Assembly (NCBI GenBank): GCA_024672315.1
Contig: GCA_024672315.1_4714.1
Direction: 5' to 3' (one strand)
Length of the DNA: 64,000 nucleotides
From: a phage
Notes under the pieces: model-generated
Databases searched by the model: none
What the model saw: only the letters and a program-made list of their open reading frames with translations
Told to the model about the DNA's origin: nothing
In this document: in pieces, positions 1-64,000 of the stretch
Layout of the letters: the number at the start of each line of letters is the position of its first letter
Numbering within the stretch: the stretch's first letter is position 1
Position numbers and translations under genes: made by a program

Positions 1-1856
1 TCACTACCGCTTACTAAACTCGAGCCGAGACGGATGGCAATTTTGTTTAGCGGTTTGATTGGATCGCTGTTGATTGTCTGGATAAAATGGATGGTGTAAC
101 TGCTCAATGTCTTAAGCAGCTGCAGCATTCCGTATTGAATATCCTTAAGACTGGTGACATCTTCCAAATCTTGACCGGTGGCCTTTGTGAAGATATCGAG
201 AGCCAGAATTCCCGCCTCTTCTTGACTGATTGCGTCAAGCTCCCAATCCATCGATAAGAACCATTCCTTGTAAAGCTGCCCAATACCGAAGTCGACACCA
301 ACATCCACGTAGAAGTTTTCAACGATTGCTTCAGCCATGCCTCGAGCTTGATAATGTTCCTGGAGCTGATACATGAACTGATGGCGACGCCAACCCTGGT
401 AAATCTCGGTAACGGCGCTCAGAAACTCTTCAGTACTGACGACCGCACGCAGCGTCACTTGCTTATCCAAACACCACCAGATCAGTTTATCGGGAATGAT
501 AGCAGGATCGGTAATGCTACGGAGATGGTCGAATGTCGGTAGCGTTAATACCCTGACGTGGTTAGCATGGATCTTAGGTACTTCAATCAGCGTCATGCCC
601 ATCGAATAGTTCAGCAAATACAAGAACAGCTTGTATGCATCTTTCATCGACATCGTCATGGTATCACCCGTCACCGGGTTGGTTGTTGTCAACCGTGACT
701 GATACATGCCTATCGCGCTAAGATGAATCCATTCGTTCAGTAGGAAATCATACTTAGGATACAGTTCACTGTCTGTAAGGTCTTCGGCTTCACTTTCCAA
801 CACCTTGGTCGTTAAGGTATTGTTGTCGTGCATCGACATCTTCTCTATCGTGCGGTTAAGCTCGGTATAATACTCCGCTTCGTTATCCCGCGCTAGAGGG
901 AACTGTTGTTGCATCACGGTAGTGACCTTACGTCTTACCGTGCCATTACCGACGATCTCTTGAAGGTTAAGCGGTTTACGCTCCATGTAAACTGTGGGTT
1001 TTAACGTCTGAGGTATCTCGGAAGCGTCTTGTTTGATCGAGAACGCACCGATTGGAATCCCACGATCGGTTAATACCTTTTGAATGAGCTTATCGTAGTT
1101 TTCCGTTCTGCCCATGTTTCTTTCAATGTAAGCGATGTTACGATAGAACCAGAGCATTTGGGATTCGGTCATGTATCGCTTGAATCGATCAAGACCTTGA
1201 TGGCTTGCCAGATAACTCCAGATATGGAAGCTATGGGCATAATGGGTATGACAGTTTTCCCAACGAATACCTTTTATCATCTCAGGTATTTGTGTGAATA
1301 GGATGGCGTATAGCGCAGGCCAATGAAGCATATCGACGCTCTCATATGCCGGATGTTCCCAGCGTCTGAAGTAATCGTCGATTTCTTGCTGTAAACGTGG
1401 AATAAGATTGGCCTCGCGCGACTCAACCTCTTGTGTATCGTACCAGAGAATCTCATGATTGCGTGCCGCAATTGCTTTCTCGATATCGATGGGGTTAAGG
1501 ATACCCAAGATCAGCATACGCTGTTCCGGATACCGCGCAATTAAACGATTGAAATAATCTCCACCATACGCGTATTCCCTTGCTGTCATGCGATGCCGTA
1601 ACATGTTTTCCTTGGTGAACTCGATCTCTTCGAGCGTATCCAGGGAATTTACGGTCATCATTGTCTGACAAGGATGATACTCGCCAGCGAGATTCATGTA
1701 GTATAACCACGTGCGTGGGTCGTCCCCGACGGTCATCTGGTAGACTTCGGAAACCTTGAGGTTTAACCGTTCTGCCGTGATGTCGCTTTTAATAATCAGG
1801 GTGTCCGTTAGACGCTGCACGCTTTCCGAATAAAGCTGATAGTCAGTGTTGGACAC
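1..1856 (-). CDS. hypothetical protein (partial; C-terminus lies beyond window start)
   Basis: Minus-strand frame is open from position 1 to an in-frame stop at 1986-1988 (checked codon by codon). Candidate start GTG at 1856 preceded by GGAGG with 7-nt spacer; alternative ATG at 1736. Missing from ORF track because its stop is outside the window. Translation is protein-like (e.g. ...ILNPIDIEKAIAARNHEILWYD...). Confidence 0.6.
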   Translation of the reverse strand, partial: MSNTDYQLYSESVQRLTDTLIIKSDITAERLNLKVSEVYQMTVGDDPRTWLYYMNLAGEYHPCQTMMTVNSLDTLEEIEFTKENMLRHRMTAREYAYGGDYFNRLIARYPEQRMLILGILNPIDIEKAIAARNHEILWYDTQEVESREANLIPRLQQEIDDYFRRWEHPAYESVDMLHWPALYAILFTQIPEMIKGIRWENCHTHYAHSFHIWSYLASHQGLDRFKRYMTESQMLWFYRNIAYIERNMGRTENYDKLIQKVLTDRGIPIGAFSIKQDASEIPQTLKPTVYMERKPLNLQEIVGNGTVRRKVTTVMQQQFPLARDNEAEYYTELNRTIEKMSMHDNNTLTTKVLESEAEDLTDSELYPKYDFLLNEWIHLSAIGMYQSRLTTTNPVTGDTMTMSMKDAYKLFLYLLNYSMGMTLIEVPKIHANHVRVLTLPTFDHLRSITDPAIIPDKLIWWCLDKQVTLRAVVSTEEFLSAVTEIYQGWRRHQFMYQLQEHYQARGMAEAIVENFYVDVGVDFGIGQLYKEWFLSMDWELDAISQEEAGILALDIFTKATGQDLEDVTSLKDIQYGMLQLLKTLSSYTIHFIQTINSDPIKPLNKIAIRLGSSLVSGS

Positions 1857-1883
1857 GATCGGTCCTCCAAGGAGCCAGTGTAA

Positions 1884-4793
1884 ATGAACGATATAAATAA
1901 AGGGCGCGTCGCCCTCGAACGTCAAATGAGTAATAATGACGTTGCGAAGGCACTCATGAACAAATTTGTCGCTCCTGCTCCGCAGTCACGTCTTTATAAT
2001 ACACGTGATGCGGAAGGAGCGAACGGTCGTTTCGGGTTAGTTGTTCCCGACCAAATGACGATGAACACGGTTACGCGTGCGACCGCGACAAACATCGAGG
2101 ATAATAAAAACATCCTCGAGTTGTTCCCTGAACTTAAACGCGTGATGCAGATCTATGTTGCCGCGTTGACGAACCCTAACGATCTTAAGACGGTCGAGAT
2201 GTTTATCGACAGCGAAGATTTCCCCGGCAGAGTCGCAGAAATCGTTCAGCCGATGATCGATACCATCGACACGCATTTTAAGAATATCTATAAAATAAAG
2301 ACGCTTATCCCTCGTATCATCGAAGACGTCTTCTTTATCAAGGGCAGTTATAACTTCGTTGTTCTGCCAGAAAGCACGCTCGACCGCGCCATTAATGGTA
2401 ACGGTCAACTGAAACTTGAAGAATACGGATTTAAAGACAACCATTTTGCAAGTTGGGGGCTTCTAGGTAACGACAGTCGCAAACGCCACGAAAATCAATT
2501 ACCTGCGACGGTTTCGATGGAAGATTATTTCTCAGGCGTTAATGAAACCATACCGTACGATCCTGTTGTTCGCATAGACAGCATTAAGTTTACCAATACC
2601 CTGCTTCGTGATAAGGACGGTAAATTCATTGAAGCGAAGATCGATATTCCGGATATGGTTACGGTTGTCGATAACCCAGACATCCTCCGCATGCCTATTC
2701 TACATCAACGTCGAGCAGCGACCGCGGTACAACGTGCGTTACGTGCGAACACGTTAGGTGGTAGTGGTTTGGTAACACTGTCAGGTGATCCGACCCTAAC
2801 CGCTAACCGACGTGAGCTGTCGCAAGAACAGGTTAACGAGATTTGGAATAAACTCAACATCCAGCGTCACACCAAGGTATCTCCCGTTTACGCGTTGGCA
2901 ACCCCAGATACACTCGATCGTCAAAGCGTTGGTCATCCTGGCGTGATGCACGTACCACCTGAGGCATTAGAACCCGTACATGCACCAGGTGATCCGGAGA
3001 ACCATATCGGGTATTTAGTTCAGTTGGATGAGTTTGGTTATCCGGTGCGTTTGGTTGAAGACGCAGCGTATTACAAGCAGTTGGAAGGTCGATTGTCGAA
3101 GATCACCGCGGATATCGCAGGTACGTCAAGCAACGGCATGGCGAGCGAGATGATCGGCGCAGCCAAGAACATGATCCAAGGTACGTCATGTAATCAGGTA
3201 GACATGTCGGCCTTCGTATCGTCGTACGAATCGCTGATGCAACGTTACATTGTTGAACGTATCGTTAACGGCTATCTTGGCAGTGCGGTGGAAATCGGCG
3301 CGACATCATCGTTCTATTTGTCTATGCTTGCTCGTAGTCTCGCTCACAAGCAGACCCGTGTTTTGTTTATTCCTCGAGAGATGGTGACTTACATCGCCTA
3401 TGAATACAACAAATACGGTATCGGTCGTTCGCTGCTTGAAAGTACGAAAATGATCTCGTCGCAACGAGCCATGCTCATGGTTCAAGAACTGATGGCGAAA
3501 ATCAAAAGTTCGTTGAACTATACGACGTTAAGCGTAATGCTTGAAGACACCGACAGAAACCCGGTCGATACCGTCGAACAAGCACTACATAGTTTCGCTC
3601 GTGTCTACCAGTCTGGTTTCCCGTTGGGTGAAACTAACCCGATGGATATCATCAATGCGTACGAACGAAGCTCGATTCGATTGAAGGTTGAGGGGAATAA
3701 CCCACGCTTCCCGAAATTGAATACAGACGTCAGCGTTGAGCAGCGCAACTATCAGTCTCCTGATAATGAGCTGATGGATCGTTACCGTCGTGACCATTTC
3801 ATGGGCTTGGGCGTTTCTCCGGAGATTATCGATACTTCCTACCAATCTGAATTCGCAGCTTCTGTGATTACAGCTAACGCGATGCAGGAGAAACAGTTCA
3901 CGGTTTGTCGTGAGGTGATCACGAATGGGTTATCGGACCACATCAAGAAATACACGGCATACAGTCCCGTGTTGTTGACGTCGTTACGAAACACGGTTCG
4001 TGCGAACATGTCTAAGCTCTCCCAGGCACAATTGAAGCAGCTTTTTGGTAGCGATTTCGAAAACGGTGTTATCCGTAACGTTAACGCCTATCAGGAGATT
4101 GACGACCAATCAGCAACAATGGATCTGGATTACACTAAACCAGAAGTCCAGGAAGTTATTGCCGATGCTTATGTGTCCATGTTCTTAAACAGCCTGCGTG
4201 TGCGTTTACCGGATAGCAATGCTCGTCGCCTTGAAGATCAGGTACGTGAATATAATCAGTACAAGGAAGCGATTACTGCGCAACTTGATGATTATTTAAC
4301 GCCTGATTACGTCATGGGTCTGGGTGGGGTTGATGAAACAACGCTGCAGATGATTCGTGCATGCATTATTGGTACCGCGATGCGTACGTGGGCAAAAGAG
4401 AACAACTTCAATCAGGAGCTAGCTGATCTCTTCAGTCTTGACGATAAGAAGAATGCCGTGCAAGATTGGAAACGTATGTCCATGGAACATATTGAAGTCA
4501 TGGGTAAATGCATGGGTGATTTTGCATTGTATATTCAGAATCTGACGAAGAAGATTGAAGAGAAGATGGGCGCTCAAGCACAGGATGGTAGCGTTTCATC
4601 TGACGGTTCTTGGTCATCCGATTCAAGTAGCGATACCGGTTCTTCTGATGACTTCGGTGGCGGTGACGATTTCGGGGATACCGATTTCGATACCGAAACG
4701 ATGGAGGAAACCTCAACAGAAGAAACAACCACATCTGAGGATACGACGACCGACACAACGTCAGAAGACGATACTTCAGGTGATATTGTCTAA
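1884..4793 (+). CDS. large hypothetical protein (969 aa) with acidic Ser/Asp/Thr-rich C-terminal tail; possible virion protein
   Basis: Long ORF, ATG with AAGGAG upstream; diverges from gene 1 with interleaved RBSs; C-terminal low-complexity tail SSDGSWSSDSSSDTGSSDDFGGGDDF...; no Walker A motif seen; stop followed by A13 run and GC-rich hairpin. Confidence 0.8.
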   Translation: MNDINKGRVALERQMSNNDVAKALMNKFVAPAPQSRLYNTRDAEGANGRFGLVVPDQMTMNTVTRATATNIEDNKNILELFPELKRVMQIYVAALTNPNDLKTVEMFIDSEDFPGRVAEIVQPMIDTIDTHFKNIYKIKTLIPRIIEDVFFIKGSYNFVVLPESTLDRAINGNGQLKLEEYGFKDNHFASWGLLGNDSRKRHENQLPATVSMEDYFSGVNETIPYDPVVRIDSIKFTNTLLRDKDGKFIEAKIDIPDMVTVVDNPDILRMPILHQRRAATAVQRALRANTLGGSGLVTLSGDPTLTANRRELSQEQVNEIWNKLNIQRHTKVSPVYALATPDTLDRQSVGHPGVMHVPPEALEPVHAPGDPENHIGYLVQLDEFGYPVRLVEDAAYYKQLEGRLSKITADIAGTSSNGMASEMIGAAKNMIQGTSCNQVDMSAFVSSYESLMQRYIVERIVNGYLGSAVEIGATSSFYLSMLARSLAHKQTRVLFIPREMVTYIAYEYNKYGIGRSLLESTKMISSQRAMLMVQELMAKIKSSLNYTTLSVMLEDTDRNPVDTVEQALHSFARVYQSGFPLGETNPMDIINAYERSSIRLKVEGNNPRFPKLNTDVSVEQRNYQSPDNELMDRYRRDHFMGLGVSPEIIDTSYQSEFAASVITANAMQEKQFTVCREVITNGLSDHIKKYTAYSPVLLTSLRNTVRANMSKLSQAQLKQLFGSDFENGVIRNVNAYQEIDDQSATMDLDYTKPEVQEVIADAYVSMFLNSLRVRLPDSNARRLEDQVREYNQYKEAITAQLDDYLTPDYVMGLGGVDETTLQMIRACIIGTAMRTWAKENNFNQELADLFSLDDKKNAVQDWKRMSMEHIEVMGKCMGDFALYIQNLTKKIEEKMGAQAQDGSVSSDGSWSSDSSSDTGSSDDFGGGDDFGDTDFDTETMEETSTEETTTSEDTTTDTTSEDDTSGDIV

Positions 4794-4827
4794 ACGGACG
4801 TAAAAAAAAAAAATAACACATAGTTAA

Positions 4828-4862
4828 CCTTCTCCCCAACCCGATGAGGGAAGGGGAGAAGG
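4828..4862. terminator. GC-rich stem-loop, repeat-family member (putative bidirectional terminator)
   Basis: Perfect 10-bp stem CCTTCTCCCC/GGGGAGAAGG between convergent genes; flanked by CATAG upstream and TATG downstream; A13 run at 4802-4814. Confidence 0.45.
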
Positions 4863-4879
4863 GCTATGCGCTATTTAAT

Positions 4880-5155
4880 TTATTTCGAGGTTAACCACGA
4901 TTCAATTGTGGTGAGTTTGCTTCTCAGTACGCGCCAACTAGGGTGTGGTGGGATCACAGCGCCATTGTCGATTACGGTTAGCTGAACCTGGTACTTCTGT
5001 TGCATACGTGCTACCGTGTCGCTTATCGAGAGGAAAAGCTGGTAACGTTCATATGCCGTCAGTTCACTGTCCTGTTGAACTGCGTTGGCTGCTAACGTAA
5101 TTTCGCGTAAGTCCTTTGCATCCACAGAGACGGTAATGAGTTTATATTGACTCAT
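4880..5155 (-). CDS. hypothetical protein (91 aa)
   Basis: ORF with AAGGA RBS 6 nt upstream of ATG; convergent with previous gene across hairpin 4828-4862. Confidence 0.6.
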   Translation of the reverse strand: MSQYKLITVSVDAKDLREITLAANAVQQDSELTAYERYQLFLSISDTVARMQQKYQVQLTVIDNGAVIPPHPSWRVLRSKLTTIESWLTSK

Positions 5156-5216
5156 ACGGTTTCCTTATCAACTAGGGTATTGCAAATACAATACCCGTCG
5201 TCGGACGATAAGTTAA

Positions 5217-7775
5217 TTACTGCTCATCACGTTCCAACAGATACTCGGAAGCGGTAATACCGTTTACCGTACGCACTGCTTTCAGACGAGTATCATCACT
5301 CAGAATCACGGTAACAGATTGCAGACCTTTTACTTTGGTTTCGAAGGTCTTGAACACCTGATCCAGCATACGAGCAATGCTTGGGTTGGTTGCAGCCGAT
5401 GCGTGAGTGTAACCGCTCTGGTTCAGCTTCAGAATCTTGGCGTTGGTCGGTACGCGAACAACAACATGCGGACGCATCGCGAATACGCTGTGATTGAACC
5501 AGTAAGCATCGTTGCTATCTTCGTCGGTAACGATGTCTGGATTAACACGCATATCCTCGATAGCCGCATCCGCCAAACGACGTTCGATTTCATCGGCGTC
5601 CAGAGAGCCATCTTTCTCCAGTTCTGCACGATACTCACTCATGGCGACCAGATGACGCTCACGATTCGCTGCAGATTTTTCGTGAGCGGCTTTCAGGTAG
5701 TCATGCATGTTGTACAGTTCAGCCATGGAAAGACGAATGTTCCATTGACCTTCGCCATCACGATTGCAGTAGAGACACTTCAGCATGTTGACCCAGGTGT
5801 AGTAGCAATTGGAGAATTCATCTTCAATGAACTTCTGGTCCATTTTAAGATCGTGAATCAGCCAACCGGACAGTTCTCCGATATCATCAACGAAGCTAGA
5901 GATGGTGGTTTCAGAGAAGTTCTTCGGTACGATACGTTTGATCAGCTTATTGACGTCTTTGGTCATGCTATCGTTCAGGAAATGCCAGATACGCAGAGGA
6001 ATGACATCTCGATACTGTTGCATGATCTGACGATAAGCTTTGATATCGTCGCTACGACCTTTATCAATAGACAACGCATCCAGGAATTCATGGATTGCAT
6101 CCAGCTCCTTGTCGGTATAGGTTCCCAGATAGGAATTGACCGTAGCCAGGAATGCTAATGCGTCGTTTTGGTTGACGTCGGTGTTGGTCTGCTGAATGAT
6201 TGCCACTGAAGCTTTGGTTTCAGCATCCTCAACGCTTGACGCTGCGATTGCGTCGGTGACGGTAAACAGTTTCATTTCGCGCTGCTCGCCGACAACGATT
6301 GGTTCGCGTTGAACCGGTTTGTTAAGGCTAACACGAACAACTTCTGCTTGCGCGATGCGATCCAGTTTTGCCATTTCCTGCTCTGCCATACGACGAGCGG
6401 TTGGATCTGATTCAAGTTCGATGTATTCCACTTCTTCCTCCGTGAGGGATGTAATGTCAACAATGGTTTCATGAAGAATTCCGTTTTCGTCGATACGTGC
6501 CCGACGAGCGAAGTGTCTGAAGTCATACAACGTCGGCCAACGACTATTAGGTGCAAAGTCTTTGGCTTTCAGACGCATCTGCATAAATTCTTCATGTTGA
6601 ACAACACGACCGTAACGCTTAGCATCTTCGGTCGCATCAATTGGATTAACGGTCTTTGTTACCGTAGCAGAACGAGCCGTACGAACGGGTTCCGGTTTCA
6701 CCTGCGCAGGTTCAGGTTGAACGGGTTTCTGCTGCCCAGCCTTAACATGCCATTCTGGCTCTTCGTACTGTTCAGCAAACTGTTCAGCCGCTGCAAAGAT
6801 ATCGTTGATACCACCAATATCTCCTTCAGGATTTGTCGAGTAAATCCGTGGTTGTGGTGCCTCGTAACGCGGCGCTGTAGCAGCAGGTGCATCATCAACG
6901 ATAGGATCGTCATCACCAACATCATACAAACGGTTGAACGCACAATCCTTCGAATCGATGTACGATGGCGCTTGTGGTTGAACAACCGTCGGCCGAGGTT
7001 GTGCGCCGTATCCTGGCGTTGTTGGAGCCATACCACGCATAACTGCCGGATTAGGCTGGTATTGCGGTTGCGGATAGGTTCCACCATACATGGCGTACGC
7101 TGGCTGTTGTGGTTGACCGTACCCGCCACTAACCATCGCGCTTGCTTGCGGGCCACGATAAGTCATCCCCATCTGCATCACCTGCTGCTTCAAACCACGT
7201 GACTTCTGCGCGATTTGTGCCAGGCTCCCGCTTTTATTCAGCTGCGTGTACTTATTCGCGGCTTCCGGGTTAATGCGTGATAATTCAATCGCGCGATAAT
7301 ATTCCGGGTACTGATTCGGTTCAAAGAGCCACGTTACAAGATGATACAGCGCAACTGTGCTCACGGCAGCAGAGACGATCTGGTCGTCGGACGCGTTCTG
7401 CGGCATCGGGTTGATGTAAGAGAACACGTTCCAACAACAGTCTTCAACAAGCGATTCCATCATCATATCGTTATTGGTATAACGTGCGACGAATTCGGTT
7501 TGTATTTTGTCTTGCTGAGCGAAGTCTTTCAGGACATTAAAGATAGCTTGACGGATTTTGACGATCGTTGCTTCTTGGGTGATGAAGTTATAGTTCTGCT
7601 GATATGAGGGTTGTTGGTATTGTGGTGGTTGATAGGCGTTATTCGGATATGCGCCGTACGGCGATTGCTGATACTGTTGCTGACGAACCTGTTCAGCCGC
7701 ATAATTAACCGTGCTCGTATAAGGGTTTTCGCTATAGCCCATTTGTTGATACATGTTGTTACTGCCATTATACAT
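5217..7775 (-). CDS. hypothetical protein (852 aa) with Q/Y/N/P/G-rich low-complexity N-terminal and internal regions
   Basis: Long ORF, AAGGAT RBS 8 nt upstream of ATG; N-terminus MYNGSNNMYQQMGYSENPY...QPPQYQQPSYQQNYNF and internal GGYGQPQQPAYAMYGGTYPQPQYQPNP segments. Confidence 0.8.
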   Translation of the reverse strand: MYNGSNNMYQQMGYSENPYTSTVNYAAEQVRQQQYQQSPYGAYPNNAYQPPQYQQPSYQQNYNFITQEATIVKIRQAIFNVLKDFAQQDKIQTEFVARYTNNDMMMESLVEDCCWNVFSYINPMPQNASDDQIVSAAVSTVALYHLVTWLFEPNQYPEYYRAIELSRINPEAANKYTQLNKSGSLAQIAQKSRGLKQQVMQMGMTYRGPQASAMVSGGYGQPQQPAYAMYGGTYPQPQYQPNPAVMRGMAPTTPGYGAQPRPTVVQPQAPSYIDSKDCAFNRLYDVGDDDPIVDDAPAATAPRYEAPQPRIYSTNPEGDIGGINDIFAAAEQFAEQYEEPEWHVKAGQQKPVQPEPAQVKPEPVRTARSATVTKTVNPIDATEDAKRYGRVVQHEEFMQMRLKAKDFAPNSRWPTLYDFRHFARRARIDENGILHETIVDITSLTEEEVEYIELESDPTARRMAEQEMAKLDRIAQAEVVRVSLNKPVQREPIVVGEQREMKLFTVTDAIAASSVEDAETKASVAIIQQTNTDVNQNDALAFLATVNSYLGTYTDKELDAIHEFLDALSIDKGRSDDIKAYRQIMQQYRDVIPLRIWHFLNDSMTKDVNKLIKRIVPKNFSETTISSFVDDIGELSGWLIHDLKMDQKFIEDEFSNCYYTWVNMLKCLYCNRDGEGQWNIRLSMAELYNMHDYLKAAHEKSAANRERHLVAMSEYRAELEKDGSLDADEIERRLADAAIEDMRVNPDIVTDEDSNDAYWFNHSVFAMRPHVVVRVPTNAKILKLNQSGYTHASAATNPSIARMLDQVFKTFETKVKGLQSVTVILSDDTRLKAVRTVNGITASEYLLERDEQ

Positions 7776-7809
7776 TTCTTACGATCCTTTTTATTTATTC
7801 GGTTATGTG

Positions 7810-9609
7810 TCAATCGATTATGTCGTGATCGTTAATTTCTACAATTTCTTCATCGAATCGACCGACGTCTTTCTTCAAGCCTGCATTGGTTGCTGCAACG
7901 TCATTTGCAATTTGTGGAGTAATGATTAACCGACCACGCTCGTCGATAGGTGCGTACATACTGAACTTCTGACGTCCGGTTGGTTCGGAGTGCGGAAGAT
8001 TCAGATAGCTTGCACAGAACGGGATGGAACCACTAACCAAACGACTCTCGTCAGCCAATGCAGCACCGCCTGCATTTTGGCTCTGGAGAACAACATGTGT
8101 GCTCACTTTGAACAGCATGCAATCACCAGGTGACTGAATCGATGTTGCCACTTTCTCACGTTTATCACGATTGCTCTGGATATTGAGAATCGCTTCCGTT
8201 GCAACTTGATTTCGCAACGCCTTCTGTACATCGCGATTGGTCATCTCTTTACGGTTGTTCTGTCGTTTACCACGTTCTGTGGTTTTAAGATGGAACCCCA
8301 GTTTAAAGATGCTCTTACGCACATCCTCCATGACATATTCCAACACCATCAGTTCCTTACCGAACATCGTCGTGGTATCAACACGACTCATTTCGATAGT
8401 AACATTATCAATCAGATACGCCATAAATTCGTAGAAGTCGTCGCAAGGAATATTTTCCTGTTTGAACTTCTTCTGTTGAATCTCGTCAACGTAAAGATCG
8501 AGACTGTCGATGTGGTGGTTTACATCACGCAACAAACGCGCATCCGCATTGTTGTTATTAAAGATAATCAAACCGAGTAATGTACGCCAATGGTCTGGCG
8601 CATTCGCGAACTCTTCAACCGGATAGTCTTCCGGAAAACGATCGTAATAACGGTCGATGAGATATAAGAACGCACCGACAAGGCCAAGAACAATACGTTC
8701 CGTGCCTCCACGTCTTACAGCGATTTGAATATCAGGATGTTTATAACGTACAGCGCTAGCGCTACGGCTTTTACCGCTTTTGCTGATACTAAAGCCTTTA
8801 GGAATAACCCCCATGGTGCGATAGATTACCCATTGGTCGCGCGGAAAATCACGTTCAGCAAGGTTCCGTCCGGTTACGGCTTCGACACCTGCAAAACGTC
8901 GGAAACACTCACCCACCCCGTACTTCGCAAAGAGATAGTGACCCAGTGTGGTTACGCTGGTGTGGTTGATGTTGTCACCGTTCACTTTACTTTGTTTGGT
9001 AAGATGATAGATTTGCGACCAGGGTAATGACAGGTAATGACGATAATCGATACCGGTCGGTGTATCATTGCTCAGGAACTGATACGGTGTACGTTTAACC
9101 GTGATTTTGTCACGCGGAAGCATGATGAACGCCATGTCTTTCGTGTAACTGATTACCGGGTCAGCGAGCACCGCACTGAGAATGAAGTTCGCACCACGTA
9201 GACGCATTTTACCACCCTGACCTACCGCGGGTAATAGGAGAGGGTGTCGGATAATGCAGTAGTCCTTTCCGGGTTCACGACGGTCACCTGATTCCATCGC
9301 GCCGTACCAGCGGAATTCTAGCATCACCATAAACACATCGGAAGGCGCAAGGTCGAAGGTCAGCTTACCGCTATCCTTCCCTTTGGTTTTCTTTCCTCCG
9401 CTTAAGTAGTGGAACTGTTCGCGGGCCATACAGCGACGCAGGCCATGATACACCAGATCCTTAGGTAAACTATCTTTGCTGTTCCGCCAAAGACGATCAA
9501 CATAGGACTCAACATCTTGCATCTTATCGACGACGATGTTGCGTGCTATCTTCTCGTTCATCTTCGGTGCAAGCTCAGCGACAGCTTTGCAGAATCTAGG
9601 ATCCATCAC
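7810..9609 (-). CDS. hypothetical protein (599 aa)
   Basis: Long ORF; strong AAGGAG RBS 6 nt upstream of ATG at 9609. Confidence 0.8.
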   Translation of the reverse strand: MMDPRFCKAVAELAPKMNEKIARNIVVDKMQDVESYVDRLWRNSKDSLPKDLVYHGLRRCMAREQFHYLSGGKKTKGKDSGKLTFDLAPSDVFMVMLEFRWYGAMESGDRREPGKDYCIIRHPLLLPAVGQGGKMRLRGANFILSAVLADPVISYTKDMAFIMLPRDKITVKRTPYQFLSNDTPTGIDYRHYLSLPWSQIYHLTKQSKVNGDNINHTSVTTLGHYLFAKYGVGECFRRFAGVEAVTGRNLAERDFPRDQWVIYRTMGVIPKGFSISKSGKSRSASAVRYKHPDIQIAVRRGGTERIVLGLVGAFLYLIDRYYDRFPEDYPVEEFANAPDHWRTLLGLIIFNNNNADARLLRDVNHHIDSLDLYVDEIQQKKFKQENIPCDDFYEFMAYLIDNVTIEMSRVDTTTMFGKELMVLEYVMEDVRKSIFKLGFHLKTTERGKRQNNRKEMTNRDVQKALRNQVATEAILNIQSNRDKREKVATSIQSPGDCMLFKVSTHVVLQSQNAGGAALADESRLVSGSIPFCASYLNLPHSEPTGRQKFSMYAPIDERGRLIITPQIANDVAATNAGLKKDVGRFDEEIVEINDHDIID

Positions 9610-9645
9610 ACACTCCTTTCAGAAAGTTGCTTAAGCAGATTAAAG

Positions 9646-11082
9646 TTACTTTTTCGATGACGCCTTCTCAAGAATCTTGAAAAAGGTCATACCTATACCG
9701 ACAACGGCCGCAGTTATACTCGCAGCGGCTTTCCAAACATCGACGTTACGTTGACGTCGCGCTTCTTCCGCTTCACGTTGTCTTTTTGCCTCTTCATCAC
9801 GTCGGCGTATCTCGGCAGCAAACTCGTCGTGCTTACGTTTGGATTCTTCGTCTCGACGACGAAGTTCAGCGACGAATTCTTCATGTTTGCGTTTAGCCTC
9901 GTCATCACGACGTTTTAAATCAGCTTGATAATCTTCGTGTATTTGTTTACGTAGATCATCTTGACGTTTCATTTCGGCTTGGTGTTGTTCCATCCTACGT
10001 TTTTGTTCGTCTTTAAGCTGATCGAGTTCGGCTTTATGTTGTTCATCGCGCAGCTTTGCGTCGGCGCGATGCGCCTCATGCATCTGCGCGATAACTGCCT
10101 TGTGTTCATCCGCCATACGTCGCATTTCAGCCATCACCCCTTTAAGGGTTTCTTCTGATGCCTTACGTTCGTAGCTACGCTGGTCGAAATCATTTTTGTA
10201 GGCTTCTTTTTGGATGGGGTCGCGCCAATGCAATGCCGATTCACGTGTCGGAAAAACATTGTACTTCCACATCTCTTTTTCCAAATCTTCGACCGGTACG
10301 AAGATGGAGTCATTATTCCCGAAGGTAACCAACATACCTGGCGCGCCTGCTCCATTCGTTGGTTTTATTTCGAACGCTTTCCCCAGCACGTTAACCCATA
10401 AGCTATACGGATTATGAAAGTCGGGTGGCGTCCAATGGATAGTGAGTTGCGTTCCGAGAATTCGGAAACCCTCTGTTTTTCCCGTCAAGCTCCGCGCGCA
10501 CGTTGCGATGTAGGGGTGATCAATCCCTTTCGTAACGTGGTCTGCGCTTTTGTATTCTCCTTTAACTTTTACGATTGCCACGTTGATTTGCGCGACATAA
10601 GCGGGTTGATTAAAGTTCAACGTGTTGAGGTCAATTTGACATATTTCATCCAGCGTATCGTACCAGTCTTGCTGGTCTAATAGGCGCGGCATTTTCTCGG
10701 TGTTAACAATACGACGGATATGCGGTTTCCTTATCGCGTAACCTGTGCCGTTTTTAACACGGAGTATATCCCGACGTCTACCCGCGTAGACGAAGTTTCT
10801 GAATGCACCATTCGCATTAGATACGTCATGGCTGTCAACTATTACAGGACTACGAAATTTTGAACGTCGTACGATCCTGAATGTATTGCCGTCCTCAACC
10901 CTACCAGGAATGTACTGGAACATATTGTCGGAGGTGATAACCAACACGGTATGGCCAGATTCATTAATACATGCCCATCCTAATTCCAGGTCATATAACG
11001 GTTCAGCATAACCGTCAATGCGATAAGCGTGCGTACCATCCCACGGTTCGAACGCCGTATCACATATTGGCATGGAGGGCAT
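9646..11082 (-). CDS. tail-anchored membrane protein with long E/R/K-rich charged helix (478 aa)
   Basis: ATG at 11082 preceded by GGAGG (6-nt spacer); ORF-track TTG start at 11088 rejected. C-terminal 130 aa of near-tandem charged repeats (ELRRRDEESKRKHDEF / EIRRRDEEAKRQ) followed by a hydrophobic segment AAASITAAVVGIGMTFFKIL and a basic tail. Confidence 0.75.
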   Translation of the reverse strand: MPSMPICDTAFEPWDGTHAYRIDGYAEPLYDLELGWACINESGHTVLVITSDNMFQYIPGRVEDGNTFRIVRRSKFRSPVIVDSHDVSNANGAFRNFVYAGRRRDILRVKNGTGYAIRKPHIRRIVNTEKMPRLLDQQDWYDTLDEICQIDLNTLNFNQPAYVAQINVAIVKVKGEYKSADHVTKGIDHPYIATCARSLTGKTEGFRILGTQLTIHWTPPDFHNPYSLWVNVLGKAFEIKPTNGAGAPGMLVTFGNNDSIFVPVEDLEKEMWKYNVFPTRESALHWRDPIQKEAYKNDFDQRSYERKASEETLKGVMAEMRRMADEHKAVIAQMHEAHRADAKLRDEQHKAELDQLKDEQKRRMEQHQAEMKRQDDLRKQIHEDYQADLKRRDDEAKRKHEEFVAELRRRDEESKRKHDEFAAEIRRRDEEAKRQREAEEARRQRNVDVWKAAASITAAVVGIGMTFFKILEKASSKK

Positions 11083-11231
11083 CGTCAACCTCCATCTGAT
11101 TGAAAACTATCACGCATAACGCATTTCCCTTTTCTTGTTCTTATCGAGCCGACAGCCGACGGTTTCAGTATCGTTCCTAGCGCGAGAACGACCTTACGTG
11201 TTGTCTATGCCTTATTCATCGCAGGCGTCTG

Positions 11232-11257
11232 TCACCTAGGTAATGTAAGCGTCAAAT
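11232..11257 (-). promoter_or_regulatory. conserved AT-rich motif (partial copy), candidate phage promoter
   Basis: TCACCTAGGTAATGTAAGCGTCAAA shares the TCACCTAGGTAATGTA core with the 17.7-kb and 57.4-kb copies; upstream of gene 9646-11082. Confidence 0.3.
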
Positions 11258-11290
11258 TTTTTCTATTCGCAACGATAAACGGCATAGAAA

Positions 11291-11320
11291 CCTCCCCCAA
11301 CCCTTACGGGCTGAGGGAGG
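11291..11320. terminator. GC-rich stem-loop, repeat-family member
   Basis: CCTCCCCCAACCC-TTAC-GGGCTGAGGGAGG (13-bp stem, 2 mismatches), about 100 nt downstream of the capsid-candidate stop; flanks GCATAGAA / TTATG. Confidence 0.4.
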
Positions 11321-11419
11321 CTGACTTATGTATCACGGTGCCGGATGAATGTCCGGTGCAATGAAACCATCCGCAACGTTGTCGTCAAGAATATCATCCA
11401 ACGAAGCAGCTACGGTAGT

Positions 11420-13642
11420 TCAGTTAGTCTGAACAGGCAGCTTGATGTTTTCAGTGTAGACCTTACGCAGGTTCACAACGTTAATCAGACCCAGCAGCGG
11501 GCAGTTGTTAACGAAGCGGCAGCGCGGCTGAACCATGGTTTCTTTAGAAACCTGACCGTTACGGGTAACCTGAGCAACAGATACCAGTTCCGGTACATAC
11601 AGGAACATACCGAAGGTCAGCGGATCCGGAGAACCCTGGATACCACGAGACAGGGTCACGAAGATCTTATCACGCAGCATGACGTTCGGGTTATCTACAA
11701 CCACGAAGTTGAAGCTTACACCAACGGTACGGAAATCACCATCGGTCTGCAGGAACTGCGGGATGTAGTTGTCAGTTGCTACTACGCAACGCGGTTTCTC
11801 ATCAGCGTTGGAAGACAGCAGCTGCAGAGCTGGCTGATAACCAGACTCGGAGTACATGCGGTATGCCATTTCACGAATCACGTTCATGATCGCAGCAGAC
11901 ACTTCAGCACGACGTTCTGCAGTGGTGGTACCCTGAACAGATTTCTCCAGGTCCAGATTGATTTCTTCGAACCACGGACGGATCAGGTAACGACCGAAAC
12001 CTTCGATCTGGATGTCGCCGAACTGACGGAAGCGAGAGGTCGCAACCGCTTTCAGTGCGTCTTTGTAGCTGAACAGTTTCTCAACCATCAGGTTGTCGAA
12101 ACGTGCGTTAGCAGCCTGGATCAGAACGTCCAGGTCAGCAGCGTTTTCTTCCCAATCCAGCGGACGAGGAATGGAGAACGGAGCCAGCAGGCCGATTGCG
12201 TAACGTTCTTGCTTCATGTTGAAGTCAAGGTGCTTACCGCGTTCACGACGGTTGCTGTTGTTACGACGGATACGCAGTTCGTAACCAACCAGTTTGAAGC
12301 TCAGGTCTTCAGCCAGCTGTTTGAACTCTTCGCTCTTACGCGGTTGTTCGATGTTGTCCTGATCAACCAGGCGATACAGTTCAGCGTTAGCGCCGTTAAC
12401 ACGCAGACCGGCTTTCTCTACGTTGGAAGAACCGTAAACTTCGATTGCCAGCTGAGCAGCGGATTTCGAATCGATGATGTCCTGCAGCGCTTCAGCTCGT
12501 GCACCTTTAACGTCAACGGTGTGCTCATCAACGAAGATGGAGTGGGTGTCGAACGCCAGGGTCATTTTGCGGAAGTCGCCTTCCAGGGATTTCTGGAAAC
12601 CGTTGGTGATCAGACCAGATACGTCGAACGGTACGTAAGAGGTTTTGCTGTGCTTGGTAGATTTGATTTCCACCAGGATTTTGGTCAGCGTGATCTGAGC
12701 ATCCAGCGCATCGGTGTTGTCGCTGTAACCGTTAGCCAGAATGCTATCGTCTTCAGCGATACCGATCATGTCGATCAGTTTATCAACAGCCAGGTAAGAC
12801 GTTTTATAAGTTACGCCTTTAATTTCGATGTCGCGCGGAGCAACGATAGTTTTGTCAACGAAGTACTGCGCGTTAGCATCGTCAGCACGATAGATCGGAT
12901 GCAGATCGGTCACGTCGTTGGACAGAACGTCGTTGTACATGAACGCATCCAGCAGCGGACGACGTACCCAATCAGCCGGAGTACCGTCAGCGTTACGGCG
13001 CAGGTGGTTGAACACCAGCGGACGACGGAAAGATACATCGTAACCGATCTGGTTCGGAGCCAGAACGATGGTGTTGTACAGTTCGTTACCCATGCGGCTC
13101 AGACGAGAAGCCTTCACGTTGAACACAACGGAGTACGGCATCATGTCACGCAGTTCTTTCTGGTCGTAGGACAGCTGAACCAGTTCTTCAGATTCGCAAC
13201 CGCAGGAATCAGCAGCCATCATGACGAAGTTAGAGCTGTCAACTTCACGGCCAGACGGAGTGGTGCTGATGTTCATGGAACGTGCTTGTTTAGCATATTC
13301 CACCGGGTTGCCATGAGCCAGCATGATCAGTGCTGCTGCACGAGCCTGCTGTGCGTTCATGGTGAACAGCTGTTCTTCAATACGCTGCTTCTCTTCCGGA
13401 GTGGTGGTTTCGAAGCCCAGCATGGACAGAACCGGTTCTTCTGCTTTACGGATGTCGCTGCTGAAGCTCTTAACATCCATTTCGTTAACCAGTTTGTCCA
13501 TGGATTTGAAATCAACCTTAGAAGCAGATTCCATAGACAGGAAGGTGTTCTCCAGACCTTTGTCTGCTGGTTTGCTACCATTAGCGGTCAGGAACTGGCG
13601 AGTGGCCGCGACCTGTTGGCTAAGAAGGGTTTTATCATTCAT
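11420..13642 (-). CDS. candidate major capsid protein (phiKZ-like, 740 aa)
   Basis: Strongest codon bias in the window (CTG/CGT/GGT/AAC/TTC-rich), implying very high expression; size matches the ~740-750 aa major capsid proteins of phiKZ-like phages (from memory); AAGGA RBS; embedded in head-protein context. Sequence identity to a capsid protein not verified. Confidence 0.55.
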   Translation of the reverse strand: MNDKTLLSQQVAATRQFLTANGSKPADKGLENTFLSMESASKVDFKSMDKLVNEMDVKSFSSDIRKAEEPVLSMLGFETTTPEEKQRIEEQLFTMNAQQARAAALIMLAHGNPVEYAKQARSMNISTTPSGREVDSSNFVMMAADSCGCESEELVQLSYDQKELRDMMPYSVVFNVKASRLSRMGNELYNTIVLAPNQIGYDVSFRRPLVFNHLRRNADGTPADWVRRPLLDAFMYNDVLSNDVTDLHPIYRADDANAQYFVDKTIVAPRDIEIKGVTYKTSYLAVDKLIDMIGIAEDDSILANGYSDNTDALDAQITLTKILVEIKSTKHSKTSYVPFDVSGLITNGFQKSLEGDFRKMTLAFDTHSIFVDEHTVDVKGARAEALQDIIDSKSAAQLAIEVYGSSNVEKAGLRVNGANAELYRLVDQDNIEQPRKSEEFKQLAEDLSFKLVGYELRIRRNNSNRRERGKHLDFNMKQERYAIGLLAPFSIPRPLDWEENAADLDVLIQAANARFDNLMVEKLFSYKDALKAVATSRFRQFGDIQIEGFGRYLIRPWFEEINLDLEKSVQGTTTAERRAEVSAAIMNVIREMAYRMYSESGYQPALQLLSSNADEKPRCVVATDNYIPQFLQTDGDFRTVGVSFNFVVVDNPNVMLRDKIFVTLSRGIQGSPDPLTFGMFLYVPELVSVAQVTRNGQVSKETMVQPRCRFVNNCPLLGLINVVNLRKVYTENIKLPVQTN

Positions 13643-13791
13643 TGAAAGTATCCTTTACAGAATTAACTTATATAAGTCGGTCGATAGACCATAGCGTACA
13701 CGCGTGCATGCGCCACTATAGTATCAGTAAACACTTACCGTTATTGAGGTCGTGATACAACACTAAAAATGCCGCATAACTTTTCCCTACG

Positions 13792-14412
13792 TCACAAACG
13801 ACGCAGGCGATAATGGATGGAACGATTGGTGCAATATGAACGGAACAGCGGCAATTGCGCAACTTCCGCAAGACTCATATTAATTCGCAGGTGTTCAATA
13901 ACGGCGCTGTAGTTATCAGCAATACGATCGCTCAATAACTCTTCTGCCAATAAAGGAAGACAATCGACAACAATCGCGATCACATCCTCATTAACATAAC
14001 GCACCCGAACACTCAACGGACGTTTGTCTGGGCTGTAAGTTGGATCCGCCAAACGACGTTCAATATCACGCGGATAGCTCGTCAGTAAATGGTAATAACC
14101 ATTGTCATAACGATTGATGTACTCACACAGCACATCAACATTCTTCTCTGGCGGCAAACCTGTTTCGTCATAGTGATACGCAAACATACCACCAAGCAAG
14201 TTGTTAAGATGAACCGCAGGGTTCGCTTGTTCGTGTTCTTTCGTGATGAAGAAAGGCACGTTCTGGGCTGCGAAATAAAAACCTACATCATTGGGCGATA
14301 GTATGCCGAAAAGACTTTTAGGGTCTAATAACACCTGTAAGTCATCACGCGCATTTCGAATAATCGCGTGTTCTACCCAATTCGGAACGACGAGATATCG
14401 GAGTTCCTTCAT
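13792..14412 (-). CDS. hypothetical protein (206 aa)
   Basis: ORF with AAGAGG RBS 8 nt upstream of ATG; diverges from plus-strand gene at 14452. Confidence 0.7.
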   Translation of the reverse strand: MKELRYLVVPNWVEHAIIRNARDDLQVLLDPKSLFGILSPNDVGFYFAAQNVPFFITKEHEQANPAVHLNNLLGGMFAYHYDETGLPPEKNVDVLCEYINRYDNGYYHLLTSYPRDIERRLADPTYSPDKRPLSVRVRYVNEDVIAIVVDCLPLLAEELLSDRIADNYSAVIEHLRINMSLAEVAQLPLFRSYCTNRSIHYRLRRL

Positions 14413-14451
14413 TATGATTACCTCTTTGCAAGTATCGAAAGGATTGAGTCG

Positions 14452-16062
14452 ATGGACCCAAAACAGATAGCCATTAAGATTATTACGTTACTGTTTCGTA
14501 ATGCACAATTGAACCATCCCGATCCCAGTACGATCGAACATGTTAAATCCGTCTTAGATAAAGTCGAACCCCCGAAAAACCATCTCGCTACAGACGTAGA
14601 TAGAGAGGTTTTCAGCAACCTGATGAACACCATTCATTGGATGCTGGAACAACCGTTATCGGAACCTTTCGATAAACAACAGTTGTTACAAAGGATACGT
14701 TTAGATTGCCTTGAACAAAGCAACCTTTACGAGATTCTTGCCGACGGACTGTACGATATCGAAGACGACGCTCATATCAGTAAGGTCTGTTCGCTCTATT
14801 ACAATGAATTACGTAATCTGATTACCCGTCGTCGTGTTTTCGAAACCTTTAAAAACACGTACATGGATATCAGTAACGGGCGACTTGGGGATAAAGAATT
14901 TTTCGATGCGATGGCGAATTTGAAATTATCGCTAGACAGTATCGAAATGGATACCGAAAATCCCGAAGAGATGTCGTGTATGATTGACGGCTTTATCGCT
15001 GACAGTGAAGACGATATCGAGAAAGTTGAACGTATGTTCGTCAAAGCGATGGAACGTAACAGTCCTGAAGGTGGGTTTGTAACCGGCTGGCAAGGCTTTA
15101 ATAAAATGTTGGGGTCGGTCGGCGTTTTACGTCGCGGTACCTTAGGACTGATTGGTGCAATGCAGCACCGGAACAAGTCAGGTGTGTTGTTAAAACTGTT
15201 CACGCATCTGGCACTGTACAATAAACCCCATTTCTTTTTTCCGGAGCGAGCAAAGAAAGCACTACTGATTCATTTGTCAACCGAAAACGAAGTGGAAGAA
15301 AACACGCTTCAAATATACAAGAACATGCGAGAACAGGAAACAGGCGAATATGTCGATATTCGTAAGATTGACCCTCGCGAGGCATCACGTTATGTGTTGA
15401 AGGTGTTCAATGATGCGGGTTTCTCTGTTTGTATGCGTCGTGTTGATGGGATGAGCTATAAACAACTCGCTAATCTCATCGACCATTTCGAACGCATGGG
15501 TTATGAAGTCATGGCGTTGTTCATTGACTATCTGAAAATGTTCTCATCGGAAGGGTTGGATAGAAATGGGCCGACCGGCGCATGGCTCCAAGAACTCTTT
15601 AACAAAGTACGTAACCTCTGCAGCGTTAAACGTATTTTAGGTATGACCGTACACCAGCTGTCATCCGATGCGAAGATGCGTGCGCGTGATGGCAACGATG
15701 AAGAGTTCGTTGACCAGGTCGCGGGTTTAAGTTACTGGGATGGTTGTAAAGGGATTGACCGTGAGATTGACCTTGAAGTGATTGTTGATATCGTTAAGGA
15801 ACCGGGCAAACGTCAAAGCTGGCAGGTCTTTGCGTTAGGGAAAGACCGTCAACCGGATAACGGTTCAACGAAACCTGAAGACAAACATTTCGCGATGCCA
15901 TTCCAAACCATCGGGATGCTTCCTGATGATTACGGTAAGAAAGCAGTATACTGCCGCAAGGTTGGCGGACAACCTGTCTCCGAGGGAGGTAAAGGTCCGT
16001 GGAACAAGTTCGATGAAAACGCAGCACCGAGTAATGAATTACAATTTGATTTAGAATTTTAA
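14452..16062 (+). CDS. hypothetical protein with degenerate P-loop NTPase-like motifs (possible DnaB-like helicase or terminase-type ATPase)
   Basis: ATG at 14452 with AAAGGA RBS (ORF-track start 14368 rejected). Motifs resembling DnaB helicase Walker B (ALFIDYLKMF vs DYLQLM) and H3 (HQLSS), with a degenerate Walker A-like GAMQHRNKSG. Assignment is weak. Confidence 0.35.
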   Translation: MDPKQIAIKIITLLFRNAQLNHPDPSTIEHVKSVLDKVEPPKNHLATDVDREVFSNLMNTIHWMLEQPLSEPFDKQQLLQRIRLDCLEQSNLYEILADGLYDIEDDAHISKVCSLYYNELRNLITRRRVFETFKNTYMDISNGRLGDKEFFDAMANLKLSLDSIEMDTENPEEMSCMIDGFIADSEDDIEKVERMFVKAMERNSPEGGFVTGWQGFNKMLGSVGVLRRGTLGLIGAMQHRNKSGVLLKLFTHLALYNKPHFFFPERAKKALLIHLSTENEVEENTLQIYKNMREQETGEYVDIRKIDPREASRYVLKVFNDAGFSVCMRRVDGMSYKQLANLIDHFERMGYEVMALFIDYLKMFSSEGLDRNGPTGAWLQELFNKVRNLCSVKRILGMTVHQLSSDAKMRARDGNDEEFVDQVAGLSYWDGCKGIDREIDLEVIVDIVKEPGKRQSWQVFALGKDRQPDNGSTKPEDKHFAMPFQTIGMLPDDYGKKAVYCRKVGGQPVSEGGKGPWNKFDENAAPSNELQFDLEF

Positions 16063-16090
16063 ACGCAAAAAAAAAAAAGATTGTGCGGTT

Positions 16091-16122
16091 CCCTCCTCCA
16101 ACCCGTAAGGGAAGGAGGAGGG
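16091..16122. terminator. GC-rich stem-loop, repeat-family member
   Basis: CCCTCCTCCAACCC-GTAA-GGGAAGGAGGAGGG between convergent genes; A12 run at 16067-16078; TTATG downstream. Confidence 0.45.
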
Positions 16123-16138
16123 GTTATGACCGCTTTGA

Positions 16139-16465
16139 TTAACTTATTGTCATGAATTCATTAGGTGAAAATTTCCAGCCGTTCTCAGTGAGAAGCGTGT
16201 TGAGTTTCGCTGCAACGATAAGCCATGCGTGCATGGCTGTTACGTCGTATTGGCGATTCACTCGACGTTGGTTTTCGATATTGATTTGCTCCTGTTCAGT
16301 GATGTTTGGATAAAGTGCGATAGCGCTGGGTTTACCCAATGCGCTAGTCATCACCGCCGTACATTCACTGATAATGTTGTTTAAGTGGTAGTTATACACC
16401 GTTCCACGCATGACGCGATGACGGCATTCGATAATAGCGTCGTAAATGATTTCTCGAGTAATCAT
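16139..16465 (-). CDS. hypothetical protein (108 aa)
   Basis: ORF in minus-strand run, 6 nt downstream of upstream gene stop; no clear RBS. Confidence 0.55.
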   Translation of the reverse strand: MITREIIYDAIIECRHRVMRGTVYNYHLNNIISECTAVMTSALGKPSAIALYPNITEQEQINIENQRRVNRQYDVTAMHAWLIVAAKLNTLLTENGWKFSPNEFMTIS

Positions 16466-16471
16466 GATAAT

Positions 16472-16873
16472 TTAAAACATACGGTCGTTTTTAGCACGGG
16501 CATCCATTACCAGATCGTAGATGCCTGCGGTTCGTAAGCACTCTTCGTAGTAACGATGTGTGCCTTCCTCAGCCATCCACGATAGCCCACGACTATCCGC
16601 AACAATAACCAGTTTGTTATTGTTGAACGCACACACCACACGGTAGGTCGCGTTGTTATTCGGATCGCGAGTGATAAGTTCGTAGACGCCGTTAACAGGT
16701 TTACTGAATTCACCATTTAACGGAACGAGTTCGGTAGTACCTTCAGCAAACGTTACGTTGATCGGTGATGGATCTTTAGCGATAACAGTATATTCCACAT
16801 TGTGTTCTTTACTGGTCATAATACCGAAGTAAGAACTGACAGGGGAACGCGGTACACTAAGAATATTAAACAT
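16472..16873 (-). CDS. hypothetical protein (133 aa)
   Basis: ORF with AAGAGG RBS upstream of ATG. Confidence 0.65.
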   Translation of the reverse strand: MFNILSVPRSPVSSYFGIMTSKEHNVEYTVIAKDPSPINVTFAEGTTELVPLNGEFSKPVNGVYELITRDPNNNATYRVVCAFNNNKLVIVADSRGLSWMAEEGTHRYYEECLRTAGIYDLVMDARAKNDRMF

Positions 16874-16942
16874 AAATGTTGTCCTCTTAATTGGATTTAG
16901 ATTGTTGAGTATGTGATTGGAAATGAAAACGTTGTTTCGGTT

Positions 16943-17512
16943 TTAGACGATGAGTGACCAGGTGGTAAGCACCCCGCTTGCGAATTCGAGCTTAAGACGT
17001 TTACCGATAAGTTGTTGCTGAATCATCTTCTCGGTGATACGTCGATCATGCTGAACCGCTTTATCAAACGCTTCTTTCGCTTCAGCTTGGTAGAAGTTCG
17101 TTTCTTCGTTTTCGTCGATCTCTTCGAGAGCATCGTCGTCGATGTCAGCAAGTTTCACTCGACCGTTTTCATCAGGTTGTTCTGCAGGTTCATTGTCATA
17201 CGGCGTGTCTTTTGTTGGTGCGACACGATGTTGCAACTCGACCTGTGTTAACATGATCTCCATCTCACCATCGATAGGAATGATTTCATCGGCGCTGCCG
17301 TTTTCGGTCAGCTCCCGACTTTCCAGTAATGTCGTCGTAACAGAGAACACCTCTTCAACAGGAACCTCATCATCGTCGATGGTGTTAACCGTGTTGCTGG
17401 TAACTTCAGCAACGACCATCAAATCAAATGCGTGAGGATCGCCTGGCATTTTGATTCCTGGAAGTTTGTTGAGGTACCAAGGATCAAGAATCATGATTTC
17501 TGGATTAAACAT
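16943..17512 (-). CDS. hypothetical acidic protein (189 aa)
   Basis: ORF with ATG; strongly acidic composition; preceded by 300-nt intergenic region carrying the conserved promoter-like motif and hairpin. Confidence 0.65.
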   Translation of the reverse strand: MFNPEIMILDPWYLNKLPGIKMPGDPHAFDLMVVAEVTSNTVNTIDDDEVPVEEVFSVTTTLLESRELTENGSADEIIPIDGEMEIMLTQVELQHRVAPTKDTPYDNEPAEQPDENGRVKLADIDDDALEEIDENEETNFYQAEAKEAFDKAVQHDRRITEKMIQQQLIGKRLKLEFASGVLTTWSLIV

Positions 17513-17708
17513 CGTATTTTTACCTTTCTATGTTAGGTGGATTGCGGATAGAAGAATCAATGCATAGATTGATCGTTCTATGTTAGAAATTATTGCTGAA
17601 CTGGTTATGGTTATAACGCGTGTTTTCGTATGCTGACGGGTCGCGTATTAATAAGGCCATGACTGTATCCTCGATTATTAAGAGAAATTTACAACGGTAA
17701 CAGTAACC

Positions 17709-17747
17709 GCTCTTATCACCTAGGTAATGTAGTCGTGAAATAAACTG
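17709..17747 (-). promoter_or_regulatory. conserved AT-rich motif, candidate phage promoter
   Basis: Plus-strand GCTCTTATCACCTAGGTAATGTAGTCGTGAAATAAACTG; minus-strand reading contains TACATTACC; near-identical copies at 57427-57508 and partly at 11232-11257, each between a GC-rich hairpin and a downstream minus-strand gene. Confidence 0.35.
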
Positions 17748-17775
17748 GAGTAACGAGAAATAAGACAGCATAGAA

Positions 17776-17807
17776 CCCTCTCCCTTCCCTGATGGGTTGG
17801 GAGAGGG
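17776..17807. terminator. GC-rich stem-loop, repeat-family member
   Basis: CCCTCTCCCTTCCC-TGAT-GGGTTGGGAGAGGG; flanks GCATAGAA / ATATA; adjacent to conserved promoter-like motif 17709-17747. Confidence 0.4.
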
Positions 17808-17813
17808 AATATA

Positions 17814-18446
17814 TCACCAATGATCGAAGGAACCGGGAGCGTTACGAACGATCTCAACTTGGAAGGTTATTGGTACTGATGGCAATGAAACATATTCGCG
17901 TTGCGATAGCAGGACGTTGTCTTCTCGCTCATCGATGCGAGCAGAACCCGTCAGAAATTGGAACATAGCGACTTGAAGCTCATCGGTGAAACGGAGGTAC
18001 TCACCGATGTGTGGTGTTGCATCATATCGAATAAGTACGTTACCAAACCGTCGTGCGATATTTGGAGTATCTGTGAACGAAACAGGGAAATCCAAAGTCA
18101 TTCCCATCGTTTCACCTGGCTTCATTTTCCGAATCGACGCAATTGGCACGTCGAAGATATTCCATTCTTCTTTCATCGTGTCTGGAAACACACCGCGATA
18201 CAAGATGGTTTTTTGATGACGATGAACGGGTTGTAAACGGTCAACCAATATTTTCAAAGGTTTAAGTTCTTCAGCCAATTCATAATCTGCTTGGATGTTC
18301 CACTTTGCCGCAAGTTCCATTAGGTTGGGATACGCGCTATATTTATTGACGATAGCCCAGTTAACATTACGCAAATCGATAGGAAGGAATTTGATAATTT
18401 CCTTGTTGAATATCCATTGGTTTAATTTCTTAATCTCCGAAAGCAT
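17814..18446 (-). CDS. hypothetical protein (about 210 aa)
   Basis: Start moved to ATG at 18446 (MLSEIKK...), 18 nt after the upstream gene stop; ORF-track start 18575 would overlap upstream gene by 113 nt. Confidence 0.6.
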   Translation of the reverse strand: MLSEIKKLNQWIFNKEIIKFLPIDLRNVNWAIVNKYSAYPNLMELAAKWNIQADYELAEELKPLKILVDRLQPVHRHQKTILYRGVFPDTMKEEWNIFDVPIASIRKMKPGETMGMTLDFPVSFTDTPNIARRFGNVLIRYDATPHIGEYLRFTDELQVAMFQFLTGSARIDEREDNVLLSQREYVSLPSVPITFQVEIVRNAPGSFDHW

Positions 18447-18462
18447 GATGTACTCACTACAG

Positions 18463-19830
18463 CTAAACGGTTGGGCGAATGGTGTTGTCTTTTTCTGGTG
18501 CAAGCCATAACGTGACCGTACCATGGCATGTCCACTGTGGTTCACGTACAGAAGAACCTGCCATCGTAACAGCACAATCGGTACGCATGATAACCCCGTA
18601 TGCTTCGCAGAGATTGTTATCCTGCATCCACACGACTTTAGCAGGCATGCCGGGATACAACAAATCCATGTTTGCGTATTCCCACACCAACTGCATTGTT
18701 CTACCGCGTAATCCAGCAGTATTACTTAATTCACGCCATCGGTTATCGGTTACGCGTCCCATCCCTTTCGCCACCTTCACGTTATCGCTACGTTCTTCAG
18801 TTACGTACTCGCTAACGTTTACAGTACGGCTGATTATCGTATCGCCCCCTTTTGATAATGTCATTCCCTGACTCATCTGACTTGCCGAAACAAAACGCCC
18901 ACCCGCATTACCTAACAACGAAGCCGCGTTATTGATGTCGCTTACCGACGCCCCTCTCGTACATGCAATTTCCACGTATTTGTCACGGTTGATCCAAGTC
19001 TTGTCCATGCCCGGAAACATATCGGCAGGATAGTTGTAAAAGATAGCCGTGCGCCGACCGTCAGAGAAACGGGTTTCGTCGTAGAGAGGATAAATATACA
19101 GATACGGAGATTGATAATAACAACCGACGTCCGCCGAATAAATACCGACCTGGTTCTGGATTTTGTCTACGAGATCCATTGCGTTGGTGCCGTGCGGAAG
19201 AATAAGCAACTTGAACAGGTTGTCGTTATTCGGTGCAACAATGTCTACACCCTGCATTTTGAATCCGGTGTCGGCTTCAACCGCAGAAAGTATCTTGCTG
19301 AATTCGAGTCGTAACACATCCAGCACTTTCGACCCGGTATAGTTTTCACCGGTTTCTGATTGCATGAAGCTTTCAAGAACAGGATCGAACAGTTGAAATT
19401 GAAGATCGACCATTTGTTCGTAGTCTTTCTTCGAAGAATCGGTTGCGGTACGTTCGTCGTTAGCAGACATACGACTGTCCACGGTTGTTAAACAAACCGC
19501 CCGATAGACGTAAGCTTGCGCAGCATCGTCTACGGTTTGGCGTTGTCCGCGCATCAGGCTGTACGCCTGCACGATGATGCGCATTTTAAGTTGTTGTTGG
19601 TACGGTAAGATGTATTTTCCGTAACTGCCTGGCGGGAACTTTACAGAGATATAAAGTTCATCTCCTGCATTACGTTCATAGTCTCGATACGTGTGGACTT
19701 GAGTCACTAAAGGAACAGACACCGTCATTGACGGCGTGATTAATTCCGCGGTGACTTTATACGCAACAGCAACTGCTTCCTGCGCAAATGTACCGATGTA
19801 CCGTCCTAACGGCGTCTGTTTGTAATCCAT
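18463..19830 (-). CDS. hypothetical structural-module protein (455 aa)
   Basis: Long ORF; start 2 nt after upstream stop; part of tightly coupled minus-strand operon 17814-23679. Confidence 0.8.
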   Translation of the reverse strand: MDYKQTPLGRYIGTFAQEAVAVAYKVTAELITPSMTVSVPLVTQVHTYRDYERNAGDELYISVKFPPGSYGKYILPYQQQLKMRIIVQAYSLMRGQRQTVDDAAQAYVYRAVCLTTVDSRMSANDERTATDSSKKDYEQMVDLQFQLFDPVLESFMQSETGENYTGSKVLDVLRLEFSKILSAVEADTGFKMQGVDIVAPNNDNLFKLLILPHGTNAMDLVDKIQNQVGIYSADVGCYYQSPYLYIYPLYDETRFSDGRRTAIFYNYPADMFPGMDKTWINRDKYVEIACTRGASVSDINNAASLLGNAGGRFVSASQMSQGMTLSKGGDTIISRTVNVSEYVTEERSDNVKVAKGMGRVTDNRWRELSNTAGLRGRTMQLVWEYANMDLLYPGMPAKVVWMQDNNLCEAYGVIMRTDCAVTMAGSSVREPQWTCHGTVTLWLAPEKDNTIRPTV

Positions 19831-19832
19831 GT

Positions 19833-20438
19833 TTAACGACCCCGTTGCTGTTGTTGAATGATGAATTCTTCGATCTTCGTACCACGGAATTCGCTGTGAC
19901 GAACCGCTTGCAGTTGCTCTTCAACGGTCGGGCCTGCATTGAGACCACCACGACGTGCGCGGTTGATGCCGATTTTACGACGCTGACCGATTTCACGTAA
20001 ACGTGAAGATAATCCGCTCATTTCGGTTGGGTCTTTAATGCGACCGCGTGCAACGTTCCACAGACCACCCATGAACTCTTCGAGGATACGGCTGGCTTCG
20101 AGAGACGGTACGCGCGCGTTAGGATCGTTTTCGAGATTGTATTTAACGTATTCCGTGTGTTCCAGAAGAAGCATGAACATCTTCATGGCGTTCACGTCAG
20201 GATTTGCAATACGCATAGGGACACCACGAGAATGTTTTTCAGCAGCCTGCGGTACCGTGAGCTGTGCGGGCACCTCTTCGTTCATGGCCATATCGTCGAT
20301 TTCTGCAACCCCTGAAGAGTAGACACCGCTGACCTCATTGGTGTAGTTATCCACCATGAATTTACGGGGAATCCAGAATTCGAATTTACGTTCAAATAGA
20401 CGTTTGGTTGGGGTATCTTTAACGTGTTGTAGACTCAT
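19833..20438 (-). CDS. hypothetical protein (201 aa)
   Basis: ORF overlapping upstream gene by 4 nt (translational coupling). Confidence 0.7.
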   Translation of the reverse strand: MSLQHVKDTPTKRLFERKFEFWIPRKFMVDNYTNEVSGVYSSGVAEIDDMAMNEEVPAQLTVPQAAEKHSRGVPMRIANPDVNAMKMFMLLLEHTEYVKYNLENDPNARVPSLEASRILEEFMGGLWNVARGRIKDPTEMSGLSSRLREIGQRRKIGINRARRGGLNAGPTVEEQLQAVRHSEFRGTKIEEFIIQQQQRGR

Positions 20439-21751
20439 GGTTCAATAGCTCCTGCTCGTAACAGCATGATAACGAACGGTGTGAAATAATAACGATCTAG
20501 CGGAGAAAGCAACGGTATTGCGTCAACCATCTGTTTCAGTGCTGGATGGCTGATCGCTTTCTCATCGACCATATCACGTACCATACTCTCAATAATCGTC
20601 ATTGGGGCTTGATTGCGGTAGAAAGCCTCTGTGAAAACATAGTACGGATCGTCCGCTACTGATGGAAACAGCGGAACGCCGTCATACTCCATCGATGTAA
20701 GGTTGGTCACCAACGGGTTTGTCGGTGGTGTGTTTTCAGGCACAGCCAACTCTTTACCGACGTCTTCACCGAGCGACATGGTCGCAGGCCACATACAGAA
20801 CCGCGCCCCGCTAAAACGAATCCCGCCTGCAGCCGGGTATTGATAGAAACGCTTCGTTGATAACAGTGTGAATTTTACTGTCAACCGTGCTTCGTCTTCC
20901 CGACGTCCGTCCATGACCCATTCAAAGACAGAAATCGCATTCGCTTCCTGGTTGTCGTCTACGTTAAGGCGTCCGAAGTTCCATGATGGCTTTCCTTCAA
21001 GCGATGACCATAATTTCGTAAACGCGTTAACACACCAGGGATCGTAGGTTGCCGCATCCTGACCAGGAACAAGTAGTGTGTTTAATTCACGGCTGTAAAA
21101 TTCGTGGTAATACGCGTGACAAAGTCCCAGTGCACGACGGAGATAATCATACTTACGATTGTATTTCTCCGTTGCCATCACGGGATGTTTTCCGTGCTTT
21201 AACTGGTCTTGGTCGTATAGCGTATCTTCAACGATTTTCGCTTCCAGTTCGATAAGCTGTTTTTCGTCAAGAATACGTTGGAAGGAAATATCGCATTCGT
21301 AAGCCGGTGCTAAGCTGATGTTCTTCGGCGTGATTCGGGTGATTGTGTACACCGCGATACGATGATCGAGACCGGAGATTAACAGCATGTTACCTAAAAG
21401 AGGAACCGATACCGCCGGAAGTATACATGTACCCTCGGATTGAAAACGTGCGGTACCGTTGTCGTACGACGGTGTCAATGACGACATTAACTTGATAGGG
21501 TAATGTCTGATGCGACGGTACTGCTGTTCAGCGATGTCGCGGTTAGCCTGAAAACTGCTTTGTTCATCGTCGCGACCGAGAATCTGTTCGTAATAATCGC
21601 ATTCTACGGAATAACCGGATGCGTAATTCACTAACCCGATTTGACTATTGTATTGCTCATCCACCACCGCAGAACGATAAACATCGTCGCGAGCCTTCGC
21701 GGGTTGTTGGGGGTTGATGATGGGTTTCGCGGGCTTCTTAGCGAGCGCCAT
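20435..21751 (-). CDS. hypothetical protein (438 aa)
   Basis: Long ORF; AGGAG RBS 9 nt upstream of ATG at 21751. Confidence 0.8.
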   Translation of the reverse strand: MALAKKPAKPIINPQQPAKARDDVYRSAVVDEQYNSQIGLVNYASGYSVECDYYEQILGRDDEQSSFQANRDIAEQQYRRIRHYPIKLMSSLTPSYDNGTARFQSEGTCILPAVSVPLLGNMLLISGLDHRIAVYTITRITPKNISLAPAYECDISFQRILDEKQLIELEAKIVEDTLYDQDQLKHGKHPVMATEKYNRKYDYLRRALGLCHAYYHEFYSRELNTLLVPGQDAATYDPWCVNAFTKLWSSLEGKPSWNFGRLNVDDNQEANAISVFEWVMDGRREDEARLTVKFTLLSTKRFYQYPAAGGIRFSGARFCMWPATMSLGEDVGKELAVPENTPPTNPLVTNLTSMEYDGVPLFPSVADDPYYVFTEAFYRNQAPMTIIESMVRDMVDEKAISHPALKQMVDAIPLLSPLDRYYFTPFVIMLLRAGAIEP

Positions 21752-23303
21752 AGCGTTTCACTCCTACGATGGTACCGACAAGAATTCTCGGTACGAATAA
21801 ACTACGATGTTTGAACCATGATGCGGTTGTTGGGATACGTTTGATGGCTTCGATAAGCCCGATTAGCGTATAGCACCCCCGACTGTTCTTCTTAGGCCAG
21901 TACTTTTTATCTAAACCTAATACCGCAAACAGTTCATCCACCAGATTGGGATAACAACACAACGCTTCAAGTGTTTCAACCTGTAACTGACTTAAATCTA
22001 ACAGTATCGCTAGACGAACATGGTAATCACTCCGTAAGTCTAACGGATCTTTCGCTTCAAGATCGCCAACGTCGGTTAATGCCCACGCGTCTCTTGCGTA
22101 GCGGTATTTGCCCTTCCAAACCTCAAGGAAAAAAGGAGACTGGTAATGGCATTTTGACCATTCCGGGTACTCACGGAACCACCGAACAAGATCGGGATGG
22201 AATTCACCTTCTTCGGCTAACGAGTCCAACGTCACCAACAGGTTAGGTTGTTCGGGATCGATAGCAAGCAGCGCGGTGAAAAGCGTGCTTGATGGAAGCT
22301 CGGTTTCCACGCTCGATGGAGGCAGCCATTCATCCAAATCGGGATACCGATACGCTTGAAGCGATGCACCTTGTTCCGGCAAGAACGAATCACGAAGAAT
22401 GTCCTGATACTGCACCACCATACCACCACGACGCGCACGGGATTTATCGCGCACCGAGAGGCTTGGTTTGTAAAGGTACTCTTCGGGGAGTATCTGTTGA
22501 TGTACTTGAACAGGATACCGTGCTACGATGTGTGTTGGTGTGTCGTACGTGTAACGGTAAGAGAAGGTTGCGTTGTACGAAGAACTGTTCTCGTTCTTCT
22601 CTGGCTTCGGAGCGTCGGTGAAATCAAATTGACCAGAGATCTCTTCTTGCATTTCCCTGATAACCAATTTAACGCTCTTACCGTCACCAGCAACTGTCGT
22701 CATGGTGGTTGCACGGTTGTCGAACCCGTCTCTAAGGTATTCGCTGAACTTATCCCCGTAACCTGCTATTGCTTCTCGGTGTGTGTGAATAACTTTTAAC
22801 AACATGAGAAACTGTGTTGGGATCGCATAGCTGTATTCAGCGCTAAGAAAGGCAGCGACATGCTGACTTGTCAGCAAACGTTTCATGTCATACCACCAAC
22901 GTTCGGCAGTGACCTGATCTTCGAACCGTTTGGTGATCTGCATGGTCGCAACCATCGTACTGTAAACAGGTACTAACGATACGCCAAGGTTACGGTCTTC
23001 GAATACTGGAAGACTGTTTCGTTTGTAAACGGTATCGTACATAGAGGCCTGTTCTTCAGGGACAATGTTAAGCTCAATTTGGATAAACCCGTCAGCAGGC
23101 CCTTTTACATCCTGATCAACAACTTGCGGTGGTTGCTCGTTCACAGCGCTCATTTTAGCGTGAAGCGCTTCCCCTCGAAAAAGAATGTTCTCCCGATTAT
23201 AATCCCACCCGCAAAGCTCGCTGATCTGCCGTAACACCGCGATTGCAACCGGACGTGTTACCGTCGCGTATACGTCATTGATTTTTCGATCAAGTTTAGG
23301 CAT
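21738..23303 (-). CDS. hypothetical protein (about 521 aa)
   Basis: Start moved to ATG at 23303 (MPKLDRK...) with GAGGA RBS; ORF-track start 23336 lacks an RBS. Confidence 0.75.
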   Translation of the reverse strand: MPKLDRKINDVYATVTRPVAIAVLRQISELCGWDYNRENILFRGEALHAKMSAVNEQPPQVVDQDVKGPADGFIQIELNIVPEEQASMYDTVYKRNSLPVFEDRNLGVSLVPVYSTMVATMQITKRFEDQVTAERWWYDMKRLLTSQHVAAFLSAEYSYAIPTQFLMLLKVIHTHREAIAGYGDKFSEYLRDGFDNRATTMTTVAGDGKSVKLVIREMQEEISGQFDFTDAPKPEKNENSSSYNATFSYRYTYDTPTHIVARYPVQVHQQILPEEYLYKPSLSVRDKSRARRGGMVVQYQDILRDSFLPEQGASLQAYRYPDLDEWLPPSSVETELPSSTLFTALLAIDPEQPNLLVTLDSLAEEGEFHPDLVRWFREYPEWSKCHYQSPFFLEVWKGKYRYARDAWALTDVGDLEAKDPLDLRSDYHVRLAILLDLSQLQVETLEALCCYPNLVDELFAVLGLDKKYWPKKNSRGCYTLIGLIEAIKRIPTTASWFKHRSLFVPRILVGTIVGVKRYGAR

Positions 23304-23679
23304 CGATGTCGTCCTCGTTAATTTCCTCACCTCCATGTTGTCGATATCCGGTATAATGAATCAGACTGCTCTGTAGAAGCTCTTTAACGAGCCCTAGACG
23401 CGTTTTATCTGTTTCATTGGACGTTTCCATTAATGTTTCTATTTCGTTGTTTAAAACAGCGTATAGCGCTTCTAACGGCAATCCTTGGATGATTGGTTTG
23501 ATGGTACCTTCCGGTAGTGCCGCAACAGGAATCTGCACGACGGTTTCATGTGCGGTATGTGGGTTAATACGGCAAATATACATACCGGGTACTGAATGTC
23601 GCGGGCACGCCGCTACCAAGCATGTCTGTTGCTGCGCACCGTTAAGTGCGAGTGAAAGAAATTTTGCTTCACGTGTCAT
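23296..23679 (-). CDS. hypothetical protein (127 aa)
   Basis: ORF with AGGA RBS 8 nt upstream of ATG; first gene after hairpin 23731-23752. Confidence 0.6.
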   Translation of the reverse strand: MTREAKFLSLALNGAQQQTCLVAACPRHSVPGMYICRINPHTAHETVVQIPVAALPEGTIKPIIQGLPLEALYAVLNNEIETLMETSNETDKTRLGLVKELLQSSLIHYTGYRQHGGEEINEDDIDA

Positions 23680-23730
23680 CGCAGATTCCTGTTTGAAAGA
23701 TAAGATATCACATGATGGTCGACAGCATAA

Positions 23731-23752
23731 AGCCCACCCCGAAGGGCGGGCT
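23731..23752. terminator. GC-rich stem-loop, repeat-family member
   Basis: AGCCCACCC-CGAA-GGGCGGGCT; flanks GCATAAA / TTTATGC are themselves inverted repeats. Confidence 0.4.
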
Positions 23753-23767
23753 GTTTATGCGTACGGA

Positions 23768-26700
23768 TTACTTGTAGGCACCGCAATGGGCTTTGATGAG
23801 GAAAAGCACCGCTTGCATCGGTTTATTGAACTGTTGCCATAACGTCAATGCCGGATGGAACAACCAATCTTCCAGGCCGAGAACAATACCGTAGTTAACG
23901 ACATTATTAACGTCGTTCTCAACGTTGAGTTCGCTGTCCAGGAATTTATCGATTGAACGCAGGGTCTGCATGGCATTGTCAGCAATAAGCCAAGCTTCAT
24001 GCGCTTCACGAGCCGCACGCAGCACTGCTTCCAGTTCGCTGATAGTGGCTACCGGTAATTCCTCACTGGTAAGGTCGTCAGATACCGTAAACTGGCGATT
24101 GATACCGGTGTAGATCCACTGCATCAGTTTCGCTGCTTCCTCGTTCGGGTTGTTACGCGTTGTCGCATAAGTCGCGCTCACCTTCACGATGTGTGTTTCA
24201 CCAAGATACGCCTTGGAACCAACACCTTTACGATCGCTGTCTTTCCACGGTTGTACGGTAGCGACCATGAGCTTATCCCATTTCTGAATAGGAATACGCT
24301 TCAGACCAACAACCGATCCGGCGGATGTTTCGGACTGGTTGCTCTTCCGCACGTCGCTGAGTTCACGATCGATAGCAACGATTAATTCACGCGTCATGTT
24401 ACCAAGCATTTTGATTTCACCCAACGCAGCGATGAGCTTCTTCACATCGGTAACAGGTTCACCACCGATGGTAAGATGACGGATGAAACGTTTCAGAATA
24501 ATCCGTTCTGCTGCTGGGTTACCGCGACGCGCTTTAGCCAATGCTTGCTGTGTTTCGGCGAACAGCTTATCCCATGGAGCCGTAGCGGCGGTATAGTAAC
24601 GGTGGTTGGTTTCAATCCAGTTACCGATACGGTTGACCGCGTTCTTAACGGTATCCATGAATCCTTCCATCGCAATTTCGGTAGCTTCGACGTTACCCTG
24701 GAAGTTATCAGGACCGATCTCACGTGCCGCGACCAGAATACCTTCCACCGCGCTCACCGCGTGGCGACCGATAGCTAGATTTCGCTGCGCTTCCTCAGCA
24801 CGCTCAACGAATTCCACCACAGCTGGATCGTCAACGATTTCCGCCTCGGCAATAGCACGTGTACCTGCATCGCCTTCCAGTGTTTCGATGGTGACAACAG
24901 GATCGTTTTCACCAGCAACATCCTGGTATTCTTCCTGTTTGAGATCGCCGTTATCAGCCGATGCGACAGCGGTGAGTATACGAACGGTAACATCGCCGAG
25001 TTCTTTTGAGGCAAACCCGTAAACAACGCATGCTGTTTTTGCGAAGTTCATCAGCGTGCGTGTGCGTTTAACGATGTAGCCGACATCGTAATCATTACCG
25101 CTCTTATCGATGTCACGGATTAACTGTTCAGCCGTTTCTTGAAGGATAGATACTGACTTCAAGAGATCGTCTTCAAACAGTTTCTTCGACACCTCAACCA
25201 ACATATCAGCATTGATGTTGGGTGGGGTTTTGTCGCCCTGCTGTTTCATCTCGCTTAATTCATCGCGGAACTTATTGATTCCATCTAAAGCGGCACTGGC
25301 GGTATGTCCGAACGCAGCCACGCCTGGCATTGTTGTTGCTGTCAGCATGTCCGCATCAGCGTTTGGACTTTCGCCTTCTTTAAGATCCTTCAGCTGGTCG
25401 AAGAACTTACGAGATGCTTCAGCGATACGTTTGCTGTCTTTAACTGCATTTACGATCTTATCGACGGATTTAGCGTCGTTTGCAAGCAGCGTATCGAGTT
25501 TGTTCCATTCGACATCGACTTTCGCTGCATCCTTAGTATCGCTTGGTGGAGGAAGCAGTTTTGTCACCGGGGTCGTGCGTTGTTCTTTGGTCAGCTTGTT
25601 GGCCTTCTCTTCGATTTTTTTCTTATTAACACCAAAGAGATTTTTCAAACGCGCCACGAGGGCTTTTAAGAACTTCGCGACCGCTTCGTAAACCGATTTC
25701 AGAATCTGTTTAAAGCGACCTGGCTGCTTTTCCCCGTCTTCCAGATTGAGATCGCTGTTCAGTGCGACATCAAGCTGTTTGTACGATTCCATGATGTATT
25801 CGTCTTTGATTTCAGGACGAATCTCGAAGCTTTCCATCGGACCTTCAGCCGGACGGAATTCCATTTTCAGTTCGCCTTGCAGGGTAGGGTCGACAATGGC
25901 GATAGCTTCACCCTGACCATCAGCGTTAAAGCGTTCAGCGTAACGAGTACGACGAACAATAACACTCTTATCCCCATCAAGACGACGTACCACCATGGTG
26001 CCAGGAATGTACGGTTGTTCTGTTTCAATGACGGTTACATCTGCCTCACCTTCACCGAGAATAACCGATGCGCGCTGTTCAACAACCGGAACATCTAATA
26101 CGCCACGGGCTTCCAGCTCTTGATGAATTTCGAACGACTCTTGTTTCAGATCTTCATCTTCTTCGTTTTCGTCGTCTTCATCATCGTCACCTTCGGTGTT
26201 TTCATCACCCTTGGTGGTTGTGTCGTCGGTGGCACCAGCGTCAGCGTCGGTGTTAGCAGGTTCTTCGGACGCAGGTTCGGTGGTGCTGTCCTCGGTGGGT
26301 GTTTCGTCAGTGTTATCGACATCAACATCACCTTGCAGTTCTGTTTCCTGAGCAACTGCTTCGGCTTTCTGCTCACCGGTATTACCGTCATTAGCGTCGA
26401 CAACAGGTTGTTCGTCAGCGACGGTATCTTCAACCTTTTCTACTTTCTCCACGACACGTTTAATCACGGTGACTTTGATGGGTTCTTCCGTTGTTTTGGT
26501 TTCTGGCGTCACCTCGGCTGCCGCAGCCGCTGTTTCAGCAACAGGTTCTGCTTTTTCCGGTTCGACGACATTACCTTTAACGCCTTCGGTGGTTTCTGCA
26601 GGTTGCGCTGCCTGTTCGATTTGCGCTGGATTGGTTGGATCGATGGCGTTAGCCGCATCCTGAATCTTGTTCTTCAGGTTGTCGCGGTCAGCGTTAACGG

Positions 26701-27154
26701 TCGGGTCGTTGGTCACTTTCGGTGCCGGTGTTTCGGTCGGTGCGTTTGCCGGATACGGGTTCTTCGGCTCTTCACCAGGTGCGGTCGGCACCGCGATCAG
26801 AACGAACGGTTGAACATCGTTACCATCTTCCATGGTCACGCCACCATTGCTCGGTGTGAAACGAATTCGCAAACTACCATCAATAGGACGGGTCACAATA
26901 ACAGCACGTACGACATCTTCACCGTTCTCATCCGTGCTACGAATCACACGAACGGCGTCATCAACAGTAGCCCCTTCCTCGAGCGTATCTGATTCGATCG
27001 TCGCTTCGATGCTGTCTGGCCGTGCCGCTGTAGGTAATGCGATCACTTGCTCTTCTTTATCAGTAGAAAGCGTTGCTTTGACTTCGATAGGTGTATCGCC
27101 GCTTTCCAGGTTAAGATGCGACTTACGCATCAGATCAGCTAACGATTTTTTCAT
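23768..27154 (-). CDS. large acidic protein (1128 aa), putative internal head/ejection protein paralog
   Basis: Long ORF; extensive acidic low-complexity region (...DDTTTKGDENTEGDDDEDDENEEDEDL...); many AxE/SxE motifs; contains the family's amphipathic helix (FKQILKSVYEAVAKFLKALVARLKNLF). Confidence 0.8.
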   Translation of the reverse strand: MKKSLADLMRKSHLNLESGDTPIEVKATLSTDKEEQVIALPTAARPDSIEATIESDTLEEGATVDDAVRVIRSTDENGEDVVRAVIVTRPIDGSLRIRFTPSNGGVTMEDGNDVQPFVLIAVPTAPGEEPKNPYPANAPTETPAPKVTNDPTVNADRDNLKNKIQDAANAIDPTNPAQIEQAAQPAETTEGVKGNVVEPEKAEPVAETAAAAAEVTPETKTTEEPIKVTVIKRVVEKVEKVEDTVADEQPVVDANDGNTGEQKAEAVAQETELQGDVDVDNTDETPTEDSTTEPASEEPANTDADAGATDDTTTKGDENTEGDDDEDDENEEDEDLKQESFEIHQELEARGVLDVPVVEQRASVILGEGEADVTVIETEQPYIPGTMVVRRLDGDKSVIVRRTRYAERFNADGQGEAIAIVDPTLQGELKMEFRPAEGPMESFEIRPEIKDEYIMESYKQLDVALNSDLNLEDGEKQPGRFKQILKSVYEAVAKFLKALVARLKNLFGVNKKKIEEKANKLTKEQRTTPVTKLLPPPSDTKDAAKVDVEWNKLDTLLANDAKSVDKIVNAVKDSKRIAEASRKFFDQLKDLKEGESPNADADMLTATTMPGVAAFGHTASAALDGINKFRDELSEMKQQGDKTPPNINADMLVEVSKKLFEDDLLKSVSILQETAEQLIRDIDKSGNDYDVGYIVKRTRTLMNFAKTACVVYGFASKELGDVTVRILTAVASADNGDLKQEEYQDVAGENDPVVTIETLEGDAGTRAIAEAEIVDDPAVVEFVERAEEAQRNLAIGRHAVSAVEGILVAAREIGPDNFQGNVEATEIAMEGFMDTVKNAVNRIGNWIETNHRYYTAATAPWDKLFAETQQALAKARRGNPAAERIILKRFIRHLTIGGEPVTDVKKLIAALGEIKMLGNMTRELIVAIDRELSDVRKSNQSETSAGSVVGLKRIPIQKWDKLMVATVQPWKDSDRKGVGSKAYLGETHIVKVSATYATTRNNPNEEAAKLMQWIYTGINRQFTVSDDLTSEELPVATISELEAVLRAAREAHEAWLIADNAMQTLRSIDKFLDSELNVENDVNNVVNYGIVLGLEDWLFHPALTLWQQFNKPMQAVLFLIKAHCGAYK

Positions 27155-27169
27155 AAAGCGTTATTCCTC

Positions 27170-28276
27170 TTAAAAGTAATATTTCAGCGCCTCGCGAGAG
27201 ACATCAAGCATAGCCGCTGTTGAATTCGTAAAGAACTCGGCATAGCCCACAAGCGGCACCTTGATCCACGCGGTATACGCTGTAAGGTATCGAGAAAGGG
27301 CTACCATAGCATCATCAGAAGCAGTAGTAACTGACAACTGACCTTGTTGACGATAAACGTCGTTAAGTTTTGCTTGTAGATTCCCTGCGATTTCGAGTAA
27401 CTCGTTGGCGTACTTTTTACGATGGTAACTAACCAGTAAATCAACACCCTTATTCACAGACTCGAGTAGCACACCAACTTGTTCTAATGATGGCATTGTA
27501 ACCACCATATCCCGTTCAACGGACGGTACATCCTGGACTTCAAACCGTGCGGATTGAATAGCAAGGGATTGTTGAATTGGACCAGAACCTGAGGTGGTAA
27601 CCTGATCGAGTCGTAGCGTACGGTTGCCCAGTAACGTTACGTTGACAAGTCTCGATTCGTTCAGCGTACCGTAGACTTTATGCAGTAACGTATACGCGTC
27701 ACGGTTAATCACATCGATTAATGCGGTATCCGTCTGTTTTAAGATAATGTCGAGCGCTCTATCTAACGTATTAGCGAACTGCTTGAAATCATCACGGAAC
27801 GACGAAGACAAGAGATATTCAGCGATTGCCAAATTCTGTTTGTATAACGTATTCCCAGTTGTGAAGTCGAATCCAAAACTGTTCCCATACCGTAGGTGCG
27901 GTGCCAGCGTTGACGAAGCTTCGAAGCTTTGCGCGATGGGTTTACGACCAACGGCTTTTGTGTAGTGACGGCGGATGTTGCTGAGTTCGAGCTGTAGTGC
28001 GCGACTACGATCGATAAACCGTGCGATAAACGCAGTAATGTTCCGCAACGTTGTCCAGATTGCATCGATGATAGCTTTGATGATTTTCATCGCAAGCTGA
28101 TCGTACGATTCCATCGTGAGGAGATCAGCACTTTCTGTGGTATAACTGGTTGCTGGAATACCGCCTGCTTGCTGATAAATAAGCTGGTGAATTTTTCGTT
28201 GCGTTGCTGTCTCTGGCACAGGTAATGTTTTTAACAAGCTTAACGCTTGAATCTGTCCATCATAGGTCTGCAGCAT
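27170..28276 (-). CDS. putative internal head protein paralog (about 368 aa)
   Basis: Start moved to ATG at 28276 with GAGGA RBS; shares the family helix motif (AMKIIKAIIDAIWTTLRNITAFIARFI). Confidence 0.7.
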   Translation of the reverse strand: MLQTYDGQIQALSLLKTLPVPETATQRKIHQLIYQQAGGIPATSYTTESADLLTMESYDQLAMKIIKAIIDAIWTTLRNITAFIARFIDRSRALQLELSNIRRHYTKAVGRKPIAQSFEASSTLAPHLRYGNSFGFDFTTGNTLYKQNLAIAEYLLSSSFRDDFKQFANTLDRALDIILKQTDTALIDVINRDAYTLLHKVYGTLNESRLVNVTLLGNRTLRLDQVTTSGSGPIQQSLAIQSARFEVQDVPSVERDMVVTMPSLEQVGVLLESVNKGVDLLVSYHRKKYANELLEIAGNLQAKLNDVYRQQGQLSVTTASDDAMVALSRYLTAYTAWIKVPLVGYAEFFTNSTAAMLDVSREALKYYF

Positions 28277-29561
28277 TGCTGGTTTCCTCAAGTTCGAGAT
28301 GCGCGTCAAGATAATCATTAAGACCATCGATGACGTCGCAGACAGTTAACAGGAATCGGGCAAAAGCAACCGCCTGGAAGCCGACGACGTTACGCGCGAT
28401 ACCCACGCGTTGAACGATAGCGGATGCTGCGGTATCGCTGTTATCCATCTGTTGTAGCAAACGCTCGTAAGGTTGAATCCATTCGTCCTGGTCGGCAAGG
28501 CTTGCTTCAAGACAACGTTTAAATTCCAACTGTCGTAGCGTAGACCATAACGTACTTAATGCGTTGATGATCGCGTTGGTTCCGTCGATAACATCGTTTA
28601 ACGGCAAGAAACGGAATCCGTCTTTTGCTGATTGGAAAGATACGGCTTCCCACACAACGCTGAACTGCGTTCCTGTTGCGTCTTCGATGTTGTGTAATTT
28701 AAGATAGGAAGCACCAACAGGTACGTCAACGACCAGATCGTCTGTTCCGGTAGGCGTTAACGGCTTCTCGCATAACGCATCGTTGATGACCTCGAGAATA
28801 TTCTCCCAACAGGCTTCGTTTTCTGCAGCGATACCTTCTTTGTTATCCACTGATGGTGCTTTTAGTAGCTGCATTAATAACGGATCGAGTTGACGATGCC
28901 ATGCTGCGAGGATTCCTGTGTTCGTTACGATGTTTTCTGCGGTTTGTCGTAAATCAGCAATACTGCTTACCGCGCCGCCTTTCGGATGAAGATATCGCCA
29001 GTTGTAGGGAAAGTTCTCCCAGAATGCATTATCTTCATCGACGTCGTATTCGGAAATAGTTTTCAGCGCAGCCGCTTTCTTTAATAACGGCTTCACCTGA
29101 CGAACGAATCGACGATAACAACGATTGCAGATATCGATCGCGTAACGGTATAACTCGTTCATGTAAAGCCATAACGCACGGGTTGCTTCTTTTGCGGTCT
29201 TGTCAAAACTTTCCATGTTCAAGCTCATCCCGCTGGAAGTTTCCTCTTCCAGACCCTCGATGATTTGGTTTGGGTCCATTCCCATTCCGGCTGCTGCGGT
29301 TGTTGCGATATGTTTGATCGTGCTGATATCGCGTTCTTCAACTTCAGCCATGTTTGGGACAATATCCAGCCGGAGTTTATTTAATGTTTGAAGGTGTTGT
29401 TCACCTTCTTTCATCGCCACGTTTGTTTCGTCGATTGAGTGAAACTGATTCTCAATATTACTGGCATCGAGAATATTGCCAGCGATACCGAACGATTCTA
29501 CAGGTTCATCATCAATCCCTTGAAACAACGATGTCATGGGTTGTTGTAACACGTTTTCCAT
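28260..29561 (-). CDS. putative internal head protein paralog (433 aa)
   Basis: AGGAG RBS 6 nt upstream of ATG; acidic N-terminus; family helix motif (KEATRALWLYMNELYRYAIDICNRCYRRF). Confidence 0.75.
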   Translation of the reverse strand: MENVLQQPMTSLFQGIDDEPVESFGIAGNILDASNIENQFHSIDETNVAMKEGEQHLQTLNKLRLDIVPNMAEVEERDISTIKHIATTAAAGMGMDPNQIIEGLEEETSSGMSLNMESFDKTAKEATRALWLYMNELYRYAIDICNRCYRRFVRQVKPLLKKAAALKTISEYDVDEDNAFWENFPYNWRYLHPKGGAVSSIADLRQTAENIVTNTGILAAWHRQLDPLLMQLLKAPSVDNKEGIAAENEACWENILEVINDALCEKPLTPTGTDDLVVDVPVGASYLKLHNIEDATGTQFSVVWEAVSFQSAKDGFRFLPLNDVIDGTNAIINALSTLWSTLRQLEFKRCLEASLADQDEWIQPYERLLQQMDNSDTAASAIVQRVGIARNVVGFQAVAFARFLLTVCDVIDGLNDYLDAHLELEETSNAADL

Positions 29562-29667
29562 TTGGGACTCCTACGTAGGAAAATCTTGGCGGGTGATCAT
29601 GTCCGCCATTTACCTTCTGAACCGTTGATTCAGAAGTCAAAAGATAACCGGATACCAACGCCATAAA

Positions 29668-29699
29668 CCTTCCTCCAACCCAACAGGGAAGGAGGAAGG
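29668..29699. terminator. GC-rich stem-loop, repeat-family member
   Basis: CCTTCCTCCAACCC-AACA-GGGAAGGAGGAAGG between tandem minus-strand paralog genes. Confidence 0.4.
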
Positions 29700-29709
29700 G
29701 ATATAGTGG

Positions 29710-30999
29710 TTATGCTTTTTCGGTTACAGCATCGAAGTATTTCGCTGCAGCAAATACAGCATCTGCATATTGACGGTTAGCAACACGGAGGATCTTAGCT
29801 GCTAATACTGCACTCAAGCGTGCCATTTCAGAAATGGCGCTTATATAAGGGCGAACGGTTTCACGATCTGCTTCCGGTAGATTGTCGAGCATACCGTCCC
29901 ATTTAGTTTTAATTTTCATACCGTTTAGTTTAGCAGTACGTTCGACAGTACTTGTTAAACTTTCTGTCTGGCGAAAATACGCGGGGTCAACGACACGAAA
30001 CGCGTTAAGATACGAAGTCAGTGCGGCTTTCAATTCGTCGTCGTTATTGAAAATGTTCGCGTTTTCGATACTACCGGTCGCGGTTTCTTCAACTTCGATC
30101 TGAATATTCTTCACGAGCGCGCAGGCCTTAATGGTATCTTTCTCAGCCATAAGGGCGTCAAGACCTTTAACAACATATCGTTTCCCACCGCTTTCTGGTA
30201 GTTTGAGTCCTTTTAACGCAGGCTTGATGGCGTAAATATAATCGTCCAGAATATCGGCAAGTGTCGTCAAATCGGTTAGTTTATTAACTTTCTTGTTAAT
30301 GTCGTCAGTTTGGAGTAGTAAAAAAGCGGATGCTTGTGTGGATGCCGCTAACTGCTCGATATGTTTACGAACCTCCAACGCGTTAACCATTTTTGCGTTA
30401 GGGAACATGCTAATCATATTCCCGGTCGGTTTATTTATTTGTTTGAGGTGACGCTCGCCTTTATTTACAGCGGTTGCAACATCAGTAATTTTTTTATACG
30501 CTACCGCAAGGTTTTTGAAAAGCAGCTGAATCAGCTTACATAACTGTTCAGCCATGTTCGCAATGATTACCCAAACTGCGTATAACGCTTGTGCTGCGCG
30601 TTCTTTAAAGCCTTCCAGCACAATAGCTTGCCCTTCCACCAAACGATCGTCAGCTTGGAACATGTCTTCATCAGACATCCCCAGGTTTGCTGCTGACGTC
30701 GAAGCAATCTGACGGATAAGGGCGACGTCGCTCGCACGTGCTTCCGGGATCGTAGGCGCGATCATGTATGCGGTATCTTCCAGCGTTGCTGAGGTACGCA
30801 CTGCAATTTCAGCCAGTTCGCTAGATTCATCGATCGTCTCGTCGGTGCGTCGAATCACCAACTCAACTTCGTCCTCTTCGATTTCTGCGTTGGGATCATT
30901 TTGCTCCGCTGGAATTGTCGCAAGAAGATCTTCGGCGCTCAGCAAAGCGAGTTCGAATGCGTTTTTATTGACGTTATCAAAAAGAGAGATGCGGGCCAT
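29710..30999 (-). CDS. putative internal head protein paralog (429 aa)
   Basis: AAGGA RBS; acidic AxE-rich N-terminus; family helix motif (AAQALYAVWVIIANMAEQLCKLIQLLFKNL). Confidence 0.75.
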   Translation of the reverse strand: MARISLFDNVNKNAFELALLSAEDLLATIPAEQNDPNAEIEEDEVELVIRRTDETIDESSELAEIAVRTSATLEDTAYMIAPTIPEARASDVALIRQIASTSAANLGMSDEDMFQADDRLVEGQAIVLEGFKERAAQALYAVWVIIANMAEQLCKLIQLLFKNLAVAYKKITDVATAVNKGERHLKQINKPTGNMISMFPNAKMVNALEVRKHIEQLAASTQASAFLLLQTDDINKKVNKLTDLTTLADILDDYIYAIKPALKGLKLPESGGKRYVVKGLDALMAEKDTIKACALVKNIQIEVEETATGSIENANIFNNDDELKAALTSYLNAFRVVDPAYFRQTESLTSTVERTAKLNGMKIKTKWDGMLDNLPEADRETVRPYISAISEMARLSAVLAAKILRVANRQYADAVFAAAKYFDAVTEKA

Positions 31000-31008
31000 G
31001 TTAGTTCC

Positions 31009-32349
31009 TTAACCTTTGGTATAAGCTTTAACGAGAGTGTTGATAAATGAAGTCAGTGCGCGAAGATACTGGTAAGCGAATTGGTTTTCAATACGGTTCT
31101 CTTTACCGCAAAGCAGAATCGCGCGCTTAACGAGCTTAGGATAGATCTCGATGTACGGTTGGTAGCTCGCATCAAAATTCTGCTCGTTGAAGCGTTTCAT
31201 GGTGATTTCCTGGATGCGCTCCATGGTGCGAATTTTATTGCGAGAGAACATCTCAGAGAAAGCACGTCCGCGTTTTGTTACCATCAACAGATCTTTCGCG
31301 AACGTCAGTTGTCGAACGCTACGCAAATCGTCAGGTGTCGGCAGGACGTACGTTTCTGGATCGCTATCCCATTCAACATCTTCAACGACAATATCCAAGT
31401 CGAGGTAACGTTTAACCACATCGATGATATTGTCTTTTGACGCATCGAATTCTTTCAAGAAGACCGCACCGTTGATGTAGCGGATACGTTTTCCGGAAAC
31501 CGTTGGGGTGATAACGTCAGTACCTTCCACGGAACCGCGATTTTCCAGTGTCGATTTGACGGCGTGCAAGAAAGACAGATAATCAACGGGAAGTTTTTCG
31601 ACCTTATCTAAATGGAAGTCGATGATGTTTAATCCTAACCCATCAATAACCGAATGACCATCCGATTTAAGGAACATCTGATTGAAGGTATCGATGTTGC
31701 TTTTCAGTGCGTCTACACCACCAACGTTGTTACGGTTAGGGAAAAGCGTCCGCCATTCTGGTTTAAACACAACCTCTTTATTTTCCTCGTATTTGCCTTT
31801 AGGCATTTGTTCGAGGTCTGCAACGGCTTTCTGAAAATTGCGTGTCTCGTCGTAAACAAGACGGGTAAGCTTCTCGAAGGCTGCTGCCAAGGTCAGGGCA
31901 ATATCAACAATGATATCCCAGATCTTTTTCATGGCTTTTACAACGGTGTCCTTAAACCCTTCAACAACCAAAGCTTCTCCAACCTCAACACGATCGGTTG
32001 GAGTCAGCAATGCTTCGGAGGGCAGACCCAGAGCAATCGATGCGGATTCTTGCATATTACGAACTAATGCAACGTCACTGTAGTTAGCCGATTCGATAGT
32101 CGGAGCAACATCAAAACTGATTTCCCGCAGTGCAGCAACAGCAGGGAAAGCACGATCAAGTGCATCTTCATGTTCGTCGATTGTCGCTAAACGTAATTCA
32201 ACGCCATCAGCATCGATGACTTCAGCGGTCGGCTCCACAGCAAGCGCCTCAGCAACAATAGGATCTTTTTCAAACGCCTCAAGGCTGATATCGCCTTGGG
32301 TCGCAAATAGCGGTATGTGTACCATGTGTTGTCTCCAGTAATGATTCAA
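31009..32349 (-). CDS. putative internal head protein paralog (446 aa)
   Basis: GGAGAC RBS; acidic AxE-rich N-terminus; family helix motif (VVKAMKKIWDIIVDIALTLAAAFEKL). Confidence 0.75.
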   Translation of the reverse strand: MNHYWRQHMVHIPLFATQGDISLEAFEKDPIVAEALAVEPTAEVIDADGVELRLATIDEHEDALDRAFPAVAALREISFDVAPTIESANYSDVALVRNMQESASIALGLPSEALLTPTDRVEVGEALVVEGFKDTVVKAMKKIWDIIVDIALTLAAAFEKLTRLVYDETRNFQKAVADLEQMPKGKYEENKEVVFKPEWRTLFPNRNNVGGVDALKSNIDTFNQMFLKSDGHSVIDGLGLNIIDFHLDKVEKLPVDYLSFLHAVKSTLENRGSVEGTDVITPTVSGKRIRYINGAVFLKEFDASKDNIIDVVKRYLDLDIVVEDVEWDSDPETYVLPTPDDLRSVRQLTFAKDLLMVTKRGRAFSEMFSRNKIRTMERIQEITMKRFNEQNFDASYQPYIEIYPKLVKRAILLCGKENRIENQFAYQYLRALTSFINTLVKAYTKG

Positions 32350-32373
32350 AAGATAAACCTGAGCGGCATAGAA

Positions 32374-32405
32374 CCCTCTCCCAACCCGTCAGGGAAGGGA
32401 GAGGG
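32374..32405. terminator. GC-rich stem-loop, repeat-family member
   Basis: CCCTCTCCCAACCC-GTCA-GGGAAGGGAGAGGG immediately after the highly expressed 32428-33750 gene; flanks GCATAGAA / AATATG. Confidence 0.45.
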
Positions 32406-32427
32406 AATATGTCAGTTTATTAACTGA

Positions 32428-33750
32428 TTACTGCTGTGCTGCGTCAGCCGGTTTCTCAGCCGCTTGGCCGCCGTACTCTTTCAGCATTTTAGCAACGCCA
32501 TCCAGGACAGCGTTACCTGCCTGAACACCGTATTTCATCAGACCAGTCTGCGGGTTCACGTAGCAGGAACGTGCGTCTTTCAGTGCAGACAGTACAGCTT
32601 GAACACGCTGTTTTTCCTGAGCGGAAACTTCGCCTTTCTTAGACAGATCGGCTTCCATATCGTCACCGAATTTAACAGCGTCTTTGAAGCCCTGGGATTT
32701 CTTACCGATGTTGCCTTTCAGCGCCAGCAGTTTGTCAGCCAGTACTTCAACACCGCTAACCGCACCAGCCAGCTGGTTCAGGGACAGGACGGTAGCTTCA
32801 ACTTCTTTTGCTTCGCCGGAGCGTTCCCAGGTTACTTTACCATCATTGGCTTTGAAACCCCAACCTGCCGGGCCAGCAACGTCAGCAATCGCCGGAGCGT
32901 TCAGTTTATCAGTGTATTCGGTGTGGGACTTAGATTTGACTAACTCAACGAATTTATCAGCACGATCGTCAGCAGCCTTCATTGCTTTCTCGAAGGTGTC
33001 AGCGATTTTGGTCGCGCCGGTAACCAGATCGTCGCCACCGATGTAGCCAGAAACGCCGCTACCCAGTTTAACTTTGGTATTTTTAGCAGCGCCTTTACGC
33101 TTGGCGATCATTTCTTTCAGTTTAGCAGCACGTGCTTTCAGTTTGGTTGCGCCGTCGAAGATACGATCCATGAACTTCACGAAGGTTTCCCAGGAAGTTT
33201 TCAGGAAGTTCTTGATGGTTGCCCACAGTTTCTGCCACCATTTTTGTTCTTCCAGGAAGATCATGTTGGTTGCATCGTAACGGGAAGCGGAACCACCGAA
33301 GCTTTCGAAGGACGGCATGGTTTCCGGCATTTTGAAACCGATAGTACCACACAGACGTTTCAGATTACGCATGTGTTCCTGAGCGGTTTGTGCAGACATA
33401 CCACCGTCTTTCAGGTAGCTTTCGGTTGCAACAACGGTTTCCGTCAGTTCATCCATGGCTTCGTCCATGGCTTCTGCGGTTTCGTCGTCTTTTGCAATTT
33501 CGATAACAACAGCATCAACCTGCTCGATATCACCACGAACTTCGATAGCCAGTTCGGTTTCAGCTGCGGTATCTTCAGCGATTTCAGCACGTTCGGTCAG
33601 TTCAGCTACAGCGTTTTCATCCGCTGCTGCAGCATCAGCTGCCGGTTCTGCTTCAACGGTTGCCGCTGCATCCGGATCGATCTCAGCAGCCAGTTGAACC
33701 AGCTGTGCGTTAGATGGATTTGCGACAAGACGATCAAAAATAGAAGGCAT
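32428..33750 (-). CDS. putative abundant head protein paralog (440 aa, Ala-rich)
   Basis: Strong codon bias (second only to the capsid candidate); AAAGGA RBS; very acidic Ala/Glu-rich N-terminus with many AxE/TxE motifs; family helix motif (WQKLWATIKNFLKTSWETFVKFMDRIF). Confidence 0.75.
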   Translation of the reverse strand: MPSIFDRLVANPSNAQLVQLAAEIDPDAAATVEAEPAADAAAADENAVAELTERAEIAEDTAAETELAIEVRGDIEQVDAVVIEIAKDDETAEAMDEAMDELTETVVATESYLKDGGMSAQTAQEHMRNLKRLCGTIGFKMPETMPSFESFGGSASRYDATNMIFLEEQKWWQKLWATIKNFLKTSWETFVKFMDRIFDGATKLKARAAKLKEMIAKRKGAAKNTKVKLGSGVSGYIGGDDLVTGATKIADTFEKAMKAADDRADKFVELVKSKSHTEYTDKLNAPAIADVAGPAGWGFKANDGKVTWERSGEAKEVEATVLSLNQLAGAVSGVEVLADKLLALKGNIGKKSQGFKDAVKFGDDMEADLSKKGEVSAQEKQRVQAVLSALKDARSCYVNPQTGLMKYGVQAGNAVLDGVAKMLKEYGGQAAEKPADAAQQ

Positions 33751-33814
33751 AATTTGTTTCCTTTACAATAAATTACACATTAGCTAATGTGGCTTAAGTG
33801 AACCGTCAGCTCAC

Positions 33815-34345
33815 TTAAAAGCCCTTAAAACCCGGTGCCATAGGTTGCCCAAACACCGCATTCAAAGTACATATGATGTCCTGGATGCCATTGTCCCAAT
33901 GGAGCCAAGTACGCACCATCTCTTCGTCTGACAACGTGATATAACTCATAAGTTTACCGCTGCTTTCCAGACGTTGGTGTGAACTTAGCGACTGGCGATC
34001 TGACCAGTTATCAATCAATTGACCAGCAATCTGAACGTTCGTGTCTCGTCTACCCGTGTGAATGAACCGCAGCATGTCACGGATAAACTCCAGACTGGTG
34101 AAGTTCAGATTTGGGTTATGGCTGTTCATTTCCACCCAATCGGTGATGGGGTACATCAAACGATAAAGGGTAGAAAGAACCTGACGCTCATATTTCCAGT
34201 CATCGAGAGGAGTACCATCGACCAGACGCTGATACAAACTAACAACGTCCCGATCGTAGTTCTCCTGGCGTTTTACACCGTTAACCGGGAATCCGAAGAA
34301 CCCGGTACCGTATAGCGTTAAAGGGACGTCACGAAGTGCACTCAT
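33815..34345 (-). CDS. hypothetical protein (176 aa)
   Basis: ORF overlapping the upstream gene by 4 nt (ATGA). Confidence 0.65.
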   Translation of the reverse strand: MSALRDVPLTLYGTGFFGFPVNGVKRQENYDRDVVSLYQRLVDGTPLDDWKYERQVLSTLYRLMYPITDWVEMNSHNPNLNFTSLEFIRDMLRFIHTGRRDTNVQIAGQLIDNWSDRQSLSSHQRLESSGKLMSYITLSDEEMVRTWLHWDNGIQDIICTLNAVFGQPMAPGFKGF

Positions 34346-35244
34346 ACAGCCGCCTCTTCTTTTCGTTTAATATCGTAACGAAGTTTCTTCAGTCGCTCTT
34401 CGTGATATTCGATCTGCTGCTGGATTTTTGGATCGTTGCCCGCATTCTGTTGCTTTTGCTTCAGCGACAAAATCCAATACTCCAACGCTTGGGCTTCTTC
34501 TTTGGCCGCTTGTAACGACGCTTCTTCACGTTCACTGCGCCAGATGCGATAACGATAAATAAGCGTGTTGGTCATTTGAGTGTCGGACCATGAGCCCATA
34601 CGCATCGGGTCAGTATTACCCGCGTTGTATAAGCCATTACCAACACCGTCTTCATCAGAAACCACAACATCCGGGATTTTATCCAACCCAGCAAGAATCT
34701 GTTGTTTCTGTCCACACAGCACCTCGGTGGCGATGGCGAAACCGTACATGTTGGCGGTCAGGTAAGCAATCTCGTTTTTGGTGAAGAACTCACCAAGTGC
34801 TTTATCACCACCCGGCATGCTTTCGCAGATGACCGTTGCACGAAGTAGCGTACGAGCGTAGCTAACGTAGAAGCCCAGGGATTCAACAAGACGTACCAGA
34901 GCGGCTTCTTTGAAACTTAGGCCGTCAGCAGCAACATCGATTTCCAGGTTTTTGTTAACACGTTTAACAATTTCTGGAATCAGGTCAACAGCATTGCGTA
35001 GCGCTAAGTGAACGTTTTCTACCCAGCTTCCAGAGCGAACGCGGGTTAAACGCTGGTGCAGATCCTTATCAGCAAGTTTCCATAAGGCGCTTTCTCCCTT
35101 TTGGAGAAGCGAAGCGGATGTCTCGTAGTAAGGAATCGCGGTGTTGTTGATTTCGTCACGGATTGATTCGAGTGCGTCAGCAACACCGGTGCGTTTAAAA
35201 AGCGGCTTCAAACCGCGAATGAATTCTTTAAAATCGATTGCCAT
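34342..35244 (-). CDS. hypothetical protein (300 aa)
   Basis: ORF with ATG at 35244; in head-module operon. Confidence 0.7.
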   Translation of the reverse strand: MAIDFKEFIRGLKPLFKRTGVADALESIRDEINNTAIPYYETSASLLQKGESALWKLADKDLHQRLTRVRSGSWVENVHLALRNAVDLIPEIVKRVNKNLEIDVAADGLSFKEAALVRLVESLGFYVSYARTLLRATVICESMPGGDKALGEFFTKNEIAYLTANMYGFAIATEVLCGQKQQILAGLDKIPDVVVSDEDGVGNGLYNAGNTDPMRMGSWSDTQMTNTLIYRYRIWRSEREEASLQAAKEEAQALEYWILSLKQKQQNAGNDPKIQQQIEYHEERLKKLRYDIKRKEEAAV

Positions 35245-35283
35245 GAGTGAGCACCTATGCTATTTCGAAACAGGTTGCATGTA

Positions 35284-36390
35284 TTAACGAATCTGTGGGA
35301 CGTTTCCGGTACGGAGCGCCTGGAGGATCGTCAGAAGATCGGAACCCGAGGTTGACGAACTGTTGGATTTTTCCAGTTGCTTGAAGCTTACGGTGGTCCC
35401 TTGATCCAAGCTGTGGAAATAGAAGGTCACCATCTCTTCAGCTTCGTCGATGATGATCAACTGCATTGCGAGGGCTTCAGCCATGACTTTCTGACGTGTG
35501 GTATAGTCAGATAAACGACGTCCGATCTTACGCTCGATGGCTTCCTGGTTAGCCTTAGAGATGATATAGGTGGAGGCAATGGCTCCAGAAGAAGGGATCT
35601 TTGTGCTCGCTGCAGCTTTTGCGGCATTGATGCGCGCAGCATTAACAGCCTTACGGATACCCTCTTTATCCATGCGTGAGATTCGTTTGTGTTCACGAAC
35701 CAGATCGCTAAGCAGGATCATATCGCTCCAGAAAGACAGCTCACCTGCCATCATGCGATGCCAACGTGCTCGCCAGGTGTTCTGTGGGCCGCCAATCGCT
35801 AAAATCGACGCAAGCACTTCCGCTGGAGAGCTTGCGATACGCATGCTGATATTCAGCGGCATTTTCATCGTTGCTTGACCATCGGTCAGCGTCACGGTTA
35901 AGAACTTGCCGGTGACCGCGTTCGCATCTTTGTTCAGCAATTCGATCGCTGCGTCGCTGGCTCCAACATCGATGCTATTTTTTTGTTTCCCCTGCAGGTT
36001 GAATCCTTTGTCATCAAGGAAAACAAGGCTTTTGCTATCCGCACTTTCCAGCGCTAATTTAACAGCCTTATCCGTCAGGTTAGCGTTACGGTTTGGATTC
36101 ACACGACCCAGCGTTTTATCGACACTGATATTACCCACCTGCATGATGGTATTCAACGCCAGTAAATAGAACCCGGTATACATGTTTTCAGCGGTGCGCA
36201 TGCAGTTGCCTAACGCATTGCGTGCGTCGCTATAATACAACTCACGTTCGAAGATCAACGGCGCGATAACGCGTGAAGGTTGTGAGAGTTCAACCAGCGA
36301 ACCTGGCTGGATAAGTTTATTAACTTCGTAGACTTTAGCGATACCGGACGCAACAACGTTAACAGCGTCGGCAATTTCTGATGCTACCAT
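35284..36390 (-). CDS. hypothetical protein (368 aa)
   Basis: AAGGA RBS 8 nt upstream of ATG at 36390; diverges from plus gene at 36425 with both RBSs inside a 34-nt spacer. Confidence 0.75.
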   Translation of the reverse strand: MVASEIADAVNVVASGIAKVYEVNKLIQPGSLVELSQPSRVIAPLIFERELYYSDARNALGNCMRTAENMYTGFYLLALNTIMQVGNISVDKTLGRVNPNRNANLTDKAVKLALESADSKSLVFLDDKGFNLQGKQKNSIDVGASDAAIELLNKDANAVTGKFLTVTLTDGQATMKMPLNISMRIASSPAEVLASILAIGGPQNTWRARWHRMMAGELSFWSDMILLSDLVREHKRISRMDKEGIRKAVNAARINAAKAAASTKIPSSGAIASTYIISKANQEAIERKIGRRLSDYTTRQKVMAEALAMQLIIIDEAEEMVTFYFHSLDQGTTVSFKQLEKSNSSSTSGSDLLTILQALRTGNVPQIR

Positions 36391-36424
36391 ATTGAAATCC
36401 TTATTTACAAATAAAGGAAAGAAA

Positions 36425-37630
36425 ATGTCTAATTACTACGACCAAGCTATTCAAACCATTCAGGAGAATAATGCGTCGTTAACACCCGAAGCTGTGGAGG
36501 CAGCGGGCAATGCGGTGTTATTCACTGATTCGGATTGGGCAATAGCGCGGAAGAATATTCGTACCAGTGTCGGTCAAGGGACATACGAGGACAGTATCGC
36601 CAGACGGTATCGGAATGTGTCACCTATTCCGGGTAACAGTCCGATTCCGATTAACCGCGATCATGCCGGTATTACCTTCTTCACACGACCTAATTTACAT
36701 CTTACCGACGCGAACTTAAAACGAGATCGACGTTTGTGGTCGTTACGTACGGATAATCCTAACAGTATTCAGGCTGTTGTCCGTGACTACTTGGACCCTG
36801 TGGGTGCCAGAAAGCGGAACCATCGAGGACGTGCCATCGTCGATGAGCGCAATCCATTCATAAGTATACTGACGGACAACCTAACGGATATCAGCGGTTT
36901 CAATGACATGGAAATGCAGGTTTACCAGGGTAAACCGGGATTACGTCAAGAAACCGTTGTGATGGCTGACGGTTCGGTGGATATGTTTCAACCCTATAAC
37001 CTGAACGCGACATTCAAGAACATCATGGGTAACCCTATCATGTTCCTTCATTATATTTGGTTGATTTACATCGCAGGCGTGCATAATGGTGAACTGACGC
37101 CAAGCCCTCAGGCCATCATCGACAATGAAATGGATTATTGGACAAGATGTTATCGCATCATCCTGGATCCAACTGGGATGTATGTTCGTTATATCTTCGC
37201 ACCGACCGCGATGTTTCCCGTCGGGTTACCGATCGGTAATATGGCTAACTACAGCATCGATAAACCCTTCACGCAGGATAACGAACGTATCACTATCCCA
37301 TACCAAGCGGTTGGTAACAACGCATTCGATGAAATTCTGAAGGATGAATTCAATCGCCTTGTCCTGATGTTCTATTACGGTGAGAACGATACCCGTACGT
37401 TCCTTGAAGATGAGGAGTTGGTACCTATCTCACCCTACGAGCGTCGAATCATGTCGTATCGTGTCGATATGTATCCATTTATTCATCCGTTGACCTCAGA
37501 GCTTCTTTGGTTCGTACCCGCTGATGATTACAACGAATTCTATCTGGATCTTGAACCATCGGCGTTACCACCGGATACGTTCAGTCGCGATCTTGTCCGA
37601 ACCACCATTCCGCAAAATTACGAGGGATAA
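36425..37630 (+). CDS. hypothetical protein (401 aa)
   Basis: ATG at 36425 with AAAGGA RBS (ORF-track TTG start 36392 rejected); stop 3 nt before next gene. Confidence 0.75.
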   Translation: MSNYYDQAIQTIQENNASLTPEAVEAAGNAVLFTDSDWAIARKNIRTSVGQGTYEDSIARRYRNVSPIPGNSPIPINRDHAGITFFTRPNLHLTDANLKRDRRLWSLRTDNPNSIQAVVRDYLDPVGARKRNHRGRAIVDERNPFISILTDNLTDISGFNDMEMQVYQGKPGLRQETVVMADGSVDMFQPYNLNATFKNIMGNPIMFLHYIWLIYIAGVHNGELTPSPQAIIDNEMDYWTRCYRIILDPTGMYVRYIFAPTAMFPVGLPIGNMANYSIDKPFTQDNERITIPYQAVGNNAFDEILKDEFNRLVLMFYYGENDTRTFLEDEELVPISPYERRIMSYRVDMYPFIHPLTSELLWFVPADDYNEFYLDLEPSALPPDTFSRDLVRTTIPQNYEG

Positions 37631-37633
37631 TAA

Positions 37634-40627
37634 ATGAGCGTAACCAACAAAGATCTTGCTGAACAGCTCAATCGCTATATGCTTTCACCTATTGAAATGC
37701 AGGCTGTTGCAAGCGATATGATCCGTTTGGCCTCTGATGGCGAGTTAACCCTGGTTGACCCCAGCTGTCCGTTTGTTTATCTGCTGGAGGTTGCAACGGC
37801 AACGGCTGCGAACCAGAACGCACGAGATGAGTCCCGTGTTCGCGAACTGTATCCGAAGCTTGCAACCAACTGGAGCCAGCTCTATCGTTGGATGTATGAT
37901 GAGTCGTACGTCGGACGTTTCGCAATGCCAGGTAAAACGGAAATCATTTATTCGTTAGGGTATCAGGAAATCCTCGATCGCGCTGTAGAAATTCCAAACA
38001 CCGCCACCTCCGATGATTTAAGCCGTTCTTACAGCCGTAAGTTAGTGATACCGCGTACGACGGCGTTTACGGTGGCCGGAATGGATTTCGGGTTGCATTA
38101 TCCCATCGAAATCCAGGTGCAAGCGCACGACCAGATCCGTGTCGTTTATAACACTGATAACATCAGCCCGCTGCAAACCTTGGAGAGTAACCAAGTTGAG
38201 TACGGGGTTGTTCGTGTAAAAGCGGGTAAAGTGTTGGTGATGCGTATCCCGCTGTTCCAGTTTAAAACGCTGGTAAAAGATGTGCCGTTTAACAGCGTTC
38301 ACGGGATGAACAGCAGCATTACCTTCGAAGATCAGTTTTACCATTGTCGTGCGTATATGTCGTCGGATAATGATACCTGGACGGAGATAGCGACAACACA
38401 CAGTCAGCAGATCTACGATCCGTTAACACCAACCATCGCGTTACAAGTGGAAGGGAACAAACTGAACTGGCGTGTTCCTGAAATTTATTTGTCTCAAGGC
38501 ACGATGGATAAAAGCACCATTCGGCTTGAGGTGTTGACGACGAAAGGGAAAATCAGTGTCGACCCGTCTGATTACGACGTGACCGATTGGAAAGATAACT
38601 ACATCGATTTGTCGCCAAAAGCCGAACAGAAATACAGTGCGCCGCTAAGCGCGTTCAACATTAAAGGGATTTATAGCGAAGGGGCATTGTCGGGTGGACG
38701 ATCTGCGTTAACGTTCGAGGAACAACGTGAACGCGTTATGGCAGGCGTGAACAAAACCAAGGTGCCAATCACAGGAACGCAGGTAGAGCTGGTACTTCAA
38801 GATGCGGGTTACGGGATGGTGACCACTATCGACAACGTAACCAATCGTTCGTTCCTGGCAACCCGAGATTTACCGCAATTGAGCGACAGCGTGCCGCAAG
38901 CCGGTTCGTTGATGGGGTCTTTCTATACGTCAGCCGCAGCATTGGTGAAAAGTAAGTTTGTCGCTGATAACGGTGATCGTATTACGATTAAACCGGATTG
39001 CTTGTATCGTGACAGTAACGGAAGCATCGCGCTGTTGTCAGACGATGAAATTGACCGTATTAATGCAGGCAACTCCGATGCGAAGTTGAACGCGGTAAAC
39101 AACGCCATGTTGTTTTACAGTCCGTTTCATTACGTATTAGACGCAACAAGCGATTTCGACATCCATGCTTATTACCTGGATGCCCCTAAGATCGGCACAC
39201 AAGCATTCCTCGACGCGAACGAGACAATCCCGTTAACCGCTATGGTGACCGGATACCGTCTGGATCGTATCGCTGAAGGATATCGTCTAAGCCTCATTGT
39301 AGAAGGTAACGACGCATGGAAGGCGCTCGACGATAAAAACGTGCATATCCAGCTGGGGTTCAATCCGCGGGGTGAGGGTGATTATGCGACGATGTTAGCA
39401 TCACCGACAACCGATGAACAAGGTCGTCGTTTGTTCACCTTCGATATCACCACGAATTATGATTTTACGCGAATCCTGGCCGATGATTCCACGGCGTATG
39501 AACCATATATCGCATTGACTTCGTTCTCGATGTATGAATCAACACCGCGGGATTATTGGGCATCGCTGCAGCAGTATTTGGAAATCTTCCATGTGGTGAC
39601 GGATTACGCACCGGAAGATGTCGACGGTATTTTACACAGTGCTTCCGATAATTACCTGGTTAAGAAACTCACGCTTCAAAATGGGTATTGTTTCTACCGT
39701 GAACGTCTCACCGCAACCTTTGGTTATGATCTGGACGGTCTTTGGATGCGCTCTCGTACGGTGGCCTCGGAGATTACGTATAAACGTTATACCGAGAACA
39801 TCCCGTGGGTGTATGATGAAGATATTCCAGCGACGGATGAGACCGGTTCGGTTATCATCGAGCAAGGTGATGATGGTACGTTGTCGGTTAAATATCTACA
39901 TCGTAAAGGTGACCCGAAATTAAACAGTGATGGAAGCCAAGCCTATCGTTATCTGAAAGGCGACATCATGAAAGATAATTACGGTAATCCGATCCCTGTC
40001 GATGAACGTGAAGTTCTGCGTAACCTGGACATGTTCTTTATTGATGCGTCGTATCTGCTAGCGAACGATACGGACGTGATTGACTATCGTAACACGATTC
40101 CTACTCAGCTTATTGAGTGGATTCAGAACGATATCAGCACGTTCAGGAATTTCTGTTATGAGGAAACAGAGATTTCACTGTATCCTAAGCAATCGCTGGG
40201 GTATGTGGATGTGATTGTGGAAAACGGATTGGAAACAACGCTTCCTGCTGCCTTATCGTTCAACGTGACGCTTTACTTACCAGCTAAGCAATACGCGGAT
40301 TTGGATCTACGTCAAGTCCTTCAAGCGATGGTATCGAAAGTCATCAACGAATGCTTAACGTCCCGTACGGTGGCTAAAGCAGAAATGATCGCGATGATTC
40401 GTGATGAGGGTGGTGATGACATCCTGAACGTTGAAATCGATGATTTTGGACCAGGTAAGAACCTCAGTGTTTATACCGCGAAGAACGATGGTGTTCGTTG
40501 TGCGGTGAAGAAAGAGCTTTATGTTAAAGCGGATGGTATCTTGTCCGTACGTGAAGCGATCGATGTAAGTTTTGTGAAACATGCACAAAGCAACAGTTCA
40601 GCGCTAGCGCAAGGCCTTCGTGTCTAA
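37634..40627 (+). CDS. large hypothetical protein (997 aa), probable virion protein
   Basis: Long ORF; GAGGGA RBS; followed by hairpin 40649-40680; no nucleotide-binding motifs recognised. Confidence 0.8.
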   Translation: MSVTNKDLAEQLNRYMLSPIEMQAVASDMIRLASDGELTLVDPSCPFVYLLEVATATAANQNARDESRVRELYPKLATNWSQLYRWMYDESYVGRFAMPGKTEIIYSLGYQEILDRAVEIPNTATSDDLSRSYSRKLVIPRTTAFTVAGMDFGLHYPIEIQVQAHDQIRVVYNTDNISPLQTLESNQVEYGVVRVKAGKVLVMRIPLFQFKTLVKDVPFNSVHGMNSSITFEDQFYHCRAYMSSDNDTWTEIATTHSQQIYDPLTPTIALQVEGNKLNWRVPEIYLSQGTMDKSTIRLEVLTTKGKISVDPSDYDVTDWKDNYIDLSPKAEQKYSAPLSAFNIKGIYSEGALSGGRSALTFEEQRERVMAGVNKTKVPITGTQVELVLQDAGYGMVTTIDNVTNRSFLATRDLPQLSDSVPQAGSLMGSFYTSAAALVKSKFVADNGDRITIKPDCLYRDSNGSIALLSDDEIDRINAGNSDAKLNAVNNAMLFYSPFHYVLDATSDFDIHAYYLDAPKIGTQAFLDANETIPLTAMVTGYRLDRIAEGYRLSLIVEGNDAWKALDDKNVHIQLGFNPRGEGDYATMLASPTTDEQGRRLFTFDITTNYDFTRILADDSTAYEPYIALTSFSMYESTPRDYWASLQQYLEIFHVVTDYAPEDVDGILHSASDNYLVKKLTLQNGYCFYRERLTATFGYDLDGLWMRSRTVASEITYKRYTENIPWVYDEDIPATDETGSVIIEQGDDGTLSVKYLHRKGDPKLNSDGSQAYRYLKGDIMKDNYGNPIPVDEREVLRNLDMFFIDASYLLANDTDVIDYRNTIPTQLIEWIQNDISTFRNFCYEETEISLYPKQSLGYVDVIVENGLETTLPAALSFNVTLYLPAKQYADLDLRQVLQAMVSKVINECLTSRTVAKAEMIAMIRDEGGDDILNVEIDDFGPGKNLSVYTAKNDGVRCAVKKELYVKADGILSVREAIDVSFVKHAQSNSSALAQGLRV

Positions 40628-40648
40628 AACAAAATAGCATGAGCATAA

Positions 40649-40680
40649 CCCTCCTCCAACCCAACAGGGAAGGAGGAGGG
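40649..40680. terminator. GC-rich stem-loop, repeat-family member
   Basis: CCCTCCTCCAACCC-AACA-GGGAAGGAGGAGGG between convergent genes; flanks GCATAA / AATATG. Confidence 0.45.
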
Positions 40681-40689
40681 AATATGCTG

Positions 40690-43476
40690 TTATCTTACGT
40701 TATTGCTATTCTGCTGTTCGCTGAACCAACCGTACACCTTGAGATCGGTACCGTATTTCAATGCGATATACGCATTCAATGCAGCACAGAACAAAGACAC
40801 GAATGCCCATATCAGCGAAGGATCAACATCTTCCGTTACCACCGGGAGAGTATTATCCGGTTCCCACGATGGAGAACTGTCCATGAACGTCGTGTACCAT
40901 TCCCGCCGTTGTTCTTCAGTGGTAAAGTCGCTATGAGGTTCCAACGCTTCTTTTGCCAGACGTCGATATTCGAACACATACGTTGCGAAAGCCGATGAGT
41001 TACCAGATTCGCCTTCATAGTTCGGATCCACCGCACAACAGAGTTCTGTGGAATCTAACAAAGCAATCGCTTGTGTGATGCTGTCGGCAGTGCCTGCACC
41101 ATAGAGCTCGATAGACCGCGAAAGCTTTTCACAGAACGTATTTAACGCGGCAGGATTGGACACCTGAAGGTCAAGGCCTAATGTCCACGGATAGTTACTG
41201 AACACGCCCGTAAACCGCGGCAGGACACCCAACAGATGTTGTCCGATTACAGCACGGTTATAAACAGCCCGGTTATAGACTTGAAACGCAGCCTCCAAGG
41301 CTTGGTTATAATGACGACGAAGTTCGTCACGCGAGTTGCGGAATCTGTTTGCCGCAAGACTCGTGGCTGCGACGCTACAAACATCGTAATTGGTGGACGA
41401 GAGCACAGTTTCGTTAAGATCGAACGATTCCTGTTTCAACGATCCGCTAACCGCTGCTGCTTCGCTGTTTGCTTTATCGACAACTGTACTCAAAGCGTTG
41501 ATGTAACGCTTAGCCCGGACTTCCAGCCATTGTGCGATACCGAGAACATCCACAGCGGCTTTAGCAAGGTCACGTGCGTTCACGATTTCGTTCTTCAATG
41601 CCCCTAAACCTTTATTCTCAGGCGAAGAGGCTTGTTGACGAATCATGCTGTTCAACATGGTAAGCAGATTATCCAACTCATGTCCACTGACCTTGTTACG
41701 TGCATCGGTAACTGGTCCTTGCAGGAATTTACGACAACCATCGTTGTATCGAATCAGTTTGTCCACATCGATAGATTCGTTCGTGGATTCCTTGAACTGA
41801 TCCTTCAATTCTTCACGGTAGTCATGGATTTCACTTGCGAGATTATCGATAGTGATACCATCGTGTCCAAGAAGAACTTTATTGAAGTTACCTTTCTCGA
41901 ATGCAAGAGCAAGACCTTCACGAATCTTAGCGAGTTTATCCTGATCGAGTTCGCGACCGTTCGATAGCTCTTTCACTTCCGAGCTGATTAGTGCCGCAAC
42001 GTTACCCAGATTGTCGGTAACGCCTTTGAATGTTCCCGACCAGATCGTTCCTGCTTCAGCATATTTCGCAATGGTCTGAATACCGACGGTGTGCAGCGAC
42101 GCTAAACGTTTCTTCGTGCCTTCGGTAAGCAGAGCGTCTTTAGCTCGCGTAAGCTGGCTGTTATTCGCTTCCGCCTGCTGAATCGCCGCTTTCGCACTTC
42201 CATTACGCCAGCTCTTAACCAGCCAATCGACCAAACGTTTTAGGATGTTGACGGTGTATTCCATCGTCCGCCGTAACGTTTCCCACGCGCTTTCTGCGGT
42301 ATAGATGCCGTACCCTTCCTGCACGAGATCGGTACGTGTGTATCCGTCGGCCGCTTCGATTTCTTCTTGCGTTTTATCCCAAAGCTCTTCGCTACGAACA
42401 GCAGTAGCGGTTTCAGATACCGACATAACAAGCTCAGCAACAGCTTCAGCGTAAGTCAGTACGGTACGCACACATTGCACTAACATGCGCTGGTAAACGA
42501 TACGTGCGTTTTGCAGACGTGCGATAACCGCTAAATAACCGATGTTATCAAGATTTTCATCGGTTTGAGCAGATTCAACGCGTTCTAACAGTTGTTTAAC
42601 TAGCGCCGCTGTTTCTGGGTAATCGTTCACGACGTCACGCATGATTCGTGATGCGAAAACCGCAGTACCTAAAACGGTGAGAAGTGTTTTACCGTCCCAT
42701 TCTTTCGGTGCCGCTACCGATTCAGCAGGGATGAGATTTCCCGCTTGGTCGAAGTACGGCATAAGGACATTGATATCAGTCGACGGAACAGCAGTAATTG
42801 CGTTGTACTCTTCATCCACGCCATCGTTGCCAGACGGTTGTAATGCGAGCGCTTGTTCGAGGATTTTGCGGTCAACAGCGTAAAGCGCCGACAGAGCCTG
42901 TGTTACCGCAACCAGATCAACGATCGGCGACCAGAGCTGTGCGAGCTTACCTTCGTATTTCTGTACAGCGATAGCAAGGTCTTCTTTTACGTCTGGATGA
43001 TCGATCAAACCACCCAATGTTTCATGGATGGCAGAAAAACGTTCAGAATGCGCTTGAGTCAATGCGGTAAAATCGTCAACGTACGACGCATTTTCTTCAA
43101 GACGCGTAAGTTCCTGCTCCAGAAGATCTTTTACTTGCGTGGCGGATGCGTTTCTCAACTGTTCCCCGATAATCGCGATGGCTTTATCGACAACACGGCA
43201 GGCTTCATTGAAACCGGTCGTTGAAGGTAACTCGGTCCATAATGCCAGCGGCTTACCTTCCATTGCGTCAGGAAGGGAATATGACAGCATTGCTAGTTGT
43301 TGACGTGATACCTGTTTGTCACGATGTAATGTTTCTTTCAACGCCAGAAGCTCATCAAGACCCACGCTGCTAGGGATCGTGGGATGTGATACGGCGTTGA
43401 TATTTCCTGTCAATGACTCAAGAACCAATAAACCATTTTCAGCGGAAGATAACCCTGCTTTAAGGTATTTGTTCAT
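40690..43476 (-). CDS. large hypothetical protein (928 aa) with C-terminal hydrophobic segment; possible head-protein family member
   Basis: Long ORF; GGAG RBS; helix motif similar to paralog family (AWETLRRTMEYTVNILKRLVDWLVKSW); hydrophobic segment LIWAFVSLFCAALNAYIAL near C-terminus. Confidence 0.8.
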   Translation of the reverse strand: MNKYLKAGLSSAENGLLVLESLTGNINAVSHPTIPSSVGLDELLALKETLHRDKQVSRQQLAMLSYSLPDAMEGKPLALWTELPSTTGFNEACRVVDKAIAIIGEQLRNASATQVKDLLEQELTRLEENASYVDDFTALTQAHSERFSAIHETLGGLIDHPDVKEDLAIAVQKYEGKLAQLWSPIVDLVAVTQALSALYAVDRKILEQALALQPSGNDGVDEEYNAITAVPSTDINVLMPYFDQAGNLIPAESVAAPKEWDGKTLLTVLGTAVFASRIMRDVVNDYPETAALVKQLLERVESAQTDENLDNIGYLAVIARLQNARIVYQRMLVQCVRTVLTYAEAVAELVMSVSETATAVRSEELWDKTQEEIEAADGYTRTDLVQEGYGIYTAESAWETLRRTMEYTVNILKRLVDWLVKSWRNGSAKAAIQQAEANNSQLTRAKDALLTEGTKKRLASLHTVGIQTIAKYAEAGTIWSGTFKGVTDNLGNVAALISSEVKELSNGRELDQDKLAKIREGLALAFEKGNFNKVLLGHDGITIDNLASEIHDYREELKDQFKESTNESIDVDKLIRYNDGCRKFLQGPVTDARNKVSGHELDNLLTMLNSMIRQQASSPENKGLGALKNEIVNARDLAKAAVDVLGIAQWLEVRAKRYINALSTVVDKANSEAAAVSGSLKQESFDLNETVLSSTNYDVCSVAATSLAANRFRNSRDELRRHYNQALEAAFQVYNRAVYNRAVIGQHLLGVLPRFTGVFSNYPWTLGLDLQVSNPAALNTFCEKLSRSIELYGAGTADSITQAIALLDSTELCCAVDPNYEGESGNSSAFATYVFEYRRLAKEALEPHSDFTTEEQRREWYTTFMDSSPSWEPDNTLPVVTEDVDPSLIWAFVSLFCAALNAYIALKYGTDLKVYGWFSEQQNSNNVR

Positions 43477-43491
43477 AAAACACTCCGTTGA

Positions 43492-43522
43492 CCTAGGTGG
43501 AGGCCAATAACCTCCACCTAGG
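43492..43522. terminator. 12-bp perfect palindrome with 7-nt loop (putative terminator or regulatory hairpin)
   Basis: CCTAGGTGGAGG-CCAATAA-CCTCCACCTAGG in the 80-nt gap between two large minus-strand genes, 16 nt upstream of the downstream start codon. Confidence 0.4.
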
Positions 43523-43557
43523 GTTGAACAACGCGTACGGTTATACGGTACGCACGA

Positions 43558-46350
43558 TTACGCTAATTTACCGAAACCGGCTTTCTGTAGTTTCTCGTTG
43601 ATCAGTTTTGCTTCAGCGAAAACATAATCACGATACGCAGTGACTAATCCATCCACCCGTGAACGCAAGGCTTCTTCGAAGCTATACCACGCAGCGATTT
43701 CACGAATCTGTGCGTTGATATAATCAACGGTTGAGCGAAGCTCGGTTGCGTTTTCTTGCGGGATGGCTTTCACCTGGCGAGCAACGTCATTTAAACGACG
43801 GAACTGTGTTTCGATTTCTTTAAACTTACTGTCGGCAAGTTTGCTGAATTCGTCACCGGAACGGGTAAATAACAGATAGCTGTTGCCGTCAAGTGCGGTT
43901 GCTAACTGCTGAAGTACGTTGGTGTCCGGATACACAGGAGTACCGCTTTGCAGTACTTTCTCACCGAATTCCGCGAAGTCCTTCGGCGGTAAGTGTGCAG
44001 ACGTTGTTAACTCGTTGAAACGGAAAGTCAGCGAATTATCATACAGCATCCGGTACGCTTCCATACCCTGTTTCATAGTACCGGCCAGGTTAGCCAGACG
44101 CGGAGCAATCTCGCCTTCTTTAGCGCGTTTCTGGTCTTCTAACGCCCCTTCGAGTTCTTTACACTGGTCGTTCAGATACACGATACGATCGGGACGCAGA
44201 CGACGCATCTCACGAAGAATAGTATCCAGCTTACCTTCCTGGAAATAACCTAACGTTAATGACGTACACGCTTGCTGAAGACGATCGAACACCGGTAAGG
44301 TCACCATCTCCTTACGGATACCATCAACAATCGCAGAAACAGCCGAAAGTTTCTGTTCGGTGGTTAATGGAACGTCAGAGACCGACTTGCTGGGCGCACC
44401 AACAACGTTACGCATTGCGTCGGTATCCTCGGTTTTATCAACCTCTTTACGAACATGCTCATCAGGAACATAAACGTTCGCGTTACGTTTCGCCTGCTTG
44501 ATGGCGTCGTTGGCCGCTTTTTCGGTGGCTGCTACGCTATCAGCACGTTTCTTCAAGAGTTCAATAATCCAGAGCAACAGACGACGAATCGCAGTATAGG
44601 CCGTCGTGATGATGACACCGATAACAGCCATCTTCATGATACCGAACGATTCCATGGTCGGCTCTAATGCCTGGTCTGGCATATACCGTTCACGCAGTTC
44701 CAGATAGATCTGCTCATCTGGTTTGCTGATCTCACCACGATGCGAAGTCCGATAGATGGCTTCGTCAATCTCAACAAGATCTTTGCGTGCCTGACGATCG
44801 GATTCTGTTAAGTAAGCACAACCGGATACATCATCTTCGAAGCTTAAGAATTTGAAGAAGTCGCTGACATCGATCTTGATCTTCTTCGTTTCATTGTCAA
44901 CGTTAATGAAATCCGTTTTACGAGACTGCTGTTGAATCTTAATATCCTTTATCGGTTTAAGCGCTTTGTCTTTTAATGCCTGCATGATCTGTTTCCAGCT
45001 GGCATCGCGTTCAAGAACAAGGAAATAGTTCTTGAGTTCGAATGCGCGATAGCGGGCAACAAGTTGTTCTACCTGGACATGAGCGAGTTGTACGTCCATC
45101 AGCCAACGCGACAGCGCAGAAACCAAACGGCTATACGCAAGCAGCGTCTGGTACGTCAGCTTCATGTGTTTCTCGTAGAGCTCGATGTCTCCGCCCTGGA
45201 TGTCGGCTGTCGGGTTCATTTCCTTCGTTGCTTTGAAGACTTGTTCGGCTTCATTCAGCATCTGCTCGAACTTGACTTCATTGAACGCGTTGAATGGTTC
45301 GGCCAGTTCGTTCATCCGATCGTGCAGTTCGCGAACCCAAGCTTCTTTGTGATTACGAATGACCGCATCAGCGTGGAGTTCGGTTTGATGTTTCTGTACC
45401 CATTCTTCAATGATATCCGCAGCTGCAACAACGCCCGTGTTGTCAGAAATCAATGGAATGACGTTAGAGAGCGTACCCGCACATGCTGGTGTTTTCCAAT
45501 GATCGTTAAGCGTGTTGCGGAACGTAATGATGTCCGTCATAGACGTAGTGATATCGAGGAACGTGTTACCGTTACGACTCATGCTTGTGATGTTTGTGGC
45601 AAACGTCTTTTGTTGTTCTACAACGAATGGAATCAACGCCATCAACCAATCAGCAATACATTTTGCTTTTTCTTTCAGGTTTTTGTCGGCGATTTCTTTG
45701 AGATTAATTGCGCCGCCGTAACCTGCAAGTTCGTTATACACATCGTTCAAGGTCATCTGCGCGTCAAGCATTTCTTTGAAACGCGGATAATCTTCCCCTA
45801 ACGCATCGATGATATCCTGGATAACGTCGTCGGTTGTAGCGATAAATTTCTTCGTGTCGACTTTAGATTTCCAGATTATTTTCACCGCTTCTTTCATAAC
45901 GGTGAACATGATCTGCCAAATACGCTTAATAAGTTCCCAGACTTTCTTCGCACCATCGACAAACAGTTTAGAGACCTTGGCAACGAATCCTTCCTGCACC
46001 AATTCAACGCCGTTACGTGATGGGATTTCCGTGAAGAAAGCATCCGGCAGTTGTTTCGGGAATGCGTCACCAAGACGCATACGTAGTTCCGGTACATCAG
46101 CACGAGAAATACCGCGTGTTACTAATTGTTCGTGAAGACGAACGTTTTCTTCACCGGCAGCCACGAATTCGTCAACATCGAAGGAGACCATTGTTTCCTG
46201 ATCTTCGGTGGTAACGACGCTTGAACCATCGCTGGTCTGGATGTCCTCGTCAGGGAACGCCATGAGCATACCGTGACGCATTTCAACCACTCCGTAATCG
46301 GTTGCTAAACCGAATTCGTTGTGATCGGGGGTAATAACTGGAATACTCAT
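43558..46350 (-). CDS. large hypothetical protein (930 aa) with paralog-family N-terminal region and internal hydrophobic segment
   Basis: AAGGAG RBS 7 nt upstream of ATG; N-terminal region alignable by eye with the 28-34 kb paralogs (AKKVWELIKRIWQIMFTVMKEAVKIIW); hydrophobic stretch MKMAVIGVIITTAYTAIRRLLLWIIELL. Confidence 0.8.
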   Translation of the reverse strand: MSIPVITPDHNEFGLATDYGVVEMRHGMLMAFPDEDIQTSDGSSVVTTEDQETMVSFDVDEFVAAGEENVRLHEQLVTRGISRADVPELRMRLGDAFPKQLPDAFFTEIPSRNGVELVQEGFVAKVSKLFVDGAKKVWELIKRIWQIMFTVMKEAVKIIWKSKVDTKKFIATTDDVIQDIIDALGEDYPRFKEMLDAQMTLNDVYNELAGYGGAINLKEIADKNLKEKAKCIADWLMALIPFVVEQQKTFATNITSMSRNGNTFLDITTSMTDIITFRNTLNDHWKTPACAGTLSNVIPLISDNTGVVAAADIIEEWVQKHQTELHADAVIRNHKEAWVRELHDRMNELAEPFNAFNEVKFEQMLNEAEQVFKATKEMNPTADIQGGDIELYEKHMKLTYQTLLAYSRLVSALSRWLMDVQLAHVQVEQLVARYRAFELKNYFLVLERDASWKQIMQALKDKALKPIKDIKIQQQSRKTDFINVDNETKKIKIDVSDFFKFLSFEDDVSGCAYLTESDRQARKDLVEIDEAIYRTSHRGEISKPDEQIYLELRERYMPDQALEPTMESFGIMKMAVIGVIITTAYTAIRRLLLWIIELLKKRADSVAATEKAANDAIKQAKRNANVYVPDEHVRKEVDKTEDTDAMRNVVGAPSKSVSDVPLTTEQKLSAVSAIVDGIRKEMVTLPVFDRLQQACTSLTLGYFQEGKLDTILREMRRLRPDRIVYLNDQCKELEGALEDQKRAKEGEIAPRLANLAGTMKQGMEAYRMLYDNSLTFRFNELTTSAHLPPKDFAEFGEKVLQSGTPVYPDTNVLQQLATALDGNSYLLFTRSGDEFSKLADSKFKEIETQFRRLNDVARQVKAIPQENATELRSTVDYINAQIREIAAWYSFEEALRSRVDGLVTAYRDYVFAEAKLINEKLQKAGFGKLA

Positions 46351-46787
46351 GCATTCTCTCCTTGCAGTGCGTTAGCGAAAGCTGTTGCAAGTTGTGCAAC
46401 CAGTTTCGGATCGACGCCTTCGATAACGTCAGGAAGCCCTGCGGTTTCTTGGTCACGAACAGCAGCTGCTAATAACAGCATGGTTTCAGGTGCGGTCGGC
46501 TCATGCACCATGCGGTAACGCAGGCACCAGAAGTAGCGAGCAACGTCTAACGCATCAGCCAGCCCAATAACCAGTACCTTGTTCAGCTTATCCAACCCTT
46601 CACGGATTTTAGGGAGATGCTCGCGAACGAAAATGCTATCTGCGGTCAGATCTTCTTTTTCAGCGAATACCGGCATGCTGTAACCAGCAATGTAACCTGC
46701 GGCAATACTTAATGCGCGGGTCTGTTGTTCGGCCGGGAAATCACGAACCAGGTCTTTCAGCTGAACGGCGAAATCAGAAATATTCAT
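46347..46787 (-). CDS. hypothetical protein (146 aa)
   Basis: AAAGGA RBS; overlaps downstream gene start by 4 nt. Confidence 0.65.
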   Translation of the reverse strand: MNISDFAVQLKDLVRDFPAEQQTRALSIAAGYIAGYSMPVFAEKEDLTADSIFVREHLPKIREGLDKLNKVLVIGLADALDVARYFWCLRYRMVHEPTAPETMLLLAAAVRDQETAGLPDVIEGVDPKLVAQLATAFANALQGENA

Positions 46788-46819
46788 GTTAAATTCCTTT
46801 ATAGTAAAAATAGAAGAGA

Positions 46820-48130
46820 TTAGGCGATAATGGAATCAAGAGTCGCTGCGGTTTTGAACAGATCGCTGTTCATTGTAGAAGAAAGGGCTTGCTGAATTTC
46901 TTCCTGTTTAACCGCCTTACGAACCCCAGGACGAAGGGCGATAGTCACCATTTGCATGAACGTACGGTTGTTGTTCATTTCTTTCAGTGTATCATCGATT
47001 GTTTTAATCGTGTCTAGCGTAGTTGAACGGATATCGTTAGGGAGATCGCGATCTTTCAGGCGTATAATCAGATCCTGTTTGATCTTACGGAATCGTTCCA
47101 TATCGTTATCGTAAATGTTGTATGTTGGATCTAACCAAACTGCAAGCGCCATAGCGGCAACAAATATTGCCATACCGAGAATATTAACCGAGGTGAAACT
47201 GATTGCAATCAGAATAGCCACGGCGGCATCTTTAATGAAGGAGAGCCAGAACATCGTTTTGGACTTCATGGAGTCTTTGCTATAAAGCCGATACATTTTA
47301 GCAAGCCCGCTAACGAGATACTCCCCACCACCATGACGCGTAGCGAACTGATCAGCCATGAATTCGGAAGCAACGTCGGTATATCGTCCAGCGTTATTTA
47401 CATTTCGTAATTGCATCGCTTTGTTAGATACGTAAACCGTGTACCAGACACTACCATCGTCTGAATCACTGATTTTATTTACGTCGACGTTGGTATCCAG
47501 CGTTTTGTTTAACGCTTTAGCCAGTTCGATACGTTTTACCTTATCGGTTGTCCCCAACAGTTCACGCTGCACGGTCATGATTGAGGCTTCGACACGAACC
47601 GTTTCCGACAATGTTTCGAGGAAAGTAAATGCGTGCCCGATTTCATGCAGCATTATGGCTGCTTTTTCTTCCGGAAGAAAGGGTTCTGTCGCTGTTAGCA
47701 GTTCATACGTGATGGCAGAACGAATCTTCAACTCTTCAAAGATACCGTAAACACGACCTTTTTCTAAATCGACGTAACCGACAGGCACATCTTTAATCTT
47801 CTTAAGGAGTGCGACACCATCAGCACCGCGCATCCATAACCGATGATAGTCTGCCAGGATCGTGTTGTTTGTCGAAATATCCGGCGGGTACACGTAGGCA
47901 TTCATCTGGCCCATTTTCACGTCGACCGAGAATTCGATGTTCAACCCCGTATAGCGTTTAACCATCTCGGTTAAATGTCCGTCCTTGAAAACGTTTAAAA
48001 CATCTTTTTTATCCAGTCCCTGTTTGCTTCTGAAGAACTCGGTCATTTCCTTGAACAAGGAACCATCCTGAAACTTGATGGCCTCCATCGTTAATTCGTC
48101 ATGACCATACACGCGTTGTAGTAATGACAT
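46820..48130 (-). CDS. membrane-associated M48-like zinc metallopeptidase (436 aa)
   Basis: HEXXH motif (MLHEIGHAF) followed about 80 aa later by an E-x-x-A-D motif (SEFMADQFA), the zinc-ligand arrangement of HtpX/Ste24-type M48 peptidases (from memory); long hydrophobic segment FWLSFIKDAAVAILIAISFTSVNILGMAIFVAAMALAVWL downstream. Confidence 0.6.
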   Translation of the reverse strand: MSLLQRVYGHDELTMEAIKFQDGSLFKEMTEFFRSKQGLDKKDVLNVFKDGHLTEMVKRYTGLNIEFSVDVKMGQMNAYVYPPDISTNNTILADYHRLWMRGADGVALLKKIKDVPVGYVDLEKGRVYGIFEELKIRSAITYELLTATEPFLPEEKAAIMLHEIGHAFTFLETLSETVRVEASIMTVQRELLGTTDKVKRIELAKALNKTLDTNVDVNKISDSDDGSVWYTVYVSNKAMQLRNVNNAGRYTDVASEFMADQFATRHGGGEYLVSGLAKMYRLYSKDSMKSKTMFWLSFIKDAAVAILIAISFTSVNILGMAIFVAAMALAVWLDPTYNIYDNDMERFRKIKQDLIIRLKDRDLPNDIRSTTLDTIKTIDDTLKEMNNNRTFMQMVTIALRPGVRKAVKQEEIQQALSSTMNSDLFKTAATLDSIIA

Positions 48131-48351
48131 TGTACACTCTCTAAATTTACGTAAATTTAAGGGCTAATGGATCGGCTGGCCGCACCAATCACAATGTGTC
48201 CGCTGCTATGCAACGGCATTCATAGAAATACCTTTTGACGGTAACATCACCGTTCATACCCCAAGCAATAAGAGTGGTCGGTTAAAAACAACAGAACGTG
48301 GGGATGATATAGAAAATCACCTTTTAACACTTATTACGAGTTTATCAAGCC

Positions 48352-49851
48352 ATGAGCGAACAAGAACGAAAACCTAAGAAGAAACTGCTCGGTATTCAAT
48401 GTCGACACATCAGTTATAACGAAGCGAACGATGGCAGCAAGAACGACCTCATGATCGCAAAAGAGATCATGTTCTTTGATGATAACACACAAGCGACGAA
48501 TCTTCGCTTCTTCGAGAATTACAAACGTCCGTTTTGGGTGACGGTAGAGAGTAAACGCAAGAACAAATATAAAAAGGAAAGCGAGAAGCTCTCGCACGTG
48601 CGTCGCTACGATGTCCGTCAAAGTGAACTGGTTGAAAAGATCAGTTCGGTGCTTTATAAAAGACGTGCTGATGATAACACCCGTCTACAGCAGCTTGCAC
48701 GGAGTCCATACCTCTATGGCACGGACGTTAGCGCCAGCTGTTATTTAAAAACTCAGTACAACACAAAATGGCCGGAATACGTCGATAAATTACCCGCTTC
48801 CATTGCCTGTTTCGATATCGAAACCGACGTTGTCCATGGACACGGTAAGATCGTCTGTATGTCTATTACAATGGGATACAATGCGATACTTTGCTATACC
48901 AAGGACTTCGTTGGTCATATTCCGAATGCCATTGAGAAAACCCATGAGAAGATTCGATATTACCTGGCCGAACGTCTGAACACCAAAGAAGATCCTCACG
49001 CGTTCGAAAAATATCAGTACGATGTGCGAATCGTAGAAAGTCCGGCACAAGCGGTCATCCAATGCATGCAGAAGGTTCACGAATGGCAGCCGGATTATCT
49101 CCTTGGCTGGAATATCGCGTTCGATATTCCGCGCATGCTCCAGGCACTGAACGAAGAAGGGTATCGTCCCGAGGATGTTTTCTCCGATCCTCGTGTACCA
49201 CCTAAATATCGCATTGCTCGCTGGGTACCACCGAAGACCGACAAGGTATCTGCTTCAGGGCGTAAAACCAACCTTACCCTTGAGCAAACCTGGCCGATGT
49301 TTTATACGATGGCTACGTATCAGGTTATGGATGCGATGTGTGGTTATAAGTTCGTTCGTTTAGGAAGACCGGATGAGGGACGCTATTCACTCGATGCGGT
49401 ATTAGAGCGAAATAAATGCCATACGAAATTAAAAGCAATTCCTGGTACAGAAGGGTTCACGGAGCTCGCCTGGCACGAAGAGATGCAAACGAACCATCAA
49501 ATCGACTACGGCGTATATAACCTTTGGGATAACCAGGGTATCGAGGCGTTGGACCAGAAAACAAAAGACTATTCGATGACCATCCCTATTCGTTTAGCGG
49601 CGTCGGATTTGAAAGATTTCAGTTCTAACCCTAAACGTATCTGCGATAAACTTTTCTTCGTTTATCTTAACCGTGGGGAAGTCATGGGATGCACCGCCGA
49701 CGACATGACCCAGGAAGAAGATAAGTGGGTTATCTCACGAACCGGACATATCGTCACATTGCCGTGCGATCTCATGGCGGACAACGGCATCCATCTCTTC
49801 TGGGATATGCCTAATTTAAGGAGCTATATTCGATTATTTGTTGCGGATTAA
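48352..49851 (+). CDS. family-B DNA polymerase N-terminal/3'-5' exonuclease domain protein (499 aa, no polymerase domain)
   Basis: Exo I-like motif CFDIETD, Exo II-like GWNIAFDIP and an Exo III-like Y-x3-D (YGVYNLWD) in canonical order and spacing; no polymerase A/B/C motifs before the stop; no clear SD upstream of ATG. Confidence 0.6.
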   Translation: MSEQERKPKKKLLGIQCRHISYNEANDGSKNDLMIAKEIMFFDDNTQATNLRFFENYKRPFWVTVESKRKNKYKKESEKLSHVRRYDVRQSELVEKISSVLYKRRADDNTRLQQLARSPYLYGTDVSASCYLKTQYNTKWPEYVDKLPASIACFDIETDVVHGHGKIVCMSITMGYNAILCYTKDFVGHIPNAIEKTHEKIRYYLAERLNTKEDPHAFEKYQYDVRIVESPAQAVIQCMQKVHEWQPDYLLGWNIAFDIPRMLQALNEEGYRPEDVFSDPRVPPKYRIARWVPPKTDKVSASGRKTNLTLEQTWPMFYTMATYQVMDAMCGYKFVRLGRPDEGRYSLDAVLERNKCHTKLKAIPGTEGFTELAWHEEMQTNHQIDYGVYNLWDNQGIEALDQKTKDYSMTIPIRLAASDLKDFSSNPKRICDKLFFVYLNRGEVMGCTADDMTQEEDKWVISRTGHIVTLPCDLMADNGIHLFWDMPNLRSYIRLFVAD

Positions 49852-49940
49852 CCTTCGTTCTGTAAAAGTTTACTTCATGTAAGAATTGTGTGCGGCATAA
49901 GAGAGGCCGATACATCTAGATATTACATGAGGTTTACGAG

Positions 49941-51131
49941 ATGGAAAAATCTATACATACTCAAACTGGAACTATTGACTATCGCGATTCAGCATATTTG
50001 CCGTACACAAATCATCGTTATCGTATATTTGAAGATGGCGAGTTGTACGACTATAAAGAAGATAGGGTCGTCCCTTACGAAGTTGTAGACGGTGTCCCTT
50101 ATGTTGAAATCGATTGGTATAGAGGCATTGGAAAATACGATCTCGGTATGATCATTCTCACCGTTCTTGAACGGGTTGCTTTACCAGATCACCTTTACGA
50201 TGAAATTGAATCGTTGTTTGTGGACGGAGATCCGACTAACTTTTCGTATAGCAATCACATCTACCGTTTCCGTAATGGGCCGTTAGAAGTTGAGGGATTC
50301 GAAGGTTATTGTTATATTCCGTTTGCATCTCGTTACGCGATAAATAAAGAAGGACATTGTATTAGTCTTCTTTCGTTGGATCCTATCACGTGGACGAAAA
50401 CGGTTCAGCAAGGCACACGTCTTGGCGGATACGCTTATCGTAAAGTGGTTCCTGATAGCGGGTTTACACCGCAGTTGTATCGTCACCGAGCTATCATGTT
50501 AGCGTTTACGAGATATGATGCTAACGTTGTGAACTTAACCGTAAATCATAAAAACGGAATTAAAGGTGACGATTGGTTTGACAACCTCGAATGGGCGACA
50601 TATGCCGAGAACAATCAACATGCTCGTATGGCAGGGTTGTGTATAGGTACGTCAAAACCTGTTTTGGTTTATGATTACCGTGCACGAATCGAACGTCGTT
50701 TTAATAGTATCGCAGAAGCGGAACGTGCTTATCCGTACGTACCGAAAGGACGTTTCAAATGGTGGGTAAACAATCCCCCGAAACGTATCCCAGAATGCGA
50801 TTTATACATCAAGTTTGCCACGGACAATACGCCTTGGCCAGAGTGGAAACTTGGAGAAGATCGTCGTGTCGAGGACACCGATGGTCGCGGTATTCTCGCT
50901 ATTAATAAAGAGACGAACGAACGACATGTGTTTCCATCAGTAACTGCTGCCGCAAATGCGTTAGGAATCTCCTGGATTACCGTAAGACGTCATTGCGATC
51001 GTCGTGCAGTACCTACGAAACAGCCTTGGTGTTTTCGTTATGCTGATGATATTGCCGCTATGCCCGATTTCGATGTTAGTAAATTAGTTCCTAAGAAGAA
51101 GCGTGTATTTAATGTTCCATTAGAACGATAA
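49941..51131 (+). CDS. HNH homing endonuclease (396 aa)
   Basis: HNH signature NHKNGIKGDDWFDNLEWATYAENNQHA (H-N-G ... N-L-E-W ... E-N-N-x-H pattern of HNH_3-type homing endonucleases); GAGG RBS; lies immediately upstream of group I intron core elements. Confidence 0.7.
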   Translation: MEKSIHTQTGTIDYRDSAYLPYTNHRYRIFEDGELYDYKEDRVVPYEVVDGVPYVEIDWYRGIGKYDLGMIILTVLERVALPDHLYDEIESLFVDGDPTNFSYSNHIYRFRNGPLEVEGFEGYCYIPFASRYAINKEGHCISLLSLDPITWTKTVQQGTRLGGYAYRKVVPDSGFTPQLYRHRAIMLAFTRYDANVVNLTVNHKNGIKGDDWFDNLEWATYAENNQHARMAGLCIGTSKPVLVYDYRARIERRFNSIAEAERAYPYVPKGRFKWWVNNPPKRIPECDLYIKFATDNTPWPEWKLGEDRRVEDTDGRGILAINKETNERHVFPSVTAAANALGISWITVRRHCDRRAVPTKQPWCFRYADDIAAMPDFDVSKLVPKKKRVFNVPLER

Positions 51132-51170
51132 CAGGTCCCCCTACTTGTAATGAGTGGGTGAACTCTCTTT

Positions 51171-51565
51171 AATTGCTGGAAACCTTTAATGCCCCTCCAC
51201 ACCACAACGCAATCCGAAAGGGTAAACGTGATGGTTGTCGAAAGACAGAAAAAAGTTGGAGGGGATTACCTATGTTGCAATAAAAGCCACCGCTTTCTTG
51301 GATAACGAAAGATGACGGTGGTACTAAGGGTAGAAGATAGAAATAAGGTAACCGTAGCAGCGAAGACCCTACGGACTGTCGTGACCGACTCGATGAGTTG
51401 GCGTGGTTAACACGGACAGGCTACGGGTAACGTTCAACGACCATCCGGTTGCGCGGAGTAGGAGAATTAGGATGTTCTCCGAAAAGGGAGAAGTCGGTCG
51501 AGGTGTTGTAGAAACACCGTTGGGTTTGCTAACGCGAATATAAGACAGGCTAAGATATGGTCTAT
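51171..51565 (+). ncRNA. putative group I intron catalytic core (P, R and S conserved elements)
   Basis: ORF-poor 0.8-kb region containing, in canonical order, a P-like element AATTGCTGGAAACC (51171-51184), R-like GTTCAACGACCA (51432-51443) and S-like AAGATATGGTC (51552-51562); R GACCA and S TGGTC can pair as P7 with a compensatory change relative to the canonical GACUA/UAGUC. Splice sites not determined. Confidence 0.5.
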
Positions 51566-51912
51566 TTTTCGTTGTGTTCATGTATAGAAATTACTGAACC
51601 ATCGTAAGAGCTCGATATATCTTCAAGCTATCCAAATGGGCAGATCCTGTTGAATCTATCCAGAGCATGTGTTTTTCGTGAGCTCTCGCGCATTGAGGGC
51701 GTCTCTGACTATCAATTCAGGAAGTTAGGTATCAACTTTATTACCGGAGGTAAAACGAACGCTGTAGACTTCTGTAGAATCGTTTATAAAGCACCGTCGA
51801 TGTTTGAACTTTTAGAACATTTCGATGCGACGCGCCCAAAAGAGGAAGCGCGGACCATCGAATGAATCAAGTATGTTGATCCTCGTTTAACAAAAAGAAA
51901 ACGCATGCGAAG

Positions 51913-51944
51913 CCCCTCCCCCTGGCGGAAGCCGGAGGGAGGGG
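51913..51944. terminator. GC-rich stem-loop, repeat-family member
   Basis: CCCCTCCCCCTGGC-GGAA-GCCGGAGGGAGGGG closing the plus-strand island and abutting the stop of the 51951 minus gene; TTTATG downstream. Confidence 0.4.
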
Positions 51945-51950
51945 TGAGGT

Positions 51951-52436
51951 TTATGCGCGTTCGTTGCCAACCGTTACTTTGTAGTCAGCGTCGGTTAAGA
52001 AAATAGACAGGAATCCATGTTCTTTGCAAATCTGACTAAGGATGTCAGCAATGATTTCGTTGATCATCGGTTTGTTTGCAAGGGCATAGATGTACCCGGG
52101 TGTAAAAGAAAGTGCATGATTGATCATAGGCTCATGAGAAGCCAAGATAAGGATCACGTGATGCTTCCCATCGTCGGTAACGACCGCTTGCGTAGACACG
52201 AAGAAATCAGTGAAGCAGCAGCGATCACAGGCTTTAGGTATATACAAATCACCCAGAGCTTCGTCGCGTGCTTTTATGTGTGTTTCAGGGGTGATGCTGC
52301 TAAGTTGATCTTCAGCGAGATCCAAGACATCCTCAATCGTTTTAAGAATAGCGTTGCGGAAATCCTCGCGGTAGAATGGGATGATATCACGATCGTTCAT
52401 GTAATCGCCGGATTCGATAGTAAAGTTGATGTTCAT
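51951..52436 (-). CDS. hypothetical protein (161 aa)
   Basis: AGGAG RBS 6 nt upstream of ATG; stop overlaps hairpin flank at 51951. Confidence 0.7.
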   Translation of the reverse strand: MNINFTIESGDYMNDRDIIPFYREDFRNAILKTIEDVLDLAEDQLSSITPETHIKARDEALGDLYIPKACDRCCFTDFFVSTQAVVTDDGKHHVILILASHEPMINHALSFTPGYIYALANKPMINEIIADILSQICKEHGFLSIFLTDADYKVTVGNERA

Positions 52437-52546
52437 TGAATGCTCCTAGTGGTTATGTCGATTGATTGACGTGTTAATTTATGTTTGATGAGGTATACTT
52501 GAAACTACAAATAAGGCTCTTGGCGTTGCTGTTATGGTTCAGTTCT

Positions 52547-52999
52547 TTATCCCTTGTTGGATTCGTCAATATACTTGGTGTCGTAAGACAAATGCTGAAT
52601 TAATTTTCTAGGTCTGATGAATATACGACATGTGATAAACACATCAGGATCGTATTGTTCCACGCAACGTCCGAAGGCTCGTTTTGCGGACTGACGCATC
52701 AAGGTTAATTCCTGATCGTTCATCTCATCATCAAATTCGATGTGTATCGTGATTTTATCGGGAAATAAATAGATAGAGTAGTCGCTACCGATATCACCGT
52801 CGTCAAAACGATAATCGTTGTGGTAATGGTGGAGTTTACCTTCGTGTATCGTCTGGTACCACCCGACGATACTATCAAGACCCATACCCAGGCGTCCGAA
52901 TGCCTGATTAATAATATCTTCGACGATGGATGCGGGTGTGGGACCATTGAATAGACGATCTAAGCGCTTTTTCATCGATTTGTCGGTTTTCATGTTCAT
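52547..52999 (-). CDS. hypothetical protein (150 aa)
   Basis: ORF with ATG and AGGA RBS. Confidence 0.65.
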   Translation of the reverse strand: MNMKTDKSMKKRLDRLFNGPTPASIVEDIINQAFGRLGMGLDSIVGWYQTIHEGKLHHYHNDYRFDDGDIGSDYSIYLFPDKITIHIEFDDEMNDQELTLMRQSAKRAFGRCVEQYDPDVFITCRIFIRPRKLIQHLSYDTKYIDESNKG

Positions 53000-53037
53000 T
53001 GTTTCTTTTCCTGTGTAGTCGGTATACAGCCCTTCCC

Positions 53038-53073
53038 CGGCCTTGATGGCTAGGGAAGGGGCTATGCTACGTT
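53038..53073. terminator. GC-rich stem-loop, repeat-family member
   Basis: AGCCCTTCCC...GGGAAGGGGCT with inner GCC/GGC stem; TATG downstream. Confidence 0.35.
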
Positions 53074-53074
53074 G

Positions 53075-53473
53075 TTATGCTTCGCAATCAGCTGAAGGCG
53101 TCGCGCCTTTCTTACCAGCGATACGCCAAATCCGACACGCTGGGTAATGGTTAACCTCTAGAGAGCAAGGAATGTTATATTTCTCTTCCAGCGCATAAAG
53201 ACATTTCGTTAGCTGCTCCAGCGCGTTCTCGTCGTGTCGTAACGCGTGGTGGCCTAATCGATGTTGGTCGTTCTTTATATACGCCTCGAAGAGAACATGT
53301 TGGCGATGTACGCTGACGTTTACAGCCTCGAGTATAGCTTGGTCGAGCATACGACTAAAGCACATCAACGAGTCAGATACGTTTTCTCGCTTAACCAGAT
53401 CGATCATGGTGGGAATATACGAATGGTCGATGTTATCGATGACCGCTTTAGCGACGGAATCAGCAACGTTCAT
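53075..53473 (-). CDS. small hypothetical protein, paralog pair member A (132 aa)
   Basis: Start moved to ATG at 53473 (MNVADSVAKAVIDNIDHS...) with AGGGA RBS, which aligns with the paralog N-terminus MSIVESIVKAVNDNIDHP; shared EEKYNIP-SLEVN motif. Confidence 0.7.
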   Translation of the reverse strand: MNVADSVAKAVIDNIDHSYIPTMIDLVKRENVSDSLMCFSRMLDQAILEAVNVSVHRQHVLFEAYIKNDQHRLGHHALRHDENALEQLTKCLYALEEKYNIPCSLEVNHYPACRIWRIAGKKGATPSADCEA

Positions 53474-53509
53474 CTTTTTAATCCCTAGTTTGTTATTGAT
53501 CACGTATAT

Positions 53510-53905
53510 TTACTCTTTGACGTCAGTTGTCGTTTCGACATGCTTCTCACTACTGACGTACCAGAGCAGGTACGTTGGGAAAAGATTGACCTCTAAGCTA
53601 AATGGGATATTGTATTTCTCTTCCATTTTACAGAGATGTTCTTTAAGTAAATTTCTCGCGTCTCTGTCACCACGAACAGAGTGCCAGTCTAGTTCTTTGT
53701 TCTCCTTTACCAGGACCTCTACGATGATACGTTGCTCGTGAACCTCGGTTTTCACAGTGAAAAGTAAATCGCTGCTATCAAAACGGGTAAAACGAATGTA
53801 TGAACCAGGTGTTTTTTCTTGTTTGATAATATCGATCATGGTAGAAATGCGCGGATGATCGATGTTGTCGTTAACAGCTTTAACGATGGATTCTACAATG
53901 CTCAT
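53510..53905 (-). CDS. small hypothetical protein, paralog pair member B (131 aa)
   Basis: AAGGAT RBS; paralog of 53075-53473. Confidence 0.7.
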   Translation of the reverse strand: MSIVESIVKAVNDNIDHPRISTMIDIIKQEKTPGSYIRFTRFDSSDLLFTVKTEVHEQRIIVEVLVKENKELDWHSVRGDRDARNLLKEHLCKMEEKYNIPFSLEVNLFPTYLLWYVSSEKHVETTTDVKE

Positions 53906-53938
53906 TTTTTTATCCTTAATGTTATCGATTTGTAAATA

Positions 53939-54706
53939 TTACTTATTTTTGCTTTCTTTATAGACAGTTGTTACCCACGATGGGAAAGCCGGATGGAAAC
54001 AGAGCGTGAACGTAACTGTCGTATCGTATTTAAACGCACAGTTCACTAACCGGGTATCGAACGTTTTCCTTAGACCATCATCATCGTTATCGATGACAGC
54101 CATATCTCTTAATATCCCAAGCACGTTAACGCCGTCGAGTGTCTGGGTTACAACAAGTCGTCGTAATGGCCCGCATGTATAGTTACGTACAAATCCTTTC
54201 TTCGGGTCCGATACCCTGTTTAACGCATCGTGATTTTTGATGAATTCATCGGCGATCCAATAGATTTGTTCCCTTGCTTTATCGGGATCGTATTCTGCTA
54301 ATAGTTCCTTCGTGTCGAACGTTATCACGTTATTATCATTCGATTCAGAAGGGAAACATAAAACTAAACGAACAGGGTATTCGTATTGATCTGTTCTTGT
54401 TTCGAAAGCATTAGCTAAACACGGCTTGTATGCCTTTGCGTCGACATTGTCCAAACATGGATGCAATAATGCGTGAATAACGGCACCATCGTCAGTTAAA
54501 CCGAATTCCAGAAATTGTACCCTATCAGTATCCGCTACGGTTTTCTGAAGATACGCTTTACCGTTTACGATATCGGTATCCCACATATCGTCGTTTAACG
54601 ATTCTTCAAACTTATCGAATATATGGTTTACGAGATTGACGAGTTCATCAATACGGCACTGTTGGTTGAATTCGATTAATCGCTGAACTTTATCTTTGAT
54701 AGACAT
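53939..54706 (-). CDS. hypothetical protein, probable member of tandem paralog array (255 aa)
   Basis: AAGGGG RBS; segment VDAKAYKPCLANAFETR...PVRLVLCF resembles VDAIRRLADVANNAFTKS...PITLTLKF of the next gene. Confidence 0.65.
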   Translation of the reverse strand: MSIKDKVQRLIEFNQQCRIDELVNLVNHIFDKFEESLNDDMWDTDIVNGKAYLQKTVADTDRVQFLEFGLTDDGAVIHALLHPCLDNVDAKAYKPCLANAFETRTDQYEYPVRLVLCFPSESNDNNVITFDTKELLAEYDPDKAREQIYWIADEFIKNHDALNRVSDPKKGFVRNYTCGPLRRLVVTQTLDGVNVLGILRDMAVIDNDDDGLRKTFDTRLVNCAFKYDTTVTFTLCFHPAFPSWVTTVYKESKNK

Positions 54707-54708
54707 GA

Positions 54709-55167
54709 TTACCCCTTAGCTCCTTCTTCGTCTGGAGAGTATTCCATCGTGTAGAATTCATAACCGTCGGAAAACTTGAGTGTTAATGTAATAGGGAAAT
54801 CGCACGGCATAGCTGATTTCGTAAATGCGTTATTAGCAACATCCGCCAACCGACGTATAGCATCAACCCCGCTGACGCTGAATGGTAGTTGTATGTTGAT
54901 AAGGATACGATGCTTGTAAACATAGAAAACAACGGTACTGTCAAGATAAACGCTATGAAACGGTATTGTTGGGATGCGTTCCACGATGGTAAAATACGTG
55001 CCGTCATTATCGCTATGTCCCATCGACCAAATATCGGATTTACGTAGATTTTGTTTGAGGGATTCGATACTTCGAGTGACGGTCTCAGCAACAGGCGTGA
55101 CGTAAGTGTCTCTATGCGAGTCGAAAAGTTCGTTGACGTTAGATTCGAATGAATACATTGTTGCCAT
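54709..55167 (-). CDS. small hypothetical protein, tandem paralog (152 aa)
   Basis: AAGAGG RBS; start overlaps upstream stop by 1 nt (TAATG); shares LPFSV-G motif with 55167-55628. Confidence 0.7.
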   Translation of the reverse strand: MATMYSFESNVNELFDSHRDTYVTPVAETVTRSIESLKQNLRKSDIWSMGHSDNDGTYFTIVERIPTIPFHSVYLDSTVVFYVYKHRILINIQLPFSVSGVDAIRRLADVANNAFTKSAMPCDFPITLTLKFSDGYEFYTMEYSPDEEGAKG

Positions 55168-55628
55168 TATTCTACCTCTTTCTTCATCTTCATCGGAACA
55201 GAGAGTGCTGTTATCTCTGTTCCATTATCCGGTTCATACTCCAATGTAACGAGATTGCAGCCATCCGATAATTCATAATCGATCGCTAGGGGGAACGAGA
55301 TACCGTGCGACTTTATGCATTTACCAAATGTCTCGTTGGCTGTATACATTAGAAGTTGCTTTGCGGCAAGCCCGTTTACGCTGAAAGGTAATTGTGCTGT
55401 CGCAGCGATACGATTATTGTAAACTCTGATATCGGTGATATCTACAATCGTAGCATTGCCGTGTTGTGTTGTTGGAACGGATAGGTTGTAGAAGTAAGGT
55501 TCGGAGTCGGAATCGGACTCATTAAATAATTCCCAGCATCCGTCCTCCTGCAATCTTACCTCGAGTATTTCAAAGCTTTTAATTATCGATTCTACCAGCT
55601 GCTCACCGTAAGAATCCCACGTCGTCAT
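55167..55628 (-). CDS. small hypothetical protein, tandem paralog (153 aa)
   Basis: ATG with AAGGTG upstream; paralog of 54709-55167 (AQLPFSVNGLAAKQLLMYTANETFGKC vs IQLPFSVSGVDAIRRLADVANNAFTKS). Confidence 0.7.
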   Translation of the reverse strand: MTTWDSYGEQLVESIIKSFEILEVRLQEDGCWELFNESDSDSEPYFYNLSVPTTQHGNATIVDITDIRVYNNRIAATAQLPFSVNGLAAKQLLMYTANETFGKCIKSHGISFPLAIDYELSDGCNLVTLEYEPDNGTEITALSVPMKMKKEVE

Positions 55629-55699
55629 TTTTTAACACCTTCGACACCTTTTAACCGATACGTGTCCCACCTAACAAGGGACACGATATCGTCGATTAA

Positions 55700-56194
55700 T
55701 TACTCTTCTGTGTTTTCATTGTCAGGATCGTAGTGGAATTCGAACAGCCCTGAACCGTCGTGTCCGTTGATTGTTAGTATAACTGGCATATCGAATCCTC
55801 GGACGCGCGAATGAAAACACTGTGCTAATTTTAGTTTGGCGTATGCCGCTATTTCATTGACGGCAATACACGACTCACCTGTTATACTCAGTATAACGTC
55901 GATACTAACAATGTTGTCGTGCAACGCAAAACGCCAGCGATCGATACGATTATTATCTTTAGCAGCTGTCTCGTTTACGAGATAGACTTTATCGTCAACC
56001 GACAAAGCAGGTCTCCAGCAACTGTTGTTCCTTAAATTCGCCTCGAATCGCAGCATCGTTGTGTCGATAATATCCCAACATGCAACTAGTACGGTATTGG
56101 GCACTAAATTGAGAAGAGCTGATACCCTATCCTTTATTTTAAGTGCTTCCGCAGGACGCCCGCAAATACCATGCATTTCAACTTTCTTATCCAT
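55700..56194 (-). CDS. small hypothetical protein, tandem paralog (164 aa)
   Basis: Start moved to ATG at 56194 with AGAGGTG RBS (ORF-track GTG start 56200 rejected); C-terminal region similar to neighbouring paralogs. Confidence 0.65.
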   Translation of the reverse strand: MDKKVEMHGICGRPAEALKIKDRVSALLNLVPNTVLVACWDIIDTTMLRFEANLRNNSCWRPALSVDDKVYLVNETAAKDNNRIDRWRFALHDNIVSIDVILSITGESCIAVNEIAAYAKLKLAQCFHSRVRGFDMPVILTINGHDGSGLFEFHYDPDNENTEE

Positions 56195-56237
56195 ATTCAC
56201 CTCTTTTTTAATCTAAATGTTAGTTGGGATAGGGCGA

Positions 56238-56840
56238 TCACATGCTTTCTAACATATCGATGATCATGGAACCCATACCGAAACTCGGTCTCTCGCCGAT
56301 GTACTCAGCAAGCTGACGATGAACGTCTTTTGGATTTCCTTCTTCACCATCAGCATCGATGTAGACCGAAAAAGAAAATGAATCGGAATCCACACTGATA
56401 ACCAGACGGCGTTCATTGCGTTCCTTAAGTGTATCGACAATAGCTGCTTTCAGTATTGCGATCGCATTCATCGCGTGCATGATATCTCCATCGGGTTTCG
56501 GCAGATCGATCTTTTCTTTCAGGTCGATATTGATGTTGGTTACAATTGGGTTGAGGTCGACCTTGACATAATCGTTGGGATACATGCGAATAATCGCACG
56601 ATCGATATCTGAACCGTAAAAGTCAACACGTGGCTTTAACACCTCTTTGTTTGGATCCATGTTTTCATCCATCCCTGCCTGCAAGAAACGTTCGACGTTA
56701 TCCAGTTCACGATAGACTGACGCTTCGATTTCTTTCAGATAGTTGGCTGCGGTTTCATGTTCTTTACGTAGCTCGTCTTTAAGGAGCTGTACTGTGGTTT
56801 CACTGGAACGAATGCTGTTCGCGAATTGGGTAATTGACAT
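56238..56840 (-). CDS. hypothetical protein (200 aa)
   Basis: Start moved to ATG at 56840 with AAGGA RBS 7 nt upstream (ORF-track TTG start 56870 rejected). Confidence 0.65.
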   Translation of the reverse strand: MSITQFANSIRSSETTVQLLKDELRKEHETAANYLKEIEASVYRELDNVERFLQAGMDENMDPNKEVLKPRVDFYGSDIDRAIIRMYPNDYVKVDLNPIVTNINIDLKEKIDLPKPDGDIMHAMNAIAILKAAIVDTLKERNERRLVISVDSDSFSFSVYIDADGEEGNPKDVHRQLAEYIGERPSFGMGSMIIDMLESM

Positions 56841-56897
56841 ATCGAATTCCTTAAATTCTCTTGGGTTCAATTAATGATGAAAAGCTGTAAAAAAAGA

Positions 56898-56915
56898 GGT
56901 GGGGCGAACCCCACC
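56898..56915 (-). terminator. intrinsic (rho-independent) terminator
   Basis: 7-bp GC stem GGTGGGG-CGAA-CCCCACC followed on the minus strand by a T7 run 3 nt after the stem; 25 nt downstream of the 56941 gene stop. Confidence 0.6.
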
Positions 56916-56940
56916 AAAACGTCAGACACACGCAGGAAAA

Positions 56941-57366
56941 TTAATTCAGTGATGCATATAAGGCATAACGACTGTAGATCTCAACCGCCGGTCCGTTATG
57001 TGTTAACAGACCGTCTCGGCCGTAATACTGGAAAAATGAATAACGTTTGTCGAAGTGATAAACAAAAGCAATGTCTTTGCCGTCAAAACCCATGACGCGC
57101 GGCCTGTTTTTATCTAGCAACGCTTTGACTTTTAACAGTGTTGCCGCACGCGCTTTAACGTTAGGGATTAATCCATCACAATCGATATAAACCGTGTAAC
57201 CTGTTTCAGATGTTGCGACGGTTGTATTGCGATTGACGCGAAAGATTTTTGTTTTGTACGTATCATCTTCAAGAATTGGGTTTTGTTTTTCGTATTTTCG
57301 TTTACGTAGAAATTCTACAACGGTGATATAGTTAGCGGTAATATGCCCGGTTATAGCTTGTAACAT
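56941..57366 (-). CDS. hypothetical protein (141 aa)
   Basis: AAGGAT RBS; followed by canonical intrinsic terminator on the minus strand. Confidence 0.7.
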   Translation of the reverse strand: MLQAITGHITANYITVVEFLRKRKYEKQNPILEDDTYKTKIFRVNRNTTVATSETGYTVYIDCDGLIPNVKARAATLLKVKALLDKNRPRVMGFDGKDIAFVYHFDKRYSFFQYYGRDGLLTHNGPAVEIYSRYALYASLN

Positions 57367-57426
57367 CTTGACATCCTTTTATATTGGATTGATTGCAATT
57401 GTCTTAAATAGATGATAAGATATTTT

Positions 57427-57508
57427 GCTCTTATCACTAAGGTAATGCTTACGCGTCGCGTTCATGATGCATGGCATCATGAAGGTAATATAGTCGTGAA
57501 ATAAACTG
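57427..57508 (-). promoter_or_regulatory. conserved AT-rich motif (split copy), candidate phage promoter
   Basis: Same motif as 17709-17747, split by a 33-nt insertion carrying two small palindromes (ACGCGTCGCGT; TCATGATGC-ATG-GCATCATGA); minus-strand reading contains exact TATATTAC. Confidence 0.35.
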
Positions 57509-57540
57509 CGTTAACACGAAATAAAAACAGCATAGAAACC

Positions 57541-57584
57541 TCCTCCCCCATCCTTCAAGAGGACGGTGGGAAGAGGGAGAGATT
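57541..57584. terminator. GC-rich stem-loop, degenerate repeat-family member
   Basis: CCTCCTCCCCCA...GGTGGGAAGAGG imperfect hairpin; flank GCATAGAA upstream; adjacent to conserved promoter-like motif. Confidence 0.3.
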
Positions 57585-57984
57585 AAATGTCGTGGACGGC
57601 AACGCCGTTTAACCAACAATACAGCTTAACGCGACAGGAATACCGCTTCGTTGCAGCAACCATTTCATCGCGTAAACGCTGGTAGATTTCATCCTGGTGT
57701 TCACGATCAATGGGGTAATCAGCCCAACATTCGATCATGACGTCACCATTCGTCAGAATCGTCGTACGCATCCTGTCCTGGATACGGCGGTCTTTCCCGG
57801 CATTAGGGAAATACATTCCTTCGGTACGAATAAGGTCGCCGCAGGGCATGACTAACCATTCGTTCGTTTTGCCGGTATTCTTATAATCCATTACGGCTTG
57901 CATTGCGGTGTCAACGCTAAAAGAAACATAATTCCAAACGGATGTCCAACGATAGATTGCGGGTTGTTCGAGTGTTTCGTTCAT
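57583..57984 (-). CDS. hypothetical protein (133 aa)
   Basis: ORF with ATG and AGGA-like RBS. Confidence 0.65.
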   Translation of the reverse strand: MNETLEQPAIYRWTSVWNYVSFSVDTAMQAVMDYKNTGKTNEWLVMPCGDLIRTEGMYFPNAGKDRRIQDRMRTTILTNGDVMIECWADYPIDREHQDEIYQRLRDEMVAATKRYSCRVKLYCWLNGVAVHDI

Positions 57985-58038
57985 GGAGTGCTTTTCCTAT
58001 TTTTATTTTCTGCACAGGATAAATTCAACGGCATAAAG

Positions 58039-58070
58039 CCCTTCCCTGCCCTTATATGGGGCGGGAAGAG
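58039..58070. terminator. GC-rich stem-loop, repeat-family member (imperfect)
   Basis: CCCTTCCCTGCCC...GGGGCGGGAAGAG with flanks GCATAAAG / TTTATGACC. Confidence 0.3.
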
Positions 58071-58197
58071 TTTATGACCGCAATGAGAATCTCTCACGAC
58101 AAGCTCACGACGATTATCGCATCACCCCGCGAGTGAGGGAGATCAGGATCACCTCCTACGTCGTAACGACAGCAATCCCGTTACGTCGCTTTAGACG

Positions 58198-58824
58198 TTA
58201 TGCAAAGCGACGCATGTAACCTGCCAGATAGTTACGCGTATCGAAGTAGGCAATTTCAGGAATTGCGATATTAAGGTCGATAGCGCGGATTTCAACTTGG
58301 CGACGGCTTTCATCATAGATCGCATCCATCAGACGCAGTACTGTCAGGAAAGCCATGCGGGTATGGTAGTCCAGCGGCATGTTGTCGATACCGCGATACA
58401 GATAACGGTTTGCATTAAATGCCCCTTCGCTGTTATCTTTCCAGATCTTCAGAATATCAGCAAAGGCGGTGCGGAAAACCTCAGGATTATCCACATCCAG
58501 TAACGCACGGAAAGCAGACATTAAAGACCGCTGATGACGGATCAACGACTGCGGTGTTTGCGGCATGGTCGGACCCATTTCTTCCGCGTATTTCTGGAAC
58601 GGGGCAACCAGGGTTGCGGCACGAGAAGCCACGATAGAAACAGCTGGCGATTCTTTCGCCGCTGGTTTCGCAGGCTTTTCTTCAACAACGGTTTCCTTCT
58701 TCTCAACAGCGACCGTTTCCGGCTGTGCTACAACATCACTAACCGGAGCATCTGCAACGGTGGTTTCTACCGCAGTAATCTCCTCGTCCATTTTTGCAGA
58801 ACGTTGGTCTTTATTCTTGCTCAT
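58198..58824 (-). CDS. hypothetical protein (208 aa)
   Basis: AAGGA RBS 7 nt upstream of ATG; stop lies inside a hairpin (58184-58212). Confidence 0.7.
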   Translation of the reverse strand: MSKNKDQRSAKMDEEITAVETTVADAPVSDVVAQPETVAVEKKETVVEEKPAKPAAKESPAVSIVASRAATLVAPFQKYAEEMGPTMPQTPQSLIRHQRSLMSAFRALLDVDNPEVFRTAFADILKIWKDNSEGAFNANRYLYRGIDNMPLDYHTRMAFLTVLRLMDAIYDESRRQVEIRAIDLNIAIPEIAYFDTRNYLAGYMRRFA

Positions 58825-58849
58825 GTTTATTTCCTTTTGTTTAACAAGG

Positions 58850-60151
58850 TTAACTAATATAAAGTTCAGGATCGTAAGGCGCTAACGATACACTGGCGTT
58901 ATGCATTGCTTTCATCATAGTGTTCATGAAAACGTTGTTTACACCGGTGATCTCTGCCCCGATCGCATCTGGGGTTGGAGCCATCGCGTTACCGCAACAG
59001 GTAGCACAGTATTCCAATGGGCCTGCTTTACAACGTTGAGGATCACGTAACTTGATGGTTTGTCCTTCCAAGGAAGCGAGTAATTCAGCATCGATAAGTT
59101 TAAGAGCCGCGCCGTCGATCATGTAACGGCCGACAAGCAGCTTATCTTTGATGTGGTCGCGGTTTACCGTGAAAAGAATATGCTCGTGGGTACCGCAGTC
59201 GTCCATCGTGATTTTAAGGTTCTGTGTCGCACGTTGTGATTCTTTCGCCGTCTGTCCAGCTAAAGCGGTCAACGCACCACGTGAGAACGAACCGGCACGT
59301 GCACTGTTGTTGTACTCCGCCCAATGGTCGACACGCATCCCTTCGGCCAGGCTGTGTGTGATAACGTTACGTTTACCGGGGTCAACGAAGTCGGCTTCAA
59401 CCCCCATCATGATGTGCGTTTTCTTTCGAGTATTACCGAAACTCTTGCCTGGGTTAATATAGAACCCTTCCGACTCATCGCCCTTAAAGGATTCCTTATC
59501 CATTTTGGTTAGCGTGGCTTCGAGTTTGATCAGTTCTTCAGGCGTGAACTTACCTTCCTCTTGTAAGCGCGCCAACTCTTTATCACGATAGGCAATAATA
59601 TCATCATCGACCGTTAACGCTTTATCACTCATTGACGGGACAATTAAACGGTTGATAGCGGTTAATGCGCTGATATTGTTGGTGAATTTCTTCACTTCGC
59701 TTGCGTACAACGGACCAATAGGACGTTCATTAGGATCGGGTATTCCCTCTTCGGGATCGTCCGCTACGCGTGGCGCAATCAGTGACTCCAGTGTGCCGCT
59801 GGTCAACCGTCCTGCCTGATATTCAATCTGAATACCGAAAGCATCATAAAGGACGTACATATTGAACAACGCTTCACCGAAGGTTGTGGTGGTTGTGTTC
59901 TTAACCGACGGTAAATCGCCAGGTGCGAGCTCCAACGGCTCCCAGAAACTCAACAAGGGTTTTGTTGGCTCGGTTTCCCATTGGTGTTCTTCACCGTCGA
60001 TGGTAACCGTAACGACGTTACCTTGACGACGTAATTTAGGCTGATACTTCTCAGCGCCGCCTTCCGTAAAAGCAAATGCGTCGTTAATCCATTCAAGATA
60101 TCGGTAGTGCCCTTCACGCATCGCGTAAAGGAAATATTCACGAGGTGTCAT
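58850..60151 (-). CDS. hypothetical protein (433 aa) with C-terminal cysteine cluster
   Basis: AAGGAG RBS 7 nt upstream of ATG; C-terminal cluster CKAGPLEYCATCCGN. Confidence 0.75.
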   Translation of the reverse strand: MTPREYFLYAMREGHYRYLEWINDAFAFTEGGAEKYQPKLRRQGNVVTVTIDGEEHQWETEPTKPLLSFWEPLELAPGDLPSVKNTTTTTFGEALFNMYVLYDAFGIQIEYQAGRLTSGTLESLIAPRVADDPEEGIPDPNERPIGPLYASEVKKFTNNISALTAINRLIVPSMSDKALTVDDDIIAYRDKELARLQEEGKFTPEELIKLEATLTKMDKESFKGDESEGFYINPGKSFGNTRKKTHIMMGVEADFVDPGKRNVITHSLAEGMRVDHWAEYNNSARAGSFSRGALTALAGQTAKESQRATQNLKITMDDCGTHEHILFTVNRDHIKDKLLVGRYMIDGAALKLIDAELLASLEGQTIKLRDPQRCKAGPLEYCATCCGNAMAPTPDAIGAEITGVNNVFMNTMMKAMHNASVSLAPYDPELYIS

Positions 60152-60164
60152 GTAACAACTCCTT

Positions 60165-61037
60165 TTAAACCCGGGTCAGGTCACCGTGACGTGAAACGAA
60201 CTCTGATAACGCTCGGGTTGCTTCTTTGGATTCTTCAGCCATCGGGAAGTTTGCGGTAATAAGTTCTCGTAAGACAGGGACGAGTTCGTTATCTTCGAGA
60301 TCGGAAGCTAAAGCGAATGCGATCAGTTCTTGGGTGTATGCATACGGTTGCTGACGTAATGTAGTAAGCTGATCCCGACACTGCGCCATCAGCAGGTCCA
60401 GTGGAACCGCTATCGTACCCCCTTCATCAATATACTGGCTGAACACCGGTGGGAACGCATCACTGATGACACGAATACGTCGACGGATGCGATCAGGAAT
60501 CTGGATGTTTTCCTCGTCGACTACGTTCTCGCTGTCTTTCTCCAGCTTCTTGGTCAGCACCTGCTGAATGCGTGGAAGCAAGCTTGAATGCACGAAACTG
60601 ATTAATGGGGTTACATTCGCAGCATCGACGCCGTAAATGTGTCGCGTACATTCTGCTAACGCTTCAGCTGCGGTGTAGTCTTCATCTTCAACGATAGCGA
60701 GTAGAAAAGCGGTATCGTCGTGTGTTTCCAGGTCTAATAACGTAGACGCCAGCGCGTGAAGATATTTCAGGCTATCCAGAGATAGTTGCCCTTCGTTAAT
60801 TCGGATCCCGAAGGCAAGCAATTGTTGTTTATAAAGTTCGATACATCCGTTTGTTAAAATGATATCTAATTCGTTTAAATCGTATTGTTCCCCAGCACCC
60901 GACAACATCGTACTGCAGAACGTTTCCAGTTGTTCACATTTAAAATCTTGGTATAAACGATGCATGCAGTGCTGTAACAGCGTACGCCTTGTTTCAGGGA
61001 TCTTACCTTCTAACAAAGCCAAGACGGAATCAATCAT
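60165..61037 (-). CDS. hypothetical protein (about 290 aa)
   Basis: Start moved to ATG at 61037 with GGAG RBS (ORF-track GTG start 61043 rejected). Confidence 0.7.
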   Translation of the reverse strand: MIDSVLALLEGKIPETRRTLLQHCMHRLYQDFKCEQLETFCSTMLSGAGEQYDLNELDIILTNGCIELYKQQLLAFGIRINEGQLSLDSLKYLHALASTLLDLETHDDTAFLLAIVEDEDYTAAEALAECTRHIYGVDAANVTPLISFVHSSLLPRIQQVLTKKLEKDSENVVDEENIQIPDRIRRRIRVISDAFPPVFSQYIDEGGTIAVPLDLLMAQCRDQLTTLRQQPYAYTQELIAFALASDLEDNELVPVLRELITANFPMAEESKEATRALSEFVSRHGDLTRV

Positions 61038-61133
61038 ATCCACTCCGATGCGGTAAATGTCTACTAGCTCTCATAATCTATTGAAGAAACTACCGGCTTA
61101 CGCCAACTTAGATTAATCAGGAGTAACCATCCC

Positions 61134-61607
61134 ATGCCAGTTTCATCCAAACCAAGAAAAAAATCCGTAGGAAACCCTAAAGCTCAGGAAACAACAGCAA
61201 TTCGTTGGGACGAGTTACGCGAACCTATCGAAAACTGCGAATTGTTATTAGGCACCCTGGGTGCGGCTATTTACCAAGCGACGCAGCCCTGTCGTTTACG
61301 ATTAACCCAAAACAAACGTGATGAGTTCGTTGCGTTATCAACAAGTACGAATAAAGATCTGACCGAACTTCAAACCGAGTTGACGACGATCAAGAACTCC
61401 ATCACACCGATGTACGGTAAAGAAGTTGATGAACAAAGTATTCTGTTACAGTACAACTACGGGATGTCGTTAATGAACATCCTGGAACGCGCATCCGATA
61501 TTCTGCGTCCTGACGTTGCACGCCTGAGCCAACTGCGTGTTGAAGGGATGGAGAACCAGATCCGATTCGCTAACAGTGTTAAATCTCAAGGAGCCACCGA
61601 AGCATGA
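61134..61607 (+). CDS. hypothetical protein (157 aa)
   Basis: ATG with AGGAG upstream; stop overlaps next start (ATGA). Confidence 0.7.
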   Translation: MPVSSKPRKKSVGNPKAQETTAIRWDELREPIENCELLLGTLGAAIYQATQPCRLRLTQNKRDEFVALSTSTNKDLTELQTELTTIKNSITPMYGKEVDEQSILLQYNYGMSLMNILERASDILRPDVARLSQLRVEGMENQIRFANSVKSQGATEA

Positions 61608-63289
61608 GCGAACAAGAAAAAGAAGTCGTGACGAATCAGGAAGCCGTTGAGCGTTCAGAGTCGTCCGCTGAAACAACGATTCCGGCAAGTTCCGATCCTG
61701 TTGGTTCCGCACAGCAGGAAAGTAAAGACGAAGTAAACACTACTAAAGAAGATGTAGTGGCTCCAGAAGCAACCCGTGAAGAAGAACCGTCACATCCGCC
61801 GTTGGTCGATTTCTCGAAGGCAACGATACGTTTCCAATGCGAAGACATTCGTCCTAAGAGTCCGAAGAAAACAAAACGCCAGCCGCTGGTGTTACCGCTG
61901 TATTCTCCGCGTGTACAGACAACGTATTACCGGGAATACATCAACGAAGCAATGGATACCGTACAAGCCATTGTCGCTCAACGCGGTAAACCGACAGACG
62001 AACAGTTTGATAAATTCAGTAAAGCGGTGGTGCAATCGGTTGCTGATGGTCAATACCATCCGCGTGGTCCAGCTCACGATCGCGCGTTGGAACGTAAGGG
62101 CAGTCAGTGGACTAACGTACCCGTAGACTCATCGGGTGTTGGTCGCGTTATTCCAGGCATTCCGCAACCGAACCATATTCCTGATGATGTCGAAGCGCCG
62201 CTGACAGGAACCGATGCGATCTATTTTGCTATCCGTAATACGAAATCAGGCGCACCTGCGGTAATGCCGTTATGGCATAGCGGTATTAAGCTGCAGTTCA
62301 ATCCGCCGTCAAATGAACGTGTTGCTATTATGCACGAACGTATTGCACGCGATAAAATCCTGGGTGGACGTGATAGCACCGGTTTCCTGTTTTCGGCAAC
62401 CTCGATTATCACCATGAAGCATGCTATCGAATTAGCATTAGAATGCTGTTACATGGCCAACGTACCGAACCTGGATATCCAGCGTTTGAAAGACATTATT
62501 CCGGTTACCGATGTTCCGGCGTTGTTGTTGAACGTGCTGGTAACCATGTACCCGTACGGATATCCTTACGTACAGACCTGCTATCAGAATCCAGAAACCT
62601 GCGACTATCGTGTCGAAGATACCGTAAGCTTTGCGAAACTCTATCAAGTTGACAACAGCGCAATTACCAAACGTATGCGACAGATCATGACCGAAGGTCC
62701 GGTCATGACCGATGAACTTTTGCGTGAGTATGCAAACGAGCTGGGTGAAACGAACTCCCGTACGCTGGATCTGTCCGACAACGGTTCTGTTATCATTGAA
62801 CTCGAAGTACCGAAGATCTCACGACAAATCGCCATGGGTGAACGTTGGTTAAGCGATACGCTGGAAGATCTGCGTGATATTCTATCGCGTCCGTCAATGA
62901 CCGAAGAAGAACGTGATCGTGTTATTCGTGAACGTCAGTTCTATAGCTGGATGCGTCAGTATGATGCGTGGATCAAATCTATGCATGTATCGGTAAACGG
63001 TACTATGCGTCGTGTAAGCGATGCAGATACGGCAACGGTATTAGCGCAGCTGTCTCGTGACAGCGACCTTCGTGAACGTTATATCGATGGGTTGATGCAA
63101 TTCATCGGTGATTCGACGATTGCGCTCGCAGCAATGCCTGCCTGGAAATGTCCGAAATGTAATGCCGATATTGCTGACAATCTGCGTGACCAGAAATACT
63201 ACGATCTGATTGCTTTGGATGTACCCCAGCTTTTTTTTACCCTAAACTCCGTCCAATCTCTTCAGGAGGGGATGGACGCGGTATTCTAA
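61604..63289 (+). CDS. hypothetical protein (561 aa); possibly continues by frameshift into 63352-63711
   Basis: AAGGAG RBS; translationally coupled to upstream gene; T8 tract at 63231-63238 lies in a 100-nt region where this frame and the -1 frame are both open. Confidence 0.75.
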   Translation: MSEQEKEVVTNQEAVERSESSAETTIPASSDPVGSAQQESKDEVNTTKEDVVAPEATREEEPSHPPLVDFSKATIRFQCEDIRPKSPKKTKRQPLVLPLYSPRVQTTYYREYINEAMDTVQAIVAQRGKPTDEQFDKFSKAVVQSVADGQYHPRGPAHDRALERKGSQWTNVPVDSSGVGRVIPGIPQPNHIPDDVEAPLTGTDAIYFAIRNTKSGAPAVMPLWHSGIKLQFNPPSNERVAIMHERIARDKILGGRDSTGFLFSATSIITMKHAIELALECCYMANVPNLDIQRLKDIIPVTDVPALLLNVLVTMYPYGYPYVQTCYQNPETCDYRVEDTVSFAKLYQVDNSAITKRMRQIMTEGPVMTDELLREYANELGETNSRTLDLSDNGSVIIELEVPKISRQIAMGERWLSDTLEDLRDILSRPSMTEEERDRVIRERQFYSWMRQYDAWIKSMHVSVNGTMRRVSDADTATVLAQLSRDSDLRERYIDGLMQFIGDSTIALAAMPAWKCPKCNADIADNLRDQKYYDLIALDVPQLFFTLNSVQSLQEGMDAVF

Positions 63290-63351
63290 TCGATCCGCGA
63301 TACGGGTTACACGACGGACAACTTGTTCGTAATGATGAAAAAATCTGGGAA

Positions 63352-63711
63352 TTGCTGTTAGCGCGTAAAGGCGACGGTGGCATGAAACTGAACATCGAAA
63401 TGGGTATTGCGTACGACACCATGTTTGGCTTGTACGACCGTGTTAACGAATGGACACCGTTGAAATGGGTTGCTCAGCATCCCGCTGAAGATCCCTGGGA
63501 CAGATTAGGGATTAAACCCTTAATCGAGGATTATGTTCGATTCGGTATTAAAGAGTTCATGACGCTGGATGCGTTTTTAAAAGCACCGTATCCTTACGCG
63601 CAAACGGTACTCAAAATCGCACAAGACGAACTGCGGAAACGTAGTGCGGTACTGGACGACGATGAGGACAAGTTACGACGAGAAGAAGAACGTTTACGAA
63701 ACGGAAAATAA
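63352..63711 (+). CDS. hypothetical ORF (119 aa); possibly the C-terminal part of a frameshifted fusion with 61604-63289
   Basis: Frame open from 63190 to 63711 with no ATG or RBS near the ORF-track TTG start; overlaps the end of the preceding ORF in the -1 frame. Confidence 0.45.
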   Translation: MLLARKGDGGMKLNIEMGIAYDTMFGLYDRVNEWTPLKWVAQHPAEDPWDRLGIKPLIEDYVRFGIKEFMTLDAFLKAPYPYAQTVLKIAQDELRKRSAVLDDDEDKLRREEERLRNGK

Positions 63712-63712
63712 A

Positions 63713-64000
63713 ATGGCGAGATTTACCAGTTTGATTGGGTTGGATATTTGGGAAACACCGGCTGACGTTCGGGTTATTCCTGTTAACACCGTCGGTGTGA
63801 TGGGACGTGGTCTTGCTAAGCAGGCAGCCGATCGTGTGCCCGGTCTTCTTGAAGCGTACCGTAAGCAATGTCAAGATGGGTTTAAGGTGGGCGAAGTCGT
63901 GTCATATCAGCATGGCGAGAACGATCAGCTCACCTACGTGTTGTTTCCATCAAAATCGGATTGGCGCGAAAAAACACGACGTGAGTATATCGTTAATGGT
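63713..64000 (+). CDS. macro-domain protein, TARG1/DarG-like (partial; continues beyond window end)
   Basis: N-terminus ...ADVRVIPVNTVGVMGRGLAKQAADRVPGL... matches the x-V-M-G-x-G-[IL]-A glycine-rich ADP-ribose-binding motif of TARG1/DarG-type macrodomains (from memory); ATG 1 nt after the upstream stop. Confidence 0.5.
   Translation, partial: MARFTSLIGLDIWETPADVRVIPVNTVGVMGRGLAKQAADRVPGLLEAYRKQCQDGFKVGEVVSYQHGENDQLTYVLFPSKSDWREKTRREYIVNG

What the first reader, a model, noticed from the sequence alone, without database searches (positions are those of the whole stretch)
17709..17747. Conserved 40-nt AT-rich motif next to hairpins, with one copy split by a palindromic insertion
Seen: GCTCTTATCACCTAGGTAATGTAGTCGTGAAATAAACTG at 17709-17747 recurs at 57427-57508 and partly at 11232-11257, each time between a GC-rich hairpin and a downstream minus-strand gene. 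The 57.4-kb copy is interrupted by a 33-nt insertion made of two small palindromes. Read on the minus strand the motif contains TACATTACC or exact TATATTAC. Shorter ATTAC motifs also precede the plus-strand genes at 48337-48344 and 49916-49923. Inference: a promoter for a phage-encoded RNA polymerase; an AT-rich TATATTAC-type early promoter has been described for phiKZ (from memory).
Basis: partly seen in the sequence, partly recalled or inferred. Interest (0 to 1): 0.55.

Follow-up and report, generated by a model that had tools for sequence, protein, structure and literature searches.

The report
Early promoters of a Goslar-like jumbo phage
The repeated 40-nt motif is almost certainly the early promoter read by the RNA polymerase that this giant E. 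coli phage carries in its virion, a known kind of signal in phiKZ-like phages but not yet described for this group; one copy also carries a small palindromic insert that varies between related phages.

Summary
The window comes from a close relative (92-98% identity) of the nucleus-forming E. coli jumbo phage Goslar. The motif is real. Three minus-strand copies (11.2, 17.7, 57.4 kb) fit the consensus (A/T-rich)-TTTCACGrCTAyATTACyTAGGTGA, with 0.05 copies expected by chance.

A weight matrix finds exactly 3 sites in the window and 12 in Goslar. All are intergenic and point towards the downstream gene, one of which encodes the nuclear-shell protein chimallin.

The motif matches published early-promoter consensuses of phiKZ-like phages. 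It aligns with the region upstream of phiKZ gene 054, which has an experimentally mapped early start site. The 11.2-kb copy sits in the same position as its phiKZ counterpart: capsid gene, hairpin, promoter, then an operon encoding the homologue of PHIKZ123, a subunit of the non-virion RNA polymerase.

No transcript ends were mapped.

Corrections:
- The insertion is 43 nt, including an 8-nt direct repeat, not 33 nt.
- The plus-strand "ATTAC" sites are no better than chance.

The 43-nt palindromic module is absent from Goslar. It recurs in a different early promoter in other Goslar-like phages.

Verdict: a new member of a known kind; moderate interest.

The parts
17709..17760 (-). Early promoter copy 2. 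Core TTTCACGACTACATTAC at 17724-17740; downstream box CTAGGTGA; inferred +1 at G 17717. Upstream of a 25-aa ORF (ATG 17660) and the gp046-gp044 orthologues (16139-17512).
   Evidence: 57.2 bits in the weight-matrix scan; exact core match; sequence read.
57470..57521 (-). Early promoter copy 3, the upstream, complete half of the 'split' copy. Core TTTCACGACTATATTAC at 57485-57501; downstream box CTTCATGA; inferred +1 at G 57478. Drives the gp075 orthologue (56941-57366) and a cluster of about 10 small ORFan genes down to 51951.
   Evidence: 49.0 bits. The same CTTCATGA downstream variant is native to the Goslar gp021 and gp200 promoters.
57439..57481 (-). 43-nt promoter-proximal palindromic module: CATGATGCCATGCATCATGAACGCGACGCGTAAGCATTACCTT. 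It is inserted after ATTACCTT and ends in a second ATTACCTT. Palindrome 1 is at 57461-57483 and palindrome 2 at 57451-57461.
   Evidence: Clean 43-nt indel against Goslar; present in OGZS01000006.1 (alignment A1). The palindrome is unique in the window.
57427..57446 (-). Displaced original downstream half of promoter copy 3: ATTACCTTAGTGATAAGAGC, i.e. the original start region and the start of the GAUAAGA...UCUUAUC leader hairpin.
   Evidence: Identical to the uninterrupted Goslar promoter; leader fold.
11225..11276 (-). Early promoter copy 1, A-tract subclass: GAAAAAATTTGACGCTTACATTACCTAGGTGA. Core at 11240-11256; inferred +1 at G 11233. Drives gp040 (9646-11088), the PHIKZ123 homologue (7810-9609), gp038 (5217-7775) and gp037 (4880-5155).
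   Evidence: 51.8 bits. The downstream gene is a PHIKZ123 (nvRNAP subunit) homologue, E=5.8e-41. phiKZ has the same hairpin-plus-promoter between its capsid gene and PHIKZ121-123.
17768..17807 (-). Terminator-like hairpin CCCTCTCCC..GGGAGAGGG plus the conserved 3' flank TTCTATGC. It ends the upstream operon (the 210-aa ORF and the gp048 orthologue).
   Evidence: -24.6 kcal/mol, z -2.8; repeat families D4/D7.
57530..57576 (-). Terminator-like hairpin plus the TTCTATGC flank, downstream of the gp076 orthologue (57583-57984).
   Evidence: -28.4 kcal/mol, z -3.85.
11282..11322 (-). Terminator-like hairpin plus the TTCTATGC flank, immediately downstream of the major capsid gene (11420-13642).
   Evidence: -30.6 kcal/mol, z -6.8.
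7810..9609 (-). Gene for the homologue of PHIKZ123, a non-virion RNA polymerase subunit and an expected early gene product. It lies downstream of promoter copy 1.
   Evidence: phmmer against PDB 7OGP chain E: E=5.8e-41, residues 1-560. PHROG 2943 'polymerase', E=7e-120.
58850..60151 (-). Orthologue of Goslar gp78, a subunit of the virion RNA polymerase, the enzyme proposed to read these promoters.
   Evidence: Co-linear with Goslar at 92-98% identity. The gp78/196/205/207/210 assignment as vRNAP comes from virion mass spectrometry (bioRxiv 10.64898/2026.04.21.720040).

Best explanation
[quoted passage not shown] The promoter has four parts: an A/T-rich stretch, TTTCAC at about -22, TAyATTAC centred near -10, and GTG with the last G as the inferred start. 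Each promoter sits just after a conserved GC-rich terminator hairpin. Read-through from the upstream, partly late, operon therefore stops, and a new early transcript starts 30-45 nt further on. Copy 1 expresses an operon that contains a subunit of the second (non-virion) polymerase. Copies 2 and 3 express clusters of small ORFan genes typical of early regions. In copy 3 a 43-nt palindromic module has been inserted right after the -10 box. The complete upstream promoter survives, with a downstream box (CTTCATGA) that other Goslar promoters use natively. The module lengthens the mRNA leader from 69 to 112 nt and adds hairpins to it. Shown here: the motif and its statistics, its genomic distribution, its homology to mapped phiKZ promoters, and the identity of the downstream polymerase gene. 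Inferred: the start position, the early timing, which polymerase reads it, and the effect of the module.
For: Chance excluded:
- 3 hits against 0.05 expected.
- The weight matrix gives 3 window sites at 49-57 bits and 12 Goslar sites at 33-57 bits, with nothing between 12 and 33 bits. The best score in 20 shuffles is 10 bits.

Context:
- All 15 sites are intergenic and co-oriented with the next gene, with leaders of 25-152 nt.

Family match:
- The motif fits the published consensuses N1M2 TTTCARRYAKATATTATYWAAGTGWA, 201phi2-1 TTTRARR_BTATATTACDWHDGTG, EL and phiKZ TATATTAC.
- The architecture is an extended -10 box plus a T-rich element upstream of -19, centred about 10 nt before the start.

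Orthology:
- Regions upstream of chimallin in phiKZ, PhiPA3, RAY, Proteus phage 10 and Goslar align as GAAAAAAATTTnAnnnnTATATTACnnnnGTG, starting about 65-110 nt before the annotated ATG.
- PHIKZ054 has a mapped early primary start site.
- phiKZ carries hairpin + AAAAAAAGTTTAAGATCTATATTAC between its capsid gene and PHIKZ121-123. The window carries the same arrangement before its PHIKZ123 homologue.

Logic:
- nvRNAP subunit genes are early genes transcribed by vRNAP.

Other evidence:
- More distant jumbo-phage contigs carry TTTCACGTCTATATTACTTGGGTGA about 50 nt before a gene.
Against: - No transcript 5' ends, timing data or in-vitro transcription exist for Goslar or this phage. Neither the literature searches nor the GenBank annotation give promoters.
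- Only 12 sites were found in Goslar, against 28-32 early promoters in phiKZ, so the class may be incompletely captured or split.
- In 201phi2-1 not all nvRNAP genes have an early promoter nearby.
- The leader of copy 1 is long (about 145 nt), whereas phiKZ leaders are typically 31-40 nt.
Confidence: 0.85

Rival explanations
1. The motif is a promoter, but for the non-virion RNA polymerase (middle or late class), or it is used by both enzymes.
For: The conserved hairpin flank contains TATG, the minimal phiKZ late element T-3ATG+1. PHIKZ054 has both an early and a middle start. AR9 has continuously expressed genes with dual promoters.
Against: The phiKZ middle motif is TACT at -22 after an A-rich repeat, and late promoters show only TATG. 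Neither resembles TTTCAC-N4-TAyATTAC. The TATG in the hairpin flank pairs with a 5' CATA and is better explained as part of a palindromic, bidirectional terminator.
Confidence: 0.06
2. The repeats are mainly recombination cassettes (like T4 PeSLs) or remnants of duplication. Their conservation would then reflect gene conversion rather than promoter function.
For: Copies 2 and 3 share about 85 nt, from the hairpin flank to +9. In the window, copy 2 has GATAAGAGC, as copy 3 does, where Goslar has GATAACAGC; this suggests gene conversion. A 651-nt gene insertion abuts the hairpin of copy 2. Extra cassettes occur in relatives (L012, L034).
Against: The core is conserved across five genera at orthologous positions where the flanks are unrelated. 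That argues for selection on function. Being a recombination hot spot and being a promoter are not mutually exclusive, as PeSLs show.
Confidence: 0.04
3. The motif is an operator or binding site for a phage or host DNA-binding protein, not an initiation site.
For: TCAC...GTGA forms a short dyad around the AT-rich core. Palindromes overlap the inferred start in 7 of 12 Goslar sites.
Against: The dyad is not conserved in the N1M2, OBP or 201phi2-1 consensuses. The palindromes differ in sequence from site to site, which fits a shared structure better than a single protein site. Homologous phiKZ sites have mapped starts.
Confidence: 0.03
4. The motif is a host sigma-70 promoter.
For: One weak 9-of-12 match (TTAACG-16-TATATT) overlaps copy 3.
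Against: Copies 1 and 2 give no sigma-70-like match, and the count does not exceed shuffles. phiKZ-like phages develop independently of host RNA polymerase.
Confidence: 0.02

Closest known systems
phiKZ-type (Chimalliviridae) early promoters read by the virion RNA polymerase. There are 28-32 in phiKZ. Predicted consensuses exist for 201phi2-1, OBP, EL and N1M2.
   Same: AT-rich TAyATTAC box near -10, a T-rich/TTTnA element around -20, an A/T-rich stretch further upstream, and conserved GTG at the start. The sites are intergenic at operon starts. They occupy orthologous positions upstream of chimallin and of the PHIKZ121-123-type operon.
   Different: The Goslar-type consensus has its own fixed bases (TTTCACGrC, ACCTAGGTGA). 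Only 12 copies were detected per genome. No start sites have been mapped. One copy carries a 43-nt palindromic module.
Conserved-sequence terminator hairpins of phiKZ (61 sites) and 201phi2-1 (motif A, 59 sites).
   Same: A GC-rich CCCTCC...GGGAGGG hairpin with CATA/TATG-type flanks. The phiKZ terminator after the capsid gene reads CATAGGCCCTCCCTTCGGGGAGGGCTTTATG. There are at least 7 related copies in the window, some between convergent genes.
   Different: The stems are longer and two-tiered here. There is no canonical U-tract: the simple terminator scan finds none. Termination was not tested.
PeSL (promoter-early stem-loop) cassettes of T4-like phages (PMC2839356, PMC4122927).
   Same: A composite early-promoter plus stem-loop unit repeated in the genome. 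It sits next to ORFan genes and indels between close relatives. The stem-loops can lie just downstream of the -10 box.
   Different: The PeSL promoter is sigma-70-like and read by host polymerase; here the promoter is of the vRNAP type. Recombination or mini-circle formation at these cassettes has not been shown.

Membership tests
Chimalliviridae vRNAP early promoter | Conserved AT-rich box of about 8-10 nt (TATATTAC-like) centred about 10 nt upstream of the start | tested here: met
   TACATTAC or TATATTAC is present in all 3 window sites and all 12 Goslar sites. The position relative to the start is inferred only.
Chimalliviridae vRNAP early promoter | T-rich/TTTnA element upstream of about -19, with an A/T-rich region at -20 to -30 | tested here: met
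   TTTCAC or TTTGAC lies 4 nt upstream of the box, preceded by TTTA, AAAAAA or ACATT. This matches the published extended consensuses.
Chimalliviridae vRNAP early promoter | Intergenic, co-oriented with the downstream operon, at positions orthologous to mapped early promoters | tested here: met
   15 of 15 sites are intergenic and co-oriented. The chimallin upstream regions align across 5 genera. The capsid-gene to PHIKZ121-123 gap of phiKZ matches the window's 11.2-kb copy.
Chimalliviridae vRNAP early promoter | The genome encodes a multisubunit virion RNA polymerase | tested here: met
   The window carries the orthologue of Goslar gp78, a vRNAP subunit identified by virion mass spectrometry.
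Chimalliviridae vRNAP early promoter | A primary transcript 5' end 5-12 nt downstream, appearing immediately after infection and independent of host RNA polymerase and of protein synthesis | not testable with these tools
   No Goslar transcript-mapping data were found. Supplementary start-site tables for phiKZ and 201phi2-1 are not held.
PeSL-type mobile regulatory cassette | A composite of an early promoter and a stem-loop, repeated in the genome | tested here: met
   Hairpin + TTCTATGC + promoter occurs 3 times in the window. Palindromes overlap the inferred start in 7 of 12 Goslar promoters, against 15% in a random control.
PeSL-type mobile regulatory cassette | The promoter is sigma-70-like and read by host RNA polymerase | tested here: not met
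   No sigma-70 match above chance.
PeSL-type mobile regulatory cassette | Indels and gene swaps between close relatives are bounded by the cassettes (recombination between copies) | tested here: inconclusive
   One of four window-versus-Goslar indels (17813-18463) abuts a cassette hairpin. The others lie inside the ORFan cluster without a promoter copy.

The most novel reading that the evidence does not exclude
The 43-nt unit (a variable perfect palindrome plus the conserved GCGACGCGTAAGCGTTACCTT) may be a small self-propagating or recombination-spread module that targets the -10/+1 junction (TTACCTT) of vRNAP early promoters. It occurs at the gp075-type promoter in the window phage and in OGZS01000006.1. 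It occurs at the gp021-type promoter in three other contigs, once as two tandem units with different palindromes and a flipped loop. A diverged form sits in the Goslar gp200 promoter. If the palindromes work at the DNA level (cruciform or regulator binding) or as 5'-terminal RNA hairpins, the module would be a portable device for tuning early transcription or early-mRNA stability in nucleus-forming phages. Together with the terminator-promoter cassettes, it would be a PeSL-like engine of genome plasticity in jumbo phages.
Probability: 0.2. Interest if true: 0.6.

Novelty: new member of a known kind. Interest (0 to 1): 0.4.

Why it matters
Goslar is the E. coli model for nucleus-forming phages, yet no promoter map was found for it. 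A defined early-promoter consensus has several uses.
- It predicts which genes are made inside the early infection vesicle: 12 sites in Goslar and 3 in this window, with inferred start points.
- It flags likely mis-annotated gene starts, for example gp047.
- It offers parts for engineering early expression.
- It shows that the capsid-terminator / early-promoter / nvRNAP-subunit arrangement is conserved from phiKZ to Goslar-like phages.

The polymorphic 43-nt module provides natural paired alleles for testing what promoter-proximal palindromes do.

Tried and rejected
- Plus-strand ATTAC sites at about 48.33 and 49.92 kb: rejected. They lack the flanking boxes and score below 12 bits, and the 8-mer is not enriched.
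- Sigma-70 promoter: rejected.
- Canonical intrinsic terminator with a U-tract: the simple scan finds none. The hairpins are called terminator-like on the basis of stability, position and the phiKZ precedent.
- Known RNA families or tRNAs in the window: none.
- TATG in the hairpin flank as a late promoter: considered. It is more simply explained as one arm of the CATA...TATG extension of a palindromic terminator.
- N4-like hairpin promoter (TCAC...GTGA dyad): rejected, because the stem is only 4 bp with a 16-nt loop and is not conserved in related consensuses.
- Module as a second promoter: its CGCGAC box lies 8 nt rather than 3 nt from ATTACC, so this is unlikely.
- Distant relatives of gp040 by single-protein search: only near-identical loci were found.
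- Start-site tables of phiKZ and 201phi2-1, and the 2014 phiKZ paper: not held. The +1 position therefore rests on 'centred about -10'.
- The 210-aa inserted ORF: no credible Pfam, PADLOC or PDB match, only sub-threshold hits.

Full report
**1. What the window is**

The window is co-linear with Escherichia phage vB_EcoM_Goslar (NC_048170.1), a nucleus-forming jumbo phage. Identity is 92-98%, and window positions 1-64000 correspond to Goslar positions 32022 to about 93200. It is a distinct phage. It also differs from three other Goslar-like contigs found later: IMGVR_UViG_3300011560_000001, OGZS01000006.1 and OBVC01002253.1. The Goslar annotation lists terminators but no promoters.

**2. Checking the observation**

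The quoted 39-mer lies exactly at 17709-17747, and the second copy spans 57427-57508. All copies read sensibly on the minus strand:
- 17.7 kb: CAGTTTATTTCACGACTACATTACCTAGGTGATAAGAGC
- 57.4 kb: the same sequence with TATATTAC, plus an insertion
- 11.2 kb: GAAAAAATTTGACGCTTACATTACCTAGGTGACAGAC

The statistics exclude chance:
- The 19-nt core with up to 3 mismatches gives 3 hits against 0.05 expected.
- A 52-column weight matrix built from Goslar sites scores the three window sites at 57.2, 49.0 and 51.8 bits. Nothing else in the window exceeds 12 bits, and the best of 20 shuffles is 10 bits.
- So the '11.2-kb partial copy' is a full site of a subclass with an A-tract.

Each site follows a very stable GC-rich hairpin and precedes a minus-strand gene.

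Two details of the finding needed correction:
- The interruption is a clean 43-nt indel relative to Goslar, not 33 nt.
- The short plus-strand 'ATTAC' motifs are slightly mis-located and lack the flanking boxes. The bare 8-mer is not enriched.

**3. What it is**

Scanning the whole Goslar genome gives 12 sites. All are on the minus strand, all are intergenic, and all point at the next gene: gp004, 021, 040, 047, 075, 105, 159, 175, 182, 200, 214 and gp246 (chimallin). The consensus is (A/T-rich)-TTTCACGrCTAyATTACyTAGGTGA.

This fits the early-promoter motifs tabulated for related phages in PMC7058600:
- N1M2: TTTCARRYAKATATTATYWAAGTGWA
- OBP
- 201phi2-1: TTTRARR_BTATATTACDWHDGTG
- EL
- phiKZ: TATATTAC

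It also fits the described architecture: an extended -10 box with a T-rich element upstream of -19, centred about 10 nt before the start (PMC7598289, PMC8244752, PMC11512511).

Two orthology tests go beyond resemblance.

*Test 1, the chimallin promoter.* The regions upstream of chimallin in phiKZ, PhiPA3, RAY, Proteus phage 10 and Goslar align as GAAAAAAATTTnAnnnnTATATTACnnnnGTG. The motif starts about 65-75 nt before the annotated start codon in four of them and about 110 nt before it in PhiPA3. PHIKZ054 has a dRNA-seq primary start with the early motif.

*Test 2, the capsid-gene gap.* The window gene at 7810-9609 is a full-length homologue of PHIKZ123, chain E of the phiKZ non-virion RNA polymerase structure 7OGP (E=5.8e-41).
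- In phiKZ the order is capsid gene PHIKZ120, a 197-nt gap, then PHIKZ121-122-123.
- That gap reads CATAGGCCCTCCCTTCGGGGAGGGCTTTATG...AAAAAAAGTTTAAGATCTATATTACAGTAATGATCATGATC.
- The window has the same three elements in the same order after its capsid gene: hairpin with CATA/TATG flanks, A-tract promoter, then the operon with the polymerase subunit.
- Genes for nvRNAP subunits are expected early genes transcribed by the virion enzyme (PMC13282480).
- The window also encodes the orthologue of vRNAP subunit gp78.

**4. How it most likely works**

After DNA and vRNAP are injected, the enzyme binds the TTTCAC / TAyATTAC elements. It initiates at the last G of GTG. This start is inferred: the box is reported as centred near -10, and -2 is conserved in 201phi2-1. 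The predicted starts are 11233, 17717 and 57478, giving leaders of about 145, 57 and 112 nt.

The hairpin immediately upstream belongs to a family with at least 7 members in the window. It resembles the conserved terminator motif reported for phiKZ and 201phi2-1. It would insulate each early unit from upstream transcription. Its flanks, 5' CATA and 3' TATG, pair with each other, and several copies sit between convergent genes. The conserved TATG is therefore better read as part of a two-way terminator than as a late promoter.

Copies 2 and 3 drive clusters of small ORFan genes, as early promoters do in 201phi2-1. The cluster below copy 3 holds three of the four indels that separate the window from Goslar.

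**5. The split copy**

Goslar's orthologous promoter is uninterrupted. In the window, 43 nt follow ATTACCTT and end in a second ATTACCTT: CATGATGCCATGCATCATGAACGCGACGCGTAAGCATTACCTT.

The upstream half remains a complete promoter. Its new downstream box, CTTCATGA, is the one used natively by the Goslar gp021 and gp200 promoters.

The same unit occurs elsewhere:
- at the gp075-type promoter of OGZS01000006.1 (L035);
- at the gp021-type promoter of IMGVR_3300011560 (L014), where Goslar has none (L024);
- in OBVC01002253.1 (L034);
- twice in tandem in OGZS (L033). There the first unit has a different perfect palindrome (CCTGTTTGAC-TTAT-GTCAAACAGG), and the second has its loop flipped (ATG instead of CAT);
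- as a diverged form in the Goslar gp200 promoter.

The unit is rare otherwise. Its palindromes vary in sequence while their symmetry is kept, and the 20-nt tail is conserved.

More generally, 7 of 12 Goslar promoters have a stem of at least 4 bp starting at the inferred +1, against 15% of random GA-starting 36-mers (binomial p about 7e-4, a post-hoc test). The phiKZ sites show the same feature.

Plausible roles for the module are:
- 5'-terminal RNA hairpins that stabilise early mRNAs;
- promoter-proximal attenuators of the kind seen in phiKZ 5'UTRs;
- DNA-level palindromes.

None of these was tested. The module's spread could reflect gene conversion between paralogous promoters or a small mobile unit.

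**6. Comparison with what is known, and novelty**

The motif is a member of the known class of chimallivirus vRNAP early promoters. Every sequence-level and positional criterion was met. The defining biochemical criterion, an early drug-resistant start site, could not be tested.

The hairpin-plus-promoter composite works like T4-type PeSL cassettes (PMC2839356, PMC4122927). It is not a member of that family, because the promoter is not sigma-70-like.

No published Goslar promoter consensus was found. The finding is therefore a new member of a known kind. The 43-nt module is an undescribed minor variant worth a bench test.

**7. Verdict**

- Interest is moderate, 0.4. A specialist would expect such promoters. 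The Goslar-specific consensus, the conserved capsid-terminator / promoter / nvRNAP arrangement and the polymorphic palindromic module are useful rather than surprising.

Noticed in passing
window 17813-18463: A 651-nt insertion relative to Goslar lies exactly between the stop codon of the gp048 orthologue and the cassette hairpin. It encodes a 210-aa ORFan (ATG 18446, stop at 17814-17816). Its YRG...SFTD...QRE pattern loosely recalls ADP-ribosyltransferase R-S-E motifs; that is my reading only. Pfam, PADLOC and PDB sequence searches gave nothing credible.
   Followed up: partly
window 16068-16128, 29645-29705, 32351-32411, 40626-40686, plus 11282-11330, 17768-17816, 57525-57585: A family of at least 7 related GC-rich hairpins (CCCTCYTCCAACCC-loop-GGGAAGGAGGAGGG) has conserved, mutually complementary flanks (CATA...TATG). 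Several lie between convergent genes, so they are probably bidirectional terminators. The same design follows the phiKZ capsid gene (L041 8590-8630).
   Followed up: partly
window 17583-17771 (Goslar gp047 orthologue): The annotated 62-aa gene starts at an ATG inside the terminator flank, upstream of the predicted promoter and start (17717). If the promoter is real, only a 25-aa ORF (ATG 17660, preceded by GAGGA) or no gene is expressed from it before gp046.
   Followed up: no
Goslar promoters; phiKZ L037 and L041: Palindromes or hairpins begin at or just before the inferred +1 in most early promoters: 7 of 12 in Goslar against 15% expected. They are also seen at the phiKZ P054 and P121-type sites. 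In the window's copy 2 the hairpin is broken by two non-compensatory changes that make it identical to copy 3 (GATAAGAGC), which suggests gene conversion.
   Followed up: partly
L033 8745-8833 versus L035 10094-10140 (both from OGZS01000006.1): Within one genome the TTCATGATGC/GCATCATGAA palindrome occurs with loop ATG at one promoter and loop CAT at another (a flip/flop). At L033 two modules with different palindromes sit in tandem.
   Followed up: partly
window 53083-54723, 55168-55722, 42393-43178: There are further indels or replacements relative to Goslar. Two lie in the small-ORFan cluster driven by promoter copy 3. This cluster includes a 130-nt internal repeat (53351-53480 / 53783-53912, 70% identity), indicating paralogous neighbouring genes.
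   Followed up: no
window 51132-51950: An ORF-poor stretch of about 820 nt lies between the NUMOD1/HNH endonuclease gene (49941-51131, +) and the gp070 orthologue. It is also unannotated in Goslar. It has no Rfam match at gathering threshold, and its function is unknown.
   Followed up: no
L007 8063-8114, L011 9474-9525, L016 1094-1145, L018 8060-8111: Four other 214-228-kb viral contigs carry AAGATACAGTTAGTTTCACGTCTATATTACTTGGGTGATTAAGAC about 50 nt upstream of a gene. L007 also has an EL-like TTTTAAACCTACATTAT. These appear to be further chimalliviruses with the same promoter core.
   Followed up: partly
Goslar 203903-203921 (+), outside the window: GTGACGCGTAAGCGTTATA, a near match to the conserved tail of the 43-nt module, lies between gp211 and gp212 on the opposite strand. 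It could be a relic or the source of the module.
   Followed up: no

What the first reader, a model, noticed from the sequence alone, without database searches (positions are those of the whole stretch)
23768..46350. Expanded paralogous family of acidic, AxE-rich proteins consistent with protease-processed internal head proteins
Seen: proteins from 23768-27154, 27170-28276, 28260-29561, 29710-30999, 31009-32349, 32428-33750 and the N-terminal part of 43558-46350 (possibly also 40690-43476) share an acidic N-terminal region dense in A/S/T-x-E motifs followed by a conserved amphipathic helix (K-x-x-W-x-x-I-x-x-I/L pattern). Several also have hydrophobic segments. Established (from memory): phiKZ-like phages carry paralogous inner-body and ejection proteins cleaved by the prohead protease after Glu in S/A/G-x-E motifs. 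Inference: this is the head-interior module. The number of paralogs and the two 930-aa members with putative membrane segments are notable.
Basis: partly seen in the sequence, partly recalled or inferred. Interest (0 to 1): 0.55.

Follow-up and report, generated by a model that had tools for sequence, protein, structure and literature searches.

The report
Goslar-type phage internal head protein genes
This stretch of a Goslar-like jumbo phage encodes the already described family of helix-rich proteins that are packed inside the phage head with the DNA, made as precursors with acidic front ends and cut after glutamate during head maturation; it is a known module, with a few new details about where it is cut and how its largest members are built.

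Summary
The window is a 96% nucleotide relative of Escherichia phage Goslar. The named ORFs are Goslar gp53-gp58, gp64 and gp65. All exist as described.

Confirmed:
- Strongly acidic N-terminal regions (pI 4.0-4.5).
- A Trp-containing helix following them.
- Formal homology of A (its C-terminal domain), B, D, E and F to PF12699 (phiKZ internal head proteins). C joins through D and E.

K joins through the phiKZ gp86 family and is a capsid vertex-binding protein. J is only probably related.

Not confirmed:
- A/S/T-x-E density is what the composition predicts.
- The family is not expanded: six paralogues in the same order as phiKZ gp92-97.

A 2026 preprint already reports the shared fold and virion copy numbers, so the finding is already known.

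New here:
- A recurrent E|[S/G][F/Y] motif: 15 observed against 2.4 expected.
- It aligns with the validated SPN3US maturation sites.
- One site in Goslar gp64 is directly supported by a semi-tryptic peptide in the public mass-spectrometry table.
- gp64 and gp53 look like polyproteins. Alleles and distant orthologues differ by whole modules bounded by these sites.

The parts
23768..27154 (-). A = Goslar gp53 / phiKZ gp97 position, 1128 aa. It is a multi-segment precursor. Segments: acidic N-terminal 1-456 (nt 25787-27154), middle segment 457-830 (nt 24665-25786), PF12699-like C-terminal domain 831-1128 (nt 23771-24664). E|[SG][FY] motifs lie at E339 (26138-26140), E441 (25832-25834), E456 (25787-25789) and E830 (24665-24667).
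   Evidence: External PF12699 HMM 9e-11. The segment 831-1128 scores 1.4e-6 against the core HMM (80), 94% in hhalign and E 0.002 against Pfam PF12699, starting at model position 93. The Goslar orthologue is present at about 330 copies per virion. The motifs are conserved in 102-107 of 107 alleles.
27170..28276 (-). B = gp54 / phiKZ gp96 position, 368 aa. PF12699-like. Short propeptide 1-56, motif TME56|SY (nt 28109-28111).
   Evidence: Pfam PF12699 E 4e-5, 23.4 bits, below the 27-bit cutoff. External HMM 5e-13 and hhalign 96%. First-detection E-value 4.8e-12. About 70 copies per virion in Goslar.
28260..29561 (-). C = gp55, 433 aa. Paralogue of D and E. Motifs VE22|SF (29496-29498) and NME117|SF (29211-29213). 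Hydrophobic segment aa 392-411.
   Evidence: BLASTP to E 4e-8 and to D 6e-7 (4). Iterative HMM 1.9e-7 (71). External HMM only 0.034 (109). About 46 copies per virion (19). Peptide 52-62 is present in the virion MS (27).
29710..30999 (-). D = gp56, 429 aa. Acidic 1-129, then VLE129|GFKER (30613-30615), then a basic helix-rich part.
   Evidence: BLASTP D-E 3e-19 (4). External HMM 2e-6 (109). The site aligns with SPN3US gp53 AQE125|GWKE (89). About 55 copies per virion (19). N-terminal peptide 89-96 was not found in the MS table (28).
31009..32349 (-). E = gp57, 446 aa from TTG, or 438 aa from ATG 32325. Acidic N-terminus, then VVE130|GFKDT (31960-31962).
   Evidence: Pfam PF12699 E 5e-5 over the N-terminal part only. 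External HMM 5e-7. Three N-terminal tryptic peptides are absent from the MS table. About 52 copies per virion.
32428..33750 (-). F = gp58, 440 aa. Its position matches phiKZ gp92; the literature calls it the gp93 homologue. It is the dominant internal and ejected protein. Acidic 1-149. Motifs ATE110|SY (33421-33423) and SFE149|SF (33304-33306). A second conserved Glu site (IFLE|E) lies just before the WW helix.
   Evidence: Pfam PF12699 71.6 bits, E 9e-20. PHROG internal head protein 2e-8 (6). About 2150 copies per virion. Injected with the DNA (110). N-terminal peptides are present at low intensity.
40690..43476 (-). J = gp64, 928 aa. This gene has no counterpart in phiKZ. It is polyprotein-like. 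Segments: J1 1-387 (nt 42316-43476, gp86-like), J2 388-683 (nt 41428-42315, weakly PF12699-like), J3 684-928 (nt 40693-41427, unknown). A C-terminal hydrophobic helix spans aa 886-907 (nt 40756-40821). Junctions are VQE387|GY and LKQE683|SF.
   Evidence: The semi-tryptic peptide ANSEAAAVSGTLKQE from Goslar gp64 shows cutting at the second junction. Alleles carry a 273-aa cassette exactly at the first junction. The family is narrow: four 50% clusters. About 110 copies per virion.
43558..46350 (-). K = gp65, 930 aa. Vertex-binding-complex protein. Segments: acidic propeptide 1-120 (nt 45991-46350) ending VQE120|GF, gp86-like module 1 at 121-567 (nt 44650-45990), and module 2 at 568-930 (nt 43561-44649). 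Module 2 begins TME567|SF and a hydrophobic helix at 570-588 (nt 44587-44643).
   Evidence: Matches PDB chains 11fg/11mk 'gp65'. The 801-residue chain in 36za starts at Goslar residue 134 (38). [quoted passage not shown]
33815..36390 (-). Context: G, H and I = gp59, gp60 and gp61 (phiKZ gp91, gp90, gp89). These are head proteins between the paralogue array and the baseplate genes. None carries the motif.
   Evidence: gp59 is in the vertex-binding complex. gp60 and gp61 are packaged and injected (12, 14).
46347..48130 (-). Context: L = gp66 (phiKZ gp85, vertex-binding complex) and M = gp67 (phiKZ gp84 / SPN3US gp45). M is a virion protein with a conserved HExxH and two hydrophobic helices.

Best explanation
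Identity of the genes. The region is the conserved chimallivirus head-interior module of a Goslar-like phage. Six adjacent genes (A-F) encode PF12699 'phiKZ internal head protein' paralogues. K is a duplicated relative of phiKZ gp86 that lines the inside of the capsid vertices. J is a lineage-restricted, multi-module relative.

Precursors. Each protein is made as a precursor. An acidic N-terminal region is followed by one or two Glu sites, typically x-x-E|[S/G]-[F/Y]. The first amphipathic Trp-containing helix of a helix-rich domain comes directly after.

Processing. During prohead maturation the T4-gp21-like prohead protease, which is encoded outside this region, cuts after these Glu residues. 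This separates the N-terminal region from the helix-rich domain. The N-terminal region serves for targeting or capsid binding, and part of it stays in the head. The helix-rich domain remains inside the capsid with the DNA. For gp58 at least, it is ejected into the host with the genome.

Polyproteins. The long members A and J are polyproteins whose modules are joined by ...LKQE|[S/G/A][F/Y] linkers.

What is shown:
- homology and synteny;
- virion presence and injection of the Goslar orthologues (literature);
- one cleavage in Goslar gp64;
- alignment of the window sites with validated SPN3US sites.

What is inferred:
- cleavage at the other sites;
- the identity of the protease;
- the roles of the N-terminal regions.
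For: - The window is 96.4% identical in nucleotides to Goslar. Synteny with phiKZ and SPN3US is gene for gene.
- Pfam and PHROG hits.
- An HMM built only from external PF12699 proteins gives F 6e-27, B 5e-13, A 9e-11, E 5e-7, D 2e-6. C-D-E are linked by BLASTP.
- The gp86-family HMM hits K at 2.8e-7, SPN3US gp47 at 9e-8 and B at 1.6e-4. gp86-family members hit the PF12699 core at 1e-6 to 8e-8.
- The E[SG][FY] motif is enriched: 15 against 2.4.
- The family alignment puts the window motifs in the columns of SPN3US gp53 AQE125|GW and gp54 AQE124|SY and ARE137|SLW. These sites are validated by semi-tryptic peptides.
- The semi-tryptic peptide ANSEAAAVSGTLKQE (-10lgP 108, area 14100) comes from Goslar gp64.
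- The deposited gp65 chain starts 14 residues after E119|GF.
- phiKZ gp86, gp93 and gp162 are cleavage products, and their N-terminal pieces are retained on the capsid wall.
- Virion copy numbers. gp58 injection.
Against: - Not every motif copy is cut. A tryptic peptide spanning gp53 E827|GF was detected intact, though weakly: area 541.
- The deposited gp65 chain runs through E571|SF.
- N-terminal peptides of gp53 (202-220, area 79000), gp55 (52-62) and gp58 occur in the virion preparation. The N-terminal regions are therefore not fully removed. The preparation also contained E. coli proteins, chimallin and PhuZ.
- Only peptides starting with A to ELK were available in the stored table. The predicted mature N-termini, which start with S or G, could not be checked.
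- No inner-body density was seen in Goslar.
- The P3 residues at the window sites (V, N, T, K, I, P) do not fit the S/A/G-x-E or A-x-E rules of phiKZ and SPN3US.
Confidence: 0.85

Rival explanations
1. The E-[S/G]-[F/Y] motif is mainly a structural feature of the start of the first helix, such as a capping or packing motif of the PF12699 and gp86 fold. On this view it is not itself a protease recognition site, and cutting happens elsewhere in the acidic region.
For: An intact peptide spans gp53 E827|GF. The gp65 chain is continuous through E571|SF. The P3 residues do not match the S/A/G-x-E or A-x-E rules. The motif position is fixed relative to the profile, at Pfam model position about 89-93.
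Against: The same alignment columns hold experimentally mapped SPN3US cleavages. A direct semi-tryptic peptide ends at LKQE in gp64. Cassettes and whole modules are gained and lost exactly at these sites. The cassette is preceded by E|G in three unrelated contexts.
Confidence: 0.15
2. J, and parts of A and K, are not homologous to the family. The resemblance would be convergent: acidic, helix-rich composition with a short shared motif.
For: J scores only 7e-3 to 1e-2 against PF12699 profiles. J3, A 1-456 and A 457-830 give no significant match. The AF2 model of J is poor (pLDDT 49). Foldseek against the PDB finds nothing. All these proteins are all-alpha, which inflates profile scores.
Against: J1 against the gp86 family scores 88% in hhalign, P 3.5e-7, over 347 columns. 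The J2 match spans exactly the segment between J's two motifs. BFVD Foldseek gives probability-1.00 hits to RAY gp289 and other chimallivirus gp86-like and internal head proteins. J sits in the position where RAY, PhiEaH1, PCH45 and BUCT660 carry a second gp86/PF12699-like gene.
Confidence: 0.2
3. J and K are primarily membrane-active ejection proteins. Their hydrophobic helices, exposed by cleavage, would insert into host membranes to form the conduit or the early-infection vesicle. On this view they are not structural head components.
For: The hydrophobic helix of K follows directly after TME567|SF. SPN3US gp47 shows the same arrangement, ALE111|SW followed by a predicted transmembrane helix, and gp47 is essential. 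J has a C-terminal hydrophobic helix. Chimalliviruses inject into a lipid vesicle.
Against: gp65 is modelled as 55 copies in the vertex-binding complex on the capsid wall. Nothing shows that gp64 or gp65 is injected. Each has only one hydrophobic segment, and K's scores just above the cutoff used (1.68 against 1.6; J's 2.05).
Confidence: 0.12

Closest known systems
phiKZ gp92-gp97 (Pfam PF12699, phiKZ_IP; 'inner body' / internal head proteins)
   Same: A six-gene array in the same genomic position and order. The proteins share a helix-rich fold family and an N-terminal region separated from the helix-rich domain by cleavage after Glu. They are abundant in virions and several are ejected.
   Different: In Goslar-type phages one paralogue (gp58) dominates at about 2150 copies, and no inner-body density was seen. 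The window sites have a variable P3 and a strong [S/G][F/Y] preference at P1'-P2'. The last gene (A) is longer and has a 456-aa acidic, multi-site N-terminal part.
SPN3US gp53/gp54 (paralogue family A ejection proteins) and protease gp245
   Same: Propeptides of about 125-137 aa. Two neighbouring Glu sites lie just before the first helix. The mature N-termini, GWKE.. and SLWDD.., resemble the window's GFKE, GFKD and SF... Propeptide peptides are partly retained in heads.
   Different: SPN3US has only two paralogues. Its sites obey A-x-E with V at P4; the window sites do not.
phiKZ gp86 / SPN3US gp47 (vertex-binding complex protein; essential head protein)
   Same: K matches the gp86-family profile and is the gp86 counterpart in the Goslar vertex-binding complex. 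It has an N-terminal propeptide and a cleavage site followed by a hydrophobic or amphipathic helix.
   Different: K is twice as long, with two gp86-like modules in tandem. J is an additional multi-module gene with no phiKZ counterpart and is restricted to Goslar-like phages plus one distant lineage.
T4 internal proteins IPI-III with capsid-targeting sequence, cut by gp21
   Same: These are head-internal, ejected proteins made with N-terminal targeting peptides, which a prohead protease removes after Glu (general knowledge).
   Different: T4 targeting peptides are about 10-20 aa and the proteins are unrelated in sequence. Here the propeptides are 56-456 aa and acidic, and they may persist on the capsid wall.

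Membership tests
PF12699 (phiKZ_IP) | Match to the Pfam model above its gathering score (27 bits) | tested here: met
   F scores 71.6 bits, E 9e-20, over model positions 6-385. This holds for F only.
PF12699 (phiKZ_IP) | Pfam model match for A, B, C, D and E | tested here: inconclusive
   B 23.4 bits, E 23.0 bits and A 831-1128 17.8 bits are all below the cutoff. C and D give no hit.
PF12699 (phiKZ_IP) | Significant match to a profile built only from recognised family members of other phages | tested here: met
   F 6e-27, B 5e-13, A 9e-11, E 5e-7, D 2e-6 among 51 window ORFs. C scores 0.034 but is linked to D and E by BLASTP at 6e-7 and 4e-8. hhalign: F 98%, B 96%, the C/D/E alignment 93%, A3 94%.
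PF12699 (phiKZ_IP) | Position in the conserved array between the gp91 homologue and the neck/tail-terminator genes | tested here: met
   Six genes in the same order as phiKZ gp97-gp92. The same holds in PS119XW, RAY, BUCT660 and a 259-kb metagenomic contig.
PF12699 (phiKZ_IP) | Protein present inside purified virions | not testable with these tools
   Not testable for this phage. The Goslar orthologues, 95-98% identical, are all in the virion LFQ table at 46-2150 copies.
Prohead-protease substrates (cleavage C-terminal to Glu) | Mapped cleavage after Glu between the N-terminal region and the helix-rich domain | tested here: inconclusive
   Direct evidence covers only one site, Goslar gp64 LKQE685|. 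The other sites are inferred from alignment with validated SPN3US sites and from absent or weak N-terminal peptides. One motif copy in gp53 was found uncut.
phiKZ gp86-like vertex-binding-complex proteins | Homology to gp86 and a place in the capsid vertex complex | tested here: met
   K aligns end to end with PDB 11fg/11mk 'gp65' (85% aa identity to Goslar gp65). gp86-family HMM 2.8e-7. The structural assignment comes from the preprint.
PF12699/gp86 superfamily, membership of J (gp64) | Significant profile or fold match | tested here: inconclusive
   HMM E-values of 7e-3 to 1e-2. hhalign: J1 against the gp86 family 88%, J2 55% and 36%, J3 none. BFVD Foldseek gives probability-1.00 hits, but with E 4e-4 to 2e-2 and on a model of pLDDT 49. 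Foldseek against the PDB finds nothing.

The most novel reading that the evidence does not exclude
The large members are protease-site-delimited polyproteins: gp64 (J), gp53 (A) and their orthologues. They would serve as a swappable cargo system for head-packaged, possibly injected, proteins. Modules are joined by ...LKQE|[S/G/A][F/Y]-type linkers and are gained, lost or exchanged exactly at those linkers.

Evidence in gp64:
- Among the 120 best gp64 matches listed (representatives of 90%-identity clusters), 29 carry a 273-aa cassette between VQE|GFF... and ...LKME|GY.
- 58 keep a 9-aa scar (GFFDPTKME).
- 23, including this window, have a clean junction.

The same cassette is a stand-alone gene with a 17-aa leader ending ...SME|G in Klebsiella phage Eowyn. 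In an Erwinia phage it is a domain that follows ...STE|GFF.

Distant gp53 orthologues of 1089, 1375 and 1666 aa differ by whole modules bounded by LKQE|[SG][FY].
Probability: 0.45. Interest if true: 0.55.

Novelty: already known. Interest (0 to 1): 0.3.

Why it matters
The main finding adds little that is new. The family has been known since the phiKZ and SPN3US proteomics work, and the Goslar members were described in 2026.

Three things might be useful:
1. A concrete, testable map of maturation sites for a phage that is now a structural and cell-biological model. The published study did not address processing.
2. The observation that the Goslar-type sites share P1'-P2' [S/G][F/Y] rather than the P3 rule of phiKZ and SPN3US.
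3. The cassette polymorphisms. These suggest that cleavage-site-flanked fusion is how new proteins are recruited into the jumbo-phage head and, potentially, delivered into the host. This bears on the open question of what the injected PF12699 proteins do.

Tried and rejected
- A/S/T-x-E and S/A/G-x-E enrichment: counted against the composition expectation; not enriched.
- tblastn of F against phage genomes and a viral-contig scan found only near-identical Goslar-like genomes and one weak hit, so they gave no diversity.
- The word-indexed search with J listed only close alleles among its best 120 matches. The exhaustive representative search showed that the J family has only four 50% clusters.
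- The word-indexed search with the 273-aa cassette returned nothing, although the cassette is part of listed proteins. This is taken as a tool limitation. tblastn then found its homologues.
- Pfam on the cassette, J1, J2, J3, A 457-830 and K 568-930: no significant family.
- Foldseek of the J model against the PDB: nothing below E 0.17.
- Twelve predicted semi-tryptic N-terminal peptides starting with A or D after Glu: none is in the stored part of the peptide table.
- The suspected internal repeat in A (aa 45-109 against 360-441): only E 0.049 in a two-sequence BLAST; not claimed.
- The primary phiKZ and 201phi2-1 proteolysis papers (PMC3323674, PMC2871425) are not held. The phiKZ sites are therefore taken from secondary statements.
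- The prohead protease gene was not looked for in the window.
Full report
**Identity of the window.**
Megablast of 28000-34000 hits Escherichia phage vB_EcoM_Goslar over its full length at 96.4% identity. Goslar is a nucleus-forming jumbo phage of the Chimalliviridae.

The finding's ORFs all lie on the minus strand. They correspond to Goslar genes as follows:

| Window ORF | Coordinates | Goslar gene |
|---|---|---|
| A | 23768-27154 | gp53 |
| B | 27170-28276 | gp54 |
| C | 28260-29561 | gp55 |
| D | 29710-30999 | gp56 |
| E | 31009-32349 | gp57 |
| F | 32428-33750 | gp58 |
| J | 40690-43476 | gp64 |
| K | 43558-46350 | gp65 |

Amino-acid identity to the Goslar proteins is 95-98% for A-F, but only 76% for J and 85% for K. 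The N-terminal halves of J and K are locally as low as 20-58% identical. Proteins identical to J and A occur on a 236-kb contig in an E. coli assembly. Hundreds of close alleles occur in E. coli, Salmonella and Shigella data sets.

**Check of the observation.**
The regions upstream of the helix are strongly acidic (pI 4.05-4.5). The remainder of B, D, E and F is basic (pI 7.9-9.3).

The claimed density of A/S/T-x-E is not more than composition predicts. Examples are F 9 against 6.6 expected, D 6 against 4.8, and C 0 against 2.9.

What does recur is a sharper motif: x-x-E-[S/G]-[F/Y], followed 11-23 residues later by a Trp in an amphipathic helix.
- It occurs 15 times in the eight proteins: A four times, B once, C twice, D once, E once, F twice, J twice, K twice.
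- It is absent from eight neighbouring proteins.
- 5000 shuffles give 2.4 +/- 1.5, with a maximum of 9.
- Density is 2.94 per 1000 aa, against 0.83 per 1000 in the other ORFs of the window.

**Formal homology.**
Pairwise BLASTP links only C, D and E: D-E 3e-19, C-E 4e-8, C-D 6e-7.

Pfam results:
- F matches PF12699 (phiKZ_IP) at 71.6 bits.
- B (23.4 bits), E (23.0 bits) and A 831-1128 (17.8 bits) fall below the 27-bit cutoff.
- The matches of B and A begin at model positions 89-93, that is, at the motif.

I fetched the syntenic regions of phiKZ, SPN3US, PS119XW, PhiEaH1, RAY, Eowyn, PCH45, DT01 and BUCT660. I then built a profile from their 28 PF12699-type proteins only. Against the 51 ORFs of the window it gives the following:

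| Protein | E-value |
|---|---|
| F | 6e-27 |
| B | 5e-13 |
| A | 9e-11 |
| E | 5e-7 |
| D | 2e-6 |
| J | 7e-3 |
| C | 3e-2 |
| K | 0.47 |

hhalign gives F 98%, B 96%, the C/D/E alignment 93% and A 831-1128 94%. For C/D/E the match covers only the columns around the site and the first helices.

The family assignments follow from this.
- A-F are members. In A it is the C-terminal 298 residues that match, not an N-terminal unit.
- K is reached through the phiKZ gp86 family. That family is itself a distant PF12699 relative, with members scoring 1e-6 to 8e-8 against the PF12699 core.
- The gp86-family profile hits K at 2.8e-7 with two stretches (aa 72-385 and 565-882). It also hits SPN3US gp47 at 9e-8 and B at 1.6e-4. 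K is therefore a tandem of two gp86-like modules.
- J remains uncertain. J1 (1-387) against the gp86 family scores 88% (P 3.5e-7). J2 (388-683) scores 55% and 36%. J3 gives nothing.
- An AF2 model of J is poor overall (pLDDT 49) but reaches 60-89 over aa 40-360.
- Foldseek of that model against viral predicted structures returns probability-1.00 matches to RAY gp289 (gp86-like), 201phi2-1 virion proteins and 'internal head protein' entries. Foldseek against the PDB finds nothing.

**What is already known.**
Synteny with phiKZ is gene for gene:
- A-F correspond to gp97-gp92.
- Homologues of gp91, 90, 89, 88 and 87 follow.
- K corresponds to gp86, and homologues of gp85 and gp84 follow it.
- J is an extra gene.

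The family is thus not expanded: it has six paralogues, as in phiKZ.

A preprint of April 2026 (10.64898/2026.04.21.720040) reports the following:
- gp53 and gp58 carry PF12699, and AlphaFold 3 models of gp54-57 share the fold.
- All are in purified virions. Copy numbers are gp58 about 2150, gp53 about 330, and gp54-57 about 46-70.
- gp64 (about 110 copies) and gp67 (about 48 copies) are listed in its virion MS table (Table S4); neither is mentioned in the main text.
- gp65 is one of five proteins of the vertex-binding complex and is the counterpart of phiKZ gp86, with an extra domain.
- No inner body was visible.

gp58-sfGFP is packaged, injected and stays with the early-infection vesicle. 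The PDB holds gp65 as entries 11fg and 11mk. The preprint does not discuss proteolytic processing.

**Processing.**
In SPN3US, semi-tryptic peptides place the maturation cuts at these sites (with sequences):
- gp53 AQE125|GWKETLK
- gp54 AQE124|SYGARK and ARE137|SLWDDIK
- gp47 ALE111|SWANAGK..., followed by a predicted transmembrane helix

In the alignment of 33 family members there are two conserved Glu columns, 10-20 residues apart, just before the Trp helix.
- The window motifs of B, C, D and E fall in the column of the SPN3US maturation sites.
- F's SFE149|SF falls in the upstream column, together with gp54 AQE124|SY.

The public Goslar peptide table is stored only for peptides beginning with A to ELK. 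Within that range I found ANSEAAAVSGTLKQE from gp64 (-10lgP 108, area 14100). This is stronger than the tryptic form ANSEAAAVSGTLK (area 5460). It ends exactly at the Glu of LKQE|AF, which is LKQE683|SF in the window. This is direct evidence for one site.

Supporting observations:
- One deposited gp65 chain begins at residue 134, 14 residues after E119|GF.
- Three N-terminal tryptic peptides of gp57 and one of gp56 are absent.
- gp58 N-terminal peptides have areas of 5000-17000. The gp58 total is 1.08e7 over 87 peptides.

Observations that limit the claim:
- A peptide spanning gp53 E827|GF is present intact (area 541).
- gp53 202-220 is abundant (area 79000), and gp55 52-62 is present.
- The preparation contains host proteins, chimallin and PhuZ.

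Retention of N-terminal pieces is not unexpected.
- In phiKZ, the N-terminal regions of gp93 and gp162 stay bound to the inner capsid surface after cleavage, and gp86 is a cleavage product.
- In SPN3US, propeptide peptides of gp53 persist.

**Polyprotein-like architecture (the new part).**
Among the 120 best gp64 matches listed (representatives of 90%-identity clusters), 29 are 1196-1201 aa long. They carry 273 extra residues exactly between ...DLVQE|GFFGPILK... and ...LKALKME|GYGIYTAESAW.
- 58 alleles, including Goslar's, keep only GFFDPTKME at that point.
- 23 alleles, including this window's, read DLVQE|GYGIY.
- The long allele sits in the same locus.

The cassette has homologues elsewhere.
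- In Klebsiella phage Eowyn it is a stand-alone 306-aa protein whose 17-residue leader ends ...SVSME|GLVDTLKKLF.
- In Erwinia phage pEa_SNUABM_54 it is the C-terminal domain of an 805-aa protein, beginning ...LASTE|GFFDNIV. A second copy follows ...SVSQE|GLLSWLGKLF.

The only distant homologue of J (32% identity) keeps ...YKAE|SF at the second junction.

The four motifs of A are kept in 102-107 of 107 Goslar-like alleles. Distant gp53 orthologues (31% identity) are syntenic on a 259-kb contig. They are 1089, 1375-1380 and 1666 aa long and differ by whole modules. Those modules are bounded by [D/E][D/E]LKQE|[S/G][F/Y], LAKE|G[F/Y] and LKTE|GF.

The linker LKQE|S/A-F is the same one found at A E339 and J E683. 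The J E683 site is the one supported by mass spectrometry. I therefore read A and J as polyproteins whose modules are released, or at least separated, by the head protease. I also read cleavage-site-flanked fusion as a route by which proteins enter the head. This is an inference; no cleavage at the cassette junctions has been observed.

**Verdict.**
The interpretation as a head-interior, protease-processed module is supported. The family and its Goslar members are already described, so the finding is ordinary for a specialist. The site map, the P1'-P2' preference and the cassette polymorphism are modest additions that can be tested directly.

Noticed in passing
window 11345-13645 (+), opposite 11420-13642 (-): A 766-aa open reading frame runs antisense across the whole major capsid protein gene (740 aa, minus strand). 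This is probably a by-product of codon usage in a highly expressed gene that avoids TTA, CTA and TCA in frame. It is unusual at 47% GC.
   Followed up: no
window 46820-48130 (-), M = Goslar gp67 / phiKZ gp84 / SPN3US gp45: A virion protein, about 48 copies in Goslar. It has an HExxH motif (HEIGH at aa 162) that is conserved in all ten homologues examined, plus two strong hydrophobic helices (aa 292-336). The DT01 homologue is annotated Peptidase_M48. Pfam M48 is not significant here (E 0.45). It may be a head-packaged metalloprotease.
   Followed up: partly
window 40690-43476 and 43558-46350 (J aa 100-400; K aa 250-500): The N-terminal halves of J and K are only 20-58% and 32-80% identical to Goslar, while the rest of the proteins and the neighbouring genes are 94-100% identical. 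This points to allelic replacement or fast evolution of these segments among otherwise near-identical phages.
   Followed up: partly
relatives of window 42316-42318 (J junction E387|G); loci L017, L015, L016: A 273-aa cassette is present in 29 of the 120 listed gp64 relatives. It is reduced to a 9-aa scar in Goslar and absent in the window. Its homologues are a stand-alone gene in Klebsiella phage Eowyn and a domain of an 805-aa protein in Erwinia phage pEa_SNUABM_54. In every case it follows an E|G site. No Pfam family matches.
   Followed up: yes
whole window; proteins P0001, P0124 and relatives: Goslar-like genomes appear as contigs of about 235-243 kb in many E. coli, Salmonella and Shigella isolate assemblies and sequencing runs. 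This suggests frequent carriage (carrier state or pseudolysogeny) or contamination of cultures by this phage group.
   Followed up: no
window 28260-28327 and 32325-32349: Start-codon ambiguities. B's longest ORF starts at 28327 and overlaps the end of C by 68 nt, whereas Goslar annotates the start equivalent to 28276. E's longest ORF starts at TTG 32349, whereas Goslar uses the ATG equivalent to 32325.
   Followed up: no
window 23768-27154, A aa 126-339: A 214-residue stretch is extremely acidic and rich in Thr, Ala and Pro (61 D+E against 16 K+R). It precedes the first LKQE|SF site. A Goslar gp53 peptide from this region (aa 202-220) is abundant in virions, so this acidic segment seems to be retained in the head.
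   Followed up: partly
PDB entry 36za, chain C7: The 801-residue chain that matches gp65 residues 134-934 carries the molecule name 'Inner-peripheral baseplate spoke gp32' in the table. This is either a labelling mix-up in the deposit or in the local copy.
   Followed up: no

What the first reader, a model, noticed from the sequence alone, without database searches (positions are those of the whole stretch)
46820..48130. Phage-encoded membrane-anchored M48-like zinc metalloprotease
Seen: HEIGH motif followed about 80 residues later by SEFMADQFA, then a long hydrophobic segment. Established (from memory): the HEXXH plus downstream E-x-x-A-D arrangement is the zinc-ligand pattern of HtpX/Ste24/Oma1-type M48 peptidases. 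Its position at the boundary of the virion module, diverging from the polymerase-exonuclease gene, makes its role unclear.
Basis: partly seen in the sequence, partly recalled or inferred. Interest (0 to 1): 0.5.

Follow-up and report, generated by a model that had tools for sequence, protein, structure and literature searches.

The report
Head-packaged M48-like zinc protease
This gene encodes a zinc-protease-like protein with a greasy, membrane-type hairpin that nucleus-forming jumbo phages pack inside their heads; the family is already catalogued as a core virion gene and has been noticed as protease-like, but what it cuts, and where, is still unknown.

Summary
ORF 46820..48130(-), 436 aa, has HEIGH (aa 162-166), EFMAD (aa 256-260) and a 45-residue hydrophobic stretch (aa 292-336). 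The window is a close relative of E. coli jumbo phage Goslar. The ORF is the ortholog of Goslar gp067 (95.6% aa), PhiKZ gp84 and SPN3US gp45, and is Chimalliviridae core gene cg22.

It is a head-internal virion protein. Published mass spectrometry puts Goslar gp067 at about 48 copies per virion. A semi-tryptic peptide starts at A17, matching the mapped prohead-protease site ASE-20 of SPN3US gp45. PhiKZ gp84 tolerates no transposon insertions.

The hairpin is conserved as hydrophobicity, not sequence. "Membrane-anchored" is therefore inferred, not shown.

My best guess (about 0.4) is an ejected protease that inserts into the inner membrane or early-infection vesicle. The main rival (about 0.3) is a capsid-maturation clean-up peptidase. 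Iyer et al. (2021) noted a conserved zincin-like peptidase in PhiKZ-like phages. Interest is moderate.

The parts
46820..48130 (-). Complete CDS, 436 aa plus stop. Ortholog of Goslar gp067, PhiKZ gp84, SPN3US gp45 and RAY gp286 (Chimalliviridae core gene cg22); phrog_2767.
   Evidence: phrog_2767, E=1.2e-79; 93.8% nt identity to Goslar; 95.6% aa identity to Goslar; PhiKZ gp84, E=3e-23; SPN3US gp45, E=6e-26; cg22.
48083..48130 (-). N-terminal propeptide, aa 1-16 (MSLLQRVYGHDELTME). It is predicted to be removed by the prohead protease after T-M-E16, and probably acts as a capsid-targeting signal.
   Evidence: E16 is at least 90% conserved. The P3 residue is A, S, T or G in 184 of 191 relatives. 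The Goslar virion peptide AIKFQDGSLFKEMTEFFR starts at A17. The aligned site ASE-20 is experimentally cleaved in SPN3US gp45. The model has pLDDT below 50 for residues 1-16.
47276..47953 (-). Gluzincin (M48-like) catalytic domain, about aa 60-285: a five-stranded sheet, the active-site helix and the glutamate helix.
47633..47647 (-). HEIGH, aa 162-166: two zinc-ligand histidines and the catalytic glutamate.
   Evidence: Invariant in 107 sequences. The peptide AAIMLHEIGHAFTFLETLSETVR was seen in Goslar virions.
47351..47365 (-). EFMAD, aa 256-260: the third zinc ligand Glu in the M48-type E-x-x-A-D motif.
   Evidence: E256 and D260 are invariant. The same E-x-x-A-D is invariant in E. coli HtpX, BepA, LoiP and YcaL. 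It aligns to ZMPSTE24 E415.
47123..47257 (-). Hydrophobic helical hairpin, aa 292-336, with two helices and a short S-V-N turn. Candidate membrane-insertion element.
   Evidence: Present in 182 of 195 relatives at the same place. Median length 35-37 aa. Sequence not conserved.
46823..47113 (-). C-terminal all-helical domain, aa 340-436, of unknown function. It starts with the conserved Y340-D341 ... R346 motif.
   Evidence: No significant family or structure match.
46347..46787 (-). Downstream gene with a 32-nt gap: ortholog of Goslar gp066, a vertex-binding-complex protein (PhiKZ gp85 by structure).
   Evidence: BLASTP to PhiKZ gp85 finds nothing, so this equivalence rests on the published structures.
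43558..46350 (-). Next gene, overlapping by 4 nt: ortholog of Goslar gp065, a vertex-binding-complex protein (PhiKZ gp86, SPN3US gp47 position). It has one hydrophobic segment at aa 570-588.
48131..48351 (.). Divergent intergenic region between the protease operon and the DNA polymerase gene. It is 100% identical in a relative whose protease body is only 49% identical.

Best explanation
The gene encodes a divergent M48-like (gluzincin) zinc metallopeptidase that is a core, head-internal virion protein of nucleus-forming jumbo phages (Chimalliviridae).

Proposed course of events, with the status of each step:
1. It is made late, together with two vertex-binding-complex proteins. This is inferred from gene order.
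2. A short N-terminal propeptide takes it into the prohead. There the phage serine prohead protease removes the propeptide after T-M-E16. This is shown in SPN3US, supported by one peptide in Goslar, and inferred here.
3. Roughly 50 mature copies, with an intact HEIGH...E active site, stay in the DNA-filled head. This is shown for Goslar.
4. On infection it is ejected with the DNA and the other head proteins. Its hydrophobic hairpin of about 35-45 residues then inserts into the host inner membrane or the early-infection (EPI) vesicle derived from it. There the protease domain cleaves host or co-ejected proteins at the membrane surface. This step is entirely inferred.

Confidence that it is a head-packaged, processed M48-like zincin is about 0.85-0.9. 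Confidence in the post-ejection membrane mechanism is about 0.4.
For: Identity:
- The window is 93.8% nt identical to Goslar.
- The protein is 95.6% aa identical to Goslar gp067.
- It matches PhiKZ gp84, annotated 'structural head protein'.
- It matches SPN3US gp45.
- It is core gene cg22.

Protease:
- H162, E163, H166, E256 and D260 are invariant over 107 sequences.
- PF01435 is the only recurrent Pfam family.
- The family profile aligns ZMPSTE24 at both motifs.
- hhalign against E. coli M48 paralogs gives 86% probability.
- BFVD hits include entries named 'Zincin protease', 'Peptidase M48' and 'BepA'.

In the head and processed:
- Goslar gp067 has 46.8% coverage, 19 peptides and about 48 (32-76) copies per virion.
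- A semi-tryptic peptide starts at A17.
- SPN3US gp45 is cleaved at ASE-20 in both virions and tailless heads. That site aligns to E16.
- The motif is conserved across the family.

Importance: PHIKZ084 has 0 insertions in 1242 bp, against a genome mean of one per 42 bp.

Membrane and post-ejection role:
- The hairpin is kept in 182 of 195 relatives as hydrophobicity only, with variable length and indels. That is typical of lipid-facing segments and has no obvious use in a lipid-free capsid lumen.
- By established knowledge, characterised M48 enzymes (HtpX, Ste24, Oma1, BepA) all act at membranes.
- Chimalliviruses eject many head proteins and deliver DNA into a membrane vesicle.
- In a near-identical phage the flanking polB and gp66 genes are 100% and 99% aa identical. 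The protease body is only 29-53% identical and the hairpin 28%. Such a hot spot is expected of a host-facing protein rather than a housekeeping maturation enzyme.
- In gp245-minus SPN3US proheads almost all virion proteins are present, yet the propeptides stay intact. The zincin is therefore not an independent maturation protease.
Against: - No experiment shows zinc binding, proteolysis, ejection or membrane insertion for any member.
- The protein's own Pfam score is below threshold.
- The hairpin is short for two full membrane spans, with a median of 35 aa.
- The hairpin could instead serve prohead assembly, which takes place on the inner membrane in SPN3US.
- The cleavage evidence in Goslar is a single peptide with two missed cleavages and a 13.7 ppm mass error, from a truncated table.
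- The copy-number estimate is rough. The same table overestimates modelled vertex proteins by up to about 9-fold.
- The transposon result could be polar on gp85 and gp86.
- The divergence hot spot rests on one clade and could be a neutral recombination scar.
Confidence: 0.4

Rival explanations
1. Capsid-maturation clean-up peptidase. The zincin is a zymogen inside the prohead and is switched on when the serine prohead protease removes its 16-residue propeptide. It then degrades scaffold and the long (111-254 aa) propeptide fragments into pieces small enough to leave the shell. Its presence in mature virions is a leftover.
For: - It sits in the head together with the substrates.
- Head maturation in PhiKZ and SPN3US involves extensive proteolysis with long propeptides that are cut further and cleared.
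- Iyer et al. 2021 proposed this role for the conserved zincin-like peptidase of group 1 jumbo phages.
- Propeptide removal is a common way to activate metalloprotease zymogens. This also reconciles the rival with the lack of processing in gp245-minus proheads.
- The essentiality signal fits.
Against: - All mapped cleavage sites in SPN3US (14 sites in 9 proteins) fit the A-x-E specificity of the serine protease. No second specificity has been seen.
- A conserved hydrophobic hairpin has no role in this model.
- A housekeeping enzyme acting on conserved phage substrates would not be expected to have its catalytic body at 29-53% identity between phages whose neighbouring genes are 99-100% identical.
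- About 50 intact copies with the active-site peptide are retained in the virion.
Confidence: 0.3
2. Membrane-recruitment or release factor for prohead assembly. The hairpin dips into the cytoplasmic leaflet of the inner membrane, where these phages build proheads. It concentrates the protein, and perhaps the nascent prohead core, there. The protease then helps detach the prohead.
For: [quoted passage not shown]
- A hairpin of about 35 aa suits reversible, monotopic insertion.
- The gene is co-operonic with internal vertex proteins.
Against: - The hairpin remains in the mature protein. Only 16 N-terminal residues are removed, so cleavage cannot release a tether.
- About 50 copies end up inside a closed shell, which is hard to reconcile with a membrane-embedded state.
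- Release depends on gp245, not shown for this protein.
Confidence: 0.1
3. Essentially structural head protein, for example an unmodelled accessory of the vertex-binding complex at 55 copies. Its zincin fold is retained but is not used for catalysis.
For: - The estimated 48 (32-76) copies is close to 55, which is 5 x 11 non-portal vertices.
- Its operon partners gp66 and gp65 are vertex-binding-complex proteins.
- Unassigned helical density surrounds that complex in Goslar.
Against: - All four catalytic or zinc residues plus D260 are invariant at 26% mean column identity. That is not expected of a dead enzyme.
- The protein was not found in either high-resolution capsid map.
- The copy-number estimates are too rough to distinguish 55 from other values.
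Confidence: 0.07

Closest known systems
Goslar gp067 / PhiKZ gp84 / SPN3US gp45 / RAY gp286 (Chimalliviridae core gene cg22; phrog_2767)
   Same: Orthologs: 95.6%, 27%, 26% and about 27% aa identity over nearly full length. They share the same motifs, hairpin, N-terminal cleavage motif and gene neighbourhood. They are head proteins by mass spectrometry, and SPN3US gp45 is cleaved at ASE-20.
   Different: Nothing essential; this is another member. The function of the whole family is listed as 'unknown' or 'virion structural protein'.
Peptidase family M48 (HtpX, Ste24/ZMPSTE24, Oma1, BepA/LoiP/YcaL)
   Different: - This protein falls below the Pfam gathering score.
- The H-to-E spacing is 94, against 83 in HtpX.
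- The hydrophobic hairpin follows the catalytic domain rather than preceding or enclosing it.
- It has an extra C-terminal helical domain.
- It has an N-terminal propeptide cut by a phage serine protease.
- It is stored in a lipid-free virus head.
T4 internal proteins with a capsid-targeting sequence (IPI-III, Alt)
   Same: A propeptide of 10-20 residues directs the protein into the prohead core. The prohead protease cuts it off after a Glu, and the mature protein is ejected with the DNA. This is established knowledge. The comparison to T4 capsid-targeting sequences was made for SPN3US gp45 in PMC5694885.
   Different: T4 internal proteins are small soluble proteins or an ADP-ribosyltransferase. 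None is a metalloprotease or carries a hydrophobic hairpin. Targeting by this propeptide has not been tested.
'Zincin protease' proteins of Bacillus jumbo phage AR9, and the 'conserved uncharacterized zincin-like metallopeptidase' of group 1 jumbo phages (Iyer et al. 2021)
   Same: The predicted structures match (Foldseek E=2.4e-7 and 1.5e-4). The 2021 survey describes a zincin peptidase conserved among the structural genes of PhiKZ-like phages.
   Different: Only 12-16% identity to the AR9 proteins. I could not verify that the accession quoted in the survey (AMR59696.1) belongs to this family.
Membrane-active ejection proteins of other phages (T7 gp14/15/16, P22 gp7/16/20, T5 Pb2)
   Same: Virion-stored proteins with hydrophobic segments that enter the envelope on infection (established knowledge). 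This is the functional analogy behind the best explanation.
   Different: No sequence or fold relation was found. Ejection of this protein is not shown.

Membership tests
Peptidase M48 (Pfam PF01435; MEROPS M48) | HEXXH zinc-binding and catalytic motif | tested here: met
   HEIGH at aa 162-166. H, E and H are invariant in 107 relatives.
Peptidase M48 (Pfam PF01435; MEROPS M48) | Third zinc ligand Glu in an E-x-x-A-D motif downstream of HEXXH | tested here: met
   EFMAD at aa 256-260. E256 and D260 are invariant. The same motif is invariant in E. coli HtpX, BepA, LoiP and YcaL (E222, A225, D226). It aligns with ZMPSTE24 E415. The spacing is 94, against 83 in HtpX.
Peptidase M48 (Pfam PF01435; MEROPS M48) | Score at or above the curated Pfam gathering threshold | tested here: not met
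   10.8 bits, E=0.45, against a cutoff of 20.3 for this protein. Among relatives, 24 of 107 hit at E<=0.01, with a best E of 2.5e-5. NCBIfam gives no hit.
Peptidase M48 (Pfam PF01435; MEROPS M48) | Gluzincin fold closest to solved M48 structures | tested here: met
Peptidase M48 (Pfam PF01435; MEROPS M48) | Canonical domain architecture (transmembrane helices before or around the catalytic domain, or a periplasmic TPR partner) | tested here: not met
   The only hydrophobic element is a hairpin 36 residues after the third ligand, followed by a helical domain.
Peptidase M48 (Pfam PF01435; MEROPS M48) | Zinc-dependent peptidase activity | not testable with these tools
   No biochemical data for any member were found in the literature searches.
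Chimalliviridae core gene cg22 (PhiKZ gp84 family, phrog_2767) | Full-length sequence homology | tested here: met
   phrog_2767 E=1.2e-79 over aa 12-432. PhiKZ gp84 E=3e-23. SPN3US gp45 E=6e-26. cg22 table. 3,656 cluster representatives at E<=0.001.
Chimalliviridae core gene cg22 (PhiKZ gp84 family, phrog_2767) | Conserved neighbourhood: divergent from polB, followed by a small and a larger head gene | tested here: met
   The window, Goslar, PhiKZ, SPN3US, RAY, and the most distant metagenomic members P0054 and P0033.
Substrates of the PhiKZ-type prohead serine protease (gp175 / gp245) | Cleavage C-terminal to Glu in an S/A/G-x-E motif, giving an N-terminal propeptide | tested here: inconclusive
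   The motif here is T-M-E16|A, and T is outside the published S/A/G set. Across the family the P3 residue is A, S, T or G in 184 of 191. One Goslar virion peptide starts at A17. The aligned site is proven in SPN3US gp45. There is no direct data for this phage.
Ejection (E) proteins of chimalliviruses | Demonstrated transfer from the virion into the host cell | not testable with these tools
   Injection was shown for other PhiKZ and Goslar head proteins. gp84 and gp67 were not among those tested.

The most novel reading that the evidence does not exclude
The protein is an ejected protease with a monotopic hairpin. It works on the membrane of the early-phage-infection (EPI) vesicle or the inner membrane it derives from. 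It might help to shape, stabilise or open that vesicle, or remove host membrane proteins from it. Its fast-changing catalytic-plus-hairpin module would then reflect an arms race with the host. That would make it the first enzyme assigned to the membrane stage of the chimallivirus life cycle.
Probability: 0.2. Interest if true: 0.8.

Novelty: new variant of a known kind. Interest (0 to 1): 0.45.

Why it matters
Nucleus-forming jumbo phages first deliver their DNA into a membrane vesicle and only later into the protein "nucleus". Which injected proteins build, service or open that vesicle is an open question. This family is a core gene and apparently essential. It is present at tens of copies per head. 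It combines a conserved protease active site with a membrane-type hairpin. That makes it one of the few virion proteins with a concrete, mutable catalytic site, so its role in head maturation versus early infection can be tested directly. If it is only a maturation peptidase, it would still add a second protease to the jumbo-phage head assembly pathway. For this window itself the finding is an ortholog of a catalogued gene, so the immediate novelty is limited.

Tried and rejected
Searches that gave nothing useful:
- Single-sequence search of PDB sequences: no hit.
- NCBIfam: no hit.
- Foldseek against the PDB: only helical-repeat noise, no E<=0.001.
- The afdb50 library was unavailable.
- Literature searches for PhiKZ gp84 / PHIKZ084, chimallivirus + metalloprotease, jumbo phage + M48, and PhiKZ + zinc metalloprotease found nothing relevant.
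- Thomas et al. 2012 (PhiKZ head proteolysis) is not held, so I could not check whether gp84's cleavage or copy number was reported there.
- The Goslar peptide table is truncated and sorted alphabetically. The absence of the uncleaved N-terminal peptide and of C-terminal peptides is therefore uninformative.
- Sigma-70 promoter and terminator scans were not informative: there were fewer promoter-like sites than in shuffles, and these phages use their own RNA polymerases.

Alternatives considered and rejected:
- M50 and Zincin_1: only 1-3 sporadic weak hits.
- DUF6232 (E=0.051 over the hairpin), read as a hydrophobic-composition match.

Other dead ends:
- The N-terminal 811 aa of the 1237-aa fusion protein P0193 show no similarity to any window ORF.
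- BLASTP between the downstream gene and PhiKZ gp85 finds nothing. That equivalence is taken from the published structures.
- The accession AMR59696.1 quoted by Iyer et al. could not be tied to this family, because no supplement is held.
Full report
**1. What is there**

The ORF at 46820..48130 on the minus strand starts with ATG, has a GAGAG box 8 nt upstream, and encodes 436 aa. HEIGH lies at aa 162-166 and EFMAD (within SEFMADQFA) at aa 256-260. A hydrophobic stretch at aa 292-337 reaches a Kyte-Doolittle 19-residue mean of 2.31.

Otherwise the description is exact.

In about 30,000 aa of six-frame ORF fragments from the window there are three HExxH. Only this one is followed by ExxAD.

**2. 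Where the window comes from and which gene this is**

The 3 kb around the gene is 93.8% identical to Escherichia phage vB_EcoM_Goslar, a nucleus-forming jumbo phage. The protein relates to known genes as follows:

| Relative | Similarity |
|---|---|
| Goslar gp067 | 95.6% aa identity |
| phrog_2767 (function unknown) | E=1.2e-79 |
| PhiKZ gp84, annotated "structural head protein" | E=3e-23 |
| SPN3US gp45 | E=6e-26 |

Prichard et al. list Goslar gp067 = PhiKZ gp084 = RAY gp286 as core gene cg22 of the Chimalliviridae.

tblastn finds a homolog in 268 phage records, mostly labelled "putative virion structural protein". Two are auto-annotated "beta-barrel assembly-enhancing protease", which is BepA, an M48 enzyme. 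An exhaustive profile search finds 3,656 cluster representatives at E<=0.001. The top 150 are nearly all 410-460 aa and align over their full length.

**3. Is it a protease of the M48 kind?**

Alone, the protein fails. Pfam Peptidase_M48 scores E=0.45, 10.8 bits against a cutoff of 20.3. There is no NCBIfam hit and no single-sequence PDB hit.

At family level the picture is consistent:
- In 31 relatives, and then in 107 relatives with 26% mean column identity, H162, E163, G165, H166, E256 and D260 are invariant.
- 188 of 195 representatives carry both motifs, at a spacing of 83-99.
- PF01435 is hit by 19 of 31 members at E<=1 and by 24 of 107 at E<=0.01, with a best E of 2.5e-5. The next family, SprT-like, gets 3.
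- The family profile hits human ZMPSTE24 (E=0.014). It aligns "EEVLAVLGHELGH" and the third-ligand segment "EFQADAFA" in the right order.
- hhalign against an alignment of E. coli HtpX, BepA, LoiP and YcaL gives 86% probability over the strand-plus-HEXXH segment. In that alignment H139, E140, H143, E222, A225 and D226 are invariant.
- An AlphaFold2 model (pLDDT 77.8, pTM 0.79) shows a five-stranded sheet and a long helix carrying HEIGH. A second long helix carries E256.
- Foldseek against the PDB finds nothing. Against viral models it finds the chimallivirus orthologs and then "Zincin protease [Bacillus phage AR9]". Several entries named "Peptidase M48" or "BepA" from uncultured myoviruses follow.

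I conclude that this is a divergent gluzincin whose nearest relatives are M48 enzymes. It works like one as far as the active site goes. It does not meet the curated threshold or the usual architecture, so I call it M48-like rather than a member.

**4. It is a processed, head-internal virion protein**

Basu et al. (bioRxiv 2026) detected Goslar gp067 in CsCl-purified virions. It had 19 peptides and 46.8% coverage, including the active-site peptide AAIMLHEIGHAFTFLETLSETVR. The estimate is about 48 copies per virion, range 32-76.

The same table contains AIKFQDGSLFKEMTEFFR, assigned to gp067. Its N-terminus follows E16, which is a non-tryptic end.

[quoted passage not shown] This was seen in every data set, from virions and from tailless heads. 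BLASTP aligns that Glu with E16 here.

Across the family, E16 is at least 90% conserved. The P3 residue is A, S, T or G in 184 of 191 sequences and P1' is mostly A or S. The median cut position is residue 12. Residues 1-16 are disordered in the model.

The SPN3US authors compared this short propeptide with the capsid-targeting sequences of T4 internal proteins.

Caveats:
- The Goslar evidence is one peptide with two missed cleavages.
- The table is truncated.
- T at P3 lies outside the published S/A/G set.

**5. Genetic importance and neighbourhood**

In the PhiKZ transposon screen, PHIKZ084 has 0 qualifying insertions in 1242 bp, against a genome mean of one per 42 bp. The raw data show only 9 low-read sites. 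gp85 and gp86 downstream are also empty, so polarity cannot be excluded.

The gene order is polB (divergent), protease, a small gene, a larger gene, then convergent gp87-like and gp88-like genes. It is kept in Goslar, PhiKZ, SPN3US, RAY and the two most distant metagenomic members examined.

The two downstream genes encode vertex-binding-complex proteins on the inner face of the 11 non-portal vertices. Goslar gp66 has 110 modelled copies and gp65 has 55. They correspond to PhiKZ gp85 and gp86.

The protease was not modelled in either capsid structure. Its estimated 48 copies is close to 55. However, the same label-free estimates overshoot gp59 by about 3.5-fold and gp66 by about 9-fold. The coincidence is only a lead.

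Goslar has unassigned helical density around the complex.

**6. The hydrophobic hairpin**

A hydrophobic segment follows the third ligand by a median of 38 residues in 182 of 195 representatives. Its median length is 35-37 aa, with an interquartile range of 32-40. It has a small polar or Gly/Pro turn in the middle.

Its sequence and length are the least conserved part of the alignment.

The N-terminal flank is net positive in 67% of sequences. The C-terminal flank is neutral.

This looks like a lipid-facing helical hairpin that would put both soluble domains on the same side. At about 15-20 residues per arm it may be re-entrant rather than fully spanning. No membrane is present in the virion.

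**7. A divergence hot spot**

In a Goslar-like contig (L011) the DNA is 97.8% identical to the window from polB, through the intergenic region, to about nt 100 of the protease gene. It then becomes unalignable until about codon 350, and resumes at 83%.

At protein level against the L011 phage and its close variants:

| Gene or region | aa identity |
|---|---|
| polB | 100% |
| gp66-like | 99% |
| gp65-like | 85% |
| Protease aa 1-33 | 100% |
| Protease aa 34-150 | 29-32% |
| Protease aa 151-290 | 53-54% |
| Protease hairpin (aa 291-337) | 19-28% |
| Protease C-terminal domain (aa 338-436) | 62-63% |

Another variant, P0005, differs almost only in the hairpin (60% identity there).

So the catalytic-plus-hairpin module is exchanged or evolves fast among otherwise near-identical phages. 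The propeptide and first helix are fixed.

**8. Mechanism**

Shown or well supported:
- An M48-like active site under strong purifying selection.
- Packaging in the head.
- N-terminal processing at a conserved Glu.
- Tens of copies per virion.
- Core-gene status and probable essentiality.

Inferred: what the enzyme does. I favour, at about 0.4, a post-ejection role at a membrane. The reasons:
- The hairpin has no use in a lipid-free lumen.
- Characterised M48 enzymes act at membranes (established knowledge).
- These phages eject many head proteins and deliver DNA into a membrane vesicle.
- The hot spot of section 7 suggests a host-facing protein.
- In gp245-minus SPN3US proheads almost all virion proteins are present but the propeptides stay intact. 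The zincin is therefore not an independent maturation protease.

The main rival, at about 0.3, is the role proposed by Iyer et al. 2021 for the "conserved, uncharacterized zincin-like metallopeptidase" of group 1 jumbo phages: extra cleavages during maturation. It survives if the zincin is a zymogen activated when gp245 removes its propeptide.

[quoted passage not shown] The hairpin might recruit the protein to that site. But the hairpin is not removed on maturation.

A purely structural role, at about 0.07, is unlikely given the invariant catalytic residues.

**9. Novelty and verdict**

The gene is an ortholog of a catalogued core virion gene. A zincin-like peptidase has been noted in a comparative-genomics survey of these phages (accession not verified). 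Several automatic annotations also call relatives proteases.

No paper in the held library assigns an M48-like fold, a hairpin or a function to gp84, gp67 or gp45.

Relative to M48 enzymes it is a new variant. It has a different architecture, activation or targeting by a viral serine protease, and storage in a virus head.

Interest is moderate (0.45). This is not a surprise to specialists as a gene. It is a concrete, testable handle on either head maturation or the membrane stage of early infection.

Noticed in passing
window 47080-48030 (codons ~35-350 of the protease gene), compared with L011:4100-5050: A divergence hot spot. A Goslar-like contig is 97.8% nt identical from polB to about nt 100 of the gene, and 83% again from about codon 350 onward. 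In between, the protease body is only 29-53% aa identical and the hairpin 28%. polB and the gp66-like gene are 100% and 99% aa identical. Another variant (P0005) differs almost only in the hairpin.
   Followed up: partly
window 48352-49851 (+) and 49941-51131 (+): The DNA polymerase gene here is only a 499-aa N-terminal (exonuclease-part) fragment. It is followed directly by an HNH/NUMOD1 homing-endonuclease gene (phrog_59, E=3e-18), as in Goslar gp068/gp069. This looks like a split polymerase with a mobile endonuclease next to it. In the related contig L011 the endonuclease region is only partly alignable.
   Followed up: no
window 40690-43476 (-) and 43558-46350 (-): Two large head genes of 928 and 930 aa (Goslar gp64 and gp65). 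Each has a single hydrophobic segment, at aa 886-907 and aa 570-588. They show only weak mutual similarity (best E=0.014). gp65 is a vertex-binding-complex protein. gp64 is an unmodelled protein at about 110 copies per virion. The gene at the gp65 position in SPN3US (gp47) was proposed to be an ejection protein with a transmembrane helix.
   Followed up: partly
P0193 (metagenomic protein, 1237 aa): One family member is fused behind an unrelated 811-aa N-terminal part. That part carries two hydrophobic segments. The G-M-E|S cleavage motif is retained at the junction, so the prohead protease could separate the two parts. The N-terminal part matches no ORF of this window. A gene-calling or assembly artefact was not excluded.
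   Followed up: partly
window 27170-33750 (-): A run of five similar-sized ORFs (385-446 aa) at the position of Goslar gp53-gp58. Basu et al. describe that region as a PF12699 inner-body / injected protein paralog cluster. I did not check the ORFs individually.
   Followed up: no
P0002 and P0016 (relatives of the window protein): Close relatives of this phage protein (97% and 49% identity) sit on contigs of about 237-239 kb. Those contigs were deposited under Salmonella enterica assemblies. Goslar-like jumbo phages are therefore present in Salmonella sequencing data, as contaminating or carried phage.
   Followed up: no
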